Assembly (NCBI GenBank): GCA_963730185.1
Contig: CAVSQW010000012.1
Coordinates: forward strand, 256,001-320,000
Length of the DNA stretch: 64,000 nucleotides
Origin: an uncultured Gemmatimonadales bacterium
GTDB lineage: Bacteria; Gemmatimonadota; Gemmatimonadetes; Gemmatimonadales; GWC2-71-9
Reading direction: 5' to 3'
In this document: piece after piece, positions 1 through 64,000 of the stretch
Layout of the letters: each line of letters starts with the position of its first letter
How positions within the stretch are numbered: position 1 is the stretch's first letter
Translations under genes and position numbers: made by a program
Notes under the pieces: generated by a model
Told to the model about the DNA's origin: nothing
The model's input: only the letters and a program-made list of their open reading frames with translations
Database searches by the model: none

Positions 1-10
1 CCGGCGCCCC

Positions 11-730
11 GTGCCCGAGGCGTGGCTCGCGGTGGTTCACGCCAGGCTTCCCTACCTCGCCGCCCTCGGGCCCGACGACCAGGCCCGCCTGCTGCACCAT
101 GCCCGAGGGCTCCTGGCCACGGTGACCTGGGAGGGATCCGGCGGATTGACGCTCACCGACGAGATGCGGCTGATCATCGCGGCGCAAGCCGCCCTGCTCA
201 CCTGGAAGCGCGACGAACTTCCCTTCCCTCGCCTCAAGGCCGTCCTGGTCTACCCCACGACGTTCCGCCCGTCGGCGCGGTTCGAATGGGTGCGCGACCC
301 GGCCCCGAACCCGGAGACGCCCGAGCTCGGGGAGTCCTGGCCCGACGGCACCGTCGTGCTGGCCTGGGACGACGTGCTCCGGGGCGCGGCCGAGCCCCAC
401 GACGGTCACAACGTGGTGCTTCACGAGTTCGCCCATCAGCTGGACTCGGCCAACGGGCTGTCGGATGGGGTTCCGACCCTGCCACCGGGCCTCACCGCGG
501 AGGCTTGGCAGGAGAGCCTGGACCGCGGCTATCACGAGCTCGAGCGGGCGACGGGCTCCGGGGCCGGCTCGCCGATCGACCCCTACGGCCTCACCAACCG
601 GGCCGAGTTCTTCGCGGTGGCCACCGAGGCATTTTTCGAGCGCCCCACCGCGCTCCGGAGCGCCTATCCGGACCTCTACCGCCGGCTGACCGAGCTCTAC
701 GCCCAGGATCCGGCGCCCCTCGTCGGCTGA
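11..730 (+). CDS. Zinc-dependent peptidase, M90/MtfA family (true start may lie upstream of the window)
   Basis: LGESW...VVLAWDD, HNVVLHEFAHQLD (HEXXH) and YGLTNRAEFFAVATEAFFERP motifs typical of MtfA/M90. Confidence 0.88.
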   Translation: MPEAWLAVVHARLPYLAALGPDDQARLLHHARGLLATVTWEGSGGLTLTDEMRLIIAAQAALLTWKRDELPFPRLKAVLVYPTTFRPSARFEWVRDPAPNPETPELGESWPDGTVVLAWDDVLRGAAEPHDGHNVVLHEFAHQLDSANGLSDGVPTLPPGLTAEAWQESLDRGYHELERATGSGAGSPIDPYGLTNRAEFFAVATEAFFERPTALRSAYPDLYRRLTELYAQDPAPLVG

Positions 731-766
731 CGTAAACCGGAAAGCGACGAACGCCGCACTTGGCGG

Positions 767-1465
767 TCAGGGGCCTCCGCTCTCCACCAGGGCGCGGGCC
801 CGCTGGAAGATGGCATGCCACATGACCCGGGTGAGCCGCCCCGTGTTGGTGTTCTGGCGACTCGGGTGATACGACGACAGCAGCACCCGTCCGTCCGGCA
901 GCACCGCTTCCCGCCCATGGCCGAACGGCGGCCGCGCCTTCGGCGCCAGGGCGGTCCACCAGCCCGCCGCTTCGAGAAAGCTCCGGTGCGCGATGGCGCC
1001 CAGACTCACGATCGTCCGGACCCGGTCCAGGGCATGGAGCTCCTCGACCAGAAAGGGCCGGCACCGGACCAGCTCCTGGGCGGTGGGCTTGTTGTCGGGC
1101 GGCGCGCAGCGGGCCGAGGCGGTGACGTAGCAGTCGGTCAGGGTCAGGCCGTCGCCCTGGGCAACGGAGGTGGGTTGGCTGGCGAAGCCGCACCGGTGCA
1201 GCGCCTCGTAGAGCCAGTCGCCGCTGGAGTCGCCGGTGAACATCCGGCCGGTGCGGTTGGCGCCGTGGGCGGCGGGCGCCAGCCCGACCAAGAGCAGTCG
1301 GGCGGCCGGATCGCCGAAGCCTGGGACCGGCCGGCCCCAGTACTCCTGATCCCGAAATCGGGCCACGCGGACCCGGGCCACCTCGGCGCAATGACGGCGG
1401 AGGCGCGGACATCGGTCGCATCGCACCACCGCCGCGTGGACCTGGGTCAGGGATCGGGTCGCCAT
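767..1465 (-). CDS. udgB: Uracil-DNA glycosylase, family 5 (UdgB-like, 4Fe-4S)
   Basis: CDRC cluster ligands, GLAPAAHGANRTGRMFTGD motif A, YHPSRQNTNTG motif B. Confidence 0.88.
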   Translation of the reverse strand: MATRSLTQVHAAVVRCDRCPRLRRHCAEVARVRVARFRDQEYWGRPVPGFGDPAARLLLVGLAPAAHGANRTGRMFTGDSSGDWLYEALHRCGFASQPTSVAQGDGLTLTDCYVTASARCAPPDNKPTAQELVRCRPFLVEELHALDRVRTIVSLGAIAHRSFLEAAGWWTALAPKARPPFGHGREAVLPDGRVLLSSYHPSRQNTNTGRLTRVMWHAIFQRARALVESGGP

Positions 1466-1572
1466 CGGGGCAAGTTACCGCGTCGAGGCCCTGGCGCGGA
1501 ACGGCCGACCACCCGAAACTTGTGGGGGGCCCGGCCCGTCCGGACCGATCACCGAGGAACGAGGGACCGAGG

Positions 1573-1836
1573 ATGGACAAACAGACGATGGCGCTCATGA
1601 TCCCCGTCCTGGCCCTCTCGATCCCGGTGGTGGCGATCATCTTTGGCAGCCTCGTCAAGATGGCCAAGTTCAAAGCCGAGGCGTCGCACGGGGCCCTGGC
1701 CAACCCGGAGATGGACCACCGCCTGGCCGCGCTGGAGGACGAGGTGGTCACGCTCCGCGAAGACCTGTCCGAGACGCAGGAGCGCCTGGACTTCACCGAA
1801 CGGATGCTGGCCCAGAAGAGCAGCGCGAAGGACTGA
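1573..1836 (+). CDS. Small single-TM coiled-coil hypothetical protein
   Basis: ATG at 1573 after GAGG; hydrophobic N-terminal helix followed by heptad LEDEVVTLREDLSETQERLDFTERML. Confidence 0.7.
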   Translation: MDKQTMALMIPVLALSIPVVAIIFGSLVKMAKFKAEASHGALANPEMDHRLAALEDEVVTLREDLSETQERLDFTERMLAQKSSAKD

Positions 1837-3189
1837 TCAGGGAGCCGCGGCTCGGGCCTCCCGCATGCCGCGGTCGATGTCCACCCGCCAGAGCATCAAG
1901 CCCCCCACCACGAAGAAGAGCACGATCAAGAGCACCGCCGACCGCCGCGAGTGAAGGGCATCGGAGGCGAAGCCGAAGGTCACCCCCAGAATCGCCGCGA
2001 CCTGGCCGAAGAGATTCCAGAACCCGAACATCTGGGCCGATTTGTCGATCGGGGCGAGCAGGCCCACCACCGTCCGGCTCGAGGCCTGGGTGGCGCCGAT
2101 CCCGGCGCCGGCGAAGAGCCCGAGACCGAAGAACACCCACTTCTGGCTGATCCCGGTCATGTCGCTGATCGGAGCGAGCCAATAGATCCCGAGCACGCCG
2201 ACGACCCACCAGACCAGGGTCCAGAGCACCGTCTTCTTGGGGCCAATCTTGCCCTCGAGCACGCCGAAGCCGAGCGCGCCCGCCGCGGCCGACACTTGGA
2301 GCACGAGGAAGAGCAGCGCCAGGTCGCCGGTGGAGAGGCGGACCTCCTCCTTGGCGTAGATCCCGACGAACTTGATGATGGCCTCGAGCCCCGCCATATA
2401 GACGGTGAACGCGGCCAGAAAGCGGAAGAGAATCGGGTAGGCCCGCACGGTACGGGCCGACTGCATGAATTCGTCGAACCCGGCCCGGACCAGGCGCCAG
2501 GTGCCGGCCTTCTCGAAACCCGGCGCCGGGAGGGTCCGGTTCCGGAGCCAGACGAAGGTCGGCAGCGCCGCGACGATGAAGAAGATCCCCATGGTGATCA
2601 TCGAGCGCTGGTTCTCGGCGATGTACCGGGCGAGATCGACCGCCGGATCGGTTCGGATGACCAGCTTGGTGGCCACGATCACGCTGGCCAGCCCGCCGAA
2701 GTAGCCGATTCCCCAGCCCAACCCGGAGATCTTGCCCATGTTCTCGGGCGTGGCGATGTCGGGCAGGAAGCTGGCGCAGAAGGCCTGACTCAACAGAAAG
2801 GCGGCGTTGCTCACCACGATCATGGCGATCGCGAGCCAGAGGTCGCCCGGGCCGGCCAGCGCCAGGGCCGCGGTGGCGACCGAGCAGACGATGCAGCTCG
2901 CGACCAGATAGGCCTTCTTCCGGCCGCTCAAGTCGCTGATTGCCCCTGCCAGCGGTGAGAGGACCAGGGCGAGTAGGGTGCTCAGGATGATCGCGACCGA
3001 CCACCACGAGTCCCGGGCGGTACTGCCGGGCGGCACCACGTAGCCGACGAAGAAGGCGCCGTACACCACCGTGATGACCACGGTGGTGTAGCTCGAGTTG
3101 GCGAAGTCGAACATGGCCCAGCCGAAGATCTCCCGCTTGGTGACGGGGATCTCTCGCCGGGCCGAGGCCGGACGCGACGGCTCGCTCAC
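1837..3189 (-). CDS. MFS transporter, UMF1/Atg22-like
   Basis: GWAMFDFANSSYTTV and GKISGLGWGIGYFGG motifs; about 12 TM helices; GTG start overlaps the upstream TGA (GTGA at 3186-3189). Confidence 0.85.
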   Translation of the reverse strand: MSEPSRPASARREIPVTKREIFGWAMFDFANSSYTTVVITVVYGAFFVGYVVPPGSTARDSWWSVAIILSTLLALVLSPLAGAISDLSGRKKAYLVASCIVCSVATAALALAGPGDLWLAIAMIVVSNAAFLLSQAFCASFLPDIATPENMGKISGLGWGIGYFGGLASVIVATKLVIRTDPAVDLARYIAENQRSMITMGIFFIVAALPTFVWLRNRTLPAPGFEKAGTWRLVRAGFDEFMQSARTVRAYPILFRFLAAFTVYMAGLEAIIKFVGIYAKEEVRLSTGDLALLFLVLQVSAAAGALGFGVLEGKIGPKKTVLWTLVWWVVGVLGIYWLAPISDMTGISQKWVFFGLGLFAGAGIGATQASSRTVVGLLAPIDKSAQMFGFWNLFGQVAAILGVTFGFASDALHSRRSAVLLIVLFFVVGGLMLWRVDIDRGMREARAAAP

Positions 3190-6100
3190 GTCCCGGGCTC
3201 GATCGGGGCGAGCTTCCGGCCGGTCACGGCCCGGTTGAACGCGGCCAGGTCGCCTCGCTCGATCGCCTGGAGGGCCGAGAGATGCTGGTGCAGCTCCTCG
3301 GTGAGCTCCCGGTAGATCACATAGGCTGCGTCGGTCGGCTTGGCGTCGCCGGTCTCGACGCTCCGGCGGAGCGAGGCGATCCGGTTGTTGAGCTTGATCG
3401 GGAAGTTGAGCGGATCCTGACCGCTCCGGTTCCTCACCTGGTAGAGCGCCTCCTCGATGGCCGAGAGCTTGTCCTCGAGCGCGTGCCCCGGCCGCTCGAG
3501 GGCGCTCGCCTTGGCGATCCGGTCGTCGATCTGGTCCTTGATCCGCCGGATCCGGATCACGGCGCCGTTGGCGTCGTTCTCCCGATCGCGAATGTCGGAC
3601 GCCAGTTTGAACTGGAGCTGGAGGTCGGCGTCGGTGGCCTGCTTGAGACGGGGGTCGCGGATCAGGTCGAAGCTCCGGGTCGCGGTGGCGCCGTTGGCGG
3701 TGATCCTGACCTGATAACGGCCCGGCGGTGCCTTGGGGCCCGCCTGGGGCCGGGCGCTCCAGATGATCATGCAGGGGAAGTCGATCGCTCCCTGGTAACG
3801 GAGATCCCAGACGAACCGGTCGAGCCCCTTCTTGGAGCCCGGGTTGGGCTCCGGCCGCCTCCGCATGTCGCAGCCCAGCCGGGCCATCTCGACCGAATCG
3901 GCCCGGATCGCCGCGGTGTCGGGCTTCGGGGTGCCGAGGAAGGAGCGGATCACGGTGCCCCCGGCGTCGAGGATCTCGACCCGGACCGAGTCGGCCGGCC
4001 GGTCCAGGAAGTAGTCGAACGATGCCGGGTAGACCCCGCGCACCGCCGTCCGCGGCGTGAATACGGTGAGCGCGCCGGTCGGCGGCCCCGCCGCGAGCTC
4101 CCGGATGTAGCCGATGTCCTCCAGCAGGTACATCGACCGGCCGTGGGTCGCGATCACCAGGTCGTTGTCCTCCACCACCAGGTCCGGCACTTGGACGTCT
4201 GGCAGGTTGAGCGAGAGCGACTGCCAGTGGGCGCCGTCGTCCCAGGAGACGTAGATCCCGTGCTCGGTGCCGGCGTAGAGCAGCCCGGCCTGCTTGGGAT
4301 CCTCGCGGACGGCGTGGACGTAGTCGTCGGAGCGGATCCCGGTCACGATCTTGGTCCAGGTCTTTCCGAAATCGGTCGTCTTGTAGACGTAGGGCGCCCG
4401 GTCGTCCAGCTGGTAGCGTTTGGCCGCCAGGTAGGCGGTGCCCGGGGCGTGGTGCGACGCCTCGATCAGGCTCAGCCGGCTGAAGGGCGGCAGGTCTTTC
4501 GGGGTGATGTCGGTCCAGGTCTTGCCGCCGTCCCGGGTCAGGTAGACCATCCCATCGTCCGACCCGGTCCAGATGGTGTTCACGTCCTGGAACGACGGCG
4601 CCACGGTGAAGATGGTGCCGTAGATCTCGGGCCCGTTCATGTCGTGCGTGATCGGCCCGCCGGAGAGCCCCAGGGTCTTGGGGTCGCCGCGGGTCAGGTC
4701 GGGGCTGATCCGCTCCCAGGTCTGGCCCTGGTTGGTGCTCTTGAACAGGTGCTGGGAGCTGGTGTAGAGGATCGTCGGGTCCGACCGGCGAGAACACGAT
4801 CGGGAAGGTCCACTGCCAGCGCTCGGGCAGCGCGTCGGCCGGCTCGCCCGAGAAGAACCGCGGGCGACACCTGCACGTCGCGGACCTCGCCGTTGCTCCG
4901 GTCGTAGCGGGTGATCAGGGCGCCCTGGCTCCCAGCGTAGAACACGTTCGGGTCCTTCGGGTCGGGGGCGATGTAGCCGCTCTCGCCGCCGCCCACGTCG
5001 TAGAAGTAGTCGCCCGGATCGTCAAAGGTGTCGGTGAGGTTGTCCCACCCGCTCGAGCACCACGCAGAAGGTGCTGTTGTCCTGCTGCGCCCCGCAGACG
5101 TGGTAGGGGAAGTCCTTGGTGGTGGCGACCCGGTAGGACTGGGCGGTCGGGATAGTGCAGACTGGTCCAGCTATGACCGCCGTCGGTCGTGACCGTCCCG
5201 CCGCCGTCGTTGGCGCTGATGAACCGGTCGTTGTCGGCCGGGTCGATCCAGAGATCGTGGAAGTCGCCGTGGGGGGCCGGGACCCGCTCGAAGGTGTAGC
5301 CGCCGTCGTCGGAGCGGTGGAAGTTCACGTTGAGAACGTAGACCCGATCCTTGAGCTTGGGATCGGCATAGAGCCGGCTGTAGTAGAAGGCCCGCTGGCG
5401 GAGCTTCCGCTCGGCGTTGACCCGCTTCCAGGTGGCGCCGCCGTCGTCGGAGCGGAAGAGCCCGCCGTCGTCGTTCTCGACCATGGCCCAGACCCGGCCC
5501 GGCGCCGCAGGCGAGGCCGTGACGCCGATCTTGCCGATCACGCCTTGGGGCAGCCCGGGGTTCCGGGTCAGCTCGGTCCAGGTGTCGCCGCCGTCGGTCG
5601 ACTTGAAGAGGCCGCTCCCGGCCCCGCCGCTCGACATCGACCAGGGCGTCCGATAGGCCTGCCAGAGCGCGGCATAGAGCACGTTCGGGTTCCGGGGGTC
5701 GATCACCAGATCGACCGCGCCGGTCGAGTCGTTCCGGAAGAGCACCCGCCCCCAGGTCTTGCCGCCGTTGGTCGAGCGATAGATTCCCCGCTCCGGGCTC
5801 GGCGCGAACGGCTTCCCGAAGGCGGCGACGTAGACCAGATCGGGATTGGCGTGGTCGACCCGGATCCGGGAGATAGCCTGCACCCCGGTCAGCCCCACGT
5901 GCTTCCAGGTCTTGCCGGCGTCCGTGCTCCGGTAGACCCCGTCGCCCTGCATGACGTTGCCCCGGAACTCGGTCTCGCCCATCCCGATGTAGACCACGTT
6001 GGGATCGGCGTCGGCGACCGCGACCGCGCCGACCGACGAGCTTCGGATCTGGCCGTCGGTCATCGGGTGCCAGGAGACCCCGCCGTCGACGGTCTTCCAG

Positions 6101-6306
6101 AGCCCGCCGCCGACCGCGCCAAAGTAGTAGACCAGCGGCTGGCCCGGCACGCCGGTGGCGGCGGTGGACCGGCCGCCCCGGTTGGGGCCGATGTTGCGCC
6201 AGGCCTTGCCCTGGAAATAGGTGGAATCGAACGTCGGGCTCTGGGCGGCGGCCGCGGGCGCGGCCAGCGCGAGCACCAGCGAACCGAGCGTAAGCTGCCT
6301 CACCAT
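3186..6306 (-). CDS. Secreted BNR/Asp-box (VPS10/sortilin-like) beta-propeller glycosyl hydrolase-like protein, split by about 4 single-base frameshifts
   Basis: Signal peptide; WRNIGPNRGGR; repeated SxDGGxTW Asp-boxes continue across ORFs 4915-6498, 4694-4996 and 3186-4640; extra bases near 5152, 5050, 4862 and 4782. Confidence 0.8.
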
Positions 6307-6627
6307 GGGAGGACCTCGGGTTCGAGCGATGGTTTTCGGAATGTGGAGCGTTGGTAAGGTACCGCGCCGCGGCGGCAAGCGTCCAGTTGAGCCGGGCGGG
6401 GACGGCGTATCGGGATTGGACGTGGACGCTGGCTTCGAGCGACGGCCCCGATGGTTGCTGGACAGGGACCGTGAAGAGGTCCGGAAACGGTGGGGCAACG
6501 CTGAGGGCGTGGTCGAGCAGCACGGCCTCCTGGCTGCAGAGTGCGTTCCAGGGCGCCGGGCCAGCGGGGACGCCGCCGACGGCCTCTGGCGCGCCCCCCC
6601 GGAGCGACGCGATTAGCTTTCACGCCG

Positions 6628-7281
6628 ATGCCCACGCCGGCCCCGCACTCCAATCGTTTGCCCGACCTCGCCGACATCCTGGCCTTCGCCGGCACGGTCG
6701 TCGCCTCGATCGTGCTCAACTGGCGGACCCGCGAGCTGGTCTGGGGGCTCTGGCTCTCCAGTGTCGTGATCGGCTACGCCCTGATCCTCTACGGCATCCC
6801 GATGGAGGTTCGGGTCAAGGCCGCGCTGCCCCACGATCCGGCGGTCCCGGGATGGGTCCGCGCCGGCGGGCTGGTGCTGTCGGGGTTCGGCGCCCTGTTC
6901 CTGATCGCCTTCTTCACCGTGCACTTCGGCGGCTTCCACCTGGTACACGGCGTCTTTCTGAATGCGTTCTTTCCAATCGGCCCCAAGGAGGGCGACGGAA
7001 GCGGCTTCGGCTACCTCCGCTACCTCCCGCGGACGATGGCCTTCTCGTGGCCGCTGGTGCTTGGCAGCGTGATCTCGTCGCGCGACAAGTTCGTCGAGGC
7101 CACCACCGGGCACTTCAATCCGATGAGCGTCTACGGCAACGTGATCCGGATGCACTTGCTGATCTTCGTCTTCGCCTTCACGTCGGCCTTGAAGCTCGAC
7201 CAGCGGTGGCTCTACGTGGTGGTGCTGTTCTTCTACTTCTTCCCGCTTCGTTCGCTCAAGGACCTCTTGACCCGACGCTGA
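6628..7281 (+). CDS. Membrane protein, DUF6498-like
   Basis: Multiple TM helices; FFTVHFGGFHLVHGVFL and YGNVIRMHLLIF motifs. Confidence 0.65.
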   Translation: MPTPAPHSNRLPDLADILAFAGTVVASIVLNWRTRELVWGLWLSSVVIGYALILYGIPMEVRVKAALPHDPAVPGWVRAGGLVLSGFGALFLIAFFTVHFGGFHLVHGVFLNAFFPIGPKEGDGSGFGYLRYLPRTMAFSWPLVLGSVISSRDKFVEATTGHFNPMSVYGNVIRMHLLIFVFAFTSALKLDQRWLYVVVLFFYFFPLRSLKDLLTRR

Positions 7282-7306
7282 GCGGACCCGACCTTCCCGA
7301 GACCCG

Positions 7307-8256
7307 ATGACACTCTTCCAACCCCGCCGGATCCTGATGGTGGGCGACCACGTCGCCGGCCTGTCCGACTTCGTGCGCGCCAGCCGCCCCAAGCTCGAGA
7401 TCCGGGTCCGCCCGCTCCGCGAGATCGGCGCCGACGACCTGGCCTGGGCCGACACCTACGTCGGCTTCCGGCCCCCGCCGGCCGCCGACTGGGGCCGGGT
7501 CCGCTGGATCCACTCGATCGGCGCCGGCGTCGACGCGCTGCTGGCGGGCCCGCCGATCCCGGCCGGCGTGGTCCTGACCCGGAGCTCGGAGGATTTCGGC
7601 CCCGCCATCGGCGAGTGGTGCGTCTGCCGCGCCCTGGCGGTGAACCAGCGGCTCTTCGAGCTGGAGCAGGCCCAGGCCGAGCGGCGGTGGGGACTCCGCG
7701 GCACGACCGACCCGACGATGCTCCGGGGCCAGCGGGTGGTCGTGCTCGGCACCGGCCTGGTGGGCCGGGGCATCGCGCGGGCGTTCCGGGCGCTGGGCTG
7801 CCGGGTGGACGGGCTCTCCCGGGGCGGCGCCCCGGTCGAGCCGTTCGAGTCGGCTCGCCGGCCGGCGCGTTCGAGCAGGTGATGCGAGGCGCCGACTGGC
7901 TGGTGCTGGCCGCGCCGCTCACCGCCGAGACCCGGCAGTTCCTGAGCCGCGAGCGCTTGGCCCAATGCGGCGGCGCGTACCTGATGAACGTGGGCCGGGG
8001 CGCCGTGCTCGAGGAAGCGGCGCTCCCCGGGGCACTGGAACAGGGTTGGATTCGGGGTGCGGCGCTCGACGTGTTCGCCACCGAGCCGCTGCCCGCCGAC
8101 TCGCCGCTCTGGAACCACCCCAAGGTGATCGTGGCCCCGCACAACTCGGGGCCGAGCACGGTGGCGGCCACCGGCGACGGCTTTCTCGAGTGCCTCGCCG
8201 CCCTCGAGCGGGGGGAGTCGCCCCGCTGGGTCGTCGACCCCCGCGCCGGATACTGA
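7307..8256 (+). CDS. D-2-hydroxyacid dehydrogenase (NAD(P)-binding), frameshifted near 7850
   Basis: WIHSIGAGVD and GTGLVG Rossmann motif in the first frame; MNVGRG, LDVFATEPLP and PHNSG in the second frame. Confidence 0.82.
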
Positions 8257-8283
8257 CCTTCCCTCCTTCACCGGAGATCCGCG

Positions 8284-10737
8284 ATGTCCCGCTGGCCGCG
8301 CCGCCTCGTCCCGTGTCCTCCTGGCCCTGGCCGCGCTCGCCCCGAGCGCCCAGGCCCAGTGGACGCACCGATACCCCAAGCTCGCGGGGATGAGCCACCA
8401 CGTCTATCTCGAGGGCTACGAGCTCCCGCTCCTCACCGTCGGCCCGATCGACCCCGCCGCCTCGCCCGACGGCCACCGCCTGGCGATCGCGTCGCGGGGG
8501 TGGATCTGGGTGCTCGACCCCAAGACCGGCGAAGCGACCCAGGTGACCGACGGCGCCGGGATCGACTCGCGGCCGGCCTGGTCGCCCGACGGCAAGCGGC
8601 TCGCGTTCGTCCGCGACGACACCCACCGGACCACGATCGTCACCCGCGACCTGGCCACCGGCGCCGAGAAGGTCGTGGTCGACGAAGACGCGATCGCCAT
8701 GGACCCGGCGTTCTCGGCCGACGGACAGAGCCTCTTCTACACCTCGTCGGTGGCGGGCGACTTCGACCTCTGGCGGGTCGACCTCGGGTCGGGCCAGAAG
8801 ACCCGGCTCACCACCGCGGCCGGCCTCGAGATGCAGCCGGTCCCGGTGCCCGGGCACGACGAGGTGGCCTTCGTGTCCAAGCGCGGCACCGTGAACGAGG
8901 TGCGAGTCCGGAACCTCACCAGCGGCGCGGAGCGGGTGCTCGCCTCGGGGCCATTGATCACGATGCTCCGGATCGCGGTGGCGCCCGACGGCCGGACCTT
9001 GGCCTACACCTGGCCCGCGAGCGACAACGACGGCTGGGACCTCCGGCTGGTGGCGATCGACGCGCCGATCTCGACCGTGATGCTCACCGGCGGGCACGGT
9101 CAGCCGCTCACCCCCGCCTGGAGCGCCGACGGCCGGAGCGTCTACTACTCGGAAGCGGACGGCCAGGAGCGGATGGTCCTCCACCGGGCCGCCGCGATCG
9201 GGGGCACGATGGAGACGGTCTCCGTGCTTCACTGGACTTGGAACCGGCCCATGGGCACGGTCCGGATCGTGACCCGGATGGCCGGTCATGACGGTATCGC
9301 CCCCGCCCGCCTCGGTGTCGTCGACGGCAACGGCCACCCGCTGGTGGCCGACCAGGGCCAGCCGAGGTTCGACGGGCAGAACGGCGTCGTGTTCTTCTAC
9401 TCGCCGGGTCAGGTCGAGATCACCGCCCCCGCCGGCGAGGTCCGGATCCAGGCGGTCCAGGGCCTCGCGACCCCCTCGAGCGCGCCTCGGCCAGCGTGCA
9501 GGGCGGCGCCACCAGCGAAGCGGAGCTCACCTTCCACCCGGTCTGGCGGCCCCAGGAGGACGGCTGGCTGGCCGGCGAGCACCACTTCCACCTGAACTAC
9601 GGCGGACCCTACCAGCTCACCCCCGACGACTTGGAGCCCATGGCCCGCGGCGAGGACATGGACGTCCTGACGCCTCTGCTCGCCAACCTCCACACCCGCT
9701 TCGAGGGCCAACCCTTCCGGCAGTGGCACCAGCTCGACCGCCTGCCGTATCTCGCGTTCGGCCAGGAGGTCCGGTCGCACTTCCTCGGTCACATCGGCCT
9801 GGTGGGCGCGGGCGAGCTCTTCTGGCCCTGGATCTGGGGGCCGGGTTACCAGGTCTACGGGCGGGACGACCGCCCCAACGCCGAGGTGCTGGCCTTCTCC
9901 AAGCGGGAGGGCGGCTACAGCTCCTACGTCCACCCGATCACCAACCAGACCCCGTTCGCCCCGGACCACCTGGCGAGCATCCCAGTAGAGCTGGTGGCCG
10001 ACGGCGCCCTCGGCCTCTTCGACGCGCTGGAAGTCGCCTGCCTCTGGAGCGACGAGATCGGCTCGATGGAGATGTGGTACCGGCTCCTGAACATCGGGAA
10101 CCCGGTTGCCCTCTCGGCTGGGACCGACGTGATGAACAACTTCTACCGGACCATGGCCGTCGGGGTCACCCGTCTTTACGTCCGGACCGATTCCACCCGC
10201 GGCTTCCCCGGCTACCTCCAGGCGCTCGAGGCCGGGAGGAGCTTCGTCACCAACGGGCCGCTGCTCGACTTCCGCCTCGACGGTCTCCAGCCCGGTGACG
10301 TCGCCGCCAAGGGCAAGCGCTCGGTGTCGTGGACGCTCGACCTCCACACGGCGGTGCCGGTCGACTCGGTCGAGATCATCGTGAACGGCACGTCGGTCGG
10401 GCGGTTCGACGGGCTCCCGGCGCCGGGCTCCCGGCACTACGAGGGCAAGGTGCGGCTCCCGGCCGGCGGCTGGGTGGCCGCCCGGGCGATCGGCCCGGAC
10501 ACCGCGATCTGGCCGGCGATGGACAGCTACGCCTTTGCCCACACCTCGCCGATCTGGATCGGGGAGCGCGGGAGCGTTGATCCTGCTGCCCGCCGCGCCG
10601 CGGCGGCCGATCTGCTCCGGGCGCTCGACGCCGCCACCACCCGTCTCCATCAGGGCTACGGCGACGCCGCGATCCCGCGCCTCGAGGCGCAGTTCGCCAA
10701 GGCGAAGGAACGCCTCACGGCACTGGCGAAGGAGTAG
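8284..10737 (+). CDS. Secreted TolB/PD40 beta-propeller fused to CehA/McbA-like (PHP-fold) metallohydrolase; frameshifts near 8310 and 9478
   Basis: Signal peptide broken by a shift; PAWSPDG repeats; GEHHFHLNYGG, GQEVRSHFLGHI, SAGTDVM, GRSFVTNGP and AHTSPIW motifs. Confidence 0.75.
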
Positions 10738-10744
10738 CCTCAGG

Positions 10745-11662
10745 GTGACGCTCGACCCCGAGGTCGCCTACGGGAAGGACGTGATCGAGCGATCGTCCCG
10801 GACCTTCTCCCGCGCGGCCGCGCTCTTCGGGGCCCGAGCCCGCGAGGGGGCCTACCTGCTCTATGGGTGGGCTCGCTATTGCGACGACCGGATCGACGAC
10901 CAGGTGATGGGCCGCGGGGCGCGCGACGCCGAGCGGACCCTCGAGAGCCGGCGGGCCACGCTGACCGAGCTCCGCACCCTCACCGGCCAGGCCCTGGCCG
11001 GCCGGCCCACCGACCACCCGGCCTACCGGTGCATCGCCCGCGCGGTGCGGGACTTCGGGGTGCCGGAGCGGCATCCGTTCGAGCTGCTAATGGGGATGGA
11101 GATGGACGTCGAGCGCCGCCGCTATCCCACCTTCGACGACCTGGCCGGTTACTGCTACCACGTGGCCGGGGCGCTCGCCGTGATGATGGCCCATGTTCTG
11201 GGACACTGCGACCAGGCGACCCTCGCCATGGCGTCCGACGTCGGCTCCGCGTTCCAGATGACCAACACCGCCCGCGACGTGCTCGACGATGCGTCCGACG
11301 GCCGCGTCTATCTGCCGCTCGACTGGCTGGCCGAGGTCGGGGTGCCACCCGACGAGGTCGCGCGGCCCGAGCATCGAGCCGGAGTGACGACGGTGGTCCA
11401 CCGGATCCTCGATCGTGCCGAGGAGCATTATCGGAGCGCCGACCGGGGGATCGGCCCGCTGCCCCTCCGCGAAGCGTGGGCGATCGCGTCGGCCCGGGCG
11501 ATCTACTCCGACATCGGCACGGTCATCCGGCGGCGAGGAACCGCCGCCTGGGACCGGCGGGCCTTCGTGTCCGACCGGCGGAAGACGTACTGGGTCGCCC
11601 GCGCCCTGCTCCGCGCCCTCGCTCGCCGCCCTCGGCTCGCCGCGAGCGACGATCCTCGCTAG
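10745..11662 (+). CDS. crtB: Phytoene/squalene synthase
   Basis: SRTFSRAA, YCDDRIDD, YCYHVAG and FQMTNTARDVLDDASDGRVYLP motifs; GTG start. Confidence 0.85.
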   Translation: MTLDPEVAYGKDVIERSSRTFSRAAALFGARAREGAYLLYGWARYCDDRIDDQVMGRGARDAERTLESRRATLTELRTLTGQALAGRPTDHPAYRCIARAVRDFGVPERHPFELLMGMEMDVERRRYPTFDDLAGYCYHVAGALAVMMAHVLGHCDQATLAMASDVGSAFQMTNTARDVLDDASDGRVYLPLDWLAEVGVPPDEVARPEHRAGVTTVVHRILDRAEEHYRSADRGIGPLPLREAWAIASARAIYSDIGTVIRRRGTAAWDRRAFVSDRRKTYWVARALLRALARRPRLAASDDPR

Positions 11663-11722
11663 GTTCTCTCCAACCCGATCCGGCCCGCCGGGCCGCCCCG
11701 GGATCCTCAACGGCTCCGACCA

Positions 11723-14062
11723 ATGACCAGACTCGCCACCCGACTCCGCGCCTTCGGCGCGGCCGCCGCCCTCGCCCTGCCGGCGGTCCCCACGACTGTC
11801 GCCGCGCAGGTGGACTACCACCGGGCCGACCTGATCCGCACCGCGCCCAGCCACCTCCTCGGCGCGCCCGACTGGGTCAACCTGTTCGGCTTCGGCGACC
11901 CCAGCTGGCTCCGGGACAGCACCCGCTTCTGGTACCGGGTCGCCACCGACCGCGGGAACGAGTTCGTCCTGGTCGATCCCGTCCGCGCGCTCAGGCGGCC
12001 GCTCTTCGACAACGGCCGGCTGGCGGCCGCGCTGTCGGTGGCCGGCGATACCGCATTCGCGCCCAACAAGCTGCCCTTTCGGACCTTCGAGTTCGTGCGG
12101 GACGAATCGGCGATCGCGTTTCGGGTCGGGAAGGCCCGGTACGAGTGCGTGCTCGCGACCTATCGCTGCGTCAAAGGCGACACGCTGACCACCGCGCCTC
12201 CGAGCTGGGCGGTGATCTCGCCCGACCGGAAGTGGGCGGCCGTGAGCCGGCATCACGACATCTGGATCCGGAGCGTCGACTCGACCGTCCGCGATTCCGT
12301 CCGGCTCACCACCGACGGCGCGGCCGAGTTCAGCTACGGGCTGGCCAGCCCGGAGACGGTAATGCCCGACCCCGACCAGCGCCGGCCCAGCTTGGTCTGG
12401 TCGCCCGATTCCAAACGGATCGCGGTGCTCAGGATCGACGAGCGCGGGGTCCGGAAGCTCCCGGTGTACTCGTCGACCGGGACGGCACCCAAGCTGTTCC
12501 AGTACCCGGTGGCCCTACCGATGGACTCGATCGTGCCGACCTACGAGATCCACGTCCTCGACCTGGCCTCCAAGGCCAACGTGACGATTCAGGGCGCCAA
12601 GCCGGTGGCCAGCGTCTTCGGCTGGAGCGGCGACGACGCGGTGCAGTGGTCGCCCAAGTCGGACCGGGTCTACTTCATCGACCCGAAGCGCGCCAACCAA
12701 GGCGTCCGGTTGCTCTGGGCCGACGCCGCGACCGGCGCGTCGCACCTCGTCCTGGCCGACTCGGAGGCGACTTTCATCGAGAACGCCGACGGAATCATGA
12801 CCGGCAACTGGCGGGTGGTGAACGACCAGGACGTCGTCTGGTGGTCCGAGCGGGACGGCTGGGGACACTTCTACCGCTACGACCTGAACGGCACGCTCCA
12901 GAACCAGATCACCTCGGGCCCCTGGCTGGCCGACCATCTCAAGCACGTCGACCCGACCGCCCGGCAGCTCTACTTCACCGCCCTCGGCCGCGACTCGGCC
13001 AATCCGTACTACGCCCATCTGATGCGGATTGGCCTCGACGGGAGCGGCCTGACCGACCTCACCCCCGAGACGGGACACCACCTGGTCTCGGTGGTCCCGA
13101 CCGGGCGCGCGTTCGTCGACGTGCTGACCCGGCCCGACCTGCCTCCGCTCACCACGCTCCGGTCCACGGTCGACGGGCGGAAGGTGCTCGACCTCGAGCG
13201 GGCCGACGACAAGGAGATGGTGGCCCTCGGCTGGACCCCGCCGATCCCCTTCAAGGTCAAGGCCCGCGACGGGGTGACCGACCTCTACGGCTTCCTGTAC
13301 CTGCCCTCCACGCTCGACACCACCCGGAAGTACCCGGTGGTGAACCACGTGTACCCAGGGCCGCAGGTCGGCACCATCCTCTCCTACGGATTCAACACCA
13401 GCGGCGAGCAGCGGGGCCTGGCCGAGCTGGGCTTCATCGTCGTCCAGGTCAATGCGCTCGGCACCCCGGGGCGGTCCAAGGCGTTCCACGACGCCTACTA
13501 CGGCAACATGGGCGACAACGGCATTCCCGATCAGATCGCGGCGATCAAGCAGCTGGCCGTGCGCTACCGGTTCATGGACCTGGACCGGGTCGGCGTCTAC
13601 GGTCACTCGGGCGGCGGGTTCGCGTCGACCGACGCGATCCTCCGCTACCCGGACTTCTACAAGGTGGCCGTGTCGGGCTCGGGCAACCACGACAACCGGA
13701 CCTACCGGTTCGACTGGGGCGAGAAGTACCAGGGACGCTTCCATCAGGACTCGACCACGGGCAAGGACAACTTCGAGAGCCAGGCCAACTACCTCCTGGC
13801 CGGCAACCTGAAGGGCCACCTGCTTCTGATGCACGGCGACATGGACACCAACGTCCATCCCGCCATGACGCTCCGGTTGGTGGATGCCCTGATCAAGGCG
13901 GGCAAGGACTTCGACATGCTGATCGTGCCGGACGCGCCCCACGGGCTTCCGGTCTACACGATCAAGAAGCGGTGGGACTACTTCGTCCGCTGGCTGATGG
14001 GGGCCGAGCCGCCGCGCGACTACACCATGCTGACCTGCGGCGACCCGGCCTGCCTGTTCTGA
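11723..14062 (+). CDS. Secreted S9 family dipeptidyl peptidase IV-like protein
   Basis: Signal peptide; DPPIV N-terminal propeller; GHSGGG nucleophile, HGDMDTNVH Asp and APHG His. Confidence 0.92.
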   Translation: MTRLATRLRAFGAAAALALPAVPTTVAAQVDYHRADLIRTAPSHLLGAPDWVNLFGFGDPSWLRDSTRFWYRVATDRGNEFVLVDPVRALRRPLFDNGRLAAALSVAGDTAFAPNKLPFRTFEFVRDESAIAFRVGKARYECVLATYRCVKGDTLTTAPPSWAVISPDRKWAAVSRHHDIWIRSVDSTVRDSVRLTTDGAAEFSYGLASPETVMPDPDQRRPSLVWSPDSKRIAVLRIDERGVRKLPVYSSTGTAPKLFQYPVALPMDSIVPTYEIHVLDLASKANVTIQGAKPVASVFGWSGDDAVQWSPKSDRVYFIDPKRANQGVRLLWADAATGASHLVLADSEATFIENADGIMTGNWRVVNDQDVVWWSERDGWGHFYRYDLNGTLQNQITSGPWLADHLKHVDPTARQLYFTALGRDSANPYYAHLMRIGLDGSGLTDLTPETGHHLVSVVPTGRAFVDVLTRPDLPPLTTLRSTVDGRKVLDLERADDKEMVALGWTPPIPFKVKARDGVTDLYGFLYLPSTLDTTRKYPVVNHVYPGPQVGTILSYGFNTSGEQRGLAELGFIVVQVNALGTPGRSKAFHDAYYGNMGDNGIPDQIAAIKQLAVRYRFMDLDRVGVYGHSGGGFASTDAILRYPDFYKVAVSGSGNHDNRTYRFDWGEKYQGRFHQDSTTGKDNFESQANYLLAGNLKGHLLLMHGDMDTNVHPAMTLRLVDALIKAGKDFDMLIVPDAPHGLPVYTIKKRWDYFVRWLMGAEPPRDYTMLTCGDPACLF

Positions 14063-14098
14063 CCGGGGGAAGCGGCGCCGGCTGGTGGCGCGCCTCGG

Positions 14099-16039
14099 TC
14101 AGACCTCCGACTGGCGCGCCACCCACCGGTAGGTGGCCACCACCGCCGCCACCATCAGCGCCATCCCGACCCAGTGCGCCATCCCGGCGAAGTCCTCGCC
14201 GACGAGGGCCAGCGGCTCCGCCTTCCCGGTGCCGACGATGAGCCCCGCGTTGAGCACCCCGAGCAGGCTCTCGCCCACGATCAGACCGGAGGCGAGCAGC
14301 ACGCCGAAGCGCTTGCCCATCTCGCCGTTGGCCCGGCGGCTCATCATCCGGTCGTAGAGCCACCCCACGATCGCGCCGACCACCACCGGCTGGGTGGCGT
14401 CCATCGGGAGATAGATCCCGATCCCGACCGCCAGCGGCGACAGCCGGAGCAGCTTGAACACGCCGAGCAGCTCGTCGACGACGATCGCGCCAACCCCCAC
14501 CAGGGCACCGATCCGGATCAGGTTCCAGTCGAGCTGGGCGTTGAGCACGCCCCGGGCCAGGGTGGAGATCAGCGCGGCCTGCGGGGCCGGGAGCGGGGTC
14601 GCCGCGATCGCGGCGCGGTTCGGGTCGCCGGGAAATCCGTAGGCGTGGTTCAAGAGACTCAGGATCGGTGGGATGACGATCGAGCCCGCGATCACCCCGA
14701 CGATCAGCGCCACCTGCTGCCGCCACGGCGAGGCGCCCACCAACTGGCCGGTCTTGAGGTCCTGCAGGTTGTCGTTGGAGATCGTGGCGATCGAGAAGAC
14801 GATCGCGACCGCGAAGAGCGCGAACGCCACCAACGTGTCGGTGGCCCCGGGCCCGAGGCGGGGCTGGGCGAAGAGCGCCAGCAGAAGCGCCATCGCGACC
14901 GTGGCCAGGATGCCGATCCCGCTCACCGGACTGTTCGACGCCCCGATCAGCCCCGCCATGTAGCCAGCCACCGTGGCGACGAAGGCGCCGATCAGGAGGG
15001 TGAAGAACACCCCGCCCAGCACCAGCGGCCAGCGGAGCGGACTCAGCGGCCCCGTGCCGATGAAGTGGTAGAGCAGCCAGCCGATCATCACCAGGCAGAT
15101 CGCCGACAGCGCGCCGATCGTCCCCAGCGGCAGATCCCGCTCGCGGTCGGCGCCGACCCCGGCCGCCGCCCCGGCCCGCGCCGTGGCCATGATGCCGCCG
15201 AAGACGGGCTTGACCAGCTTGAGCAGACTCCAGATGGCCGCGATGCCGATCGCGCCGGCGCCGATGAACCGGACCTTGGTCGCCCAGATCGTTTGCGCCA
15301 CGTCGGCCACCGGACCAGGCAGCCCGGCGCTCAGGAGCGGCACCGCCACCCCCCAGGCGATCAGGAGGCCCGCCAGCATGGCCAGACCGACGGAGATGCC
15401 GACCAGGTGCCCGGCGCCGAAGAGCGCCAGCGAATAGCCGATGGTGACGCCGCTCGCGCCCGTGCCAACCCGGAAGAACTTGGTGATCCCGGTCGCCGCG
15501 ATTCCCGTGAAGCTCACGATCTGGGTGCCGGCCGCGGTCAGCGCGCCCACCAGCACGATCAACGGCCCCCGCTTCCGCTCCAGCACGTCGGCCGAGGCCT
15601 CGTCGCCGGTGGCCCCGACCTTGAGGACCTCCGCCGCCGCGACGCCCTCCGGGAAGGGCAGGTCGGAGTTGATCACCAGCGCCCGGCGGAGGGGGATCGA
15701 GAAGAGCACGCCGAGGATGCCGCCCAGCGAGCAAATCAGGAAGGTGGTGAGAAAGGGAAAGCCTTGCCACCAGCCGATCATCACCAGACCCGGCAGCACG
15801 AAGATGATGGCCGAGAGCGTGCCGCCCGCCGACGCCACCGTCTGAACGATGTTGTTCTCTTTGATGGTCCCGGTCCGGAGGGCGCGCAGCACGCCCATCG
15901 AGATGACGGCGGCTGGAATCGACGACGCGATGGTGAGGCCGACGCGGAGGCCCAGGAACACGTTCGCCGCGGTGAAGACGGCGGCGATGACCGCGCCGAG
16001 GATCAGGCCGCGCGGGGTGAGCTCGGTTTCTCGGGGCAT
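14099..16039 (-). CDS. OPT family oligopeptide transporter
   Basis: ASSIPAAVISM, ENNIVQTVASAGG, LPFPEG, NDNLQDLKTG and LPAPQA motifs. Confidence 0.93.
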   Translation of the reverse strand: MPRETELTPRGLILGAVIAAVFTAANVFLGLRVGLTIASSIPAAVISMGVLRALRTGTIKENNIVQTVASAGGTLSAIIFVLPGLVMIGWWQGFPFLTTFLICSLGGILGVLFSIPLRRALVINSDLPFPEGVAAAEVLKVGATGDEASADVLERKRGPLIVLVGALTAAGTQIVSFTGIAATGITKFFRVGTGASGVTIGYSLALFGAGHLVGISVGLAMLAGLLIAWGVAVPLLSAGLPGPVADVAQTIWATKVRFIGAGAIGIAAIWSLLKLVKPVFGGIMATARAGAAAGVGADRERDLPLGTIGALSAICLVMIGWLLYHFIGTGPLSPLRWPLVLGGVFFTLLIGAFVATVAGYMAGLIGASNSPVSGIGILATVAMALLLALFAQPRLGPGATDTLVAFALFAVAIVFSIATISNDNLQDLKTGQLVGASPWRQQVALIVGVIAGSIVIPPILSLLNHAYGFPGDPNRAAIAATPLPAPQAALISTLARGVLNAQLDWNLIRIGALVGVGAIVVDELLGVFKLLRLSPLAVGIGIYLPMDATQPVVVGAIVGWLYDRMMSRRANGEMGKRFGVLLASGLIVGESLLGVLNAGLIVGTGKAEPLALVGEDFAGMAHWVGMALMVAAVVATYRWVARQSEV

Positions 16040-16120
16040 GGAACGCTCGGTTCGAGACGCCGCGAATCTACCTCGCGGCGCCCGATCGAGCGAACCCCAC
16101 CCCGCCCCTTCCCGCCCTCC

Positions 16121-17269
16121 TCAGGGCAGGCGGAACCGGACCACCGTGTCCTCGAGCGGAATTTCCCGAGTCACCGGGGTCGGCGGCCCGGAGGCCGTCC
16201 AGCCCGCCATCGTCCCCTCGAACCCGCTGGTCCGGCCCAGCCGCTCGTAGCGGTCGAACACGAACGGGACGCCTTCCGCGCCAAGCGGCGAGCTGGCGTC
16301 CTCCAGGTGAAGGTGGAGGTGCGGCGCGTCGGAGTTGCCGGTGTTCCCGAGGAGCCCGACCTGCTGGCCGCGCTTGACCCGATCGCCCACCCTGACCTTG
16401 ACGGAGCCGGGCTGGAGGTGCGCGTAGAAGGCGTAGTGGCCGTTGCCCAGATCGATGATCACGTGGTTCCCACCGACGGTCTCCAAGGTGATCGGCACGG
16501 CCCGCTTCGGCGCGAGCGGAACGTTCTCCGGGATCCCGTCCTTCGTCTCGGTCACGATCCCGTCGGCGACGGCCACGACCGGGGTGCCCCAGCCGTACCA
16601 GTTCGAGTTCACGGTCGAGTCGCCGTGAAAGAGCCGCCCATCCGGACCGAGCTTGACCCAGTCGGTGGCGAACCGCTGCGAGATCCTGGCCCGACCGCCG
16701 AGGGGAATCGCGGTCCGGCGATGCCCGGAGGTATTGCCGGGCCCGTTGGCCGCCACCCAGGGACCGCCGTCAAACGGCGCCGAGATGACCGGCGCCTCAC
16801 CCCGAACCGCCACCTCGTAACCCTCCAGGGTATCGCGGCGGGCCGCGGTCGAATCGCCGGTGGTGACGATCAGTCGATGGGTGAGGACCGACGGGGCCGT
16901 TCGTCCCGCCGGGAAAGTGACCCAGAGGTAGACCAGGGCCGTGCCACCGCCGGAGATCGTCCCCGCGCTGTCGCCGGGCGTGAGCGACCGCCAGGCGGCC
17001 GCGAGATCGGCTCCCGTCAGATCGAGCACCGGCTCGCCGGCGCCCGCGAGCACCTGGAGCTCGACGACGTGCCCAGCGGCCCGTGCCAGGTTGGTCGCCC
17101 AGATCTCGTAGGCGAGCCGCGTCTGCCCCTCGGCCCGCACCGGCGTCGGCGCCTTCGGCGTGTGGAGCTCGAGTGGCACCAGGTGGAGCTGAGCTGCGAG
17201 CCCGGCGGGCGCGAGACCCGCGAGCGCGCTCAGCGCGAGACGGAATGACAACGATCGAGCAGACGGCAT
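16121..17269 (-). CDS. Secreted M23 family metallopeptidase
   Basis: Signal peptide; GNHVII, YAHLQPGS and GNTGNSDAPHLHL motifs; QRFATD in place of HxxxD. Confidence 0.85.
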   Translation of the reverse strand: MPSARSLSFRLALSALAGLAPAGLAAQLHLVPLELHTPKAPTPVRAEGQTRLAYEIWATNLARAAGHVVELQVLAGAGEPVLDLTGADLAAAWRSLTPGDSAGTISGGGTALVYLWVTFPAGRTAPSVLTHRLIVTTGDSTAARRDTLEGYEVAVRGEAPVISAPFDGGPWVAANGPGNTSGHRRTAIPLGGRARISQRFATDWVKLGPDGRLFHGDSTVNSNWYGWGTPVVAVADGIVTETKDGIPENVPLAPKRAVPITLETVGGNHVIIDLGNGHYAFYAHLQPGSVKVRVGDRVKRGQQVGLLGNTGNSDAPHLHLHLEDASSPLGAEGVPFVFDRYERLGRTSGFEGTMAGWTASGPPTPVTREIPLEDTVVRFRLP

Positions 17270-17305
17270 CGGCGACCTTCCTGCGAGCAATGATCCGGCC
17301 AGGGC

Positions 17306-17363
17306 CCCCGGCCATCGGGCCGCAACCCCCGGCTATCGGGCCGGGACCCCGGCCATCGGGCCG
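17306..17363. repeat. Three direct repeats of CCCCGGC(C/T)ATCGGGCCG spaced 21/20 bp
   Basis: Copies at 17306-17322, 17327-17343 and 17347-17363 in the divergent intergenic region. Confidence 0.8.
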
Positions 17364-17504
17364 GAAGACCGGGCACGGTATGCGAAACTGTATACGAAAG
17401 GTCCGGCGAAAGGTTTCCCGGCGCCTCGACGGCCTTCCCCGTCGCCGCGACCGGCGATACTCTGCCCTCGTCGCGCCACCACCCACCCCGACCCTGAGCC
17501 GCCC

Positions 17505-17984
17505 GTGCCCATCTACGACATCCCGGTCACCACCATCGAGGGCGAGCCTCAGACGCTCGCGCCCTTCGCGGGCCAGACGCTGCTGATCGTCAACGTCGCC
17601 AGCAAGTGCGGCTTCACGCCCCAATACACCGGGCTCGAGGCGCTCTACCAGAAGTATCGCGACCGGGGTTTCGCGATCCTCGGCTTCCCGTGCGACCAGT
17701 TCGGCCACCAGGAGCCCGGCTCGGAAGCCGAGATCCAGGCGTTCTGCTCCACGACCTACGGCGTGACCTTCCCGATGTTCGCCAAGATCAAGGTGAACGG
17801 GGCCGACACCCACCCGCTCTACCGGCTCCTCAAGACCGCCAAACCCGGCCTGCTCGGCACCGACGCGATCAAGTGGAACTTCACCAAGTTCCTGGTCGGT
17901 CCGGACGGGGAGGTTCTGGAGCGATTCGCGCCCAAGACCACGCCCGAGGAGATCGACGCCGTGCTGGCCCGGCGGCTTGCCTAA
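17505..17984 (+). CDS. Glutathione peroxidase (Cys-type)
   Basis: VNVASKCGFTPQY, GFPCDQFGHQEPG and IKWNFTKFLV motifs. Confidence 0.95.
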   Translation: MPIYDIPVTTIEGEPQTLAPFAGQTLLIVNVASKCGFTPQYTGLEALYQKYRDRGFAILGFPCDQFGHQEPGSEAEIQAFCSTTYGVTFPMFAKIKVNGADTHPLYRLLKTAKPGLLGTDAIKWNFTKFLVGPDGEVLERFAPKTTPEEIDAVLARRLA

Positions 17985-19489
17985 CGCTCCAGCCTGGCGC
18001 CCGGATCGAGCCGGACCCGCTCCGCCGCCGTCGCCACCAGCCAGCCGGTGGCGTACATCCAGCGGGTCATCCGGGTGAGCTTGGGATAGTCGATCGTGTC
18101 CGGCTCGTCGGCCGGGGTGTGGTACCGCGGGTGGGGCAAGGTGCTGAAGTAGATGGCCGGCACCCCGACCCGGGCGTACGAGGCGTGGTCGCTCCGAAAA
18201 TACCAACCCTCCGGATGGGTGGGCCGATCCCACGACGAGTCGATCACGAAGTGCGAGACCAGGTCGTTGGCCCGGAGGGCCATCGCGACCAGGTCGGTCG
18301 AGTTCCGGTGGGGCGGCTGGGTGCCCAGCAACCCGGCCGTGTCGGGGGCGTTGCCCCCGATCATGTCGCCGTTGATCACCGCGACGATCGAGTCCTTGGG
18401 CACCTCGGGATGGGCCGCGTGGTACCGGGAGCCGAGGAGTCCTTTCTCCTCGGCGCCGTGCCAGACGAAGAGGGCGGAGCGGGGCGCGGGATGGCGGGCG
18501 AAGGCCCGACCGATCGCCAGCAGGCCGACGCTCACGCTGGCGTTGTCGTCGGCGCCGTTCCAGATCGAGTCCCCGGCCACCGGCTCCTTGACGCCGTCGT
18601 GGTCCTGGTGGCCGCTGAAGAGGACGTACTCGCCCCGGCGGGCCGGGTCGGTCCCGGGCACCCGGGCCACGACGTTGACCGACGGCACCGTGAACCGCTC
18701 GAAGAAGAGGGTCGCCTGGAGCCGCTGCCCGGGGGTCGCGAGCCCAGGGCCGGCGCTTTGGTGTACCCAGACCACCGGGATCGAGGTGTCGGGTCCGAGC
18801 CGCGAGGAGGCGGCGACGTCGAGCCCGTAGCTGCCGTTGGTGAACCAGTGCGACGCGAAGCCCCAGCCCGAGTCGGCCACCGCGTCGGACACCATCACGA
18901 TCGCGGCCGGATGGAGCTGAGCCAGCGTCGCGACCCGCTCGCCGATGGCCGCCATGGCATACCGCATCGGCCGGAGGGAGATGTCCTTGGGGAGGACCCG
19001 GGCCGGCGGCGTGATCTGCACCACGACCGCTTTCCCCGCCAGGTCGAGCCCCTCGAGTGCCGGCTTCCGGCCGTCGCCGGCCGAGACCAGCGGCGCGTCG
19101 ACGATGGCGTTGCCGCCCGACACGACCACGGCATCGGGGCCGATGGCGAACGCCCGGCCCCCGATCGAGAGGGTGCTGGTGCTCGAGATCCTGACCCGGG
19201 CCATCGACCAGAACTGGAAATACGTCCCGTCGTCGCCGGCCGGCTCGAGGCCGGCGTCCCGGGCCCGCTCGGCGAGCCAGGCCGAGGCCTTGAGCTCGTC
19301 GAGGGTGCCGGCTTCGCGGCCGCGGAAGTGGTCGCCGGCCATGGCGTAGAGATCGGCGCGGAGATCGGTCTGCCGAATCGCGTCGAGCGCCGGGGGCAGG
19401 CCGCCGTCCGGGCCCGGGGTCGGAGCGCTGGTGGAACGGCCGGCGCAGCCGATCAGCAGGGCGACGCCGAGGGGTGTGAGGTGTCTCAT
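17981..19489 (-). CDS. M28 family peptidase lipoprotein with PA insert
   Basis: Lipobox LIGC; SGHQDHDG, NGADDNAS, GAEEKGLLGS, RSDH and YHTPAD motifs. Confidence 0.9.
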   Translation of the reverse strand: MRHLTPLGVALLIGCAGRSTSAPTPGPDGGLPPALDAIRQTDLRADLYAMAGDHFRGREAGTLDELKASAWLAERARDAGLEPAGDDGTYFQFWSMARVRISSTSTLSIGGRAFAIGPDAVVVSGGNAIVDAPLVSAGDGRKPALEGLDLAGKAVVVQITPPARVLPKDISLRPMRYAMAAIGERVATLAQLHPAAIVMVSDAVADSGWGFASHWFTNGSYGLDVAASSRLGPDTSIPVVWVHQSAGPGLATPGQRLQATLFFERFTVPSVNVVARVPGTDPARRGEYVLFSGHQDHDGVKEPVAGDSIWNGADDNASVSVGLLAIGRAFARHPAPRSALFVWHGAEEKGLLGSRYHAAHPEVPKDSIVAVINGDMIGGNAPDTAGLLGTQPPHRNSTDLVAMALRANDLVSHFVIDSSWDRPTHPEGWYFRSDHASYARVGVPAIYFSTLPHPRYHTPADEPDTIDYPKLTRMTRWMYATGWLVATAAERVRLDPGARLER

Positions 19490-19650
19490 GGGGAAGCTCG
19501 CTCGGATCGCGCTCCGGCAGGCGGGCCGGAACGGCTGGATGATTTGCGGTTCATGGAAGGCCCGGGCGCGCGGAGCCTAACGACCGGGCGGCGTATTGCG
19601 CCACCGCCGGGGAGCCGGTAGCTTCGACCACACTCTCCCCCAAGACTATC

Positions 19651-20493
19651 ATGCCCAATATCGGCTACTACCATCCTCAGATCGTTCACTTCGTCATCGC
19701 CCTCGGGATCGTGGGGGTCGTGCTGCGCCTGGCCAGCCTCAGCGGCAAGCTGAAGTGGACCGGGCCGGCGGCGGCCACGCTTCTGCTCATCGCCGGGGCT
19801 GCCAGCTACGCCGCCGCCAGGTCGGGCCACGACGCCCACGGCCCGGTGGAACGGGTGCCCGGCGCCGCTGAGGCCGTGCAAGACCACGAGGAGTGGGGCG
19901 ACCGGACCCGGAACGTCCTCCTCGTCATCGCCGGCCTCGAGCTGATCGGGCTGGCGCTCCGCAAGAAGGAGAAGGCGGCCTACGCGATGCACGTCGTGTC
20001 GGCCCTGGTCGGGCTCGGGGCCGTCTACTCGATCTACGAGACCGGCGAGCACGGCGGCGTCCTGGTGTACGACCATGCCGGCGGCGTCGGCATCCGGAGC
20101 GGCGAGCCGGGCGACATCACCAATCTACTCGTCGCCGGCCTCTACGAACGGGCGATGCAGGCCCGAAGCCAGGGCGACAAGGACACCGCGGCGCGGCTCT
20201 TCGACGAGCTGGCCCAGCAGCGGCCGGACGACCCCAGCGTGAAGCTTCTGGCGCTCGACTCACAGCTCGAGGACCGGGGCGACGCCGCCGGGGCGCTGGC
20301 GGGACTGCACCAGCTCACGCCGCCCGAAGGAAACCGGCGGATTGGCTTCCAGTACCAGATCCTCCTGGCCCGGGCCTACGCCGGCGCCGGGTTTCGGGAC
20401 TCCGCGACGACCATCGTCAACAAGCTGAAGGAGATGGCGCCGCAAAGCCGGATGATCCAGGACCTGGAGAAGTCGCTCGGCCCAGCCCAGTGA
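19651..20493 (+). CDS. DUF2231-like membrane protein with C-terminal TPR-like helices
   Basis: HPQIVHFVIAL, HEEWG and TGEHGGVLVYDH conserved His motifs; 4 TM helices. Confidence 0.72.
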   Translation: MPNIGYYHPQIVHFVIALGIVGVVLRLASLSGKLKWTGPAAATLLLIAGAASYAAARSGHDAHGPVERVPGAAEAVQDHEEWGDRTRNVLLVIAGLELIGLALRKKEKAAYAMHVVSALVGLGAVYSIYETGEHGGVLVYDHAGGVGIRSGEPGDITNLLVAGLYERAMQARSQGDKDTAARLFDELAQQRPDDPSVKLLALDSQLEDRGDAAGALAGLHQLTPPEGNRRIGFQYQILLARAYAGAGFRDSATTIVNKLKEMAPQSRMIQDLEKSLGPAQ

Positions 20494-20508
20494 TCGGGCG
20501 AGCGGTGG

Positions 20509-22254
20509 CTAGCGGCCCTCGGCCGCCAGCCACCGCTCGATCCGGCTCCGGAGCCAGGGCAGCGGGACGTTGCCGTTCTGGAGCACCTGGTCGTGGAACT
20601 TCCGAACGTCGAAGGCGGTCCCGAGCTGTCGCCTGGCCTGCTCGCGCAGCGCCACCAACTCCAGATTCCCCAGCATGTAGGCCGTGGCCTGACCCGGCCA
20701 CGAGATGTAACGGTTGACCTCGCCCTGGATCTCGGCGGGGGGCCGGGTGGTGTGCACCTCGAGGTAGGCCACCGCAGAATCGCGACTCATCCGCCCGGTG
20801 TGGATTCCCGCGTCGACCACCAAGCGGGCCGCCCGGAACGCCCGGCTCGCCAGCCAGCCCAGCCGGTCCACGTCGGTCGAATAGAGTCCCAGCTCGTCGG
20901 CCAACCCCTCGGCGTAGAGCCCCCACCCCTCGATGAACCCGGTGCTCCCCAGATAGCGAACCACCGGGTGGAGCCCCTCCCGCTCCCGCGCGATCGAGAG
21001 CTGGAAGTGATGACCGGGGTAGGTCTCGTGAAAGGTCACCTGCTCGACGTTGGCCCGGCTGGTGTGGGTCGGATCGTAGGCGTTGATCAGAAACACGCCC
21101 GGCGCGCTCCCGTCCTCGGGGCCGGCGTTGTACTGTCCCGGGGCGCCCGCCCGGGCCCGGAACTCGGGATAGGGCTCGATCACCACCCGCGCGTCGGTCG
21201 TCAGGTCGGCCACCCGGGGCATCGCTTGGCGGGCCCGGTCCAGCGCAGCCTGGGCGTAGGCCATCAGCTCGTCCGACGTCTTGAAGGCGTACTTGGGGTC
21301 GGTCCGGAGCCGGGTCAGCGCCTCGGCCGGCGTGGCCCCGCCGAAGCCGCGCGCGGCCACCGCCGTCATCTCCCCTTCCACCCGACCCATCTCCGCCAAC
21401 CCGAGCCGATAGACGCTGTCGGGCGCCACGTCGAGGGTGCTGAAGCGCCGCACCTCGGCGCGATAGCAGTCCCGTCCCTGCGGATTGGCGGTCACCCCGA
21501 TCGCGTTCCGGGCCGAGGCCAGGTACCGGGTCGCCAGGAAATCGCGGTAGCGATGGAGGGCGGGGTTGAGCTCCTTGGCAACCGCCTCGAGATAGGCGCT
21601 CCGGAACGCCGGGGTCGAATCCCGCTCGGCCGGCGACGCGAACGGCGATCGCGCCACCGGGGTCGCGAGGATGTCGTCGAGCTGGTCGAGCACGGCATAG
21701 ACGATCACCTTGGGCGACGAGTAGCCCTGGGCCAGCCCGGCCGCGAGGTTGTCGATCTCGGTATCGATGTACTTGGGGAGGGCGCGGACCCGGGCCAGCG
21801 CCTGGGCCCGGAGCGAGTCGCTGCCCACCGGCTGCACCAGGGCAAGGTCGGAATACTCGGTCTGCCAGCCGTTCACGTAGGAGTTGACGGCCCAGAGCTC
21901 GAGCCGGCAGGCTCGCGACGCCACCGCCCCCTCCAGCTCTTCCCGGAGCACCGCGTAGGTCACGGCCTCGGGCCGGTCGCCAAGGGTGGTGGGGTCGATG
22001 GTCTGGAGCCGGGCCAGCCAGCCGTCCTCCTTCGCCTGCCAGCGCTCCAACGCGCCGAGCGAGTTGTCCGTGATCCGGCCCTGGTCCGCACCCGGAAGGC
22101 CGTTGACCGTACCGAACTCGGGGTGATAGGCGAGCAGACCGGCGAGGTAGTCGTCGGCGACCGCGGTGACCTTGGTGGCGGCGTCACCACCCGCGTGGCA
22201 TCCGGCGGCCAGAAGCGCGGCCAGGACAAGGGAGGTGAACCGGAATCGACCCAT
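20509..22254 (-). CDS. DUF885 family lipoprotein (putative metallopeptidase)
   Basis: Lipobox LAAGC; HETYPGHHFQ, EGWGLYAE, RAARLVVDAGIH and PGQATAYMLG motifs; TGATG coupling to the upstream permease. Confidence 0.9.
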   Translation of the reverse strand: MGRFRFTSLVLAALLAAGCHAGGDAATKVTAVADDYLAGLLAYHPEFGTVNGLPGADQGRITDNSLGALERWQAKEDGWLARLQTIDPTTLGDRPEAVTYAVLREELEGAVASRACRLELWAVNSYVNGWQTEYSDLALVQPVGSDSLRAQALARVRALPKYIDTEIDNLAAGLAQGYSSPKVIVYAVLDQLDDILATPVARSPFASPAERDSTPAFRSAYLEAVAKELNPALHRYRDFLATRYLASARNAIGVTANPQGRDCYRAEVRRFSTLDVAPDSVYRLGLAEMGRVEGEMTAVAARGFGGATPAEALTRLRTDPKYAFKTSDELMAYAQAALDRARQAMPRVADLTTDARVVIEPYPEFRARAGAPGQYNAGPEDGSAPGVFLINAYDPTHTSRANVEQVTFHETYPGHHFQLSIAREREGLHPVVRYLGSTGFIEGWGLYAEGLADELGLYSTDVDRLGWLASRAFRAARLVVDAGIHTGRMSRDSAVAYLEVHTTRPPAEIQGEVNRYISWPGQATAYMLGNLELVALREQARRQLGTAFDVRKFHDQVLQNGNVPLPWLRSRIERWLAAEGR

Positions 22255-23606
22255 CACGAAGGAGCCTCGGCAGCAGGGGGACGGTGCCAACCGGCCAGGC
22301 GGTACACCACCAGGCCGAGCACCAGAAGACCGACCCCGATCAGGGAATCGACCGGGCGTTCGACAATGGCGTTGATGACCAGAAAGCCGGAAAAGAGGAT
22401 GAACACGATCGGGGTGACGGGATAGCCCCAGGCTCGATAGGGCCGGACGAGGTTCGGCTCCCGCACTCGGAGCACGATGACGGCGGCGCAGGCCAGGGCG
22501 TAGAACATGAACGACACGAAGACCACGTAACCGGCGAGTTGCTCGTAGCCGCCGAGGAGCACGAGCGACGCCGACCAGATGCCCTGGACGACGAGCGAGG
22601 GCGTGGGCACGTCGTACCGGGGGCTGACCAGGCCGGCCCACCGGAAGAAGCGGCCCTCCCGGGCCATGGCGTAGGGAACCCGGGCGGCGGTGAAGACGAT
22701 GCCGTTGTTGGCCCCGAGGGTGGAGACGAGGGTGACCACGGTGATCAGGGTCGCACCCAGGCCGCCGAGCACGATGGACGCCGCGTCGGCCGCGACCCGC
22801 TCCGAGCGCCCCATCGCGGCATTGCCGAGCACGTACACCATGGCCACGCTCACCGCGACGTAGAGCACCGTCACCAGCAGCGTCGAGAAGAGGATCGCGA
22901 GCGGCATGTCCCGCTCCGGCCGCCGCATCTCGCTCCCGACGTAGGTGATCTCGATCCACCCGTCGTAGGCCCAGAGCACGTTGATGAGGGCCACGCCGAA
23001 CGCCCCGATCAGGAGGCTGGGCGACCCGGCGTCCCAGAACCCGGCGAAGTTCGCGGTCGAGCCGCCCCGGAGGAGGAAGCACACGGCGATCAGGCCTACC
23101 ACGCCGGCGATCTTGATGAAGGTCAGGACGTTCTGGGTGATCGCGCCGGCTTTGAGCCCGAGACAGTTGAGGCCGGTGAGCACGAGGATCGACGCGATCG
23201 CGACCAGCTTGACCCCCCAGTCGCCGAGAGCGACGAACTGGCCGGCGTAGGTCGCGAACCCCACCGCGATGGCCGCGATCGAGGCCGGATTGATGATCAC
23301 CGCCGCGGCCCACCCGTAGAGGTAGCCCCAGACGGGCCCGAACGCTCGGCTCAGATAGACGAACTGGCCGCCCGCCTTGGGCATCGCCGCCCCCAACTCG
23401 GCCACCGAGAGCGCGCCGCAGAGCGAGATCAGCCCGCCGACCACCCAGGCGAGCACGGCGGGGCCGGGCGCCTTGAACGGCGCCGCGATGAACGCGGGCA
23501 CGATGAAGATCGCCGAGGCGATGATCGTACCCACGTTGATCATGGTGCTGTCCAGCAAGGTCAACTCGGCCTTGAGGCCGCCGTCGTTCCGAGCTGGGTC
23601 GGTCAT
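22254..23606 (-). CDS. APC family amino acid permease
   Basis: VGTIIASAIF, AELGAAMPKAGGQFVYL and WAYDGW motifs; 12 TM helices. Confidence 0.92.
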   Translation of the reverse strand: MTDPARNDGGLKAELTLLDSTMINVGTIIASAIFIVPAFIAAPFKAPGPAVLAWVVGGLISLCGALSVAELGAAMPKAGGQFVYLSRAFGPVWGYLYGWAAAVIINPASIAAIAVGFATYAGQFVALGDWGVKLVAIASILVLTGLNCLGLKAGAITQNVLTFIKIAGVVGLIAVCFLLRGGSTANFAGFWDAGSPSLLIGAFGVALINVLWAYDGWIEITYVGSEMRRPERDMPLAILFSTLLVTVLYVAVSVAMVYVLGNAAMGRSERVAADAASIVLGGLGATLITVVTLVSTLGANNGIVFTAARVPYAMAREGRFFRWAGLVSPRYDVPTPSLVVQGIWSASLVLLGGYEQLAGYVVFVSFMFYALACAAVIVLRVREPNLVRPYRAWGYPVTPIVFILFSGFLVINAIVERPVDSLIGVGLLVLGLVVYRLAGWHRPPAAEAPS

Positions 23607-23754
23607 CGTCGGATCCACGGAGTGGTCTCCGCCCGCTCGACCGAGTCGATGGCGAGAACGGTGTCGGAATGCTCGGGAGGTGCCGCGGGCGAGAGGGGCC
23701 GCTGCATGGCCGAATATGGAGGCCCCACCCGACCGGGGGAAGGGCGCGATCAGC

Positions 23755-24606
23755 TCACGGGCGTGGTCGCGCGTTGCCCCCGTCGGTCAGGAACCGGATT
23801 CGCCCGTCGGGCTGGCGCGCCCAGACGGTGAGGTACTTGCTGTAGATCGGGTCGTCGCCGCCTTTGGGCGCGATGATCGCCTGGCCCACCGTGAACCCGA
23901 GATCGCCCGACCCGGCTACCCGGACCGCCACGGGGTACCACGACCAGTCGGCCGGGTCGCCGCTCCCGATCGCCCGGCCGATGGCGCCCGGCCCTTCGTT
24001 CCAGTGGCCGCCGCCCGCGTAGGTAAACGCGGCCGGGGCGGCGAACGCCCGGAACGCCTCCCCGGCGTTCCCCTGCCTGGCCGACGCCGCGAAGTCGAGA
24101 TCGGCCTGGACCAGGGGCCCTCCGGGACCGTTCGGCTCGATCCCCGGAAGTGACTTGGGGCCCCAGGCCGGATCGTAGAACACCCGACCGGGGGAAATCA
24201 GCCCGGTCTGCATCAGACCGATCAGCCGCCAGGCCCGCCCGGCGAGCCGCCACCCGGCGATGTAGCTGCCGGTCCGAGTGGCGCCGTGGGCCGGGGTGAC
24301 CCGGGTGAGGCCGGTCGTGACCCCGAGCCCCCCGTCCGACGAGACCCACCCCTCTCTGGCCTCCCACGTGACCGAGACGGTGTCGAGGACGGAGTCCCGG
24401 GAGAGGGCAGCGAGGATGGCCGACCGACCGACCAGGACCGGTGCTCCACCGTGGACCACGACGGCGGAGTCGTCGAGCGCCCGCCGCAGCGCCTGGCGAA
24501 GGCCCGCCTGGGCCGAGGCCTTTGCCAGGTCGCGGTCGGCCGCGAGCAACGTGGTCCGGGGATCCTGCGAGGGGATCGCGGCCACCAAGAGAATCAGAGC
24601 GAGCAT
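23755..24606 (-). CDS. Secreted tandem NTF2/SnoaL-like (DUF4440) protein
   Basis: Signal peptide; two repeats of AD..FA...G...W.P....S.DLG.T.G; KYLTVWARQPDG. Confidence 0.75.
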   Translation of the reverse strand: MLALILLVAAIPSQDPRTTLLAADRDLAKASAQAGLRQALRRALDDSAVVVHGGAPVLVGRSAILAALSRDSVLDTVSVTWEAREGWVSSDGGLGVTTGLTRVTPAHGATRTGSYIAGWRLAGRAWRLIGLMQTGLISPGRVFYDPAWGPKSLPGIEPNGPGGPLVQADLDFAASARQGNAGEAFRAFAAPAAFTYAGGGHWNEGPGAIGRAIGSGDPADWSWYPVAVRVAGSGDLGFTVGQAIIAPKGGDDPIYSKYLTVWARQPDGRIRFLTDGGNARPRP

Positions 24607-24640
24607 ATGCTCATACTTCGCCTTGGTGGCCGCCGGAGTT

Positions 24641-25255
24641 TCAGTCCGAGGCAACTCCGAAGGCCAACAGCACGATCGAAATGATCTGCTCGGCCGCCTG
24701 GTGGGTCGGGGTCCGGTGGAGGTGCAGCATCCGAACCCACATCGGCCCCTGGACCATGTCCAGGAACAGGTCGACGTCGATGTTTCGAGGCAGCTCCCCA
24801 CGGTCGACGGCCCGCAGGACCACGACCCGGACCCGATGACGACGGGTGGCGGTCAGCTCCTCCAGCGACTCCAGCCACATGCCGTCGCGGCGCGACTCAC
24901 TGATCAGCGACAGCCAGATTCCGCCCAGCTCGGGGTCGTTGAGGTAGTCGACCAGCTCGTGGAGGAGGATCCGGAGATCCTCGCGGAGCGAGCCCGTGTC
25001 GGGGACCGGCATGGCGCGACCGAGCGCCGCGTCGATCGCCTCCCGGGCCAGTTCTTCCTTCGACCGCCAACGCCGGTAGATCGTCGGAAGGCCCACGCCC
25101 GCCTGGTCGGCGACCGCTCGCATGGTGAAGCCGCCGAAGCCCATCTCGGCGATCGCCCGCAGGGTCGCCGAAAGAATCGCCTCGGAGGCCCGCTCGTCCC
25201 GGGGGCGCCCCCGCCGCCGGGGGCGCCCCGCCACAGCCACGTCGGTCGCTTCCAT
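24641..25255 (-). CDS. TetR/AcrR family regulator
   Basis: RGRPRD...ILSATL, FTMRAVADQAGVGLPTIYRRWRSKEEL HTH; PDTGSLREDL. Confidence 0.92.
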   Translation of the reverse strand: MEATDVAVAGRPRRRGRPRDERASEAILSATLRAIAEMGFGGFTMRAVADQAGVGLPTIYRRWRSKEELAREAIDAALGRAMPVPDTGSLREDLRILLHELVDYLNDPELGGIWLSLISESRRDGMWLESLEELTATRRHRVRVVVLRAVDRGELPRNIDVDLFLDMVQGPMWVRMLHLHRTPTHQAAEQIISIVLLAFGVASD

Positions 25256-25276
25256 GTGCGCTCCTCTAGGTTCAAC

Positions 25277-25708
25277 TCACACCCGGCGAAGGTCTGGCCG
25301 CCAGGTCGAGATCAACTTCTTGATATCGTCCCGATTCCGGATACCCTCGGTCAGGACGCGCCGGACCAGTCCCGGCACCTCGCCATCCGAGGCGAACCGG
25401 AGCGCGATCAGCTGACCGGCTCGCAACTCGCCCAGGCGCGACCGGAGGTCGCCTGGAAGGAGCCCCTCCAACCGGAGCCGCTCTTCCAGCACCACCACCC
25501 GGTCTTGGACCTTCAGCGCGAAGATTCGCGCGTACCACGCCAGCATCCCCAAGATCAGGGCCAGCACCACTCCCATCGCCGCCTCGAGACTCGGCCCCCG
25601 GATCACCTCACGCACCGACCACACTAGGTACACCGTGATCAGCCCGAACAGCACGCCGTGATACCCGGGCACGTAGCGCTTGTGGTTCGCGAACGACTGG
25701 GCGGCCAT
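25277..25708 (-). CDS. DUF6526-like small membrane protein
   Basis: QSFANH, LKVQDRVVVLEERLR, QLIALRFASDGE and WRPDLRRV motifs. Confidence 0.75.
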   Translation of the reverse strand: MAAQSFANHKRYVPGYHGVLFGLITVYLVWSVREVIRGPSLEAAMGVVLALILGMLAWYARIFALKVQDRVVVLEERLRLEGLLPGDLRSRLGELRAGQLIALRFASDGEVPGLVRRVLTEGIRNRDDIKKLISTWRPDLRRV

Positions 25709-25853
25709 GGGAACCTCCTTCGTGTTCCGTTCCGGAACGCGTCATCCAGCGGGGGAACCGAAGATGATCACGCCTGCCGCCCGGCGGTGTCAAACCCGGC
25801 GCTCGAAACCCGGAGGTGAGACTCGCCGTCCGCCTTGGAAGGGAGACTCCGCC

Positions 25854-26588
25854 ATGCTCGTCTGCCGCCTGCTGATCTTCGCCCTGGCCCTGACGGGCTG
25901 CGGAGCGCCGTCCACCGGCCCCAGCCCAGACCCGGATGCCACTTTTCGGGTCCTCTTCGTCGGCAACAGCCTGACCTACGTCAACGACCTGCCCGGCATG
26001 GTCAAGGCGCTCGCCGACTCCGCCGGGGTCGAGCGAACTTATATAGAGACGGTCGCGTTTCCGGATTTCGCGCTGGAGGACCACTGGTCTCAGGGCGACG
26101 CCCGAAAGGCCATTTCCCGGGGCGGCTGGCGGTATGTGATCATGCAGCAGGGACCGAGCGCCCTGGCGGAGAGCCGGGTGAACCTGCTGGAATGGGTGGG
26201 ACGGTTCGCGCCCGAGATCCGGCAGGCGGGCGGCACGCCGGCAATGTACACGGTGTGGCCGGCGTCCTCGCGCTCGTTCGATTTCGATCGGGTGGTCGAG
26301 TCCTACCGGCTGGCGGCGGAGGCCATCGGCGGGTTGGAGCTCCCCGCCGGCGGGGCCTGGCTGGCGGCCTGGCGGCGCGATCCGACCCTGCCCCTGTACG
26401 GCCCCGACGGGTTCCATCCGTCGGTGGCCGGATCCTACCTCGCGGCCATCACGATCTTCGGCCGGCTGTACGACCGGTCCGCCATCGGGCTCCCCCGCGG
26501 CCTCACGGTCGGCGGCGGGTCGTTCCAGCTCTCGGTCGAAGCGGCCGCGACCCTGCAAGCCGCGGCCGACGAGGTCAATGGCCGTTAG
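25854..26588 (+). CDS. SGNH/GDSL hydrolase lipoprotein
   Basis: Lipobox LTGC; LFVGNSLT block I; DGFHPS block V. Confidence 0.85.
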   Translation: MLVCRLLIFALALTGCGAPSTGPSPDPDATFRVLFVGNSLTYVNDLPGMVKALADSAGVERTYIETVAFPDFALEDHWSQGDARKAISRGGWRYVIMQQGPSALAESRVNLLEWVGRFAPEIRQAGGTPAMYTVWPASSRSFDFDRVVESYRLAAEAIGGLELPAGGAWLAAWRRDPTLPLYGPDGFHPSVAGSYLAAITIFGRLYDRSAIGLPRGLTVGGGSFQLSVEAAATLQAAADEVNGR

Positions 26589-26600
26589 TCGCCTCGGACC

Positions 26601-27110
26601 TCAGAGGCGAACGACCAGTCCCGCGACCACCCCGGGCGACCGGTCGGCGGGCGAAGTGATCCATTGGCGAACCCGGACGCGGGCGGTCAGGCCGAAGCGG
26701 TCGGTTGCCCAGAGCGTGGCGCCCACCGCCCCATGGACGCCGACCGAGTAATACGGAGTGCCGTCGCCGTCGCCGCCGAGGAGACCGGACGGCCCGGCCG
26801 TCAGGGCCAGCTCGAACCGGCCTCGGGGGACGAGGACCCCCACGTCGAGGTCGGCCGCCAGGGCATCGAGCCCGTAACGCCCGGCGCCGGAGATCGCCGC
26901 CAAGTCGAGTCCAACCACCGACCTGCGACCCACCTCGCGGGCCACGCTCAAGCCCGGCACCATCGGGCTGCCGGCCAGCTCGTCGATGTGGTAGACGCCG
27001 GCGCCGGCGCCGAGCCGCCAGGCCCCGCTCCGCGCGGTTTGAGCCCCACCGGGCGCCGCCTGAAGCGCCAGTCCCGCGATGATCCCCACCACCAGTCTCG
27101 AGCCGCGCAT
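26601..27110 (-). CDS. Secreted protein, probable small outer-membrane beta-barrel
   Basis: Signal peptide; alternating amphipathic beta-strands; terminal GLVVRL strand. Confidence 0.55.
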   Translation of the reverse strand: MRGSRLVVGIIAGLALQAAPGGAQTARSGAWRLGAGAGVYHIDELAGSPMVPGLSVAREVGRRSVVGLDLAAISGAGRYGLDALAADLDVGVLVPRGRFELALTAGPSGLLGGDGDGTPYYSVGVHGAVGATLWATDRFGLTARVRVRQWITSPADRSPGVVAGLVVRL

Positions 27111-27176
27111 GCGTGTCCCATCCGATTGAAGTCGAACCGAAGTAAGCGTCCGGGCGTGACCAGGGTGTGACCTCGC

Positions 27177-29798
27177 TCAGTCGGACCGAAGCGACGCGAT
27201 CGGGCTGGTCCGCCCGGCCCGGAGCCCGGGGAGCAGGGCGGCCAGCGTTCCGGCGGTCAGCAGAGCCCCGCCGGCCAAGCCCAAGCTGAGCGGGTCGGTC
27301 GGCGCGATGCCATAGAGCAGGCCGGCGACCAGCCGGGAAACCAGCAGGGTCAGCACCAGGCCGGCACCGATCCCCGCGACCACCGGCACCATGGCCCCGC
27401 GAACGACCTCCCTGACCACCCGACCGGGCTCCGCGCCGAGCGCCATCCGAACCCCGAACTCGGTCCGGCGCCGGGTGACCGAATAGGACACCACCCCGTA
27501 GACCCCCACGCCGCCCAGCGCGAGGGCCAGGGCGGCAAAGAGAGACAGAAAGAAGCGGAGCCGGATCGGTTCGGCCAGGGCTTGACGCAGCACTTGGTCC
27601 ATCGTCGTCACCCGTCCCACCGCCACGTCGGGAGCCCGCTCCCTGACGACCTGGCGCACCAACGCTGGAAGCGGGCCCAAGTCGCCTCGAGCCCGGATCA
27701 GGAGCGCTTGCGAGTCGAACGAGGACAGTTGCGCGAGTGGCAGGTAGAGCACCATCGGGTTGGGGCCGGTCATCGAGAAGACCCGGGCCTCCTCGGCGAC
27801 GCCCACCACGCTCAGCCAGGCGTCGCCGGTCACTCCGCTCTGCACCCGGCGACCGAGCGGATCGCGACCGGGCCACATCGACCGAGCGAACGATTCGCTG
27901 ACGATCGCGACGCGAGGGGCCGTCGCCTGGTCGGCCGCGGTGAAGCCCCGGCCGCCGACGATGTCGAGGCCGAGGGCCGCGAAATAGCCTGGAGTCACGG
28001 GGCGGAAGGCCGCGTTCGGGGCCTGAGGGCCGCGAAGGTCGGGGCGGTCCTCGATCTCGACCGGCCCTTGGTATCCCGGGTCGCGGATCGGGACCCGGGG
28101 GGCGAAGCCCGCGGCGGCCACCTCGGGTCGCTGGAGCACCCGGTCCAGGAGGTCGAGATAGATCTGGCGCCGCTCGGCATCGGACGTACCCTGAGTCGGG
28201 CTCACGAGGTCGAAGGCCATGACCCCCTTGGGATCGAAGCCCGGATCGAGAGCGAAGAGCCGCGCGACCGACCGCACGAAGAGAAAGGAGCCAGCCGCGA
28301 GCGTCACCGCCAACGCCACCTCGACCCCAACCAGGACCCCGTGGACCCGGCGATGTCCGGGCGCCGAGGCCGCGCTCGACCGTTCCCGGCTCACGCCGGT
28401 GACCCCGCCGCGCAAGAGCTCGCGCACCGGCGCGGCCGACACCAGGAGGCCCACGACCAGCGCCAGTCCGAACGCCGTGAGCAGCATGGTCCAGTCGAGC
28501 GACAGCGTGGCCTCGAGCCCGTTCCGGAGAGGGAGACTCCGAACCAAGAGGCGAAAGACGCCGCCGGCCAGGGCCGCGCCGACCACGCCGGCCAACCCGG
28601 CCAAGGCCACCGATTCGGTGACGATCTGCCGGACCAGCCGGCCGCGACCCGCGCCGAGCGCCGCGCGGAGGGCGATTTCCGGGGTCCGATCCGTCGTCCG
28701 GGCCAGAACCAGCGCGGCCACGTTGGCGGAGGCCATCAAGAGCAGCAGCGTCACGGCGCCGAGGAGGAGCAGCAGCGCCGGCTCGACGTCGCCCACCGTG
28801 AAGTCCCGAAGGGAGGTGAGACCGGCATCCTTGGTCTTGTCCCAGGCCGCCGGGTAGGTGAACCGCTCCCCGAGCGCATGCGCCAGCCGCTGGATGCCGC
28901 CGTCGAGCGCCGCCGCCGACACCTCGGGGCGAACCCGGCCGACCAGGGCGAGGTACCCGTTGCCCTGATAGCCGCCGCTCGCCGGATCGAGCAGCAGCGG
29001 CCGCCAGAGCCGGACGTCCGGAGTCGGGAAGAAGAACCCCCGGGGCATCACCCCGATCACGGTGGCCGGCTTCCCGTCGAGCCGGAGGCGCCGGCCGATC
29101 ACGCCGGGATCGCCGCCCAACTCCTGCTGCCAGAGGGTCCAGCTCAAGATGGCGACCGGCTCCGCCCCCGGTCGATCCTCGCCCGGGGCGAAAGTCCGGC
29201 CCATGAGCGGCGCCGCACCCAAGACGTCGAACAACTCGGCCGACGAGACCGTGGTCAGCAGCGCGGAGCTGCTCTCCCTCCCCTCGAGCGTGGTGACGTC
29301 CAGCGAATAGGCGGCCAGCGACGCGAACTCCGGCACGCGCTCCTTCACGAAGTCGAACTCCACCCCCCGCCAGTCGAACGGATCCCAGAACACCTGAAGC
29401 TGGGCTTCGTCCCGGACCGGGAGCGGGCGGAGCAGGAGACCCTGCACGACGCTGAACAGCGCCACCGTGGCGCCGATGCCGAGCGCCAGGGTCAGGCTGC
29501 CGAGCAGGGTGAACCCGGGCCGGCGGCGGAACTGACGGAACGCATGGTGGAAGTCGGCGGCCAGATCACGAACCCAGCCGATGCCCCACTCGTCGCGGGC
29601 CCGCTGCCGCTCCCGGGTCAGGCCGCCGAACCGGCGCCGCGACTCGGCCAGGGCCTGATCCGGCGGCAGCCCGCCGGCTTCGAGCTGTCGGGCCGACATC
29701 TCCACGTGGAAGGTGAACTCCTCGTCCAACTCCCGCTCAGCCCGGCGGAGCTGGAGCAGGGTCCGCAGGCGATGCCAGAGGTCGGCGGATCGGGGCAT
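27177..29798 (-). CDS. ADOP-type duplicated ABC permease (MacB/FtsX-like)
   Basis: ELDEEFTFHVEM N-terminus; LALGIGATVALFS, EIALRAALGAGRGR and EFGVRMALGA duplicated FtsX motifs; adjacent PadR. Confidence 0.92.
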   Translation of the reverse strand: MPRSADLWHRLRTLLQLRRAERELDEEFTFHVEMSARQLEAGGLPPDQALAESRRRFGGLTRERQRARDEWGIGWVRDLAADFHHAFRQFRRRPGFTLLGSLTLALGIGATVALFSVVQGLLLRPLPVRDEAQLQVFWDPFDWRGVEFDFVKERVPEFASLAAYSLDVTTLEGRESSSALLTTVSSAELFDVLGAAPLMGRTFAPGEDRPGAEPVAILSWTLWQQELGGDPGVIGRRLRLDGKPATVIGVMPRGFFFPTPDVRLWRPLLLDPASGGYQGNGYLALVGRVRPEVSAAALDGGIQRLAHALGERFTYPAAWDKTKDAGLTSLRDFTVGDVEPALLLLLGAVTLLLLMASANVAALVLARTTDRTPEIALRAALGAGRGRLVRQIVTESVALAGLAGVVGAALAGGVFRLLVRSLPLRNGLEATLSLDWTMLLTAFGLALVVGLLVSAAPVRELLRGGVTGVSRERSSAASAPGHRRVHGVLVGVEVALAVTLAAGSFLFVRSVARLFALDPGFDPKGVMAFDLVSPTQGTSDAERRQIYLDLLDRVLQRPEVAAAGFAPRVPIRDPGYQGPVEIEDRPDLRGPQAPNAAFRPVTPGYFAALGLDIVGGRGFTAADQATAPRVAIVSESFARSMWPGRDPLGRRVQSGVTGDAWLSVVGVAEEARVFSMTGPNPMVLYLPLAQLSSFDSQALLIRARGDLGPLPALVRQVVRERAPDVAVGRVTTMDQVLRQALAEPIRLRFFLSLFAALALALGGVGVYGVVSYSVTRRRTEFGVRMALGAEPGRVVREVVRGAMVPVVAGIGAGLVLTLLVSRLVAGLLYGIAPTDPLSLGLAGGALLTAGTLAALLPGLRAGRTSPIASLRSD

Positions 29799-29810
29799 GG
29801 GCTCTCCCGC

Positions 29811-30143
29811 TCAGATGGTCGCGGACATGATCGCCGCCACCCCGGCCGCCAAACGGTCCCACTGGCCGGTTTCGACGGCCAGCTGGCGCTCGCCCGCCCG
29901 GGTCAAGGCGTAGTAACGAGCCCGGCGACCGTTCTCGGTCTCGCGCCAGGACGAGCGGATCCAACCCTCGCGGGTGAGCTTGTGGAGCGAGGCATAGAGC
30001 GACCCCTGGGGAACCCGGAGCCGGGCGTCGGACATCCGCTCCATCCGCTCGGTGAGCCCCCAGCCGTGCATCGGCTCGAGCGAGAGGAGCTTGAGGATCA
30101 GCATGTCGAGCGTGCCGCGGATGACGGAGGTATCGGTGCCCAT
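29811..30143 (-). CDS. PadR family regulator (acidobacterial type)
   Basis: GTLDMLILKLL..EPMHGW, QGSLYASLHKL and RRARYYALT motifs. Confidence 0.93.
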   Translation of the reverse strand: MGTDTSVIRGTLDMLILKLLSLEPMHGWGLTERMERMSDARLRVPQGSLYASLHKLTREGWIRSSWRETENGRRARYYALTRAGERQLAVETGQWDRLAAGVAAIMSATI

Positions 30144-30335
30144 TGGCTTCCCCTCGGAAAGCGAGAGATAACGGATCTGACGGGCCGGGCCCCGGAAAGG
30201 TTGCAACCCGGCCGAGGTCCCGGCGGGCCGCCCCGGCGGAGATCCCGGTAGGCGGGCCGGCGCCCGCCCGCCGGTTGTGTCCCGCCTCGGCCAGTGCGAA
30301 GATTTCGGGTCTTCTCAACCCGAGCGCATCCGTCC

Positions 30336-31673
30336 ATGATCGGCACTCTCTCCGGGCTCCTGCTGCTGGCGGCGTTCCAGACGCCGGCGGCCGCGCCCGG
30401 TCGTGATCTTCGTCTCTACGACATCGCCACCGCCATTCCCGCCAGCGCCGTGGAGGCCACCGACCGGAAGCTGGTCAGCTTCGGGACCCGGCACACCCTG
30501 TCGGACACGGTCTCCACCACCCGCGGGATCGGCGCGGCCCGGCGCTGGATTCATTCCGAGTTCGAGCGGATCGCCGCCGCCTGCGGGGGCTGCCTGGAGG
30601 TGAGCTACAATCGGGGGCTGCTCAAGAAGGGCGAGAACCCGCGAATTCCGACCGAGGTGGAGATCGTGAACGTGGTGGCGATTCAGCGGGGACAGAAGTA
30701 CCCGGACCGCTACGTGGTGATCTCGGGCCACTACGATTCGCGGGCCAGCCAGGCCAACGACGCCACCAGCGACGCCCCGGGCGCGGTCGACGATGGGAGC
30801 GGCACCTCGGCGGTGATCGAGACCGCCCGGGTCCTGAGCAAGTACCGGTTCGACAAGACCATCGTCTATGCCACGCTCGATGGCGAGGAGCAGGGACTCT
30901 TCGGCGGCCAGCAGCTGGCGACGTACGCCAAGGCCCAGGGCTGGAACATCGAGGGGGTGCTCAACAACGACATCATCGGCAACAGCGACGGGATCGGAGG
31001 CCAGAAGGACAACCTGACCTTCCGGGTCTTTTCCGAGCCGGTGCCGCCGACCGAGACCGAGCGCGACCGGATGATGCGCCGGGTCATGGGCGGCGAGGTC
31101 GACGGGATCTCGCGCCAGCTGGCCCGGTACGTCCACACGATTGCCGAGCAAGTGGTGCCCACCATGCACGCCAAGCTGGTCTACCGCCTGGACCGGTTCG
31201 GCCGGGGCGGCGACCACCGGGCGTTCAACGACGAGGGCTTCGCCGCCGTGCGGATCACCGAGGCGTGGGAGAACTACCACCGCCAGCACCAGAACATCCG
31301 CACCGAGAACGGGATCGAGTACGGCGACGTGCCGGACAAGGCCGACTTCCCCTACATGGCCCGGATCGCGGGCGTCAACGCGGCGACGCTGGCGGCGCTG
31401 GCCTGGGCGCCGCCCTCGCCGGAGCACGTTCGGATCCGGGGAGGCGGGAGCGCGTCGACCACGGTCAGCTGGGAAGCGGTGACCGGTGCCGCCGGGTACC
31501 GGGTCTATTGGCGCGACACGATCGAGCCCTTCTGGACCCACTCCCGGTTCGTGCCCAGCGGGACGGACCTCGAGCTGGACGGGGTGCTGATCGACGACAA
31601 CCTGTTCGGCGTGGCGAGCGTCGCGGCGACGGGGGACGAGTCGCTGGTGGCATTCGGGATCGGGGGGAGGTAG
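30336..31673 (+). CDS. Secreted M28 family peptidase with C-terminal FN3-like domain
   Basis: FGTRHTLS, SGHYDSR, GAVDDGSG, GEEQGLFG and RGGDH motifs. Confidence 0.9.
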   Translation: MIGTLSGLLLLAAFQTPAAAPGRDLRLYDIATAIPASAVEATDRKLVSFGTRHTLSDTVSTTRGIGAARRWIHSEFERIAAACGGCLEVSYNRGLLKKGENPRIPTEVEIVNVVAIQRGQKYPDRYVVISGHYDSRASQANDATSDAPGAVDDGSGTSAVIETARVLSKYRFDKTIVYATLDGEEQGLFGGQQLATYAKAQGWNIEGVLNNDIIGNSDGIGGQKDNLTFRVFSEPVPPTETERDRMMRRVMGGEVDGISRQLARYVHTIAEQVVPTMHAKLVYRLDRFGRGGDHRAFNDEGFAAVRITEAWENYHRQHQNIRTENGIEYGDVPDKADFPYMARIAGVNAATLAALAWAPPSPEHVRIRGGGSASTTVSWEAVTGAAGYRVYWRDTIEPFWTHSRFVPSGTDLELDGVLIDDNLFGVASVAATGDESLVAFGIGGR

Positions 31674-31720
31674 GGAGGGATGGGGAGGGATTGGGGGAGA
31701 CGGGGGCAACGGGGGAACCA
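31674..31720 (+). repeat. G-rich polypurine intergenic repeat (GGGGAGGGAT-like)
   Basis: Follows the stop codon; shares the 18-mer GGAGGGATGGGGAGGGAT with 43043-43060. Confidence 0.7.
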
Positions 31721-31735
31721 CTTGGCGAGGAAATC

Positions 31736-33145
31736 ATGAGGATCGATAGATCGTGGGCGGGGCGGCTCGGGCTGGTGACGGCACTGGCGACGTTGGTTGT
31801 GTCGAGCGCGGGGGCCCAGGCGGCGGTGAACTTCGACCGGCTGGGCGACGAGGCGCTTCGGCTCACCCAGGAATATCTCCGGATCAACACCACCAATCCG
31901 CCGGGCAACGAGACCCGGACGGCGGCCTTCTTCGCGAAGATCTTTGCGGCGGAAGGGATCCCGTTCGACACCGGCTCGTCGGCACCGGGCCGCGGCAACG
32001 TCTGGGCCCGTCTCAAGGGGGGGAGCCAGCCGGGGTTGGTCCTGCTCCACCACATGGACGTGGTGCCGGCCGACCCGAAGTACTGGACCGTCGACCCCTT
32101 CGCGGCCACCATCAAGGACGGGTACCTCTACGGCCGAGGGGCCCTGGACACCAAGTCGCTCGGGATCTCGGAGCTGATGGCGTTCCTGGCGCTCCATCGC
32201 GCCAAGGCTCCTCTGGACCGGGACGTGATCTTCGTTGCGACGGCGGACGAAGAGGCGGGCGGCACCTACGGCGCCGGGTGGCTGGCTCAGCACCATCCCG
32301 AGGTCTTCCAGGGCGTCGGGTTCCTGATCAACGAAGGAGGCGGCGGGAGCCTGAACGAGGGACGGAAGACCTACAGCATCGAGGTCACCCAGAAGACGCC
32401 CCTCTGGCTCAAACTGACCGCCACCGGCAGGCCGGGCCACGGCTCGACCCCGCCGGTCGCGTCGGCGGTCAACCGCCTGATCCGGGCCCTCGACCGGCTC
32501 CAGACCTACGAGTTCGCCCCCAAGATCGGGCCGGCGGTGGACGCCTACTTCAAGGCCAGCGCGCCCGGTGCGCCGCCCCAGTGGCAGGACGCGTACCGCG
32601 ACATGGCGAGCGCGGTGACGAACCACGAGACCCTGCTCCGCCTCCAGCTCGAGGAGCCGGGCGCCGCGGCCCTGACCCGGAACACCTGCTCGATCACCAT
32701 GCTCTCGGGCAGTAACAAGATCAACGTGATCCCGCCCGAGGCCAGCGCCCAGCTGGACTGCCGGCTCCTGCCCGAGCAGGACCACGCCGCGTTTCTCCAC
32801 GAGCTCGAAACGGTGCTGGACGACCCCGGGATCACGATCGAGAAGATCCTCGACTTCACGCCGGCCGTGTCGGCCACCGGCACGCCGCTCTGGGACGCGA
32901 TCGCGAAGGTGACCCGGCAGCACTTTCCCGACGCCACCATCGTGCCGGCGGTGTCGACCGGGTTCACCGACAGCCACTTCTTCCGGGACAAGGGCATCGT
33001 CTCGTACGGGTACGCACCGTACCTGACCCCCCTGGCCGATGACGCGGGCGTCCACGGCAACGACGAGCGGCTCTCGGTCGAGAACGTGAAGCTGGGGGCG
33101 CGGATGATGTACGAGATCGTGAGCGCGATGGTCGGCAGCCGCTAA
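31736..33145 (+). CDS. Secreted M20/M25/M40 family metallopeptidase
   Basis: NPPGNE, HHMDVVP, YGRGALDTK, ADEEAGG, GFTDSHF and HGNDER motifs. Confidence 0.92.
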   Translation: MRIDRSWAGRLGLVTALATLVVSSAGAQAAVNFDRLGDEALRLTQEYLRINTTNPPGNETRTAAFFAKIFAAEGIPFDTGSSAPGRGNVWARLKGGSQPGLVLLHHMDVVPADPKYWTVDPFAATIKDGYLYGRGALDTKSLGISELMAFLALHRAKAPLDRDVIFVATADEEAGGTYGAGWLAQHHPEVFQGVGFLINEGGGGSLNEGRKTYSIEVTQKTPLWLKLTATGRPGHGSTPPVASAVNRLIRALDRLQTYEFAPKIGPAVDAYFKASAPGAPPQWQDAYRDMASAVTNHETLLRLQLEEPGAAALTRNTCSITMLSGSNKINVIPPEASAQLDCRLLPEQDHAAFLHELETVLDDPGITIEKILDFTPAVSATGTPLWDAIAKVTRQHFPDATIVPAVSTGFTDSHFFRDKGIVSYGYAPYLTPLADDAGVHGNDERLSVENVKLGARMMYEIVSAMVGSR

Positions 33146-33151
33146 TCCGCG

Positions 33152-33412
33152 ATGTCGTTCTCCGGCACCCCGGGCGGCATCGCGCTGCTGATCTTCCTGA
33201 TGAACCTGCCGTTCGGGGCTTGGCGGGCCAGGGTCCGGAAGCTCTCGCCCGCCTGGTTCGTCGCGATCCACTTGCCGGTGGCGCTGGCGATTCTGATGCG
33301 GCTCGCGATGGGGGTCCCGTTCCGCTGGGTCACTCTGCCCCTCTACGTGGCGGCGTTCTTCCTCGGTCAGCTGGCGGGGGCGCGCTGGCTGGGGCGGCGG
33401 CATCCGGCCTGA
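33152..33412 (+). CDS. Small membrane protein
   Basis: NLPFGAWR..VRKLSPAWFVAIHLPV; 3 TM helices; 6 bp after the M20 stop. Confidence 0.7.
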   Translation: MSFSGTPGGIALLIFLMNLPFGAWRARVRKLSPAWFVAIHLPVALAILMRLAMGVPFRWVTLPLYVAAFFLGQLAGARWLGRRHPA

Positions 33413-34097
33413 CGTCCGCCGGGTCCTCGCTCGACCGGACAGCCTCCACCACCGCCTCGAGGGTGGCGGCGAGTCGCCGCCGCTCCTGCCGGTAGCGCCA
33501 GGCCCAGAGGAGCCGCCCACCGAGAAAGCCCGCGAGGGCCGCGGCCAGGAACCCCAGTCCCTTCGCCGGGCCTGGTACCAGCACTCCCAAACTCTTGAGC
33601 AGCACCAGGGTGGCCACGCCGGTCATCGTTCCGCCGCCCACCAGCCAGGCGAGGGCGCCGTCGCGAAAGTTGCCGAGAACCCGGACCAGGGTGCCATCAC
33701 CGCGGGGGAGGACCGACACGTAGCGGCCGCCGCCGGCATCGCGGGCCCGCCATTCGAGACCGTTCTCCCGGGTCTCGAGCACCCCGTGCCGCTCCATCGC
33801 ACGTCGGATGGCGAGCGCCACGTCGGCCTGGTCGATCCGATCGAACGGCACATCGACCGTCTGCTCGTACTGCGGCGCCGCGGGGGTTCCGAGCAGGGGG
33901 CTCGGGGTGGACGCGACCCGCCGGTCGAGCGCGCCCGCCGCCGTCTCGACGGCGGCGGGGTCGATCCCCACCTCCGCGGCGACCTCCTTGAGCTGAGCCA
34001 GAGTCATCCCCTCGGCCCCACCGACCCGCGTCTCCGCGGCTCGCTGGAGGATGATCGCGACTTCTTCTTCGTCGTAGCGGCGTTCCGTCATTGGCAT
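33330..34097 (-). CDS. Hypothetical membrane protein (2 TM)
   Basis: ERRYDEEEVAIILQRAAE...MTLAQLKEVAAEVGIDP N-terminus; two C-terminal TM helices; 3' end overlaps the convergent gene by 83 bp. Confidence 0.7.
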   Translation of the reverse strand: MPMTERRYDEEEVAIILQRAAETRVGGAEGMTLAQLKEVAAEVGIDPAAVETAAGALDRRVASTPSPLLGTPAAPQYEQTVDVPFDRIDQADVALAIRRAMERHGVLETRENGLEWRARDAGGGRYVSVLPRGDGTLVRVLGNFRDGALAWLVGGGTMTGVATLVLLKSLGVLVPGPAKGLGFLAAALAGFLGGRLLWAWRYRQERRRLAATLEAVVEAVRSSEDPADVRPDAAAPASAPPPADRGRTPPRRGAE

Positions 34098-34114
34098 CCC
34101 CTCGGGTTCCCCGC

Positions 34115-36448
34115 CTACGGCGAGGGCGGGGTGATCAGGTAGTCCACCGGCGGGACATCGCCGAGCAGATTGGCGACGAAGTAGTCCCAGGTCCGGCGGA
34201 TCACGTACGGGTTCTGGGTGAGATCGTGGTTGGCGTCCGGAACGATCAGGAAGTCGAACGACTTGTTGGCTTTGACCAGAGCGTCGACCAGCGAGATCGT
34301 GTTGGCCGGATGCACGTTGTCGTCCAGATCGCCGTGGATCAGGAAGAGCTTGCCCCGGAGCTGGGCCGCGTAGGTCTTGTTCGCCGCCGCGGTGTAATTG
34401 TCGGTCTTGGCCGTGGTGTCGCGGGTCAGCAGGCCCTGGAACCGCTCGCCCCAGCCGTGGTAGTAGGTCCGGTTGTCGTGGTTGCCGGAGCTCGAGACCG
34501 CCACCTTGAAGAACTCGGGATGACTGAGCAGCGCATCGGTCGACGCGAAGCCTCCACCCGAGTGACCGTAGATCCCCACCCGGTTCAGGTCGAGCGAGGG
34601 CATCCGGGCGGCGAGCTGCTCGATCGCCGCGATGTGGTCGGGAATGCCGTTGTCGTGCATGTTGCCGTACCACGAGGTGTAGAGCGCCTTGGCCCGGGAG
34701 GTGTTACCGAGGGCGTCGATCTCCAGCACCGCGAAGCCCAGCTCGGCCAGTGCCTGGACCTGGCCCGCCAGGGAGTACGTGAAGGGCTCCCGGTTGGGGA
34801 AGAAGTCCTTGCTCACCGGCGAGATCAGCGGCCCGGGGTAGATGTGGTCGATCACCGGATACTTCCGGGTCGAATCGAAGCCGCTCGGGGTGTAGACCAC
34901 TCCCCAGATGTCGGTCACGCCGTCGCGCGCCTTGGCGGTGAAGACCCGGCCCGGCTTCCAGCCGGTGGCCAGGAGGTCGGCGATGTCCGCCCGCTCGAGC
35001 TCGGTCACCACCTTCCCGTCGGGCCCCCGGAGCACGATCACCGGAGGCTCGCTCACGGTGGAGTAGGCGTCGACGAAGTACTTGCCGGACGGCACCGCCC
35101 GGATCTCGTGATTGGCGTTCTCGGGCGAGAGTAGCGCCAGCCCCGAGCCGTCGAGCCCCACGGAATAAAGCCCGAGATAGTCGGGATGACGCCCAGCCTC
35201 ACGGCCTCGGGCCGTGAAGTAGAGCCGGCCGGCCGCCTCGTCGACCCAGAGCAGCTGCGAAACCGTCCATGGCCCCCGGGTGATCTGGTGCTTCATCGCG
35301 CCGTCGGGACCGCGGAGGTAGAAGTGGGCGAAGCCGTCGCGCTCGGCGAACCAGACGATGTCGCCGTCCCCGAGTACCCGCCAATTGGGCCCCCCGCCCA
35401 ACGCGGCGGAAAGCAGATCGGTCATCCCGATCACGTAGCTCCGACTGCTGTCGGCCAGGAGCACCCGCGCGTCGCCGGTGGCCGGGTCGGCGGCCAGGAG
35501 CTGGACCCGCTTCGGCCCCCGATCGACGCTGGTGAAATAGACCCGGTCGCCGGCGGCGCTCCACTGAAGCTGCTCTGGGGGACCGCCGCCGAAGCTGTAC
35601 ATCGACATGGTCGGCTGCGGATCGGCCTTGATTTTGATGACCGAGCGGCTCCCCACATCGGCGAGATACCACTCCGACATCCCGACGACCGAGTCGCCCG
35701 GGAGGGCGTAGGGATAACTGTACTCCGTCGGCGGGATGGTGGTCGAGCTGATCAGGTGGAACATGGTCATCCCGCGCTCGTCGTAGCGCATCACGGCCAG
35801 GCGCTTGGAGTCGGGTGACCAGATGATGGTGGGCCGGCCGGCCCGCTTGATCCGGATCTGGGTGGGACGCGCGGCGCCTTCGCCGTAGGCGTAGCCCTTC
35901 TCGCCGTCGGTGGTCAGTCGGATCGAATCGCCCCCGGCCGCCGGCCGGAGCCAGAGATCGTAGCTCGAGACAAACGCGTCCCAGCGGTCGTCGGGCGAGC
36001 GGACGAACCGAGTGCGATCGGGCACGGTGTCGGCGGCGGCGCAGCGATAGCTGGCCAGCTCGCAGCGGAACCCCCGCTTCCCGATCCGGAGCCGGAGCGC
36101 GCTCTCGTCCTTCCCGTCCCGGTCGAACCCGACCGTCGGGAACGGCAGCTTGCCCGGGTCGATCGCGGTATCGGCGGCGACCGAGAGCGCGGCGGCGAGG
36201 CGGGCGTTGTCGAACAGCTGGGCTTTGCTCCCGGTGGCCGGGCTCACGGTCATGAACTCGAAACCGCGACGGGTGTGCACCCGGTAGAAGAACCGGGTGC
36301 TGTCGCGGTACCAGGTCGGGAGGACTTGATCGTGGTAGACCAGGCGCATCGCGTTCCAGGTCAGGAACTGCTCGGCGCGGTGGTAATCCTGCGCGGCGAG
36401 GGGACTCGCGGCGAGCAGGACGAGGGCGAGCGAGGTGAAGCGACGCAT
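34115..36448 (-). CDS. Secreted S9 family dipeptidyl peptidase IV-like protein (paralogue of 11723-14062)
   Basis: Signal peptide; GHSGGGFASTDA, HGDLDDNVHP and DANHDL motifs. Confidence 0.92.
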   Translation of the reverse strand: MRRFTSLALVLLAASPLAAQDYHRAEQFLTWNAMRLVYHDQVLPTWYRDSTRFFYRVHTRRGFEFMTVSPATGSKAQLFDNARLAAALSVAADTAIDPGKLPFPTVGFDRDGKDESALRLRIGKRGFRCELASYRCAAADTVPDRTRFVRSPDDRWDAFVSSYDLWLRPAAGGDSIRLTTDGEKGYAYGEGAARPTQIRIKRAGRPTIIWSPDSKRLAVMRYDERGMTMFHLISSTTIPPTEYSYPYALPGDSVVGMSEWYLADVGSRSVIKIKADPQPTMSMYSFGGGPPEQLQWSAAGDRVYFTSVDRGPKRVQLLAADPATGDARVLLADSSRSYVIGMTDLLSAALGGGPNWRVLGDGDIVWFAERDGFAHFYLRGPDGAMKHQITRGPWTVSQLLWVDEAAGRLYFTARGREAGRHPDYLGLYSVGLDGSGLALLSPENANHEIRAVPSGKYFVDAYSTVSEPPVIVLRGPDGKVVTELERADIADLLATGWKPGRVFTAKARDGVTDIWGVVYTPSGFDSTRKYPVIDHIYPGPLISPVSKDFFPNREPFTYSLAGQVQALAELGFAVLEIDALGNTSRAKALYTSWYGNMHDNGIPDHIAAIEQLAARMPSLDLNRVGIYGHSGGGFASTDALLSHPEFFKVAVSSSGNHDNRTYYHGWGERFQGLLTRDTTAKTDNYTAAANKTYAAQLRGKLFLIHGDLDDNVHPANTISLVDALVKANKSFDFLIVPDANHDLTQNPYVIRRTWDYFVANLLGDVPPVDYLITPPSP

Positions 36449-36584
36449 GGAAAAGAATTCCGGTCGGATGGGAGGACGATTCGCGAGCTTGACGAGCGGG
36501 TGCGAGCAGCGCACCCTAAGATACCGTCGGGCATCGAGACCGTCGACCCGACGAGCCGTCCGCTCCTACCCCGGAAGACATCAC

Positions 36585-37328
36585 ATGCCGCGCCCCTTCG
36601 CCAGTCTCCTGGTCCTGGCCCTCGTGGCCCCGCCGGCCAACGCTCAAACCACCGCGATCGTGGGTACGACCCTGATCGACGATCGCGGCGGTCCCCCCGT
36701 CAGCCCCGCCACGATCCTGATCACCGACGGGCGAATCCAAGCCGTCGGACCGAGCGCCTCGGTGCGGGTGCCGGCCGGCGCCCGCCGAATCGACGGGGCG
36801 GGAAAGTTCGTCATCCCCGGCCTGATGGACGCCAACGTCCACCTCGTGTTCGGGATTGCCAAGACGGCCGACCGGTTCCCTCCTCGGGTGCCCTGGGTCG
36901 GGCTCCTCCGCACCGCCGACCAGAACGAGCGACGCCTCATCGCCGCCCACGCGCCCCTGCTGCTCGCCGCCGACGCGGGGATCACCGACCCCGATGCCTG
37001 GGCCGCCCTGCCGAACGATCAGAAGATCGACAACTCCACCGCGCTCGGCTCGGCGCACTTCACCTGGTTCGACGCGATGGCCGAGAAGGGGATGGCGCCG
37101 ATGGACATGATCCTGGCCGCGACCCGGAACATCGCGATGGCCTACCACGTCATCGACGACTTCGGGACGGTCGAACCCGGCAAGCGCGCCGATCTCCTGC
37201 TCCTCGACGCCGACCCGCTGGCCGACATCGCCAACGTTCGGAAGATCTCGATGGTGATGAAGGACGGCGCGGTGGTCGATCGCGAGGCCCTGCCGCTCCA
37301 CCCGATGCTGACGGTGCCGCGATCGTGA
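36585..37328 (+). CDS. Amidohydrolase-family protein, apparently internally deleted (247 aa)
   Basis: N-terminal beta-sandwich and VIPGLMDANVHL joined almost directly to C-terminal LAADAG...GTVEPGKRADLLLLDADPL. Confidence 0.65.
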   Translation: MPRPFASLLVLALVAPPANAQTTAIVGTTLIDDRGGPPVSPATILITDGRIQAVGPSASVRVPAGARRIDGAGKFVIPGLMDANVHLVFGIAKTADRFPPRVPWVGLLRTADQNERRLIAAHAPLLLAADAGITDPDAWAALPNDQKIDNSTALGSAHFTWFDAMAEKGMAPMDMILAATRNIAMAYHVIDDFGTVEPGKRADLLLLDADPLADIANVRKISMVMKDGAVVDREALPLHPMLTVPRS

Positions 37329-37338
37329 CCGGCGTCGC

Positions 37339-38316
37339 TTAAGGGGTGACCACGCCGGTCATCCGAACCACCTCGAAGTCGCTCCCTTTGAGCTGCTTCA
37401 GGGTGTTCATCTCGCCGTCGTTCCAGCGGGCGTCGGCAACCCCGGAGAGATACCAGTCGCTCCCGTTGTCGGCGACGATCATGCCGTACTGCTTGAGGGC
37501 CGCGAGAATCACCCGGGCGCTGGCCGGGTAACCGGAGTCGTCGAACGACCCCTTGAGGCGGACCCGCATGCCCATCGGCGGACGGAGCGGATCGGTGTCG
37601 CTGCTGGCCCAGTGACGGGCCGGAGAGACGTAGGCCTTCCGGGTGTGGCTCACGGTGAAGCGAAGGGCATGGGTGATCTCGCCCGCGGCCACCTCGTCGT
37701 AGCGCACCAAACCCGGCAGGATCGGGAGTCCGGCCGCGTCCGCCGAGGTCCACCCGGCGGGGCGGAGGGCGTTGGACGAGAGATCGAAGATCGCACCCGA
37801 TCCGGCGTGCCACGACCCGTTCGGCTGCGGGTAGGCCGCATAGAGCTCATATAGGATCCAGCGGTCCCGGTCCACCACCAGCACGTGACGGTCGCCGTTC
37901 GAGCCGGCGCCGCCCTCGATCGGAGCGTTGGCCGGGATCGGATAGGGCCCGGGATCGCTCTCGCTCGCGTAGTCGAACGTCACCGCCACCCCCGGCTGAC
38001 CGCCCGCCACCACCAGGTACGGAATCCCGAACGGCCCGCCGTTCCAGTCGGCGCCGAAGTCAGGATGGAACGACTTCCCCGCCCCGATCAGCGAGATGAT
38101 CGCGCCCGAGTTGGGATCGACCGATGCCGTATCCACCGGCCGGTTCCACGGGTTGTCGCCCGGGAAGAGCTGGTGCGGGACCAGATCGGCGTTCAGACCG
38201 AGCGGGCCGGACGAGGGTGGTGGTGCCGGCGGGGTCGGGGCCGGGTCGAGGCCGCCCTGCTCCAGGCTACAGGCGGCCAGGGTCAGCAGCAGCGCGATCG
38301 GGAGTCGGTGAGCCAT
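37339..38316 (-). CDS. Conserved hypothetical lipoprotein
   Basis: Lipobox LAAC; FPGDNPWN, GDRHVLVVD and ADAAGLPILPGLVRYDEV..GEITHALRFT motifs. Confidence 0.75.
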   Translation of the reverse strand: MAHRLPIALLLTLAACSLEQGGLDPAPTPPAPPPSSGPLGLNADLVPHQLFPGDNPWNRPVDTASVDPNSGAIISLIGAGKSFHPDFGADWNGGPFGIPYLVVAGGQPGVAVTFDYASESDPGPYPIPANAPIEGGAGSNGDRHVLVVDRDRWILYELYAAYPQPNGSWHAGSGAIFDLSSNALRPAGWTSADAAGLPILPGLVRYDEVAAGEITHALRFTVSHTRKAYVSPARHWASSDTDPLRPPMGMRVRLKGSFDDSGYPASARVILAALKQYGMIVADNGSDWYLSGVADARWNDGEMNTLKQLKGSDFEVVRMTGVVTP

Positions 38317-38441
38317 GGCGACGCGGGGTTGCAAGAATCAGGGCAGCCTGGCCGCCACCCGACCGACGTCCTAACCCCTTGTCGCGCCAGTCTCCCCGCC
38401 GGGCTGAGGCAAAGAACTGCACCGCGATCTGCAACCACCTC

Positions 38442-39506
38442 TCATCCCGCCATCGCCCGCCGGCGAGCCACCCCCCGACCCCGCTGGTACCATCCCCGGC
38501 TCCTGGTCACCAGCCGGACGACCGAGAGCATGACCGGCACCTCGATCAGGACGCCCACCACGGTCGCCAAGGCCGCCCCGGAGCGCAGGCCGAAGATCCC
38601 GATCGCAGTCGCCACCGCCAGCTCGAAGAAGTTGCTGGCCCCGATCAGCGCCGACGGGCAAGCGACCGCATGCGATTCGCCCAGGGCACGGTTGAGCAGG
38701 TAGGCAAGCCCGCTGTTGAAGTAGACCTGGATCAGGATCGGCACCGCGAGGATCGCGATCACCAGTGGCTGGGCCAGGATCTGACCGCCTTGGAAGCCGA
38801 ACAGGAGCACGAGGGTGGTCAGCAACGCCACCAGCGAGACCGGGTGCAGCGTCCGAAGCACCCGCTCGAGCGCGCCCGGCCGCGGGGTCAGGACCCGCCG
38901 CCAGAGCTGGGCCAGGATCACCGGGAGCACGATGTAGAGCGCCACCGAGAGGAGGAGGGTGTCCCAGGGGACCCGGATCGCCGACAGGCCGAGCAGGAGA
39001 CTCACCAGCGGCGCGAAGGCCACCACCATCAGGGCGTCGTTCAGGGCCACCTGGGTCAACGTGAAGTTGGCGTCCCCGTCGCTCAGGTTGCTCCAGACGA
39101 AGACCATCGCCGTGCAGGGCGCGGCCGCGAGCAGAATCAGCCCGGCCACGTACGAGTCGATCTGATCGGGAGGCAAGTACCCCCCAAACACCCGGCGCAC
39201 GAAGAGCCAGCCGAGAAAGGCCATCGAGAAAGGCTTGACGGCCCAGTTCACGAAGAGCGTGACCCCGATGCCGCGCCAGTGCTCCCGGACCCGCCCCAGC
39301 GAGCCAAAGTCGATCTTGAGCAGCATCGGCACGATCATCAGCCAGATCAGCGCCGCCACGGGGAGGTTGACCCGGGCCACCTCGAGGCCGCCCAGCTCGG
39401 CGAACGCCGCCGGGAAGGCTCGGCCGAAGAGAATCCCGGCACCGATGCTGAGGAAGACCCAGAGCGTCAGATAGCGCTCGAACCGTCCGAGCCCGGGAGC
39501 GGTCAT
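38442..39506 (-). CDS. acr3: ACR3 family arsenite efflux transporter
   Basis: FERYLTLWV, NWAVKPFSM, AAAPCTAMVFVW, GASNFFELAVA and VGVLIEVPVML motifs. Confidence 0.96.
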   Translation of the reverse strand: MTAPGLGRFERYLTLWVFLSIGAGILFGRAFPAAFAELGGLEVARVNLPVAALIWLMIVPMLLKIDFGSLGRVREHWRGIGVTLFVNWAVKPFSMAFLGWLFVRRVFGGYLPPDQIDSYVAGLILLAAAPCTAMVFVWSNLSDGDANFTLTQVALNDALMVVAFAPLVSLLLGLSAIRVPWDTLLLSVALYIVLPVILAQLWRRVLTPRPGALERVLRTLHPVSLVALLTTLVLLFGFQGGQILAQPLVIAILAVPILIQVYFNSGLAYLLNRALGESHAVACPSALIGASNFFELAVATAIGIFGLRSGAALATVVGVLIEVPVMLSVVRLVTRSRGWYQRGRGVARRRAMAG

Positions 39507-40282
39507 GGCGCCTTGGCCGCCGCGCCGCCCGACCGGAGCTGCGAGGCGAATTCGTGGGGAAGCTCGCTGGCCAGGATGCCCGCCACGGTCCGCTCCAGAT
39601 CGTACTCCACCCGCCGGTGCTCGACCCGCCACGAGACCGAGCCACCGTCTTCCGCCGTCTGGAGGTCGAGGACCGCGTAGCCGGCCCGCCAGTCGCCGTC
39701 CTTCGGCCGCCCGACCGACCCGGTGTTCACGAAGGTGATCCCGCCGACGACCCGATCCCAGGGCAGATGAGTGTGGCCGAACGCGATCACGTCGCCGGGC
39801 CGGGCGCCGGCCAGCGCCGCCATCTTGAGACAGAAGTCGTCCGATCGATCGCCGGTCCAATAGAGCGTGTTGAGCGTGGGCGCGCCGTGCACCAGGATCA
39901 GGGCAGGACCGGCGCGGTGACCGCCCCTCGGGCGGAGGTCGAGCCGGAACGGCAGCTCGCCCAGCCAACGTTTGGTCGCGGCCGAGCAATGATTCCCGGT
40001 CCAGGCGAAGCTCTGGTGCGAGAGGGCTTCCTGCCGGGGATCCTCGTAGCGGCAACCGCAGTGCTCCGCGGCGAGCGCGACGGTTGAGTCGTAGTTGCCC
40101 GCCACCCCGGCGAGACCGCGTCCCCCAACCAGCGCGACCGTCTCATCGGGCCAGGGCCCGTAGCCGACCAGGTCGCCGAGGTGGTACCTGGCGGCCACGG
40201 CCGGATCGGCGTCGATCGAAGCCAGCGCAGCCTCGAGCGCCGGAAGATTGGCATGCACGTCGGAAAGGAGCGCGATTCTCAC
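39503..40282 (-). CDS. Calcineurin-like metallophosphoesterase in the ars operon
   Basis: SDVHAN, GDLVGYG, GNYD, HG and FGHTH motifs; HCGC; overlaps the acr3 start by 4 bp. Confidence 0.9.
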   Translation of the reverse strand: MRIALLSDVHANLPALEAALASIDADPAVAARYHLGDLVGYGPWPDETVALVGGRGLAGVAGNYDSTVALAAEHCGCRYEDPRQEALSHQSFAWTGNHCSAATKRWLGELPFRLDLRPRGGHRAGPALILVHGAPTLNTLYWTGDRSDDFCLKMAALAGARPGDVIAFGHTHLPWDRVVGGITFVNTGSVGRPKDGDWRAGYAVLDLQTAEDGGSVSWRVEHRRVEYDLERTVAGILASELPHEFASQLRSGGAAAKAP

Positions 40283-40291
40283 GGGCGAGCC

Positions 40292-41233
40292 TCAGGGGCA
40301 GCAGTCGGGGCCGCAGCAGGCCCCGGCCCGGTCGCGAACCGGCAGCGGCTTCGCCTCGGCCGGCTTGGTCGCGCGCACGAAGGCGGCCATGAACCGGCCG
40401 TCGATCTGGTCGAGGTTGGCGTCGACGTCGATCCCGGCGCCGGCCAGGAAGGTCCGGGCGTCCTCGCTCCGATAGACCCGGGTCGGCTCGATGCTCGCCG
40501 CCGCGAACCCCGTCTCACCGAGCAGGGTCAGGAACTCCGTCTCCTCCAGCGCTCCGGCCACGCAGCCGACCCAGAGCTCCATGCTGCGCCGGAGGTCGGC
40601 GGGCACGTCGCCCCGAACCACCACGTCGCTCACGGCGAACCGCCCCCCGGGCTTGAGCACCCGGAACGCCTCGGCCAACACCCTCCGCTTGTCGCCCGAG
40701 AGGTTGATGACGCAGTTGGAGATGATCACGTCCACCGAGCGGTCGGGAAGGGGGATGGCCTCGATCTGCCCCTTCAGGAACTCGACGTTCGCGACCTTGG
40801 CGTCGGCCGCGTTCTTCCGGGCCAGGGCCAGCATGTCGTCCGTCATGTCGAGACCGTACGCCTTGCCGGTCGGGCCGACTCGGCGAGCGGAGAGCAGCAC
40901 GTCGATCCCGCCGCCGGAGCCCAGATCGAGCACGACCTCGCCCGGCCGGAGCTCCGCGAGCGCGGTGGGGTTGCCGCACCCCAACGAGGCGAGCACCGCG
41001 GCCGAGGGCAGCTCGGCCGTCTCGGCCCCGAGATAGAGGTCCCGGGTGATCGGATCGACCGTGCCGTCGAAGGCAGCGCCGCCGCAGCACGAGCTGACCG
41101 GACCGCAGCATCCGGCCTCGCCGGAGGCGTCCATGACCCGGCGCGCGGCCGCGCCGTACTTGTCTTTGACGATGCCAACCACGGATTCGAGGTCGGGGTT
41201 CGGCGTGGTTTCCGGGCGTGGCGTGGCGGACAT
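40292..41233 (-). CDS. arsM: Arsenite S-adenosylmethionine methyltransferase
   Basis: [27 protein letters not shown] and WVGCVAGAL motifs; Cys-rich termini. Confidence 0.95.
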
Positions 41234-41247
41234 GGGTTCCCTCTCCG

Positions 41248-41265
41248 ATCAAACAACGTTGATAT
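41248..41265. promoter_or_regulatory. Second putative ArsR operator upstream of arsM
   Basis: ATCAA-N6-TTGATAT, the same core as the arsR operator, next to the arsM RBS (GGAGAGGG on the minus strand). Confidence 0.7.
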
Positions 41266-41304
41266 GTTTTACCGACTTTACCCGACATCCGGGCGAGATC
41301 GGTG

Positions 41305-41640
41305 TCAGCCGCAGCAGCTGCCGAGCACGCGGAGCTTGCCTCGTCCCGCCGCCTTGTCGGTGGCCAGCACGCGGACGACGTCGTGCGCCTCCGCGAGGCC
41401 ATCGGGCGTGAGCGAGTAGTAGGACCACTTCCCCTCCCGGCGGTCGGTCACCAGGCCGGCCTCACGAAGCACCCTGAGGTGAAACGACAGCCGGGACTGG
41501 GCCGCCCCCAGCGAATCCTGGAGCTCGCAGACGCAGTGCTCGCCACCTCGAAGGCGGTCGAGGAGCGCCAGGCGGGTCTCGTCCGACAGCGCCTGGAAGA
41601 GCCGGGCGGCGCGGGCGAGGTCGAGGGCGGCGGTGGTCAT
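41305..41640 (-). CDS. arsR: ArsR/SmtB family repressor
   Basis: FQALSDETRL, EHCVCEL, QSRLSFHLRVLREAGLV and C-terminal SCCG. Confidence 0.93.
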   Translation of the reverse strand: MTTAALDLARAARLFQALSDETRLALLDRLRGGEHCVCELQDSLGAAQSRLSFHLRVLREAGLVTDRREGKWSYYSLTPDGLAEAHDVVRVLATDKAAGRGKLRVLGSCCG

Positions 41641-41647
41641 GACAACC

Positions 41648-41675
41648 ATCATATCAAAGAATCTTGATATGTCAA
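41648..41675 (-). promoter_or_regulatory. Sigma70 promoter of the ars operon with overlapping ArsR operator
   Basis: Minus strand reads TTGACA (41675-41670)-16 nt-TATGAT (41653-41648) with extended TG; palindrome ATATCAA-N6-TTGATAT at 41651-41670. Confidence 0.85.
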
Positions 41676-41853
41676 GAGCAAGCCGGAACGGTCGCTTCAG
41701 CCAAGCCCTTCGAGGGGCGATCGCGGGACCTGCGTCGCCCGCCCGAGAGCGGGCCCCTCGTCGGCGTAGGATCCTGGGGCTCCGGCTTCGGCCGGTTTCG
41801 CGCGGGCGCCCGCCGAGTTGCGACGTCGCCCGGGCGCGCCCCATCTTCCCCTC

Positions 41854-43029
41854 ATGGCCCACCCACCCAAGCTGGTCCCGGTCCCCCCGACCACGGGGGG
41901 CGAGGTCACGGTCGACCGCTCGCCCTTCTGGATCGGCTCGGCCTCGAGTGCGGCGCTCCGAGTGTTCCTGCCCTCCGTGGCGGAGCGACACGCCTCGATT
42001 CAAGAGCGGGAGGACGGTTACTACCTCTCGGCCCATCCCGGCGCCACCCCACCCAGGGTGAACGGGAGGCCGATCGCGGGTCCGGTGCGCCTGGAGGACG
42101 CGGCGGTCGTCGAGCTGGGCCCCACCGCCAAGTGGGAGTTCGTGACCGGCGCGCCGAGAATCCAGCCGGAGCCCGAGCCGGAGCCCGAGCCCGTCTACGA
42201 CGGATCGCCCGCACCCCGCGGCTGGGCCCGGAAGCGGCGGACCCGGTCGAGGCAGGTCGGCTTTCCCCTGTGGGCCATCGCGGTCGTGATCCTGATCGTC
42301 GGCGCCGTGGGCTACGGCGGCTACATGCTCTACCAGATGTTCAACTCGGTCCAAGGCGAGACCCGCGGGCCGCCGCCGCTCACCGAAGTCGAGGGCCGGC
42401 TCTACGACAGCCTGATGGTCGAAGCCACCAAGGACATCGAGCGAGGGTCCACGCTCCTCGACCTGGGCCTCCAGGACGCGGCGCTGACCCAGTTCACCAG
42501 CGCGATCGCCCTGTTCGAAACCAGCATTCTGGCCCGGAACGAGTGGGTCCGTCCCAGCATCGAGGCGCTGGTCGAGACGGTCCGGCGGATCTATCAGACC
42601 GACCGGGTCAACGTCCCGAACGCCCTGCCCGAGGCCCGCGGCAAGATCGCCGATCTGAGCCGAACCATGAGTGCGGCGCTGAGCCCCGATCAATTCAAGA
42701 CCGCGGTGGAGGTGGTCCAGCAGGCGTTCGACTCCAAGTTCGGGACGAAGTTCGTGGTGACCGGCGCCGACCATCCGGAGCACCTGTCGCTCTACGGGAA
42801 GGGCGGCGCGCTCGACATCCGGGTCAAAGACCTGACCCCGCCGGAAATCGACTTTCTGATCGAGAACTTCAAGGGAATCGGGATCCGGGTGAAGGACTTC
42901 TCCCGCGACGCCGTCCTCCAGGCGCAGATCCAGGCCGCTAAGGCACGCGGCTGGAGCGACCGGGCAGGAACCGGGCTCCATCTCCACATCGATCGGTTCC
43001 GGGATCGCCGGGACCGATGGACGGTGTGA
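41854..43029 (+). CDS. FHA-like domain / TM / putative Hedgehog-M15-like Zn peptidase membrane protein
   Basis: N-terminal degenerate FHA (IGS...AERHA...VNG...LEDAAVVELG); (PE)n linker; one TM helix; C-terminal EH..YGKGGALDI ... LHLHID. Confidence 0.6.
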   Translation: MAHPPKLVPVPPTTGGEVTVDRSPFWIGSASSAALRVFLPSVAERHASIQEREDGYYLSAHPGATPPRVNGRPIAGPVRLEDAAVVELGPTAKWEFVTGAPRIQPEPEPEPEPVYDGSPAPRGWARKRRTRSRQVGFPLWAIAVVILIVGAVGYGGYMLYQMFNSVQGETRGPPPLTEVEGRLYDSLMVEATKDIERGSTLLDLGLQDAALTQFTSAIALFETSILARNEWVRPSIEALVETVRRIYQTDRVNVPNALPEARGKIADLSRTMSAALSPDQFKTAVEVVQQAFDSKFGTKFVVTGADHPEHLSLYGKGGALDIRVKDLTPPEIDFLIENFKGIGIRVKDFSRDAVLQAQIQAAKARGWSDRAGTGLHLHIDRFRDRRDRWTV

Positions 43030-43118
43030 GGGGAGGGATGGAGGAGGGATGGGGAGGGATGGGGAGGATGGGGAGAGATGGGGAGAGATGGGGAGGGTGG
43101 GGGGGATGGGGGGAGGGG
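43030..43118 (+). repeat. G-rich polypurine tandem repeat (~10-nt GGGGAG(G/A)GAT units)
   Basis: About 8 imperfect copies directly after the stop codon, no C residues. Confidence 0.85.
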
Positions 43119-43172
43119 TTGCGCGAGGGGATGTTTGTCTCCATTGTAGTCAGTGACTACAATGGAGACACC

Positions 43173-43499
43173 ATGCCGACCCCGGTCTTTCTCGGCGAAT
43201 TCGAACAGTTCGTCCTCCTCGCCCTGCTCCGACTCGGCGACCGCCCCACCGCCATCGAGATCCGGGCCGAGCTCTCCGCGATCGCCGGCCGCCCGGTCGC
43301 GCGGGGAGCGCTCTACCGTACCCTCGACCGACTCGAAGCGAAGGGCTATGTCCGCTGGCGGATCGAGCCGGGCGACGCCAACCGGGCGGGGCAGCCGAAG
43401 CGGCGGTTCGAGGCGACGCCCCTGGCGGTCGGGACGCTGAAGGCGGCCCGCCGCACGCTCGAGGGACTCTGGGCCAGCGTGGAAGGGGTGCTCGGATGA
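43173..43499 (+). CDS. PadR family regulator
   Basis: LGEFEQFVLLALLRL, GALYRTLDRLEAKG and PKRRFE motifs. Confidence 0.9.
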   Translation: MPTPVFLGEFEQFVLLALLRLGDRPTAIEIRAELSAIAGRPVARGALYRTLDRLEAKGYVRWRIEPGDANRAGQPKRRFEATPLAVGTLKAARRTLEGLWASVEGVLG

Positions 43500-46096
43500 G
43501 CGCCCGGCCGCCGGTCCTGGCCCGGGCCTTCCTCTGGCTGACCCTGCCGAGCACGGTGGTCGGCGCGAGCATCGCGGGCGACCTGGAAGAGGAGTGGTCC
43601 GCGCGCCCGCGCGGCTGGGCCCGGGACGTCTGGTTCGCGGGTCAGGCGCTCGCGATCGGTCTTCGCTACCTACCCGCCGGCCGGCTCCGGGCCAACTGGG
43701 GCTCGGCCGGGTTGTTCAGGGACCTTCGAGCGGCCGTGAACGGCTGGCGCCGGTCGCCGCTCACCGTGAGCCTGGCGATCGGGGCGCTGGCGCTCGGGGT
43801 CGGCGCCAACACGGCGGTGTTCTCGGTGCTCCGCGGCGTGGTGCTCGCCCCCCTCCCCTACGACCACCCGGGCGACCTCTTCCGACTCTGGGACGGCACG
43901 GTGGTGAGCAAGGCGGTGTTCGACCGGAGCACCCGCGACGCCTCGGCCTTCACCGGACTATCAGCCGTCTACGAGACCCGCCAGACCATGGTGGACAACC
44001 GCGGCGAGCCGGAGTCGCTGCTCGGGCTCGCGGTCACGCCGTCGCACTTCACCGTGCTCGGTGTGCGACCGGCCCTGGGTCGCGACTTCCGCCCCGGCGA
44101 GTCCACTCCCGGCAACGATCGTCTGGTGATTCTCAGCGACGGGCTCTGGCGACGGCGGTTCGGCGCCGATCCCTCGGTGATCGGCCGGACCATCGAGCTC
44201 GGCGGCCAGCGGACCGTGATCGGGGTGATGGGGCGGCGGCACGAGCCTGTGATGGGCGGCATCACCTACTGGATTCCGATGGTGATGGACCGGTCGGACC
44301 TGGGCGATTGGGCCAACACCGCGCAACTCGGCGTCTACGGTCGGCGCCGGAGGGGCGTCTCGGCGGGCGCGGCGCAGGCCGACCTGACCCGGCTGGCCAC
44401 GCTGGTGCACGACGAGGCCCCGGTCGAGTACCCCGACGCCTGGGTCCGGGAGGCCCGCGCGACCCCGCTCCTGGCGTCGGTGGTCGGTCAGACCGGCCCC
44501 ACGCTCTGGGCGCTCCAGGGCGCCGTGCTGCTGGTCCTGCTCACCGGCATCGCGAACGTCACCAGCCTCCTCTTGGCCCGAGGCGCGGGACGCCGGACCG
44601 AGATCGCCGTGCGCTCGGCGCTGGGCGCGAGCCGGGGCCGGATCACGGCTCAGCTGGCAAGCGAGAGCGTGCTGGTCGGACTGGTGGCCGGCGCCGGCGG
44701 CCTCGCGATCGCGGTCGCGGCGCTCGGCGGCCTTCGCTCCGTCCTGCCCGGCGACACGCCTCGCCTCGAGGCGATCGGCCTCGATCCCGTGGTGGTGGCG
44801 TTCGCGATCGCGCTGTCGATCGGCGCCGGGCTCCTCTCGGGCATCGTCCCGGCCTTCCGTCTGTCGCACGACGGCACCAGCGGCATCGTGCGGGGCCGCC
44901 GGTCCACCGGGCACCGATCGGCCGCCCGGCTTCAGCTCGCCCTGGTGGCCGCGGAGATCGCGTTCGCCACCTTGCTCGCGACCGTGACCGCGCTGGTGCT
45001 CCAGAGCGGATGGAATGCGAACCGGGCGCCGCTCGGCTTCGAACCTCGCGCCGTGCTCACCCTCCGGCTCCGTCCGTCGGCCGCGAGGTATCCCACCGAC
45101 CGGGCCCGGGTCGCGTTCTTCGAGCAGGCGCTGGCGCGGGTTCGGGCTCTTCCCGGGGTTCGGTCCGCCGGGGCGGTGAGCCTGCTTCCGATGCAGACTA
45201 CCCAGCCACCGTCGACGGTCTATCGCCCGGTGGATCGCGACCCGGGCGCCGGGGGTCGGACCTTCGCGCAGATGAATCTCGCGTTTCCCGGAACGCTCGA
45301 GACGCTCGGCATCGGCCTGGTGCGGGGTCGGACGCTGGCGCCGACCGACCGGGACGACGCCCCGCCGGTGGTGGTGGTGAACGAAGCGCTGGCCCGGGCG
45401 GCCTGGGGCACCACCGACGTGGTTGGCAAGGAGCTCGAGCTCTTCGGCGGCGATACCCGCTACCAGGTGATCGGGGTCGCGGGGGATGTTCGAGTCGTGT
45501 CGCCCGAGACCCCCGCGGCGCCGGCGTTCTACGTGGCCTACCCGCAGGCGGCCTGGTGGCCGTCGCTCGCGATCGTCGCCCGAACCGAGACCGATCCGGG
45601 CGGATACGGCGCCGCGGCCAGGGCCGCGGTGTGGGAGGTCGACCCGACCACTCCGGTCGAGGTCGCTCCCCTTCGGTCGCTGGTCGCCGAGTCGCGGGCG
45701 AACGCCATCCTGGTCGGCCGGCTCCTGCTCCTGTTCGGGGGTCTGGCGCTGCTTCTCGGCCTGGTCGGCGTCTATGGCGTCGTGGCACACCTGGTCTCGG
45801 CCCGGCACCGGGAGCTCGGCATCCGGCTGGCGCTCGGGGCCCGGGGAAGCCGGATGATCGGCCAGGAGCTGGCTCGGGCCGCGGCCACCGCCGGCCTCGG
45901 GGTTCTGATCGGCCTGGGTGGGGCGGTGCTGGCCGGTCGGCTCTACGCGAAGGTCTTGTACCGGATCTCGCCGACCGACCCGCTCACGCTGGTCGGCGTG
46001 GCGGTGGCGCTGCTGGTGGTGGCGCTCGGCGCCGCCACCGGACCGGCGCGGCGGGCCGCCCGGATCGACCCGATGCAGGTCCTGCGGTCGGAGTAG
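43496..46096 (+). CDS. ADOP-type duplicated ABC permease
   Basis: IAGDLEEEW, LALGVGANTAVFS, EIAVRSALGASRGR and ELGIRLALGA motifs; ATGA overlap with PadR. Confidence 0.92.
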   Translation: MSARPPVLARAFLWLTLPSTVVGASIAGDLEEEWSARPRGWARDVWFAGQALAIGLRYLPAGRLRANWGSAGLFRDLRAAVNGWRRSPLTVSLAIGALALGVGANTAVFSVLRGVVLAPLPYDHPGDLFRLWDGTVVSKAVFDRSTRDASAFTGLSAVYETRQTMVDNRGEPESLLGLAVTPSHFTVLGVRPALGRDFRPGESTPGNDRLVILSDGLWRRRFGADPSVIGRTIELGGQRTVIGVMGRRHEPVMGGITYWIPMVMDRSDLGDWANTAQLGVYGRRRRGVSAGAAQADLTRLATLVHDEAPVEYPDAWVREARATPLLASVVGQTGPTLWALQGAVLLVLLTGIANVTSLLLARGAGRRTEIAVRSALGASRGRITAQLASESVLVGLVAGAGGLAIAVAALGGLRSVLPGDTPRLEAIGLDPVVVAFAIALSIGAGLLSGIVPAFRLSHDGTSGIVRGRRSTGHRSAARLQLALVAAEIAFATLLATVTALVLQSGWNANRAPLGFEPRAVLTLRLRPSAARYPTDRARVAFFEQALARVRALPGVRSAGAVSLLPMQTTQPPSTVYRPVDRDPGAGGRTFAQMNLAFPGTLETLGIGLVRGRTLAPTDRDDAPPVVVVNEALARAAWGTTDVVGKELELFGGDTRYQVIGVAGDVRVVSPETPAAPAFYVAYPQAAWWPSLAIVARTETDPGGYGAAARAAVWEVDPTTPVEVAPLRSLVAESRANAILVGRLLLLFGGLALLLGLVGVYGVVAHLVSARHRELGIRLALGARGSRMIGQELARAAATAGLGVLIGLGGAVLAGRLYAKVLYRISPTDPLTLVGVAVALLVVALGAATGPARRAARIDPMQVLRSE

Positions 46097-46102
46097 GTCG
46101 AG

Positions 46103-46933
46103 TCAGAAGGTCGCGATCAGGGTGGCGGCGGTCTCGGGCCGTCGGGCCGGGTCGGCGTCCAGAGCCCGGGTTACGAAATCCTCCAACGCCCGGGAGCCGG
46201 TCCAACGACGGGCCGCGAGCGGCACGGCCGGCTCCCCGGCGACGATCCGGGCCCGGTAGGCCGCGTCGGACTCGCCGGGGCCGAGGTCGTGAGGCAGGTG
46301 CCCCGTAAGGAGCTCGTACAGCGTGGCGCCGAGACCGTACAGGTCCACCGCCGGGGAAGCATCGATCGGGGCCGCCAGCAGCTCCGGCGCGGCGTAGCCC
46401 AACGTTCCCACCGCTTCCTCGACCCAGCCCAACGGCAGGCCCCGCGGGGGGTGCCCGGTCGCGGCCACCCCCAGGTCCGCCAGCCGGACCGATCCGTCGT
46501 CCATCACCAGGACGTTACTCGGCTTGACGTCCCGGTGAAGCACGCCATGCTCGTGGAGCCAGGACAGAGCCTCACTCAGCTGTTTCGCGATGGCGGTCAC
46601 CGCGGGCTCGGGGAGCGGCACCGCCGCCGCGTCGCGCCCCCGGGGGTGGAGCCGATCGCGGAGACTGCCGCCGCCGGCCCATTCCAGGACCGTGAGCGGC
46701 GGTTCGTCGACGGCGTCGAAGCAGCGAATCAGGGAATGCGACCCGCCCAGCCGGGTCAGGAGCTCGCGCTCCAGCCTGAAGCGGAAGACGGCTTCGGGGG
46801 CGTCGTCGCGGGGGTGGAACCGCTTGAGCGCTACGCGCCCGCCGTTCGGCGCGAGGGCGTCCCAGACTTCGGTCGTGCCGCGTCCGGAATCGAGCCGGCG
46901 GCGGAGCGTGTAGCCGGCGGTCGAGCCGGACAC
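46103..46933 (-). CDS. Hanks-type Ser/Thr protein kinase (catalytic domain only)
   Basis: VALK, HRDVKPSN, DLG, GTLGYAAPE and DLYGLG motifs; last gene of the T6SS-like operon. Confidence 0.92.
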   Translation of the reverse strand: MSGSTAGYTLRRRLDSGRGTTEVWDALAPNGGRVALKRFHPRDDAPEAVFRFRLERELLTRLGGSHSLIRCFDAVDEPPLTVLEWAGGGSLRDRLHPRGRDAAAVPLPEPAVTAIAKQLSEALSWLHEHGVLHRDVKPSNVLVMDDGSVRLADLGVAATGHPPRGLPLGWVEEAVGTLGYAAPELLAAPIDASPAVDLYGLGATLYELLTGHLPHDLGPGESDAAYRARIVAGEPAVPLAARRWTGSRALEDFVTRALDADPARRPETAATLIATF

Positions 46934-46943
46934 CAGGATCCGT

Positions 46944-48098
46944 TCAGGTGTGGAGGAACTTGAGCCGGGACACCTCGGCGACGGTGATCTCGTCGCCGTC
47001 GTCGAGCCGGTAGTGCTCGCCCCGCTTGACCGGCTTGCCGTTCAGCGCGGTGCCGTTCATGCTTGCGTCGACCAGGTAGTAGTCCCCTTCCTTGCGGAGC
47101 AGGGTGCAGTGGAAGCGCGACACGAGCGCGCCCGAGTCGCTCACCACCAGGTCGTTCTTCTCGTCCTCACCCGGCCCCTGCGCCGCGCCGATCTTGAAGA
47201 CGCCCTTCTCGCGGTCGATCGTCACCAGCTTGCCCCGGCCGATGCCGTCGACGATCTGGAGCACGGCGGCCCGCTTGGCGGCCAGCTCGTCGGCCTTGCG
47301 CTGGCGCTCCTCGCGGTACTTGGCGCCCCAGCGCACCACGAGCACCAGCCCCGCCGCCAGGATGATCAGCACCGGCACGATGTAGAGCGCCTGGCGCTTG
47401 AGGTCGTCCATCCGCTTCGAGCGCTGGAGCTCGGACATGAGGCTCTTGGCCTCGGGATGGTTGGGATCCTGCTGAAGGACGGCGCCGAGGTGCTGCTCGG
47501 CGCTGGCCCAGTTCTTCGCGTTGATGTCGGCCCGGGCGGCACCGAGATGCGAGCGCACCACCTCGGTGGACTGCTGATCCGCCTTGCCGGCCTCGAGCGC
47601 CCTCGATCGGGCGGTCTGGAGGTCGTTCTGGGCCTGCTGGAGCCGCTGCTGGGCGACCTGGTTCTGGGGGTCGCGGAACACCACCTGGAGCCAGCGTTGG
47701 ATCCGCTCGTTGATGTGGGCGGTGGTGGTGTCGTCGGCGACGTCGGCGGCGATGGCCTGCTGGATGGCCTGGTCGAGCGCGGCTTTCTCCTCCGGCGAGA
47801 GCGTCCCGGCCGCGGCAGCGCTGGGCATAATCTGGGCCGGTGGCGCCTGCAGCTTGAGCGCCGGGGCGGCCGAGTCGGCCTGCTTGGCGCCCGAGTCGGC
47901 CTTGGGGCCGGCGGTCGGGGCCTGGACCGCGGGCGAGGCGCCGGGCGCCGGCGCCTCGGCCGGCGGCTTCTGAGCGGCCGCCGGCTCCTTCTTCTTCTTC
48001 TTGAAGAACGGCAGCGGGATCTGGGCGCTGGCCTCGGGGGCCAGGGCCAGCGCGAGCACCAGGCCCAGGAGCGTTGCCCGTTTGGTCGTGGTGGTCAT
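46944..48098 (-). CDS. Membrane-spanning protein: signal peptide, Ala/Pro linker, TPR-like periplasmic region, TM, cytoplasmic FHA
   Basis: MTTTTKRATLLGLVLALALAPEASAQ; VLQQDPNHPEAK TPR-like; TM ALYIVPVLIILAAGLVLVV; FHA VSRFH...SMNGT...LDDGDEI; ATGA overlap with the Clp gene. Confidence 0.8.
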   Translation of the reverse strand: MTTTTKRATLLGLVLALALAPEASAQIPLPFFKKKKKEPAAAQKPPAEAPAPGASPAVQAPTAGPKADSGAKQADSAAPALKLQAPPAQIMPSAAAAGTLSPEEKAALDQAIQQAIAADVADDTTTAHINERIQRWLQVVFRDPQNQVAQQRLQQAQNDLQTARSRALEAGKADQQSTEVVRSHLGAARADINAKNWASAEQHLGAVLQQDPNHPEAKSLMSELQRSKRMDDLKRQALYIVPVLIILAAGLVLVVRWGAKYREERQRKADELAAKRAAVLQIVDGIGRGKLVTIDREKGVFKIGAAQGPGEDEKNDLVVSDSGALVSRFHCTLLRKEGDYYLVDASMNGTALNGKPVKRGEHYRLDDGDEITVAEVSRLKFLHT

Positions 48099-50848
48099 GA
48101 GACCCCCTCCGGCTGACCTCCCTCGGCGGCGCCGGCAGCCGCGCCGGTGGCGGCGTCGGCAGCCGCGCCGGTGGCGGCGTCGGCAGCCGCGCCGGTGGCA
48201 GCGTCGGCGGCTGCCGCCGCTTCCGCCGCCGCCGCTTCACGCTCGGCTTTGAGGCGCGCGGCCTCGTCCTCGACTTCCTTCGGCTCGCCGGCCAGGAGCG
48301 CGATCTCCTCGCCGTCCGGCACCACGCGGACCGCCATGCCGGGCCCCACGTCGCCCGCGATGATGAGTCGCGAGAGCGGGCTCAGGATGTGGCGATCGAT
48401 GGTCCGCTCCACCGGCCGGGCACCATAGACCGGATCGTAGGCCAGCCGGGCCAGGAGCGCCACGGCCTCGTCGTCGGCGTCGAGGGTCGCCTTGTGCTGA
48501 TCGAACAGCTGCCCGGCCAGGCTCTTGAGGTGCATCCGGACGATGACCTCCAGGGTGTCCTGCCCGAGCTCGTTGAACGGGATGACGCCGGACAGCCGGT
48601 TGAAGAGCTCGGGGCGGAGCGAGTCCTGCACCACCTTGAGGATGATCTCCTTCCGCTGCTCCGCGTCCTGGGCGACCGCGTTGGCTTCCTTCACGCCGAG
48701 GTTCGAGGTCAGCAGCACGATGGTGTTGGTGAAGTCGCAGAACCGGCCCTTGGCGTCGGTCAGTCGGCCTTCGTCCAGCACGCCGAGCAGGATGTCGATC
48801 ACCTCGGGATGGCCCTTTTCGATCTCGTCGAAGAGCACCACCGAGTAGGGCGAGCGGCGGACCTGTTCGGTCAGGAAACCGCCCTGCTCCGAGCCCACCA
48901 ACCCTGGCCGGGAGCCGATCAGGCCCGACACCGACCCGGAGTCCTTGTACTCCGCCATGTCGATCCGGATCAGGGCGCTCTCGTCGTCGAACAGCGCTTC
49001 GGCCAGGCCTTTGGCCAGCTCCGTCTTACCGACGCCGGTCGGGCCCACGAACAGAAACGAGGCGGGCTTCCGCTTCTTCCGGAGGTCGGTCCGCATCCGG
49101 CGGGCCGCTTCGGCCAGCGCGTCGACGGCGTCCTGCTGGCCGATCACCCGATCGGCGAGGCGTTCCTCGAGCTTGAGAAGCCGCTCGCGTTCGCTCTCCA
49201 TCATCCGCGAGATGGGGATCCCCGCCCGTCGCGCCACCACGTCGGCGATGTCGGTGGGACGCACCTCCTGGGGCACGAGGGGTCCGGCCTCGTTGACCTT
49301 GGCCTGGCGCTTCTCGAGGTCGGCCTCCTGCTCCTTGAGGAACTTGAGCGCGCCGTAGCGGATCTCGGCCGCGGCCGCCACGTCGCCGGAGGCCTCGGCC
49401 TGGGCCAGCTCGGCGTCTTTCTCCTGGATGGCTTTCCGGGTCTCCGCGAGGCCGGTGGTGACCGCCCGCTCTTCGTTCCACCGTTCCAGGATGCCGGCCA
49501 GCTCCGACTCGGCCGCCTTGACCTCTGTGGCCACGGCCTTGGGGTCGCCCTCGCCGCCGCCCTTGATCGCCTCGAGCCTGGCTTTGAGCCGGACCAGGGC
49601 CCGTTCCTTCTCGTCGATCAGGTTGGGCTTGGACTCGAGCTGCATCCGGAGCCGGGCGGCGGCCTCGTCGAGGATGTCGAACGCCTTGTCCGGGAAGAAG
49701 CGGTCGCGGAGGTGGCGGCGGGCCAACTTGACGGTGGCCTGGAGCGCGTCCTCGGTGATCCGAACCCCGTGGTGGGTCTCGTACTTGCTCTTGACGCCCC
49801 GGAGCATGGCCAGGGTCATCTCATCGTCGGGCTCCTCGACCACGATCCGCTCGAAGCGGCGGGCCAGGGCGCCGTCCTTCTCGATCGACTCGCGATACTC
49901 GTCGAAGGTCGAGGCCCCGACGCACTTGATCTCGCCCCGGGAGAGGGCCGGCTTGAGGATGTTGGCGGCGTCCATCCCGCCGGCGTTGCCGCCGGCGCCG
50001 ACCAGCGTGTGGATCTCGTCGAGGAAGAGGATCACGTCGGGCTGATCCTTCACCTCGTCGGCCACCGCCTTGATCCGCTCCTCGAATTCGCCCCGGTACT
50101 TGGCGCCGGCCACGAGGCCGGTCAGGTCCAGGGCGAGGAGGCGCGCGGCCCGGAGCGACTCCGGCACGTCGCCGGCCACGATCCGGAGCGCCAGGGCCTC
50201 GACCACCGCGGTCTTGCCGGTGCCGGGGTCGCCCACCAGCACCGGGTTACTCTTGGTCCGCCGAAGCAGGGTCTGTACGACTGAGCGGATCTCGATGTCA
50301 CGCCCGATCACCGGCATCAGCTTGCCGTCACGCGCCGCCTGGGTCAGGTCGCGGGTGAATCGCTCGAGGGTGCTGCCGCCTTCGCCGGGCTGCTCCTCGG
50401 TGGGCTGCATCACCTCGGGCGAGTCGAGCGCGGCGCCGAGGCGGTCGGCGGCCCAACCGCTGTCGCGGAGCGCGGGACCGAGGTCTCCCTGATCCGACCC
50501 GAGCGCGGCGAGGGCGACTTCGATGGGGCCGATGGTGTGGCCGCCGCGCTGGTCGGCCTGGGCGGTGGCCCGGTCGAGCAGGTCGCGGAGAGTCCGGCCG
50601 GCCACCGGCTGGCGGCCCGGCTCGAGCTTGACCGAGTCGGGCCCATCGGGCAGCGACTCGACCCGCCGAGCGGTGGCCGCCGCGTCGACCCCGAGCTTCC
50701 CGGCCAGCCGGCCGAGACCGCCCTTGGGATCGAGGAGGGCCAGCAGCAGGTGCTTGGCCTGGATGAAGGCGGCGCCCTGGCGGGCGGCGAGCCGCCGCGA
50801 TTCCTCCAGGGCCGCCGTCAGATCCATCGAAAGTCGGTTCAAATCCAT
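48095..50848 (-). CDS. tssH: Hsp100/Clp AAA+ ATPase in the T6SS operon (TssH position, ClpB-like architecture)
   Basis: Clp N-domain; GDPGTGKT / LFLDEIH; GPTGVGKT / LFDEIEK; coiled-coil middle domain; located between tssK and the FHA gene. Confidence 0.85.
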   Translation of the reverse strand: MDLNRLSMDLTAALEESRRLAARQGAAFIQAKHLLLALLDPKGGLGRLAGKLGVDAAATARRVESLPDGPDSVKLEPGRQPVAGRTLRDLLDRATAQADQRGGHTIGPIEVALAALGSDQGDLGPALRDSGWAADRLGAALDSPEVMQPTEEQPGEGGSTLERFTRDLTQAARDGKLMPVIGRDIEIRSVVQTLLRRTKSNPVLVGDPGTGKTAVVEALALRIVAGDVPESLRAARLLALDLTGLVAGAKYRGEFEERIKAVADEVKDQPDVILFLDEIHTLVGAGGNAGGMDAANILKPALSRGEIKCVGASTFDEYRESIEKDGALARRFERIVVEEPDDEMTLAMLRGVKSKYETHHGVRITEDALQATVKLARRHLRDRFFPDKAFDILDEAAARLRMQLESKPNLIDEKERALVRLKARLEAIKGGGEGDPKAVATEVKAAESELAGILERWNEERAVTTGLAETRKAIQEKDAELAQAEASGDVAAAAEIRYGALKFLKEQEADLEKRQAKVNEAGPLVPQEVRPTDIADVVARRAGIPISRMMESERERLLKLEERLADRVIGQQDAVDALAEAARRMRTDLRKKRKPASFLFVGPTGVGKTELAKGLAEALFDDESALIRIDMAEYKDSGSVSGLIGSRPGLVGSEQGGFLTEQVRRSPYSVVLFDEIEKGHPEVIDILLGVLDEGRLTDAKGRFCDFTNTIVLLTSNLGVKEANAVAQDAEQRKEIILKVVQDSLRPELFNRLSGVIPFNELGQDTLEVIVRMHLKSLAGQLFDQHKATLDADDEAVALLARLAYDPVYGARPVERTIDRHILSPLSRLIIAGDVGPGMAVRVVPDGEEIALLAGEPKEVEDEAARLKAEREAAAAEAAAAADAATGAAADAATGAAADAATGAAAGAAEGGQPEGVS
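48133..48204. repeat. 3 x 24-bp in-frame tandem repeat (DAATGAAA) in the Clp ATPase tail
   Basis: CGGCAGCCGCGCCGGTGGC(G/A)GCGT at 48133, 48157 and 48181. Confidence 0.9.
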
Positions 50849-50862
50849 GGAGTGGTCCCTGC

Positions 50863-52497
50863 TCAGGGTTGCCCGCCGCGGCCGGGACGACGGAGCGTGA
50901 TCTTGGGCGTCGTGGGCTGCGGGGTCTGGGGCGGCGGTGGCGGCGGCGCGGGTGCGGGCCGAGGCGGGGCGGCACCGGCGGCCGACGGCGCCATGCCCGC
51001 CATGCCGAGCCGGCGGCGGAACAGCACCGCGCCGCGGAGGCTGTGGCCCGGCTGCACCGTCACCGTCAGTCCGTTGATCGTCGCGACGTCTTCGGGAGTA
51101 TCGAAGTTCATCGCGAAGTTCCGTTGACTCTCGAGCTCGCAGATGACGGTCCGGGTAATCGGCGAGCGGTGACCGCCGGCCGCGTTGACCCGGACGGTCA
51201 CGCTCAGCTCCTGCCCCGGCGCCCACTGGTAGCTCGACCGCGGGTCGCCGGTCAGCACGATCCGATACTCGTGCTTCCCGGCGAGGTCGAGCTGGCTGAA
51301 GACGAAGGTCAGGAGGTCGCCCTCGCGCTGCGGATGCGACGGCGAGGTGACCGCTTCGTAGAAGTGCTCGCCGTCGCGATCGAGCAGGAACTTGATCGAT
51401 TCGATGGCCCGGTTGATCCGGTAGTCGACGTACTTGCCGGCCAGCGCGTCGACCAGGTGGCGGAGCCGGGAGAGCGTCTCCGTCGCGCGGACCACCAGCG
51501 GGCGGAGCTCTTCCCGCCGATCGAGCTCCCGCTGGGTGGCCAGCACCCCGCGCTCGGCCTCGAGCAGCTCGGAATAGCTGGTGTCGACCTGGCTCAGGTC
51601 CTTGAAGAACTGGCGGCTCGACGACGAGAGCTCGAGGGCCAACGCCACCGTCCGCCCGGCCCGTTCGAGCTGTTGGAAGAACCGGTGCGGCGGCATCGCC
51701 AGGTCGGCCGTCTCGTAAGCGCACTGCTCGAGCGCCATGACCGCCCGCTCCACGAAGGCGCCGATGTCGACGTCGCTCCGAACGTCGACGCCCCGGGCCG
51801 CCACCTTCTCGGCGTAGCGGGCGGCGCTCCGGTGGATCTCCTGGTACTCGCCGACCAGGAGCCGGGCCTCCGATTGGAGCCGGGTGGCGGCGGTGTAGAG
51901 GGCGGTATGGGCCAGGAGCGAGGCGCAGGGCGGGATGTACTGCCCGTCGAGCTCGAAGCCGAGCGTCTCCGAGGCCCGGCGAAGCTTCCCCACCACCATC
52001 GACGACGACGCCAGCTCGGCCGGGAGGCCGAGGCGGACTTCGTACTTGGCCCGGCTGAGGGCGGCCTGGTTGGGATTCGAGGGATCGAGTCCCACCGAGG
52101 CCGGATCGTTCTCGCGCTCGCCGCTCCGGACCACGTACACCAGGGCATCGGTCACCCCGGCCAGGTCGCTCTTTCGCCAGTCGCCCTGCACCACCCGCGA
52201 CTCGTCGATCTCCACCAGCTCGCCGCCGGGGGTCACCCCGCGGGCCCGGAGGACCGAGACCCGGATCCGATCGGCCTCGTTCAGGACCTCGACCTTGGGG
52301 TCGTACTTGGCCAGGCCCTGCTCCACCGTCTCGAGCCGGACCCCACCGCCGACCAAGCCGGTGCCCGGGAGACAGTACTTGAGCAGCCAGGCAACCTGCT
52401 CTTCGACGTATCGGTCCTGACGCATGAAATGCTGCGGCGCGAGCAGCATTCCGGTGGTCCAGTTCACCGACTTGAAATAGTCGTCCCGTTGGGTCAC
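50863..52497 (-). CDS. tssK: T6SS baseplate TssK-like protein with C-terminal extension
   Basis: N-terminal SVNWTTGMLLAPQHFMRQDRY and YIPPC, typical of TssK; Pro-rich tail; GTG coupled to the tssG stop. Confidence 0.75.
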   Translation of the reverse strand: MTQRDDYFKSVNWTTGMLLAPQHFMRQDRYVEEQVAWLLKYCLPGTGLVGGGVRLETVEQGLAKYDPKVEVLNEADRIRVSVLRARGVTPGGELVEIDESRVVQGDWRKSDLAGVTDALVYVVRSGERENDPASVGLDPSNPNQAALSRAKYEVRLGLPAELASSSMVVGKLRRASETLGFELDGQYIPPCASLLAHTALYTAATRLQSEARLLVGEYQEIHRSAARYAEKVAARGVDVRSDVDIGAFVERAVMALEQCAYETADLAMPPHRFFQQLERAGRTVALALELSSSSRQFFKDLSQVDTSYSELLEAERGVLATQRELDRREELRPLVVRATETLSRLRHLVDALAGKYVDYRINRAIESIKFLLDRDGEHFYEAVTSPSHPQREGDLLTFVFSQLDLAGKHEYRIVLTGDPRSSYQWAPGQELSVTVRVNAAGGHRSPITRTVICELESQRNFAMNFDTPEDVATINGLTVTVQPGHSLRGAVLFRRRLGMAGMAPSAAGAAPPRPAPAPPPPPPQTPQPTTPKITLRRPGRGGQP

Positions 52498-53402
52498 GCA
52501 GCACTCCTTGGCTCGGGACTGCCGAGATAGCTGTTCAGGCCCAGGGCGGCCTCATGCTCCGGATCGCCGAGCACGGCCGCCTCCGAGCGATTGCCGACGA
52601 TCCACCGCTCCGTCACGGTGGCGCGGAGATGCACCGGCAGCACCAGGCGGTAGATCGCGTCGCGCTGGCTCCGCTCGTCGGGCCGCTGCATCCGCCGGTA
52701 GGTCTCGAGGTCGACCGGGCCGATGTCGATCTCCACCGAGGTGCTGGCGGTGACGCCGTCGCCCACGATCGCGTCGATGCCCAGCCGGCCGTTCCGCCGG
52801 CCCAGCCGGGTCCGCCGCCCGGCCGAGACCGGGGCGATCCCGGAGACCAGCCGGACCGGGGATGCCGGCAGCCGGAATACCGAACGTAAGGCAATCGCCG
52901 GGCCGTCGGGACGGCCCGCGATCCGGGCCAGGGACGGCAGGAGCCGGGCCACGTCGTACCACCGCTCCCGGGGCCAGGGCGCGGCCGACAGTCGGAATAT
53001 CTCGGTGATCCAGCGGTTGGCGCCATCGGGGTCGTCGGGGTGGAGGTCGAGCAGCCCCCCCGCGGCCCGCAAATGGAGCTGGAGCTTGAGAAAATGGGTG
53101 TCGAAGAGGCCGAACAGCCGGTCGCTCCGGAATTCGCCCTCGGCGCTGTCGCGCATCGGGTAGGGCAGACTGTCGATCGCGCCCGAGCCGGCCACGGTCA
53201 GCACCACTCGGGTCTCCAGGGCGAGCTCGGTGCCGGCCGCCGGCGACTGCGACACCACCGTGCCCGGAGCCCAGCCCGGCCCCGCACTGTGCAAGGTGAT
53301 CCGATCGAGATCGACGCCCATCCGGAGCAGCGCCGGCACGGCGGAATCCACGGTGTGGCGGGCGCCGCGCCGGGGGGTGACCAGGTCGGGCATCGCGCTC
53401 AC
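52494..53402 (-). CDS. tssG: T6SS baseplate TssG-like protein with N-terminal PASTA-like domain
   Basis: Position after tssF; LFGLFDTHF, TRLGRRNGRLG...IVG and VEIDIGPVD..Y TssG-like motifs; ALGLNSYLG. Confidence 0.7.
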   Translation of the reverse strand: MSAMPDLVTPRRGARHTVDSAVPALLRMGVDLDRITLHSAGPGWAPGTVVSQSPAAGTELALETRVVLTVAGSGAIDSLPYPMRDSAEGEFRSDRLFGLFDTHFLKLQLHLRAAGGLLDLHPDDPDGANRWITEIFRLSAAPWPRERWYDVARLLPSLARIAGRPDGPAIALRSVFRLPASPVRLVSGIAPVSAGRRTRLGRRNGRLGIDAIVGDGVTASTSVEIDIGPVDLETYRRMQRPDERSQRDAIYRLVLPVHLRATVTERWIVGNRSEAAVLGDPEHEAALGLNSYLGSPEPRSAA

Positions 53403-55138
53403 CGGCCGTCGCCCTCCACCGGTACGATGGTGACCTCGATCCGATGCCCGATCATGGCTCGTTCGCTCAGGTACTGCTCCAGCTCGGTGCCCAGCCGCTC
53501 CAACTCGGCCTCGGGGTCGGCGAACTTGTCCCGGGGCGCGTGGGCGGTCACCCGGGTCACCAGCCCGAGGCCGGCGTCGGTAATCTCCGAGAGCGACTCC
53601 ACGTCGATCCGGGCCCGGTCGAGATTCGGCTCGAAGGCCCGGACCGCGATGTCGATGTCGGCCGCCGTGACCAGGCGGTCGCGGGTCCGGAGCATCTCGG
53701 CGAACCGGTCGCGGGCATCGGAGTAGCTGGGCGGCGCCGCGCCGCCCTTGGACGGCGTCAGGCTCGTGACCCGGGCGGTGGGATTGTTGGGCAGGTCGGT
53801 CCGGATCTGCTTCACCTCGCCGGGCGCGATCCCGTTGCCCTCGTCGCCGTCGCAGTAGAGCACCCGGAGCATGGCGTACGTCTCGAACCGCCCGCTCTCC
53901 TGCTTGGCCGGCGCGAATTCGAACTGGCCCCGGCCCCGGTAGCGATATCGTCCGGTGGCGGCCCGGGCCTCGAGGTCGCCGGTGGCGACGTAGGGATCGC
54001 CGTTCTCGCCCACCACCGAGAGCACCCCCATGACGTGGCGACGGTCCGAGCCCATCGGTCGGTGGGTTACCACCGATCCCATCCGATCGAAGTCGATCTG
54101 CTCGCTCCAGACCTCGATGTTGGAGACGGTGACGCAGTTGACCGCGATCCGGGTGACGGTATTGGCCACCCCGCGGAGTCCGGCCGGCAGGGGGATCTGC
54201 ACCCAGGCGAGCGGCCGATCCAGGGCCCGTTCCTGCCCCTGCGGGAGCAGCTTGGGCACCGCGCCGGCGACGGCCGGCGGGATCCGCGACCTGGTCCGTC
54301 GGTCACGGGGGATTTCAGGAAACACCCAGAGCCGCGAGCCGTAGACGCCGCCGACCAGCTGAATGGCCCGGGCCAGGGCGGACTCCGGCTCGGCGGCGCC
54401 GGGCGGCTCGCGGAAGAACTTGAGCCGCCACATGCCGCCCCGGGTCCGGGTGGAGCGGAGGATCCCGGGCTCGGTGACCACGCCGGCCTCGGAGAGGATT
54501 TGCCACGGGCTTCGCGCCAGGGCCGTCGCGACCTCGGCGCCGCGACCCGACACCTCGATGAAGACGCCGAGCCGGCTCAGGTGCGACTCGTCGGTCTCGA
54601 AGGCCAGGAGCAGCATCGGCGCCGGGTTGGTGAGATCCAGCGCCACGGAGTTGCCCGGGAGGACCGGCTGGTTGACCCACGGGAGGCGGGCGCCCGGGAT
54701 CGTCTGAAGCCGGCCACTCTCGTACACCCCCGCGAACACCAGCTCGGTGGGCGCAATCTCGATGGTTTCGTCGGGCGCGAAGACGATCTGCTCGCCGTTG
54801 GGCCGGTAGCCGATCAGCTCGATGTCGGGGGTGACCGGCTCGCGCTTCTGGACCTGGCTGAACTGGACCACCGCCTGCGCCGGACGGGCCAGCCGAGCCG
54901 GCAGACCCAGCCCGCGGATCAAGTCATCGAGCGCGGCGGCGAAGAAGACGTGGTCGGCCTCCCGGTAGATCGTGTCGATCTGATGAGCCAGGGCGTGGAA
55001 CACCGAGCCCAGGACCGGGTCGGGCAGGGTCTGCCCGCCGGTCTGCTGGTACATCTCCCGGGTAAACGCCTCGCGCAGCTGCCGCGCGATGTCGGCGGCG
55101 CTCCGTCCGGCGGGTCTCAGGCTCTGGCCCTGCTCCAC
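53399..55138 (-). CDS. tssF: T6SS baseplate TssF-like (gp6/baseplate J-related) protein
   Basis: DPVL..VFHALA...ARPAQAVV N-terminus; KGGAAP...RFAEMLRTRDRLVTAADI C-terminus. Confidence 0.75.
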   Translation of the reverse strand: MEQGQSLRPAGRSAADIARQLREAFTREMYQQTGGQTLPDPVLGSVFHALAHQIDTIYREADHVFFAAALDDLIRGLGLPARLARPAQAVVQFSQVQKREPVTPDIELIGYRPNGEQIVFAPDETIEIAPTELVFAGVYESGRLQTIPGARLPWVNQPVLPGNSVALDLTNPAPMLLLAFETDESHLSRLGVFIEVSGRGAEVATALARSPWQILSEAGVVTEPGILRSTRTRGGMWRLKFFREPPGAAEPESALARAIQLVGGVYGSRLWVFPEIPRDRRTRSRIPPAVAGAVPKLLPQGQERALDRPLAWVQIPLPAGLRGVANTVTRIAVNCVTVSNIEVWSEQIDFDRMGSVVTHRPMGSDRRHVMGVLSVVGENGDPYVATGDLEARAATGRYRYRGRGQFEFAPAKQESGRFETYAMLRVLYCDGDEGNGIAPGEVKQIRTDLPNNPTARVTSLTPSKGGAAPPSYSDARDRFAEMLRTRDRLVTAADIDIAVRAFEPNLDRARIDVESLSEITDAGLGLVTRVTAHAPRDKFADPEAELERLGTELEQYLSERAMIGHRIEVTIVPVEGDGR

Positions 55139-55141
55139 GGA

Positions 55142-56992
55142 TCAGCCCTGCCTCGGGGTATCGGGATCCGCGGTTCGGGTGGCCACGGCGTCTTCCGGCG
55201 TCGTCCGCGTACCCAGGTCGGTCGAGTCGACCTTGACCTGATTGGTCGGCACCGGCTTGCCGGCGAACCCGGGCGGCTGCACGTGCACCATCCCGCCCAC
55301 GATCGCGTTCAGGGCGCCGGCCACCGACTCGACGTTCATGTTCCCCTTCAGCGCCACGTTCATGCCGTTGAGCGTCGCGTCGCGACCGGCCTTGAGGGTC
55401 AGGGCGCCGGTGACCTCGAGGTAGTCGTCGCCGCTCACCTTCTTGAGCGACGGGCCCGACACGACCTGGGTGAAGCTCTTCGACTTCATCCTGAGCTCGC
55501 CCTCGGCCTCGAGGGCGATGTCGCCCCCGGACTTGATCGTGATCACCGGGGTGTCGCCGTTGGTCAGCTGCACCATGCACTTGCCTTCGGGCGTGAAGAC
55601 CTCGATGGTCTCCGCCCCGTCGTCGTCGAGCAGCTGGATGGTGTTGCCGCTCCGGGTAATGATCCGCTTGGCGGTATTCCCCGAGGTCGGCTCCGGCGCC
55701 TGGTCGAGACCGTTCCAGAGCCCCCCCACCACCACCGGGAACTCGGGATCGCCGGCCAGGAAGACCACCAGCACCTCATCGCCGATTTCGGGGATGAACA
55801 TCATGCCCCGTCCGTTCCCGGTGTGCGGAGTGGCCAGCCGAGCCCAGTAGGACTGCTCGTCGCCGCCGCTCCACCGATACTGCACCCGGACCCGACCCAT
55901 CTTCGACGGGTCCTCGTTGTCGATCACCTCGGCCGCGATCGGCCCCGCGATGGCGACCCGGGCCGGGGCCTGATAGCTGGTGAACGTCTTCCAGGGCGTG
56001 GCCTCGAACCGGTTGAGGTACTGCTGGTCCTTGAAGGTGTTCGTGATCCGGGTGATCCCCAGCTTGCCGGTGGTGGCCAGCTGGAAGTCCTTCCCCTCGA
56101 TCAGGTTCACCAGATCGCCCGCCTGGAGGCCGGGCTTGCCGGACACGCACTCGACCCGGAGCGCTCCGCCCATCGCCCGCTCGCTCTCCTGTCGGAGCTT
56201 GGCCTTGAACTCAGCGTGGTCGGTGGACACCGCGAACGGCTCCGCCAGGATCGGGTCGCCGCCCCCGGCATACCCTCGGGCCAGGTCATTGACCGTGGCG
56301 ACCAGCTTGGCCGCCCCACCCAGGGTTGCCGGGTTGGACCGGATGCCGGCGTGGGCGTGGGTCGACTTCTCCTTCAGGTCGTAGCTCGCGCCCGTCACGC
56401 CGTTGTTCACGGGCCGGGCCCGGGCTGTGACCTCGATGAGCGACTCACCCCAGATCAGATCCCAGCCCTTGTCGACGAACTCGTTCCGGATCTCGACCTG
56501 GGGACCCGATGTCACCAGAAAGCAGCCGGCCTCGTCGGCCAGGCGCTTCAAGAACTCGAACTCGGTCTCGCCCCACTGGACGAAGTCGAAGGGATCGGCG
56601 GCCGGGAGTTTGGCCACGACCTTGACGCCCAGCTTGGTGGCGACGTCGCCCAGCTTGGCGCGGGGGAAATGCCGGGTGTCCCGGAACTCGTGCCGGATCG
56701 AGGGCGAGACGCAGTCGAGCACGAACCGGGCGCCGAAATGGAGCAAGTGGCTCTGGGCCCCGTCGGCGACGACGCCCTGAAAGATCTCGAGCGGATCGGC
56801 CTCGTCCTCCTGCACGGTCACGCTGACCGGGGCCCGGAGCAGGTCCTCGAGGGCCACGGTTTGGGCCCGGTCGCGGGTGAACTCGATGGCGCAGCGGGTG
56901 TGCTCTCCGAGCTCCTGCACCACCTCGAGCGATTCCACTTCGCTGTTTCTGAGCACCAGGTCGCCGATGCTGACCCGGATGATGACTTTCAT
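55142..56992 (-). CDS. vgrG: VgrG/TssI spike protein
   Basis: VQWGETEFEFLKRLA (gp27-like); DNEDPSKMGRVRVQY, WARL..PHTGNGRGMMFIPEIGDEVLVVF (gp5 OB); C-terminal beta-helix repeats. Confidence 0.92.
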   Translation of the reverse strand: MKVIIRVSIGDLVLRNSEVESLEVVQELGEHTRCAIEFTRDRAQTVALEDLLRAPVSVTVQEDEADPLEIFQGVVADGAQSHLLHFGARFVLDCVSPSIRHEFRDTRHFPRAKLGDVATKLGVKVVAKLPAADPFDFVQWGETEFEFLKRLADEAGCFLVTSGPQVEIRNEFVDKGWDLIWGESLIEVTARARPVNNGVTGASYDLKEKSTHAHAGIRSNPATLGGAAKLVATVNDLARGYAGGGDPILAEPFAVSTDHAEFKAKLRQESERAMGGALRVECVSGKPGLQAGDLVNLIEGKDFQLATTGKLGITRITNTFKDQQYLNRFEATPWKTFTSYQAPARVAIAGPIAAEVIDNEDPSKMGRVRVQYRWSGGDEQSYWARLATPHTGNGRGMMFIPEIGDEVLVVFLAGDPEFPVVVGGLWNGLDQAPEPTSGNTAKRIITRSGNTIQLLDDDGAETIEVFTPEGKCMVQLTNGDTPVITIKSGGDIALEAEGELRMKSKSFTQVVSGPSLKKVSGDDYLEVTGALTLKAGRDATLNGMNVALKGNMNVESVAGALNAIVGGMVHVQPPGFAGKPVPTNQVKVDSTDLGTRTTPEDAVATRTADPDTPRQG

Positions 56993-57017
56993 TGCGGTCC
57001 TCCCTGGGGCCTGGGGC

Positions 57018-57377
57018 CTAGCCCGCGGCCATTTCCCCGAACAGGGCCTTGCCTTCGGGTGACTCTATCGTCAACCGGAAGGCGCGCCGGCCGTCGACGC
57101 CGAAGGTCCCGGTGGTGATCGACTGGACCCGATACCCTGCCACGCCCAGGTTGCCGAGGGCCGCGTTGATGGCGTCCTGCAACCCTTCGTGATCGGTCCG
57201 ATCGCGACGGGCCGCTTCGGTGAAGGCCTCGAGCAGCCCGAACCAGGGCGCGTGGGGCCAGGCCCGACTCGACGTGCCGGCCATCACCTGAACGAGACCC
57301 AGTATCGCGTCGAAGCCCTCCTGCTCGACGAAACGTCCCTGAGGGGTGATCCGGAGCGGAAGGGCTATCGATCGCAT
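57018..57377 (-). CDS. tssE: gp25-like baseplate protein TssE
   Basis: IALPL...AILGLVQVMAGTSSRAWPHAPWFGL resembles the gp25 T..GE...P.FG motif; position between the tube gene and vgrG. Confidence 0.65.
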   Translation of the reverse strand: MRSIALPLRITPQGRFVEQEGFDAILGLVQVMAGTSSRAWPHAPWFGLLEAFTEAARRDRTDHEGLQDAINAALGNLGVAGYRVQSITTGTFGVDGRRAFRLTIESPEGKALFGEMAAG

Positions 57378-57386
57378 GATCGGGCC

Positions 57387-57420
57387 GGGTGGGGCGGTCG
57401 GTCCAGCGGACCGACCACCC
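57387..57420 (-). terminator. GC-rich stem-loop between tssD and tssE (no U-tract; attenuator or RNA stabiliser)
   Basis: GGTCGGTCC-AGC-GGACCGACC perfect 9-bp stem (57396-57416), extendable with GGGT/ACCC. Confidence 0.55.
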
Positions 57421-57431
57421 GTCGACGGCGC

Positions 57432-57872
57432 TTACTTCGTGAACTTGTGCTTCGAGACGTTCGACTCGTCGACCGCCACCACCAGCTCGAGCTTGAGCAG
57501 GTTCTTGAAGCCGATCTGTGAGGTCGAAACGGTCTCGGTCGCGATCACCGGGTTCCCCACCTCGAAGTGGGAGATCCAGCCCATGAACTCGACCGCGTGC
57601 AGCACCTTGTCGGCTTCGTCCATATAGTAGGTGATCTCGCACTTGTGGAGCGGATCCTTGCTCTCGGTCGCGATCTTCCACAGCTCGATCTGCTGCGACG
57701 GCGAGAGGTTGTCGATCACGCTCGCGTCCATCCAGATGTCCACCCGACCGACCATCGAGTCGCCGATCCGGCGACCGACCTGGTTGGCGTTCCGGGCGAT
57801 CCGGTAGGTGGCCTGAACGGGTCGGAACTCGATGCTATCGATCTTGACCTTGACGCGGTTGTACGTGGCCAT
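57432..57872 (-). CDS. tssD: Tail-tube protein TssD (Hcp-equivalent, Bacteroidota T6SSiii-like)
   Basis: 146 aa beta-rich; Y.I.R..NQVGR......G.V.I and ITYY.DEADKVL..VEF pattern recalls TssD of subtype iii; RBS GGAGAG. Confidence 0.7.
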   Translation of the reverse strand: MATYNRVKVKIDSIEFRPVQATYRIARNANQVGRRIGDSMVGRVDIWMDASVIDNLSPSQQIELWKIATESKDPLHKCEITYYMDEADKVLHAVEFMGWISHFEVGNPVIATETVSTSQIGFKNLLKLELVVAVDESNVSKHKFTK

Positions 57873-57912
57873 GGTTCTCTCCAGTAAGGGTTGCGGCTCA
57901 AGCGCCGGGGGT

Positions 57913-58299
57913 TCAGAGGCCGAACAACTTCTTCATCCTCCCTAAGAGCGACGCGGGGGCGTCACTTTCCCTCATGCCGGGGTCGGGGACGGATGGGGCG
58001 GCTGCCTCGGCCGCCGGCGAGGCCGGAGCCTCGACGGACGGACTCGCGGCCTCAGCCCTGGGCGCGGGCCGGAATTCGAATTCGGGATCGCGCTCGGTGC
58101 GCGCCTGGTGGCGCGACGAGAAGTTGAGCACCGACATCCGGGTCTTGTCGCCCCGGGCCAAGTGGCCCGAGCCGTCCATCCGACGCTCGACCCGGATGTT
58201 GCCGCGCTCTTGCTTGGTGTACCGGAGGTCGGGCTTCCGGGTTCCGTCGGGGTTCGCCAACGGGTCGGGCGCCTCGGCCTCCTGGTCGTCAGCCGACAT
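57913..58299 (-). CDS. Hypothetical protein between sheath and tube genes, with C-terminal amphipathic helix
   Basis: RBS GAGGT before the ATG; Ala/Pro-rich linker; ends SLLGRMKKLFGL. Confidence 0.7.
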   Translation of the reverse strand: MSADDQEAEAPDPLANPDGTRKPDLRYTKQERGNIRVERRMDGSGHLARGDKTRMSVLNFSSRHQARTERDPEFEFRPAPRAEAASPSVEAPASPAAEAAAPSVPDPGMRESDAPASLLGRMKKLFGL

Positions 58300-58317
58300 G
58301 GATTACCTCGCTTATCG

Positions 58318-59664
58318 TCAGCCTTCGGCGCCCTTCTTGAAGTCCGGGGTATCGATCTTGAGCTCGAAGGTTTCCGCCGGTCCGACGGGCAGCACCTCGA
58401 GATTGATGTCGAGTACCCCCTGGGCGAACTTGTCCTCGTCCATGTCGATGTCGAGCGAATACTTGTAGATCGTCCCGCCCTTGAGCTCGTCTTCCAGGAA
58501 CTCCTCGATCGGGTTCCGGACCTGCTCCTTCACCAGATCGCGGGTCAGCCGCTGCTCCGCCACCCGGCGGAGGTAGACGGAGATTCGCCGCTCCAGGTAG
58601 CGAAGGACCCGGTACGACGTAAAGAACTTGAGCACCCCCTTGGGGTCCTCGGCCTGGGTCCGGCTCCCGACGAAACAGAGCTGGTTCGAGTCGTCGCGGA
58701 TCATGCAGAGCACCTGCCGCTCCATGGTCAGGTGCTCCATCTGGGAGATCCGGGGCTCGATCCGGGACTTCTCCACCCCGCGGATCTGCCCGAAGATCAT
58801 CCCGACCGGGCCTTGAGCGATCCCGCCGCCGGTGGTCCGGTCGGTCCGGGCCAGACAGCCGGCGAAGAGCAGCGAGGCCGGCGAATAGAGATCGGGGTCG
58901 TCGACGTCGCCGTCGGCCTTCTCGAACCAGTGGCGGTCGCGGAGCTTCACGGTCCCGGCGATCACCACGTCGGCGGCCGCCTTGTCCTCGGGGCGCTTCA
59001 GGAACTCGTAGGCGCCGCCGTCGGTCCGGAACTGGTCGGAGAGCTGCTTGAAGTTCTTCTCGTCCTTGAGGTCGCCGATCAGCAGCATGCCCCACTGGCT
59101 GGCAATGTCCTCGAGCCGCTTCCGGACGTTGTCGGGTACATAACCCGGCAAAACCAGGTTGCAGATGAACTGCCGGAAGTTGAAGGTGTCGTTCCGGCTC
59201 TGAATGAACTCGTCCAGCGCCTCGATGGTGGAGCTGTTGACGTCGCTGGTGATGACCTTGGTATCGGCGTTGAAGATGTAGAACTCCACCGGCGGCCGTT
59301 GCTGCGAGTCGCGGACCTCGGCGTTCTCGAAGAAGAGCTGGAGCTGCCGGTAGCTCCGCTCGATCGGCCGGATCTTCTCGTAGATCTGGGCCAGCACGTC
59401 ATCGCGGAGCGCCTCCATCGAGGCGATCTGCTCGTCGAGCTTCTTCAAGGCCTGTTCGTAGCTGTCCTTGGTGGAGAGCAGGCTGGAGAAGTCGGCGACC
59501 CGCTTGAGGAACTGGCCGGCGCTCTCGGCGGTGAAGATGTCCTTGAGCGCGGTCTTGGCCGGCGCGGGGTGAATGACGTTGAAGATCTCCTCGATCGCCT
59601 TCCCGGCCGCGCGCTTGCCGATGATGTCCTGCGCGCTCTTGACCATCACTTTCTCGTCGCTCAC
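58318..59664 (-). CDS. tssC: Contractile sheath large subunit TssC (DUF5458/T6SSiii-like)
   Basis: 448 aa; RPIERSYRQLQLFFEN, IFNA, LVLPGY, MLLIGD and VLPVGPAETF..KI motifs; GTGA overlap with tssB. Confidence 0.8.
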   Translation of the reverse strand: MSDEKVMVKSAQDIIGKRAAGKAIEEIFNVIHPAPAKTALKDIFTAESAGQFLKRVADFSSLLSTKDSYEQALKKLDEQIASMEALRDDVLAQIYEKIRPIERSYRQLQLFFENAEVRDSQQRPPVEFYIFNADTKVITSDVNSSTIEALDEFIQSRNDTFNFRQFICNLVLPGYVPDNVRKRLEDIASQWGMLLIGDLKDEKNFKQLSDQFRTDGGAYEFLKRPEDKAAADVVIAGTVKLRDRHWFEKADGDVDDPDLYSPASLLFAGCLARTDRTTGGGIAQGPVGMIFGQIRGVEKSRIEPRISQMEHLTMERQVLCMIRDDSNQLCFVGSRTQAEDPKGVLKFFTSYRVLRYLERRISVYLRRVAEQRLTRDLVKEQVRNPIEEFLEDELKGGTIYKYSLDIDMDEDKFAQGVLDINLEVLPVGPAETFELKIDTPDFKKGAEG

Positions 59665-60131
59665 GCCTCACCTCCCGACAGCCGCTTGAGCGCGTCCTGG
59701 AACTCGCCCAGAGCCTCGATGATCTCTTTCCGCTGATCGTCGTTCTCCCAAGCCCGCCGCACCGCGAGCACCGAGAACCGCTCCCGCATCCGGTGCAGGA
59801 GATCGATCTGGCTCTGGAGATCGGCCAGGTCGTTCCGCTTGCCCGGGGTCCGGGAGCCGATCTTCTTGGGATCGAAGTCCTTGAGGCTGTTGAACTCGAG
59901 ATCGGCGACGAACTCGGTGCCCTCTTCCCCGACGGTCGTCTTGAAGTCGAGGGCGGGCTTGAACTTGTCGAAGGCCTCCTGGAGGTCGGAGACCTTGGTC
60001 GGGCCCTCATCCTCGGGGCATTCCTCTCCCACCCGCTCGACGGTCATCGGCATGACGGTCGCCGTGGTTTCGGTGGGAACCTGACGGGGCGCCTGTTTGA
60101 CGCCGGCACGGGTGACTTTGACGACTGGCAT
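59661..60131 (-). CDS. tssB: Contractile sheath small subunit TssB (T6SSiii-like)
   Basis: 156 aa; EAFDKFKP, LEFNSLKDFDPK and ENDDQRKEIIEAL motifs; directly upstream of tssC. Confidence 0.8.
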   Translation of the reverse strand: MPVVKVTRAGVKQAPRQVPTETTATVMPMTVERVGEECPEDEGPTKVSDLQEAFDKFKPALDFKTTVGEEGTEFVADLEFNSLKDFDPKKIGSRTPGKRNDLADLQSQIDLLHRMRERFSVLAVRRAWENDDQRKEIIEALGEFQDALKRLSGGEA

Positions 60132-60182
60132 GGGATTCCGGTCTCCGGGAGCGAGCGACGACGGTTCGGGATGCCGACCGCG

Positions 60183-60211
60183 AAAATATCAGCGACAGGG
60201 GGTCGCTCGAA
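60183..60211 (-). promoter_or_regulatory. Candidate sigma70 promoter for tssB with palindrome in the spacer
   Basis: Minus strand reads TTCGAG-17 nt-TATTTT with extended TG; AGCGAC-N5-GTCGCT at 60191-60207. Confidence 0.4.
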
Positions 60212-60377
60212 CGGCGGCATCGAGTCTGACAACGGTGAGCGGGACCTGCCAGTTAGATACCTTCGATCTGCCTGTCCCGCAAGGCGTTGGAGGGTCGGGA
60301 GGGCCCCGCCGCCCACCCGTTCGACCCCAACGCCAATCTCCAATCCCTAGGGAAGCGACGATGCCGCCGCGGGTCCC

Positions 60378-61694
60378 TCACCCCGCCCGCGCCTTGGCCG
60401 CCGTCACGTCCGCCGGCTTCCTGGGCGCCGCCTCCTTGAGGTCGGTCCGGAGCCCGCCGGCCAGCTTGGCCTTCTTCTTGGGCGCCGCGGCCGTCGCCGC
60501 GCCGGCCGGCAGGATCCGGGGCCAGAGCAGCCGGGGCAGCACCAGCCAGAGCAGGGCCAGCAGGATCAGCACGAATAGCGCCAACGGAATCCGGCGGTCG
60601 ATCACCTCCGACCCACCGAGCTGATTGGAAATCCCCGCCGGGATGACCCCCGGCGACACCACCCCCGAGAAAGCCGGCAACGCCATCACCGGTGGCCGCC
60701 AGACGGCCACCCCAGTGGCGGCTGCCGCGCCCCCGCCCAAGGCAAGGCTGGTCCCGATCGCCGTCCACCCTCGCCCAAGCTCCTCCCGCCCCCCGCTCGG
60801 CACGGGGAACGCCAGCTCCCAGGTCGACGAAAGCAGGTTCCGGATGTCGTCCAGCGGCCGGGCCAGCTCGAAGGCGTCGATCGGGACCACGTAGCTCCGA
60901 CCGCGGGGGCCCGCAAGCGCCTGGAGCGCTCGCGGGTCGACCCCACCGCCCAGCCCGATCACCGCCGTCACCAGACCCGAGTTGGCCACGGCCCGGGCCG
61001 CCGTCTGGAGCCCGGCCGCGCCGGTCAGGAGCCCGGAGTCGTCGCCCGGATGGTCCACATCGTTGTTGCCGTCGGTCAGCACCACCAGGACACCCAGGGC
61101 GTCCGCCCCGGCCTGCGCCAGCTCGGTCTTGAGCCGCTCGGTCCCCAGGTCGATCGCGCTGTAGAGGCCGGTGTTCTCCCGGTCGGGCGTGGGAAGGGCC
61201 TCCACCTGATCGATCGCCTGCGCCGGCGGGACGAACCGGGCGCTCCGGATCCGGCCGGCCACGTCCACGCTCCCGAACGGGGCGACCGCCACCTGGATGG
61301 CGCCGTCGGCCATCGATTCCAGGGAGCGAAGGAGGTTGTCCTTGAGGACGATCTTGGCGGTCCCGATCCCCAGGTTCCGCATGCTGCCGCTCACGTCCAC
61401 CAGCATCAGGATCCGCGCCGGCCGGCTCCGGACTCCCGGAAGCCGCCGGGCGAAGGCGACGATCCCGTCGTCACCCCGGAACCGGATCCGCCAGGCCGAG
61501 TCGACCGCGGCCGCTGGCGCGGTGGCAATCCGCCGGGCGGCGTCGACGGTGACGTCGATGGTGGTGGTGAGACAGGCCTGGTTGGTGTTGTCGGCACAGC
61601 GCACCAGCAGCGCGTCGGGCAGCTGAGCCTGGCCCGGCGCCGCCATCCCCGCCAGCAGGGCAACGAGCCCGAAGGCACTCCGGCGCTCGCTCAC
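60378..61694 (-). CDS. Membrane-anchored VWA (MIDAS) domain protein
   Basis: Signal peptide; LVDVSGSM, TGLYSAI and VLTDG form a complete MIDAS; C-terminal TM and Lys-rich tail; GTGA overlap with the upstream gene. Confidence 0.88.
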   Translation of the reverse strand: MSERRSAFGLVALLAGMAAPGQAQLPDALLVRCADNTNQACLTTTIDVTVDAARRIATAPAAAVDSAWRIRFRGDDGIVAFARRLPGVRSRPARILMLVDVSGSMRNLGIGTAKIVLKDNLLRSLESMADGAIQVAVAPFGSVDVAGRIRSARFVPPAQAIDQVEALPTPDRENTGLYSAIDLGTERLKTELAQAGADALGVLVVLTDGNNDVDHPGDDSGLLTGAAGLQTAARAVANSGLVTAVIGLGGGVDPRALQALAGPRGRSYVVPIDAFELARPLDDIRNLLSSTWELAFPVPSGGREELGRGWTAIGTSLALGGGAAAATGVAVWRPPVMALPAFSGVVSPGVIPAGISNQLGGSEVIDRRIPLALFVLILLALLWLVLPRLLWPRILPAGAATAAAPKKKAKLAGGLRTDLKEAAPRKPADVTAAKARAG

Positions 61695-62830
61695 AGGGAC
61701 GCCTCCGGGAACCGGCGGAACCGGAACTGGTGCTCGCCCAGGACCACCACGTCATCGTTCAGGAGATCGGTCGGTCCGGTGATCGGCTGGGCGGCGAGCA
61801 CGGCGCGCTCTCCCCCCTGACCCGTCGGAGCGATGGCCAGCCGGCCCCGCTGCGCTCGCACCTGGAACCGCCGTCCGAAGGCGTTGGCCACGTCGTCGAG
61901 CACCTCCCACTCCCGGTGGCGGATGAGCCCGACCGAGCCGCCGCTCACGGTCTCGAGCTCGACCACCCCCAACGCCCGGGCCGGCCGGCTCAGCCCGTAG
62001 CCCAACCCCGAGCCCACCAGCACGAAGGCGATCAGTTGCCAGAGGTCGGTCGGGCCCGGGAGCGACATGATCAGGCCGCCGAGCGCCCCGGCGCCCAGGC
62101 CGAACAGGAGCCCGTCGAGCAGCCGGCCTCGGTCACGACCGAACCAACGGGCCCCCAACACGAGGCCGCCCAGACCGCCCGACAGGCCCCACACCAGCAG
62201 CCGGGCCACGATGAACCCTTGACGGGAGCTGCCGAGACCCCCCAACCCGGCGACCAGCAGCCCGAGCAGGGCGCCCACCGTGGTCCCGACCACCCCGAGC
62301 ACCAGCCCGATCGCCACCGCCGCCACCGCCGCTTCGTTCCGCCGGAGCGCCGCGAAGCCGAGGATCGCCGCTCCAACGAAGGCGCCGAGAATCGCGGCCA
62401 CCGTCAGGTCGAGGGTGCCGTAGCTCACCAGCACGGTCCCCAAATCGGTGAAGAGCGACCCGACCAGCCAGGCGACGGCGCCGCCCGACAGCCCGGCCAC
62501 CAGACCGATGTACGCCCCCTTGGGTAGGAACGGTTTGGCCGGCGGCTCCGGCCGGGCCGTCTTCGGACCGGTCCGCCGCTGCATCCGGAGCTCGATCGAG
62601 TAGAGCGGGGCGATCCGGAGGGTCTCGGGCGGCTGCTGGAGATCGAGGGAGCGGCCGTTCCAGGCCACGAACAGCTCGTCCTCGGGCCCTCCCTTGAGCA
62701 TGATCCCCCGCTGGCGGAGCTCTTCCAGGACGTGGCGGAGCTGGGGGCCGAGCGGCCGGTCGTCGTCCAGCGTGAAGGGCACCCGCTCCAACCCGCGCTC
62801 GGTGACGAGATCGATGTTGTAGGTCGGCAT
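61691..62830 (-). CDS. Ubiquitin-like (YukD/EsaB-type) + multi-TM + degenerate FHA-like membrane protein
   Basis: N-terminal beta-grasp-like pattern (YNIDLV/VPFTL/helix/LFVAWNGRSLD/IELRM); about 6 Gly-rich TM helices; C-terminal LLNDDVVVLGEHQFRF. Confidence 0.6.
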   Translation of the reverse strand: MPTYNIDLVTERGLERVPFTLDDDRPLGPQLRHVLEELRQRGIMLKGGPEDELFVAWNGRSLDLQQPPETLRIAPLYSIELRMQRRTGPKTARPEPPAKPFLPKGAYIGLVAGLSGGAVAWLVGSLFTDLGTVLVSYGTLDLTVAAILGAFVGAAILGFAALRRNEAAVAAVAIGLVLGVVGTTVGALLGLLVAGLGGLGSSRQGFIVARLLVWGLSGGLGGLVLGARWFGRDRGRLLDGLLFGLGAGALGGLIMSLPGPTDLWQLIAFVLVGSGLGYGLSRPARALGVVELETVSGGSVGLIRHREWEVLDDVANAFGRRFQVRAQRGRLAIAPTGQGGERAVLAAQPITGPTDLLNDDVVVLGEHQFRFRRFPEASL

Positions 62831-62844
62831 GGGCTAGGAGCGGC

Positions 62845-62890
62845 TGGTGAGTGGGGAGTGGTGACTGGGGAGTGAGTGGTGACTGGTGAG
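62845..62890. repeat. Heptamer tandem repeat TGG(T/G)GA(G/C)
   Basis: TGGTGAG TGGGGAG TGGTGAC TGGGGAG TGAG TGGTGAC TGGTGAG, intergenic. Confidence 0.8.
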
Positions 62891-62905
62891 TAGCGGCATC
62901 GTCGA

Positions 62906-64000
62906 TCAGACGGTGGTCAGGGTTCGCAGCAGGGTCAAGGCCTGATCGATGGAGCGGCGATGGGTGCGGAAGGCCAGCGCCACCAGGCGGAGGGTGAACC
63001 GGTCGTTCAGCAGCGTCGACGACAGGAACACCCGGCCATCCTTCCGCACCGCGTCGACGATGCCCTGGTTGATTCGGGTCAGCTCGGCCTCGCGGGCCAA
63101 CGGATCGCTCGGGAGCCCCTGGTCCGGCACCCAGCGGTAGGTGACGATCGAGAGCTCGGGCGGAGGACCGACCTCGAAGCCGAGGCGGGCGACCTCGTTC
63201 CGGAAGTAGCGGGCCAGGAGGAGCTTCTCCTCGAGCGCCGCGCGGAACGGACCGAGGCCCAGGAGCTTGAGCGGCAGCCAGAGCCGGAGCGCGCGGAAGT
63301 GCTTGGTCAGCTCGGGCGACACGTCCGCCGGCGAGATCTCGCTCGCGTGGCGGGCGGCGTCCTGCATGTAGTTGGCCTGGTAGTGATGGGTCGCCATCAG
63401 GGCCTGGCGGTCGCGGACCAGCACCACGCCCAGCCCGTAGGGCAGAAAGAGGCTCTTGTGGGGATCCATCACGACGGAATCGGACTGCTCGATCCCCCGG
63501 AGCAGGGTCCGGCCATGCTCGGTGAGCAGGAAGAACCCGCCGTAGGCCGCGTCGACGTGGAACCAGCAGCCGGCCCGCTTGGCGATCGGCGCGATGGCCG
63601 CCAAGGGATCGACCGCCCCGGTGTCGGTGGTGCCGGCCGACCCGATCACCAGCCAGGGAAGGAGCCCCCGGGCCCGGTCTTCGGCGATGGTCGCGTCCAG
63701 GGCCTCGGGGATCATCCGATGGCGCTCGTCGACCGGGAGGTAGCGGCGGACGGCCTCGCCCAGCCCCGCGATCCGGAGCGCCTTGTCGACGCAGTGATGG
63801 GCGTGGGGCGTGAGGTAGACCACGGCGCGGTGGAAGTCGGCCCCTTTCAACCCATGGGCGTCGCGCGCGGTGGCGATCGCGATCAGGTTGGCGATGCTGC
63901 CACCCGAGGCGAGGTTGCCGCCGGCGTCGGCGGGATAGCCCACCAGGCCGGCCATCCATTCGAGCAGCATGTTCTCCATCCGGACCGGGCCTGGACCGGT
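62906..64000 (-). CDS. Group II PLP-dependent amino acid decarboxylase (5' end outside the window)
   Basis: SGGSIAN, AGTTDTGAVD, WFHVDAAYGG and DPHKSLFLPYG (PLP Lys) motifs. Confidence 0.92.
   Translation of the reverse strand, partial: TGPGPVRMENMLLEWMAGLVGYPADAGGNLASGGSIANLIAIATARDAHGLKGADFHRAVVYLTPHAHHCVDKALRIAGLGEAVRRYLPVDERHRMIPEALDATIAEDRARGLLPWLVIGSAGTTDTGAVDPLAAIAPIAKRAGCWFHVDAAYGGFFLLTEHGRTLLRGIEQSDSVVMDPHKSLFLPYGLGVVLVRDRQALMATHHYQANYMQDAARHASEISPADVSPELTKHFRALRLWLPLKLLGLGPFRAALEEKLLLARYFRNEVARLGFEVGPPPELSIVTYRWVPDQGLPSDPLAREAELTRINQGIVDAVRKDGRVFLSSTLLNDRFTLRLVALAFRTHRRSIDQALTLLRTLTTV

Follow-up and report, generated by a model that had tools for sequence, protein, structure and literature searches.

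A T6SSiii-related contractile injection system of Gemmatimonadota and Acidobacteriota with a candidate inner-membrane anchor bearing a ubiquitin-like domain

How could a contractile tail resembling the type VI secretion system of Bacteroidota (T6SS subtype iii, T6SSiii) be held in the envelope of a bacterium from another phylum? The window analysed, 64,000 nucleotides of a contig from an uncultured Gemmatimonadales bacterium, contains fourteen genes between positions 46103 and 62830, all on the minus strand. The gene order given by the original prediction was confirmed, together with the five overlaps of 4 bp (61691/61694, 59661/59664, 53399/53402, 52494/52497 and 48095/48098), and GC3 was 0.83–0.95 in 13 genes of the cluster. 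It is probable that the locus encodes a cell-anchored contractile injection system, a T6SS, whose lineage is related to T6SSiii of Bacteroidota and has its own inner-membrane anchor. The core of the original prediction, namely that a T6SSiii-related tail from beyond the Bacteroidota, lacking both TssJLM and TssNOPQR, belongs to a distinct lineage with another anchor, was supported and withstood the refuting conditions set out with it.

The large sheath subunit TssC (58318..59664) scored 77.8 bits on PF17541, the DUF5458 family of T6SSiii (cut-off 25, E 1e-21), shared 20–25% identity with TssC of Bacteroidota plasmids, matched the pyocin sheath 3j9q by its profile (E 1.9e-4) and gave no match to the VipB family PF05943. 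The small subunit TssB (59661..60131) reached 25 bits on PF05591 (cut-off 24), its profile giving 20–31 bits on four Bacteroidota TssB proteins versus 15.7 on one T6SSi TssB. The tube protein TssD/Hcp (57432..57872) was without a match in the Pfam search; the best matches of its profile were the Bacteroidales TssD proteins 7YW0 (E 5e-4) and 9QWL (E 6e-4), and Capnocytophaga TssD was matched with E 5.6e-8. The probable gp25-like TssE (57018..57377), whose family occurs in 69 of the 80 loci described below, was assigned because of its position and size; it had no match in Pfam or PDB, and of the four GPW/gp25 proteins from Bacteroidota that were compared it matched one weakly (E 0.007).

The VgrG spike (55142..56992) contains PF04717 (E 2e-26) and PF05954. 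The profile of the baseplate wedge protein TssF (53399..55138) gave 43.9 bits on Capnocytophaga TssF and no match on T6SSi TssF, and its C-terminus matched the baseplate model TIGR02243 (E 9e-11). TssG (52494..53402) combines PF06996 (E 2e-10) with an N-terminal PASTA domain (PF03793, E 6e-6), a PASTA-like motif being present in 40 of 54 members, and is nearer to T6SSi (34 bits on T6SSi TssG versus 10–13 on T6SSiii TssG). TssK (50863..52497) resembled the TssK of EAEC (Foldseek E 4.5e-11) and was aligned structurally by VIA over residues 5–350 (Z 16.5); in the whole-protein search its head (about 381–498) aligned only to unrelated sandwiches (Z about 8), so that the modelled protein apparently joins a TssK-like shoulder and neck to a different β-sandwich head. 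The profiles of TssB, TssC, TssD, TssF, TssK and VgrG all scored T6SSiii above T6SSi. The likeness to Bacteroidota claimed earlier held for TssB, TssC and TssD and was weak for TssE; tssC, tssB, vgrG, tssG, tssK and the VWA, FHA/TPR and kinase genes passed the Pfam cut-offs, tssE again being weak. The split TssB/TssC sheath, the Hcp tube and the VgrG/PAAR spike are those of a T6SS. By homology, the parts are assigned as a TssD tube, a VgrG–PAAR spike, a TssB/TssC sheath, a TssFGK baseplate and a dedicated Clp ATPase for recycling, with TssE placed weakly.

The cassette was found, with its order kept across both phyla, in 80 genome loci, chiefly from Gemmatimonadota (43) and Acidobacteriota (33), with kin among them, so that the counts are not independent. 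The host does not belong to Bacteroidota; the relatives of its TssC are Gemmatimonadales, and the cultured carriers include Granulicella mallensis X5P3, Granulicella sp. S156 and Terriglobus sp. 2YAB30_2. The system occurs in about 3% of sampled genomes (7/251 Gemmatimonadota and 6/201 Acidobacteriota), and among the 251 Gemmatimonadota VipB was present in 24 genomes and the cassette TssC in seven others, with no overlap. TssC trees of 76 rows (thinned to 28 of the 55 Bacteroidota-like sequences and to 6 of the 12 from T6SSi) and of 28 rows, computed in quick mode under LG+G4 with no mixture model, with long-branch warnings and without T6SSii, T6SSiv or eCIS sequences, placed the cassette in a clade of its own (SH-aLRT 99), separate from a clade holding all four Bacteroidota reference TssC proteins (SH-aLRT 95). 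Further PF17541 relatives branch near the TssC clade, and the placement of the clade itself was not fixed by the AU test (p 0.36).

A search of the host genome, which is 82% complete, and of the carriers that are single closed chromosomes (G041–G043 in our set) bore out the predicted lack of tssJLM and tssA: among the carriers searched TssM was found in 0/9, TssL in 0/4, TssJ in 0/5 and TssA in 0/4, the E. coli control being matched each time, and the sole TssL, TssM and TssA matches belonged to a separate T6SSi locus in carrier G044. The absence of TssA is described as normal for T6SSiii in PMC13584744.

Three membrane proteins co-travel with the tail. The first (61691..62830), a gene call backed by an AlphaFold2 model with pLDDT 92.7, consists of a ubiquitin-like domain (Ubl, residues 1–87), six transmembrane (TM) helices (104–281) and an FHA domain (286–374), and is a candidate baseplate dock analogous to TssN and EccD. 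The top VIA matches of the model were EccD5 (7b9f, Z 10.8, rmsd 23.6, 208 aligned) and the EccD5 Ubl (7b7j, Z 10.6, rmsd 2.2, 83 aligned), tied with FHA and Ub/SUMO rows; since the whole-protein match has an rmsd of 23.6, the likeness to EccD is limited to domains. This Ubl-TM-FHA protein was present in all seven TssC carriers of the 251 Gemmatimonadota genomes, with one further partial match, and was recovered in 12/12 genomes whose retrieved locus was without the gene. The second protein (60378..61694), a candidate periplasmic part of the anchor, has a signal peptide, a VWA domain (PF00092, E 7e-10) with the MIDAS motif DxSxS in 59 of 66 members, and a TM helix. The third (46944..48098) contains a signal peptide, TPR_19, a TM helix and FHA (Pfam E 1e-14), and in Acidobacteriota carries added domains like 3-keto-disaccharide hydrolases. 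These three candidate binding partners likely constitute the anchor.

A Ser/Thr kinase gene (46103..46933, PF00069 E 6e-37) closes the cluster, and in Granulicella mallensis a PP2C gene follows the FHA gene. The FHA domains appear to be without the canonical Arg of the phosphothreonine pocket. Beyond the ADOP gene and outside the span of the fourteen genes, a plus-strand gene (41854..43029) encodes an FHA-TM protein with a periplasmic domain; its counterpart lies inside the operon in four relatives, where it is part of the system. Its product has invariant His/Asp and HxH residues in 6/6 sequences, and a putative likeness to peptidase M15/TagX had no support in Pfam or PDB.

In Acidobacteriota the Ubl family of the fused domain occurs as a separate, free protein with a C-terminal Gly. 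Its gene lies in an E1-RING(TM)-Ubl-E2 operon next to the genes for the tail, an arrangement that is new in this analysis. Prokaryotic Ubl/E1/E2/RING operons of the Caldiarchaeum type were reportedly described by Burroughs in 2011. The profile of the free Ubl matched residues 1–67 of Ubl-TM-FHA (E 5.5e-8), the only match in the host genome, and Gly is the last residue of every one of the 80 free Ubls. The E1 contains ThiF (E 1e-24), a conserved Cys and GxGxxG; the E2 has an HPN-type motif and a Cys invariant in 11/11; and the RING-like protein has 16 Cys invariant in 9/9, with Prok-RING matches (E 0.01–0.017) below the cut-off. The sequences from Acidobacteriota thus contain the features of a conjugation system: a Gly-ended Ubl, E1, E2 and a RING-like Cys cluster. 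Among 31 long Ubl-centred loci, E1 and RING were present in 31, TM-FHA/VWA in 27 and tail genes in 25. A regex search saw no JAB deubiquitinase in the Ubl operons, with one JAMM-like motif in 160 loci.

Two readings of this operon compete. According to the first, which we predict although we rate it somewhat short of an even chance, Acidobacteriota use E1, E2 and a RING E3 in the membrane to attach the free Ubl to TM-FHA or another part of the anchor, and this post-translational attachment would yield the product that Gemmatimonadota obtain from a fused gene. According to the second, the operon encodes a conjugation system for stress or against phages, independent of the T6SS beside which it stands, and the fused Ubl is a scaffold like YukD or EccD with no conjugation role in secretion; this account, which concerns the Ubl module only, is a serious contender that we nevertheless judge rather doubtful. 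It agrees with the sporadic and uncharacterised ubiquitin operons already noted in Acidobacteria (PMC4197634), with the anti-phage role of Bil and CBASS conjugation, with the finding that YukD is not conjugated (PMC1779556), and with the usually divergent orientation of the operon relative to the tail genes and the four of 31 long Ubl loci without a T6SS gene within 8 kb. However, among 201 genomes of Acidobacteriota, TssC and the free Ubl occur in exactly the same six; all six also give a strong E2 match, and one of them, carrier G089, has the operon and TssC on different contigs. Moreover, the free and fused Ubls are of one family, and their forms are complementary between the phyla: all 26 Gemmatimonadota TM-FHA genes are fused to Ubl, 31 from outside Gemmatimonadota are unfused and one acidobacterial gene is fused, and E2 was absent from 9/9 Gemmatimonadota carriers searched. 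PADLOC likewise gave no match for Ubl, E2 or RING.

It is unlikely that the apparatus is instead a contractile system tethered to the inner membrane that, unlike a T6SS, leaves its own outer membrane unpierced, acting in the envelope or being freed by lysis like membrane-bound and extracellular contractile injection systems. PMC10781749 counts an outer-membrane lipoprotein or channel among the key features of the two known membrane complexes, and none was found conserved in the cassette, lipobox-like motifs occurring in 2/66 VWA, 1/26 TPR-FHA and 0/59 Ubl-FHA proteins; this would suit a tethered system, as would the TIGR02243 match of TssF, the lack of recognised immunity genes in the host genome and a subgroup without Clp. 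Against it, a split sheath and TssK are T6SS features, and 46 of the 51 long loci from the two phyla contain a dedicated Clp. In the host this AAA+ ATPase (48095..50848, 917 aa, start at 50848), with a putative TssH role, scored 915 bits on ClpB and 696 bits on ClpV1, both below the cut-off, and was equidistant between T6SSi and T6SSiii. Its ten tree rows formed their own clade (SH-aLRT 100) apart from housekeeping ClpB, and its second pore loop reads PGL[VI]G in 10/10 in place of PGYVG. A dedicated Clp is not universal, however: four loci have no such gene in the operon, and the closed carrier chromosome G041 contains the cassette and no dedicated Clp, the best candidate there having 44% identity.

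The genes around the spike also speak for a T6SS. No PAAR or cargo gene had been predicted between the ADOP and decarboxylase genes, which is correct inside the window, but a PAAR gene lies about 11 kb past its end on the host contig (contig positions 330767–331687), accompanied by DUF4123, PG-binding, OmpA-like and cargo-like genes. VgrG of the cluster is the only full-length copy in the host genome; elsewhere additional vgrG genes are found at a distance from the main locus, and in Acidobacteriota hcp and vgrG adjoin muramidase genes, as in T6SS cargo islands. The PAAR/DUF4123-linked cargo and the acidobacterial muramidases suggest an attack on other bacteria.

The low-complexity orf5 (57913..58299), which had no match in the atlas search, was found in 32 loci, similar ORFs being present at its position in Acidobacteriota. 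Its terminal motif, drawn after the sequences were viewed, occurs in 27/33 members versus 33/4298 host proteins. The best-window hydrophobic moment had a median of 0.60 versus 0.36 in the background, 14/33 exceeding the background 95th percentile; with a fixed window the moment did not set orf5 apart, its mean of 0.50 being attained by 15% of the background. The predicted C-terminal amphipathic helix might stop the end of the sheath at the membrane.

Another reading, which we regard as improbable, is a very diverged T6SSiii in which Ubl-TM-FHA would be a rearranged TssN and VWA-TM a remnant of TssR, the anchor being homologous rather than new. TssN reportedly combines TM helices with an EccD-like ubiquitin-like domain, and TssR contains a vWA domain (PMC10781749), which gives the candidate anchor some likeness to that of T6SSiii; EccD5 is the top match of the model, the tail genes lean to T6SSiii, and TssO, TssQ and TssR are often missed through divergence (PMC10781749). 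However, the TM helices come first in TssN, whereas Ubl-TM-FHA has an N-terminal Ubl and an FHA domain, and VWA-TM has a C-terminal TM helix and no conserved lipobox. Bacteroidota TssN adjoins tssK/tssG, whereas the Ubl-TM-FHA gene precedes tssB. In the sequence-level search TssN was found in 0/9 carriers, TssR in 0/4 and TssO in 0/4, the Capnocytophaga plasmid used as positive control being matched; hhalign comparisons with TssN (for Ubl-TM-FHA and Ubl) and with TssR (for VWA) returned no match, at probabilities of 0.05–0.2% and with low power (three TssN and one TssR sequences), and no TssN structure was found by sequence in PDB. The predicted absence of tssNOPQR consequently stands for TssN, TssO and TssR; for TssP and TssQ it extends to tblastn of one or two sequences each, from Capnocytophaga and Bernardetia, with none in the host genome at E 0.01. 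T6SSii is defined by the Igl/Pdp set; T6SSiv/eCIS, defined by a single-chain sheath, an Afp15-type ATPase and no TssK, is opposed by the split sheath, TssK fold and Clp.

Returning to an anchored T6SS, TssK with its swapped head would dock on a platform of the EccD/TssN-like Ubl-6TM-FHA, VWA-TM and TPR-TM-FHA, assembly would be gated by the kinase, PP2C and FHA domains, the amphipathic tail of orf5 may hold the far sheath end, and the PAAR/DUF4123 cargo and acidobacterial muramidases would be directed at other bacteria. The lineage is T6SSiii-related and, in our judgement, undescribed, although survey TXSScan tables might list such loci as incomplete hits, and it is possibly switched by bacterial ubiquitination. 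It is tempting to speculate, as a tentative proposal that may well fail, that it represents a fifth T6SS subtype of both phyla with a third independent anchor, its assembly switched in Acidobacteriota by an E1-E2-RING cascade that would join a baseplate-docking Ubl to a membrane protein, the product being hard-wired as a fusion in Gemmatimonadota.

With T6SSiii (TssNOPQR; PMC10781749) the cassette shares a PF17541 TssC, the nearest relatives of TssB, TssD, TssF, TssK and VgrG, a Clp ATPase, the lack of TssA, and TM+Ubl and vWA proteins among the membrane components. It differs in its phyla, its separate TssC clade, the lack of TssN/O/R family matches and of a lipoprotein, the FHA/kinase/PP2C module, the PASTA domain on TssG, the longer TssK with another head, and the E1/E2/RING link. 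T6SSi (TssJLM, with PpkA/PppA/Fha threonine phosphorylation) has in common with it the split sheath, TssK fold, TssG similarity, kinase/PP2C/FHA logic, PAAR and DUF4123, but the cassette is without TssJLM and TssA and its TssC does not match VipB; the plasmid T6SSs reported from Acidobacteria and Gemmatimonadetes are of subtype i4b (PMC9113992). EccD (ESX/T7SSa) and YukD, the best structural rows, share an N-terminal Ubl on a multi-pass TM bundle, whereas Ubl-6TM-FHA has six TM helices and FHA, and the cassette has no ESX genes. Caldiarchaeum-type operons and Bil/Bub share a separate E1, an HPN-Cys E2, a Gly-ended Ubl and a TM RING-like protein; the acidobacterial operon differs in being tied to a contractile secretion cassette, with no JAB seen by regex, and in Gemmatimonadota a fused gene takes its place. 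Bil and Bub I are marked by a JAB peptidase, and Bub by DUF6527 and fused enzymes, whereas the acidobacterial enzymes are separate.

Gemmatimonadota and Acidobacteriota are abundant and little-studied soil phyla. A 2024 paper left open the origin of the two unrelated membrane complexes, a question to which a related tail with a third anchor is directly relevant. The acidobacterial Ubl operon can now be paired with a specific candidate substrate and with soil hosts in culture, by which both the membrane-complex and the Ubl-operon questions become testable. If the fifth subtype and its Ubl switch are true, the eukaryote-like ubiquitin operons of bacteria would gain a physiological role outside phage defence.

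The cassette comprises 14 genes, all on the minus strand with five 4-bp overlaps, as the original prediction described. The window covers positions 256001-320000 of contig C12, in a host genome that is 82% complete. Its GC content (0.65-0.74) is near the base composition of the genome, so that it is not an obvious recent import, and the named close relatives of its TssC are mostly from Gemmatimonadales. TssE is the weakest of the family assignments and is best regarded as putative. The left flank carries a PadR/ADOP permease pair (window 43173-46096) and, by eye, an arsenic-resistance-like cluster (38442-41652; ArsR, methyltransferase, transporter).

A TssC scan with one genome per species, from which the best 80 of 97 loci were retained, gave 43 loci from Gemmatimonadota, 33 from Acidobacteriota and four under other labels, which may be mis-binned. 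The system was present in 7/251 Gemmatimonadota and 6/201 Acidobacteriota genomes, and in 11 of the 21 genomes of the host's genus; T6SSi VipB occurred in 24 other genomes of the 251-genome sample and in none of its seven carriers. Among those best 80 of 97 loci, the ones with at least 9.5 kb downstream (25 Gemmatimonadota, 26 Acidobacteriota) all contained tssD and tssE (25/25 and 26/26), while tssK was present in 23/25 and 25/26 and clp in 22/25 and 24/26, respectively. Within this span vgrG was found in 25/25 Gemmatimonadota and only 4/26 Acidobacteriota loci, being in the latter phylum often farther along or separate from the main locus. Several Acidobacteriota loci (L120, L124, L131, L134, L136) encode a short VgrG (~520 aa) adjacent to a gp5 C-terminal repeat protein, which suggests a split spike carrying cargo. 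A subgroup of four loci (L058, L059, L062, L064) has a rearranged order with tssFGK first and an operon without clp. The closed chromosome G041 is missing the dedicated Clp altogether, hence recycling is not universal. TssB is apparently fused to TssC in the metagenomic proteins P0121, P0125, P0131, P0133 and P0148, some of them very diverged.

The references on which profiles made from these loci were scored came from four plasmid loci of Bacteroidota and a single T6SSi locus. The Bacteroidota references scored higher for TssB (31 vs 16 bits), TssK (43 vs 25) and VgrG (223 vs 155), and were the only ones matched by TssC (96 bits), TssD (25) and TssF (44), whereas TssG was reversed (13 vs 34) and Clp was tied. 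In a 28-row TssC tree, ten members formed a clade (SH-aLRT 99, stem 0.79), joined at 92 by three unnamed PF17541-like proteins, and all four named Bacteroidota TssC fell in a separate clade (SH-aLRT 95); a 76-row tree was concordant (supports 92 and 94). Grouping all Bacteroidota-like TssC rows together was not rejected by the AU test (p 0.36). The trees and the AU result thus place this TssC as a distinct clade within the subtype iii superfamily, either as a sister group or nested.

The known membrane complexes were then looked for in carrier genomes. TssM was found in 0/9 (the host genome, G005, G006, G011, G015, G041-G043 and G045), TssL and TssA in 0/4 (the host and the single-chromosome records G041-G043) and TssJ in 0/5, with positive E. 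coli controls, in agreement with the predicted lack of TssJLM. The corresponding claim for TssNOPQR stood for TssN (0/9 carriers) and for TssR and TssO (0/4), with a positive Capnocytophaga plasmid control; for TssP and TssQ it extends to tblastn of the host genome alone, with no match at E 0.01. No lipoprotein or outer-membrane protein conserved in the cassette was found. Granulicella mallensis X5P3 (G044) has two unrelated T6SSs side by side, its TssL, TssM and TssA lying in a separate T6SSi locus on a different contig from this system. The T6SSi genes on its contig C9 (L118, L119) are VipB, TssA, TssL, TssM, ClpV and two TssK.

A candidate anchor is encoded upstream. Among the best 80 of 97 loci, those with at least 8 kb upstream contained TM-FHA in 18/23 Gemmatimonadota and 23/24 Acidobacteriota, and VWA in 19/23 and 23/24. 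The 12/12 genomes without TM-FHA at the fetched locus (inserted cargo or contig end) had it elsewhere, and in the 251-genome sample it was confined to the same seven TssC genomes plus one partial match (G452). The predicted model of the window Ubl-TM-FHA protein consists of Ubl (residues 1-87), six helices (104-281) and FHA (286-374); its structure search was headed by EccD5 (Z 10.8, 10.6), effectively level with FHA and Ub/SUMO domains, which scored within 1 Z. According to PMC10781749, TssN is EccD-like, with baseplate docking via its ubiquitin-like domain proposed, and TssR has a vWA domain; on that basis the parts of the candidate anchor echo the subtype iii complex, with an EccD-like TM/Ubl protein and a vWA protein, but the domain order differs. 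No sequence or profile link to TssN or TssR was found, including by hhalign with few TssN/TssR sequences. The TssK model aligned with TssK at residues 5-350 (Z 16.5, rmsd 4.3, 281 aligned) but not over its head, as expected if TssK docks on another platform. TssG (window 52494-53402) has an N-terminal PASTA domain, kept in both phyla and unexpected for a cytoplasmic baseplate protein.

In Acidobacteriota an operon adjoining the TM-FHA gene, usually divergent, encodes an E1 (ThiF E 1e-24), an E2, a free Ubl of 86 aa and a 4-TM RING-like protein with 16 invariant Cys, whose Prok-RING matches were under the cut-off. Among the long loci of the best 80 of 97, E1 was present in 20/24, RING-like in 22/24, Ubl in 21/24 and E2 in 21/24 Acidobacteriota, and each of the four in 0/23 Gemmatimonadota; E2 was likewise found in 0/9 Gemmatimonadota carriers, with G. 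mallensis as positive control. The sole match of the free-Ubl profile in the host genome was residues 1-67 of the window Ubl-TM-FHA (E 5.5e-8), and a joint Ubl profile matched ubiquitin, SUMO and ISG15. Ubl was fused on 26/26 Gemmatimonadota TM-FHA genes; 31 others were unfused, and one Blastocatellia gene was fused. TssC and Ubl were each present in six of the 201 Acidobacteriota genomes, the same six, all of which had an E2 match of E 6e-42 or better; four others had weak E2 matches only. In a Ubl-centred survey (best 80 of 168 metagenome loci) the free Ubl ended in Gly in 80/80; of its 31 loci with at least 6 kb upstream, E1 and RING were present in 31, TM-FHA/VWA in 27 and tail genes in 25, four having neither of the latter two. 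As the genomes are kin, these counts are given without a statistic. The simplest reading is that Ubl and TM-FHA are one functional unit, joined enzymatically in one phylum and, in the other, through fusion of their genes; that Ubl is attached covalently, and to which target, is inferred. A Planctomycetota FHA-protein cluster in ESM Atlas (11% with an E2 (UQ_con) domain, scored 0.80) is a lead to FHA-E2 links outside these phyla.

Although the predicted lack of PAAR was correct inside the window, the host has one ~11 kb beyond its end, and PAAR was matched in 5/5 carrier genomes. It belongs to an accessory module of the same secretion system just beyond the window end (contig positions 320402-343126), together with a DUF4123 fragment, an M48 peptidase, Ser/Thr kinases, Sel1 repeats, two PG_binding_1, two OmpA-like proteins without signal peptide and two unknown proteins (505 and 873 aa); in G005, G006 and G011 this module sits directly beside the Ubl gene. 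The kinase-like/PEGA and Sel1 genes at 322810-324731 are two ORFs, relatives having a single fused gene (~620 aa). An FHA-TM gene (window 41854-43029) lies within the operon in L058, L059, L062 and L064; its protein has invariant His/Asp residues, apparently resembling a zinc peptidoglycan peptidase, with no database match.

Homology shows a tube, spike, sheath, baseplate and dedicated Clp clade, in the last of which the pore loop reads PGL[VI]G. The canonical FHA, MIDAS, E1, M15, ClpB pore-loop and MinD-tail motifs served as background. The tail would dock on a Ubl-TM-FHA/VWA-TM/TPR-TM-FHA platform, with orf5 possibly acting as membrane stop. Two Acidobacteriota carry muramidases (PF11860, E 2e-55 and 3e-45) in the neighbourhood of tssD or vgrG, so an antibacterial role may be proposed. 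Kinase and PP2C would gate the system, a pathway described for T6SSi in PMC13584744.

The accessible literature, most subscription papers being outside reach, held no account of this system or of a link between T6SS and ubiquitination. The T6SS lineage is real, conserved and related to subtype iii, and apparently undescribed. PMC4197634, citing Burroughs (2011), indicates that the acidobacterial ubiquitin operons themselves had probably been recognised before. The proposal of a distinct lineage with another anchor is supported by its own TssC clade and by the i and iii anchor families looked for not having been found. At the membrane complex, the lineage stands at sequence level outside both subtypes iii and i, and it would work like a T6SS.

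Follow-up and report, generated by a model that had tools for sequence, protein, structure and literature searches.

In the TssK6-TssF2-TssG wedge of EAEC (PDB 6N38, 6GIY; Park 2018, PMC6300606), TssG is reported as modelled only over residues 122-365; the N-terminal TssF2-TssG stem is described as touching TssC, and TssK, at the opposite end of the wedge, as docking to the membrane. The LG-repeat feet of EAEC TssG are reported to bind TssK (PMC8406304). T6SSiii, according to Abby 2016 found only in Bacteroidetes, is described there as anchored by TssNQOPR (Bongiovanni et al. 2024, PMC10781749). Few parts of the T6SS wedge are as poorly resolved as the N-terminal head of TssG, and a family with a confidently modelled head fold offers a testable handle on it; such a family includes the TssG of the window, by which is meant the whole stretch of 64,000 nucleotides analysed here.

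The T6SS operon of the window, with all its genes on the minus strand, runs in the order five-TM protein, vWA protein, tssB, tssC, 128-aa protein, hcp-like, tssE-like, vgrG, tssF, PASTA-tssG, tssK, clpV, FHA/TPR protein, kinase. Profile matches identify TssB (59661..60131), the VgrG spike (55142..56992), the ClpV/ClpB-type AAA+ ATPase (48095..50857) and TssK (50863..52497; PF05936 above cut-off, TIGR03353). TssC (58318..59664) is of the PF17541 (DUF5458, Bacteroidota T6SSiii) type, the mark of T6SSiii, with 77.8 bits. The TssF-like wedge subunit of 579 aa (53399..55138) is assigned from TIGR02243 (E 9e-11) and synteny, its Zixibacteria ortholog showing a weak Pfam TssF match; the tssF stop overlaps the GTG start of tssG. 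The TssE-like protein (119 aa; 57018..57377) and the Hcp/TssD-like tube protein (146 aa; 57432..57872) have no Pfam match of their own and are named from position, size and synteny; their counterparts in Zixibacteria, for the TssE-like protein a positional one, match gp25 and PF17642 TssD, respectively. The 128-aa protein between tssC and hcp (57913-58299), with a conserved N-terminal motif, a low-complexity tail and no Pfam match, recurs in 8/8 relatives.

In the window TssG (P0001), a PASTA-fold head (residues 1-69; 53187..53393) is joined by a G-x-G-x-x-x-x-LP linker (residues 70-77; 53163..53186) to a TssG/gp7-type helical stem, followed by an alpha/beta body with TssK-binding loops (52494..53162). 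Stem and body carry the Pfam TssG match (PF06996), have a gp7-like fold and match 6n38_G and phage/CIS wedge subunits structurally. A Foot-1-like LG repeat (LGRRNGRLGIDAIVG; 52761..52805) and a Foot-2-like one (LGDPEHEAALGLNSYLG; 52521..52571) are recognisable from sequence, conservation and the motif given in PMC8406304; the protein is thus a T6SS TssG and not a phage gp7, and tssF and tssK adjoin it. Full-length EAEC TssG aligns structurally from residue 1 of the window protein; the minimal phage/CIS wedge subunits 8v3w, 8kea, 7yfz and 9cuy align only from about residue 70, and most single-copy wedge subunits of this kind (T4 gp7, P2 gpI; those of phiCD508, diffocin, Pam3 and the S. coelicolor CIS) are without a PASTA head and likewise align from there.

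An earlier note on this DNA had seen the PASTA consensus in the N-terminal ~70 aa, which the PF03793 profile bears out with 26.6 bits against a curated cut-off of 23.2 (30 bits in a genome search). The predicted model of the head, one helix on a three-stranded sheet, has the PASTA fold as well and superimposes on solved PASTA structures, with an rmsd of 1.4-1.9 Å over 60-65 residues to domains of the StkP/PknB/PrkC/PBP2x class. The head keeps the signature G-x-V-V-x-Q-x-P-x-x-G; over three phyla, Q49-x-P51-x-x-G54, R31 and G38 are strongly retained, H13, D16, R31 and G38 forming a conserved surface, and the linker, which aligns with the canonical GLxGxxGxLP, has an invariant P77 in 79 family members. 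The head shares fold and signature with the PASTA domains (PF03793) of StkP, PknB, PrkC and PBP2x but differs from them in being single, cytoplasmic and N-terminal on a structural protein, with a small insertion after MPDL. The lack of a signal peptide, also claimed earlier, holds: the window TssG has no hydrophobic segment, and so does not share the extracytoplasmic placement of PASTA sensors, and the 79 family members have N-terminal extensions of 0-28 aa, with a hydrophobic N-terminus in 1/79. Judged from its sequence, the PASTA head of TssG is cytoplasmic, without export signal and present in a single copy.

PASTA-headed TssG occurs in records labelled Gemmatimonadota, Acidobacteriota, Zixibacteria and Krumholzibacteria, in conserved tssF-tssG-tssK operons with a T6SSiii-type sheath (neighbourhoods from Gemmatimonadota and Zixibacteria-type loci); this recurrence among homologs rules out an artefact or a one-off fusion. 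The closest homologs of the window TssG carry Gemmatimonadales or Gemmatimonadota labels, a second group Acidobacteriota/Bryobacteraceae labels, and a third comprises 70 genome loci titled Zixibacteria, Ignavibacteria, Krumholzibacteria, Latescibacterota or unclassified. Among 401 genomes of the window's phylum (a tally that, alone among those given here, includes the unpublished genome G157), nine others have full-length matches, and the tssB-tssK core is syntenic in 8/8 relatives examined. PASTA is found at E<=0.05 in 39 of the 50 representatives scanned (10 above the cut-off); one canonical TssG and one fragment are among the 11 without such a match. In a sample of 121 Zixibacteria-phylum genomes, centred on an Ignavibacteria-titled genome and with Zixibacteria-titled phylum mates, 62 contain PF17541 TssC and 64 have a match to the family profile, which takes in the head in 51 of them and starts only at about position 80 in the other 13; the lineage that keeps the PASTA head occurs in about 40% of the sampled genomes. 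Homologs of TssC, D, E, F, G, K and VgrG are present in 45/45 Zixibacteria-type loci with full flanks. Canonical T6SSi TssG (strong PF06996; loci L175-L204) is found in 39/401 genomes of the window's phylum, with 0/10 of the genomes with full-length PASTA-TssG among them. Searches of plasmids with the window TssG, of phages with the PASTA head and of viral contigs with Bacteroidota TssG gave no useful match, and a BFVD fold search returned body-type matches only, with no named PASTA-wedge protein.

Mean identity between Gemmatimonadota and Zixibacteria proteins is 33% over residues 1-70 and 21-22% over the rest of TssG, so that the head is the best-conserved region of TssG between phyla; compared as profiles, the heads of the Gemmatimonadota, Acidobacteriota and Zixibacteria groups agree with one another at P>99%. 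These values bear on the reading of the head as a dispensable passenger or spacer, its PASTA-like sequence kept by folding constraints alone. Such a reading would accommodate the fact that the residues conserved best in the head, A18, L22, G26, Q49, P51, G54 and L65, are those of the generic PASTA pattern, and that TssKFG is reported to have been purified with a TssG lacking residues 1-63 (Park et al., PMC6300606); it is very improbable, given that the parts of TssG that bind TssF and TssK are less conserved across phyla than the head.

Whether PASTA was added to TssG or takes the place of a part of it can be read from profile alignments, in which the family profile aligns over full length with 31 canonical TssGs (P 98.4%) and from residue 8 with Hymenobacter T6SSiii TssG (P 96.6%; Bacteroides TssG, 5%), and in which PASTA falls on the canonical or Hymenobacter N-terminal head, directly ahead of G...LP. 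In the canonical TssG model, helix-strand-strand-strand, the order of the PASTA head, precedes GxxGxLP. From these alignments, the PASTA domain is not an add-on; it stands where TssG otherwise has a head of its own. The PASTA-TssG fusion of the earlier note is real and family-wide, with TssG's head slot filled rather than a module added; the superposition on the normal N-terminal region that the note had considered extends to slot and order of elements, but not to head-only similarity (P<=4.2%). Compared by head alone, the family gives no significant match with canonical T6SSi TssG (P 0.7-4.2%) or with four TssGs from Bacteroidota (P 0.5-1.7%); the PASTA profile matches neither the canonical head nor any of the four Bacteroidota TssG heads (4/4 negative), and a fold search with the canonical model, a poor probe of the head as the whole model was used, has no PASTA in its top 50.

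A sister lineage in the Zixibacteria phylum, with ten TssGs of 305-306 aa from 14 regions, shows the same operon in four long regions. Its head, the best bridge between heads with and without PASTA, is as long as the Zixibacteria PASTA head and aligns with it in register over 29 gap-free columns (E 0.0022, above 30/30 column shuffles) but with P only 13%; the QxPxxG signature is absent from the sister heads, and 0/6 scanned match PASTA. In an ML tree of the TssG body (head removed, 55 rows picked from larger sets), the PASTA-headed Zixibacteria group falls with the non-PASTA sister and Bacteroidota proteins (88/92, unstarred); the AU test does not reject a topology that unites all PASTA-headed rows (p-AU 0.294), so that a single gain of the PASTA head is possible. 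A tentative and rather doubtful extension is that PASTA is the ancestral TssG head fold, recognisable in an undescribed multi-phylum T6SS lineage and eroded in Bacteroidota and Proteobacteria; if so, the head of every T6SS baseplate would be a PASTA-derived clamp, with a role like that of LysM proteins in phage baseplates. LysM proteins such as T4 gp53 act as clamps there.

With Bacteroidota T6SSiii, as described in PMC10781749, the window system has in common the PF17541-type TssC and a vWA membrane protein in the operon; TssD-type Hcp is shared by Zixibacteria members of the PASTA-TssG family. The TssG heads of Bacteroidota T6SSiii, in contrast, are without PASTA (4/4), and the hosts of PASTA-TssG lie outside Bacteroidota. 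With a Zixibacteria-type TssC as query, 10/11 plasmid matches are from Bacteroidota. Unlike EAEC-type T6SSi, which has TssA/J/L/M, the window system has no detectable ones: the profiles of TssA (PF06812), TssJ, TssL and TssM give 0 matches in the 82%-complete genome and matched the E. coli control. The TssN profile has no match in the genome (in a search without a positive control match), and the N-terminus of the five-TM protein shows no similarity to two TssN sequences (P 0.1%). PASTA-TssG marks a widespread T6SSiii-related lineage outside Bacteroidota, for which no description was found, with envelope anchors that differ by phylum and a PASTA head that is probably structural in function.

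In B. fragilis, a vWA domain is part of TssR, and a five-TM bundle with a ubiquitin-like domain part of TssN. In the window, the candidate inner-membrane anchor is a five-TM protein whose N-terminal domain is soluble and conserved (61691..62830) and the candidate envelope anchor a vWA-domain membrane protein (60378..61694); these two (together 60378-62830) and two single-TM FHA proteins (46944-48098, 41818-43029), the former with a TPR-like part and a C-terminal FHA domain, are conserved alongside the operon in relatives from the Gemmatimonadota phylum and are together candidates for an undescribed envelope anchor. In Zixibacteria-type loci, tssK is followed (L051:12457-16184) by a 311-aa C-terminal-TM protein (45/45 full-flank loci), a 730-aa TM protein that is GTPase-like and faintly matches IcmF-related_N (44/45) and a 179-aa exported-looking protein (43/45); on a T6SSiii-type tail, this trio may serve as a TssL/TssM-like anchor. 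ClpV is split into two adjacent genes (484 + 367 aa) in loci L051 (1143-3697) and L065, and the split match pattern is also seen in other Zixibacteria-type loci.

Our preferred reading, held with modest confidence, is that the PASTA head has a structural role, as a knob by which the sheath-side tip of the TssF2-TssG wedge would bind a putative protein partner, and is not a peptidoglycan sensor. By analogy with EAEC, six heads per baseplate would each sit at the end of a three-helix stem whose end contacts the first TssC ring; the head would bind TssE, TssF or TssC of its own or a neighbouring wedge and, like LysM clamps, would act as a clamp for the wedge or for sheath initiation. Its conservation across phyla, despite different anchors and accessory genes, suggests a partner among the core subunits. 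Docking of an accessory or regulatory factor (a TssA substitute, ClpV, or FHA/kinase proteins) in place of a static wedge clamp would fit the missing TssA, TssJ, TssL and TssM profile matches, and a kinase match and an FHA-TPR match each present in 7/8 Gemmatimonadota-phylum loci. It is unlikely, however, as Zixibacteria-type loci conserve the head equally well; there, 0/26 long loci match the window kinase, FHA, vWA or five-TM protein and the anchor set is another one, so that a partner would have to be a core component common to all.

The same loci bear on the operon kinase. The earlier note was right that it has no sensor domain, the 276-aa Ser/Thr kinase protein (46103..46933) being soluble, but PASTA as its missing sensor is rejected as the main reading, since 0/26 long Zixibacteria-type loci match the kinase and another kinase, of 705 aa and with both a TM segment and a C-terminal region, lies just past the window end. 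A grafted PASTA with a cell-wall precursor or muropeptide as its ligand, linking envelope status to baseplate assembly or firing, is improbable more generally. Its true PASTA fold with the family signature, the binding of lipid II/muropeptide reported for the PASTA domains of PknB (PMC6428115) and the single graft allowed by the p-AU value would suit it; the head, however, is cytoplasmic and single-copy, the ligand sites described in PMC6428115 being located at a conserved Arg of PrkC PASTA3 or in the linkers or hinges that separate PASTA repeats in tandem, it is kept where no homolog of the window kinase is nearby, and its signature is absent from sister systems with the same operon. Extrapolated from EAEC, the head would also point away from the membrane and from membrane-bound lipid II. 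As this architecture shows, a PASTA match is not in itself evidence of peptidoglycan sensing, and binding of proteins by PASTA has precedent in the terminal PASTA of StkP, reported to bind LytB (PMC6428115). A cytoplasmic single-copy head, accessory genes that differ between loci and this precedent together favour the clamp over docking, sensing or a passenger; of the repurposed module proposed in the earlier note, for protein interaction or precursor binding, it is the former part that is favoured, the latter being unlikely for a cytoplasmic, single-copy domain. Against the clamp stand the sister-head match of only P 13%, the non-significant head-only similarity to canonical and Bacteroidota heads, the retained Q49-x-P51-x-x-G54, R31 and G38, which are as compatible with a ligand site as with a protein interface, and a position relative to the membrane extrapolated from EAEC.

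PASTA-headed TssG is apparently a real, family-wide and undescribed variant, although the supplements of PMC10781749, PMC9113992 and PMC6730261 could list such loci. In the open-access full texts searched, no relevant paper combines PASTA with TssG, with the baseplate or with contractile injection, in keeping with the earlier statement that the fusion was not known, and none treats a T6SS in Zixibacteria. The co-occurrence itself is already present in automatic annotation, as the JGI name 'TssG/PASTA domain' and in ESM Atlas clusters. Two Atlas clusters of PASTA + Tail_P2_I, with 76 and 84 members, most commonly from Myxococcota (scores 0.77-0.80, below 0.9 and so leads only), suggest that the pairing of PASTA with a wedge protein recurs; stand-alone viral PASTA proteins are found there too, likewise as leads with scores <0.9.

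Genes just past the window end (L205:1903-6232, 11668-13146) code for a zinc-ribbon protein with kinase and TM parts, a repeat protein that by eye resembles Sel1, a further zinc-ribbon protein, with PEGA, and a DUF4123 match, which suggests that the cluster continues upstream beyond a PLP-decarboxylase gene.
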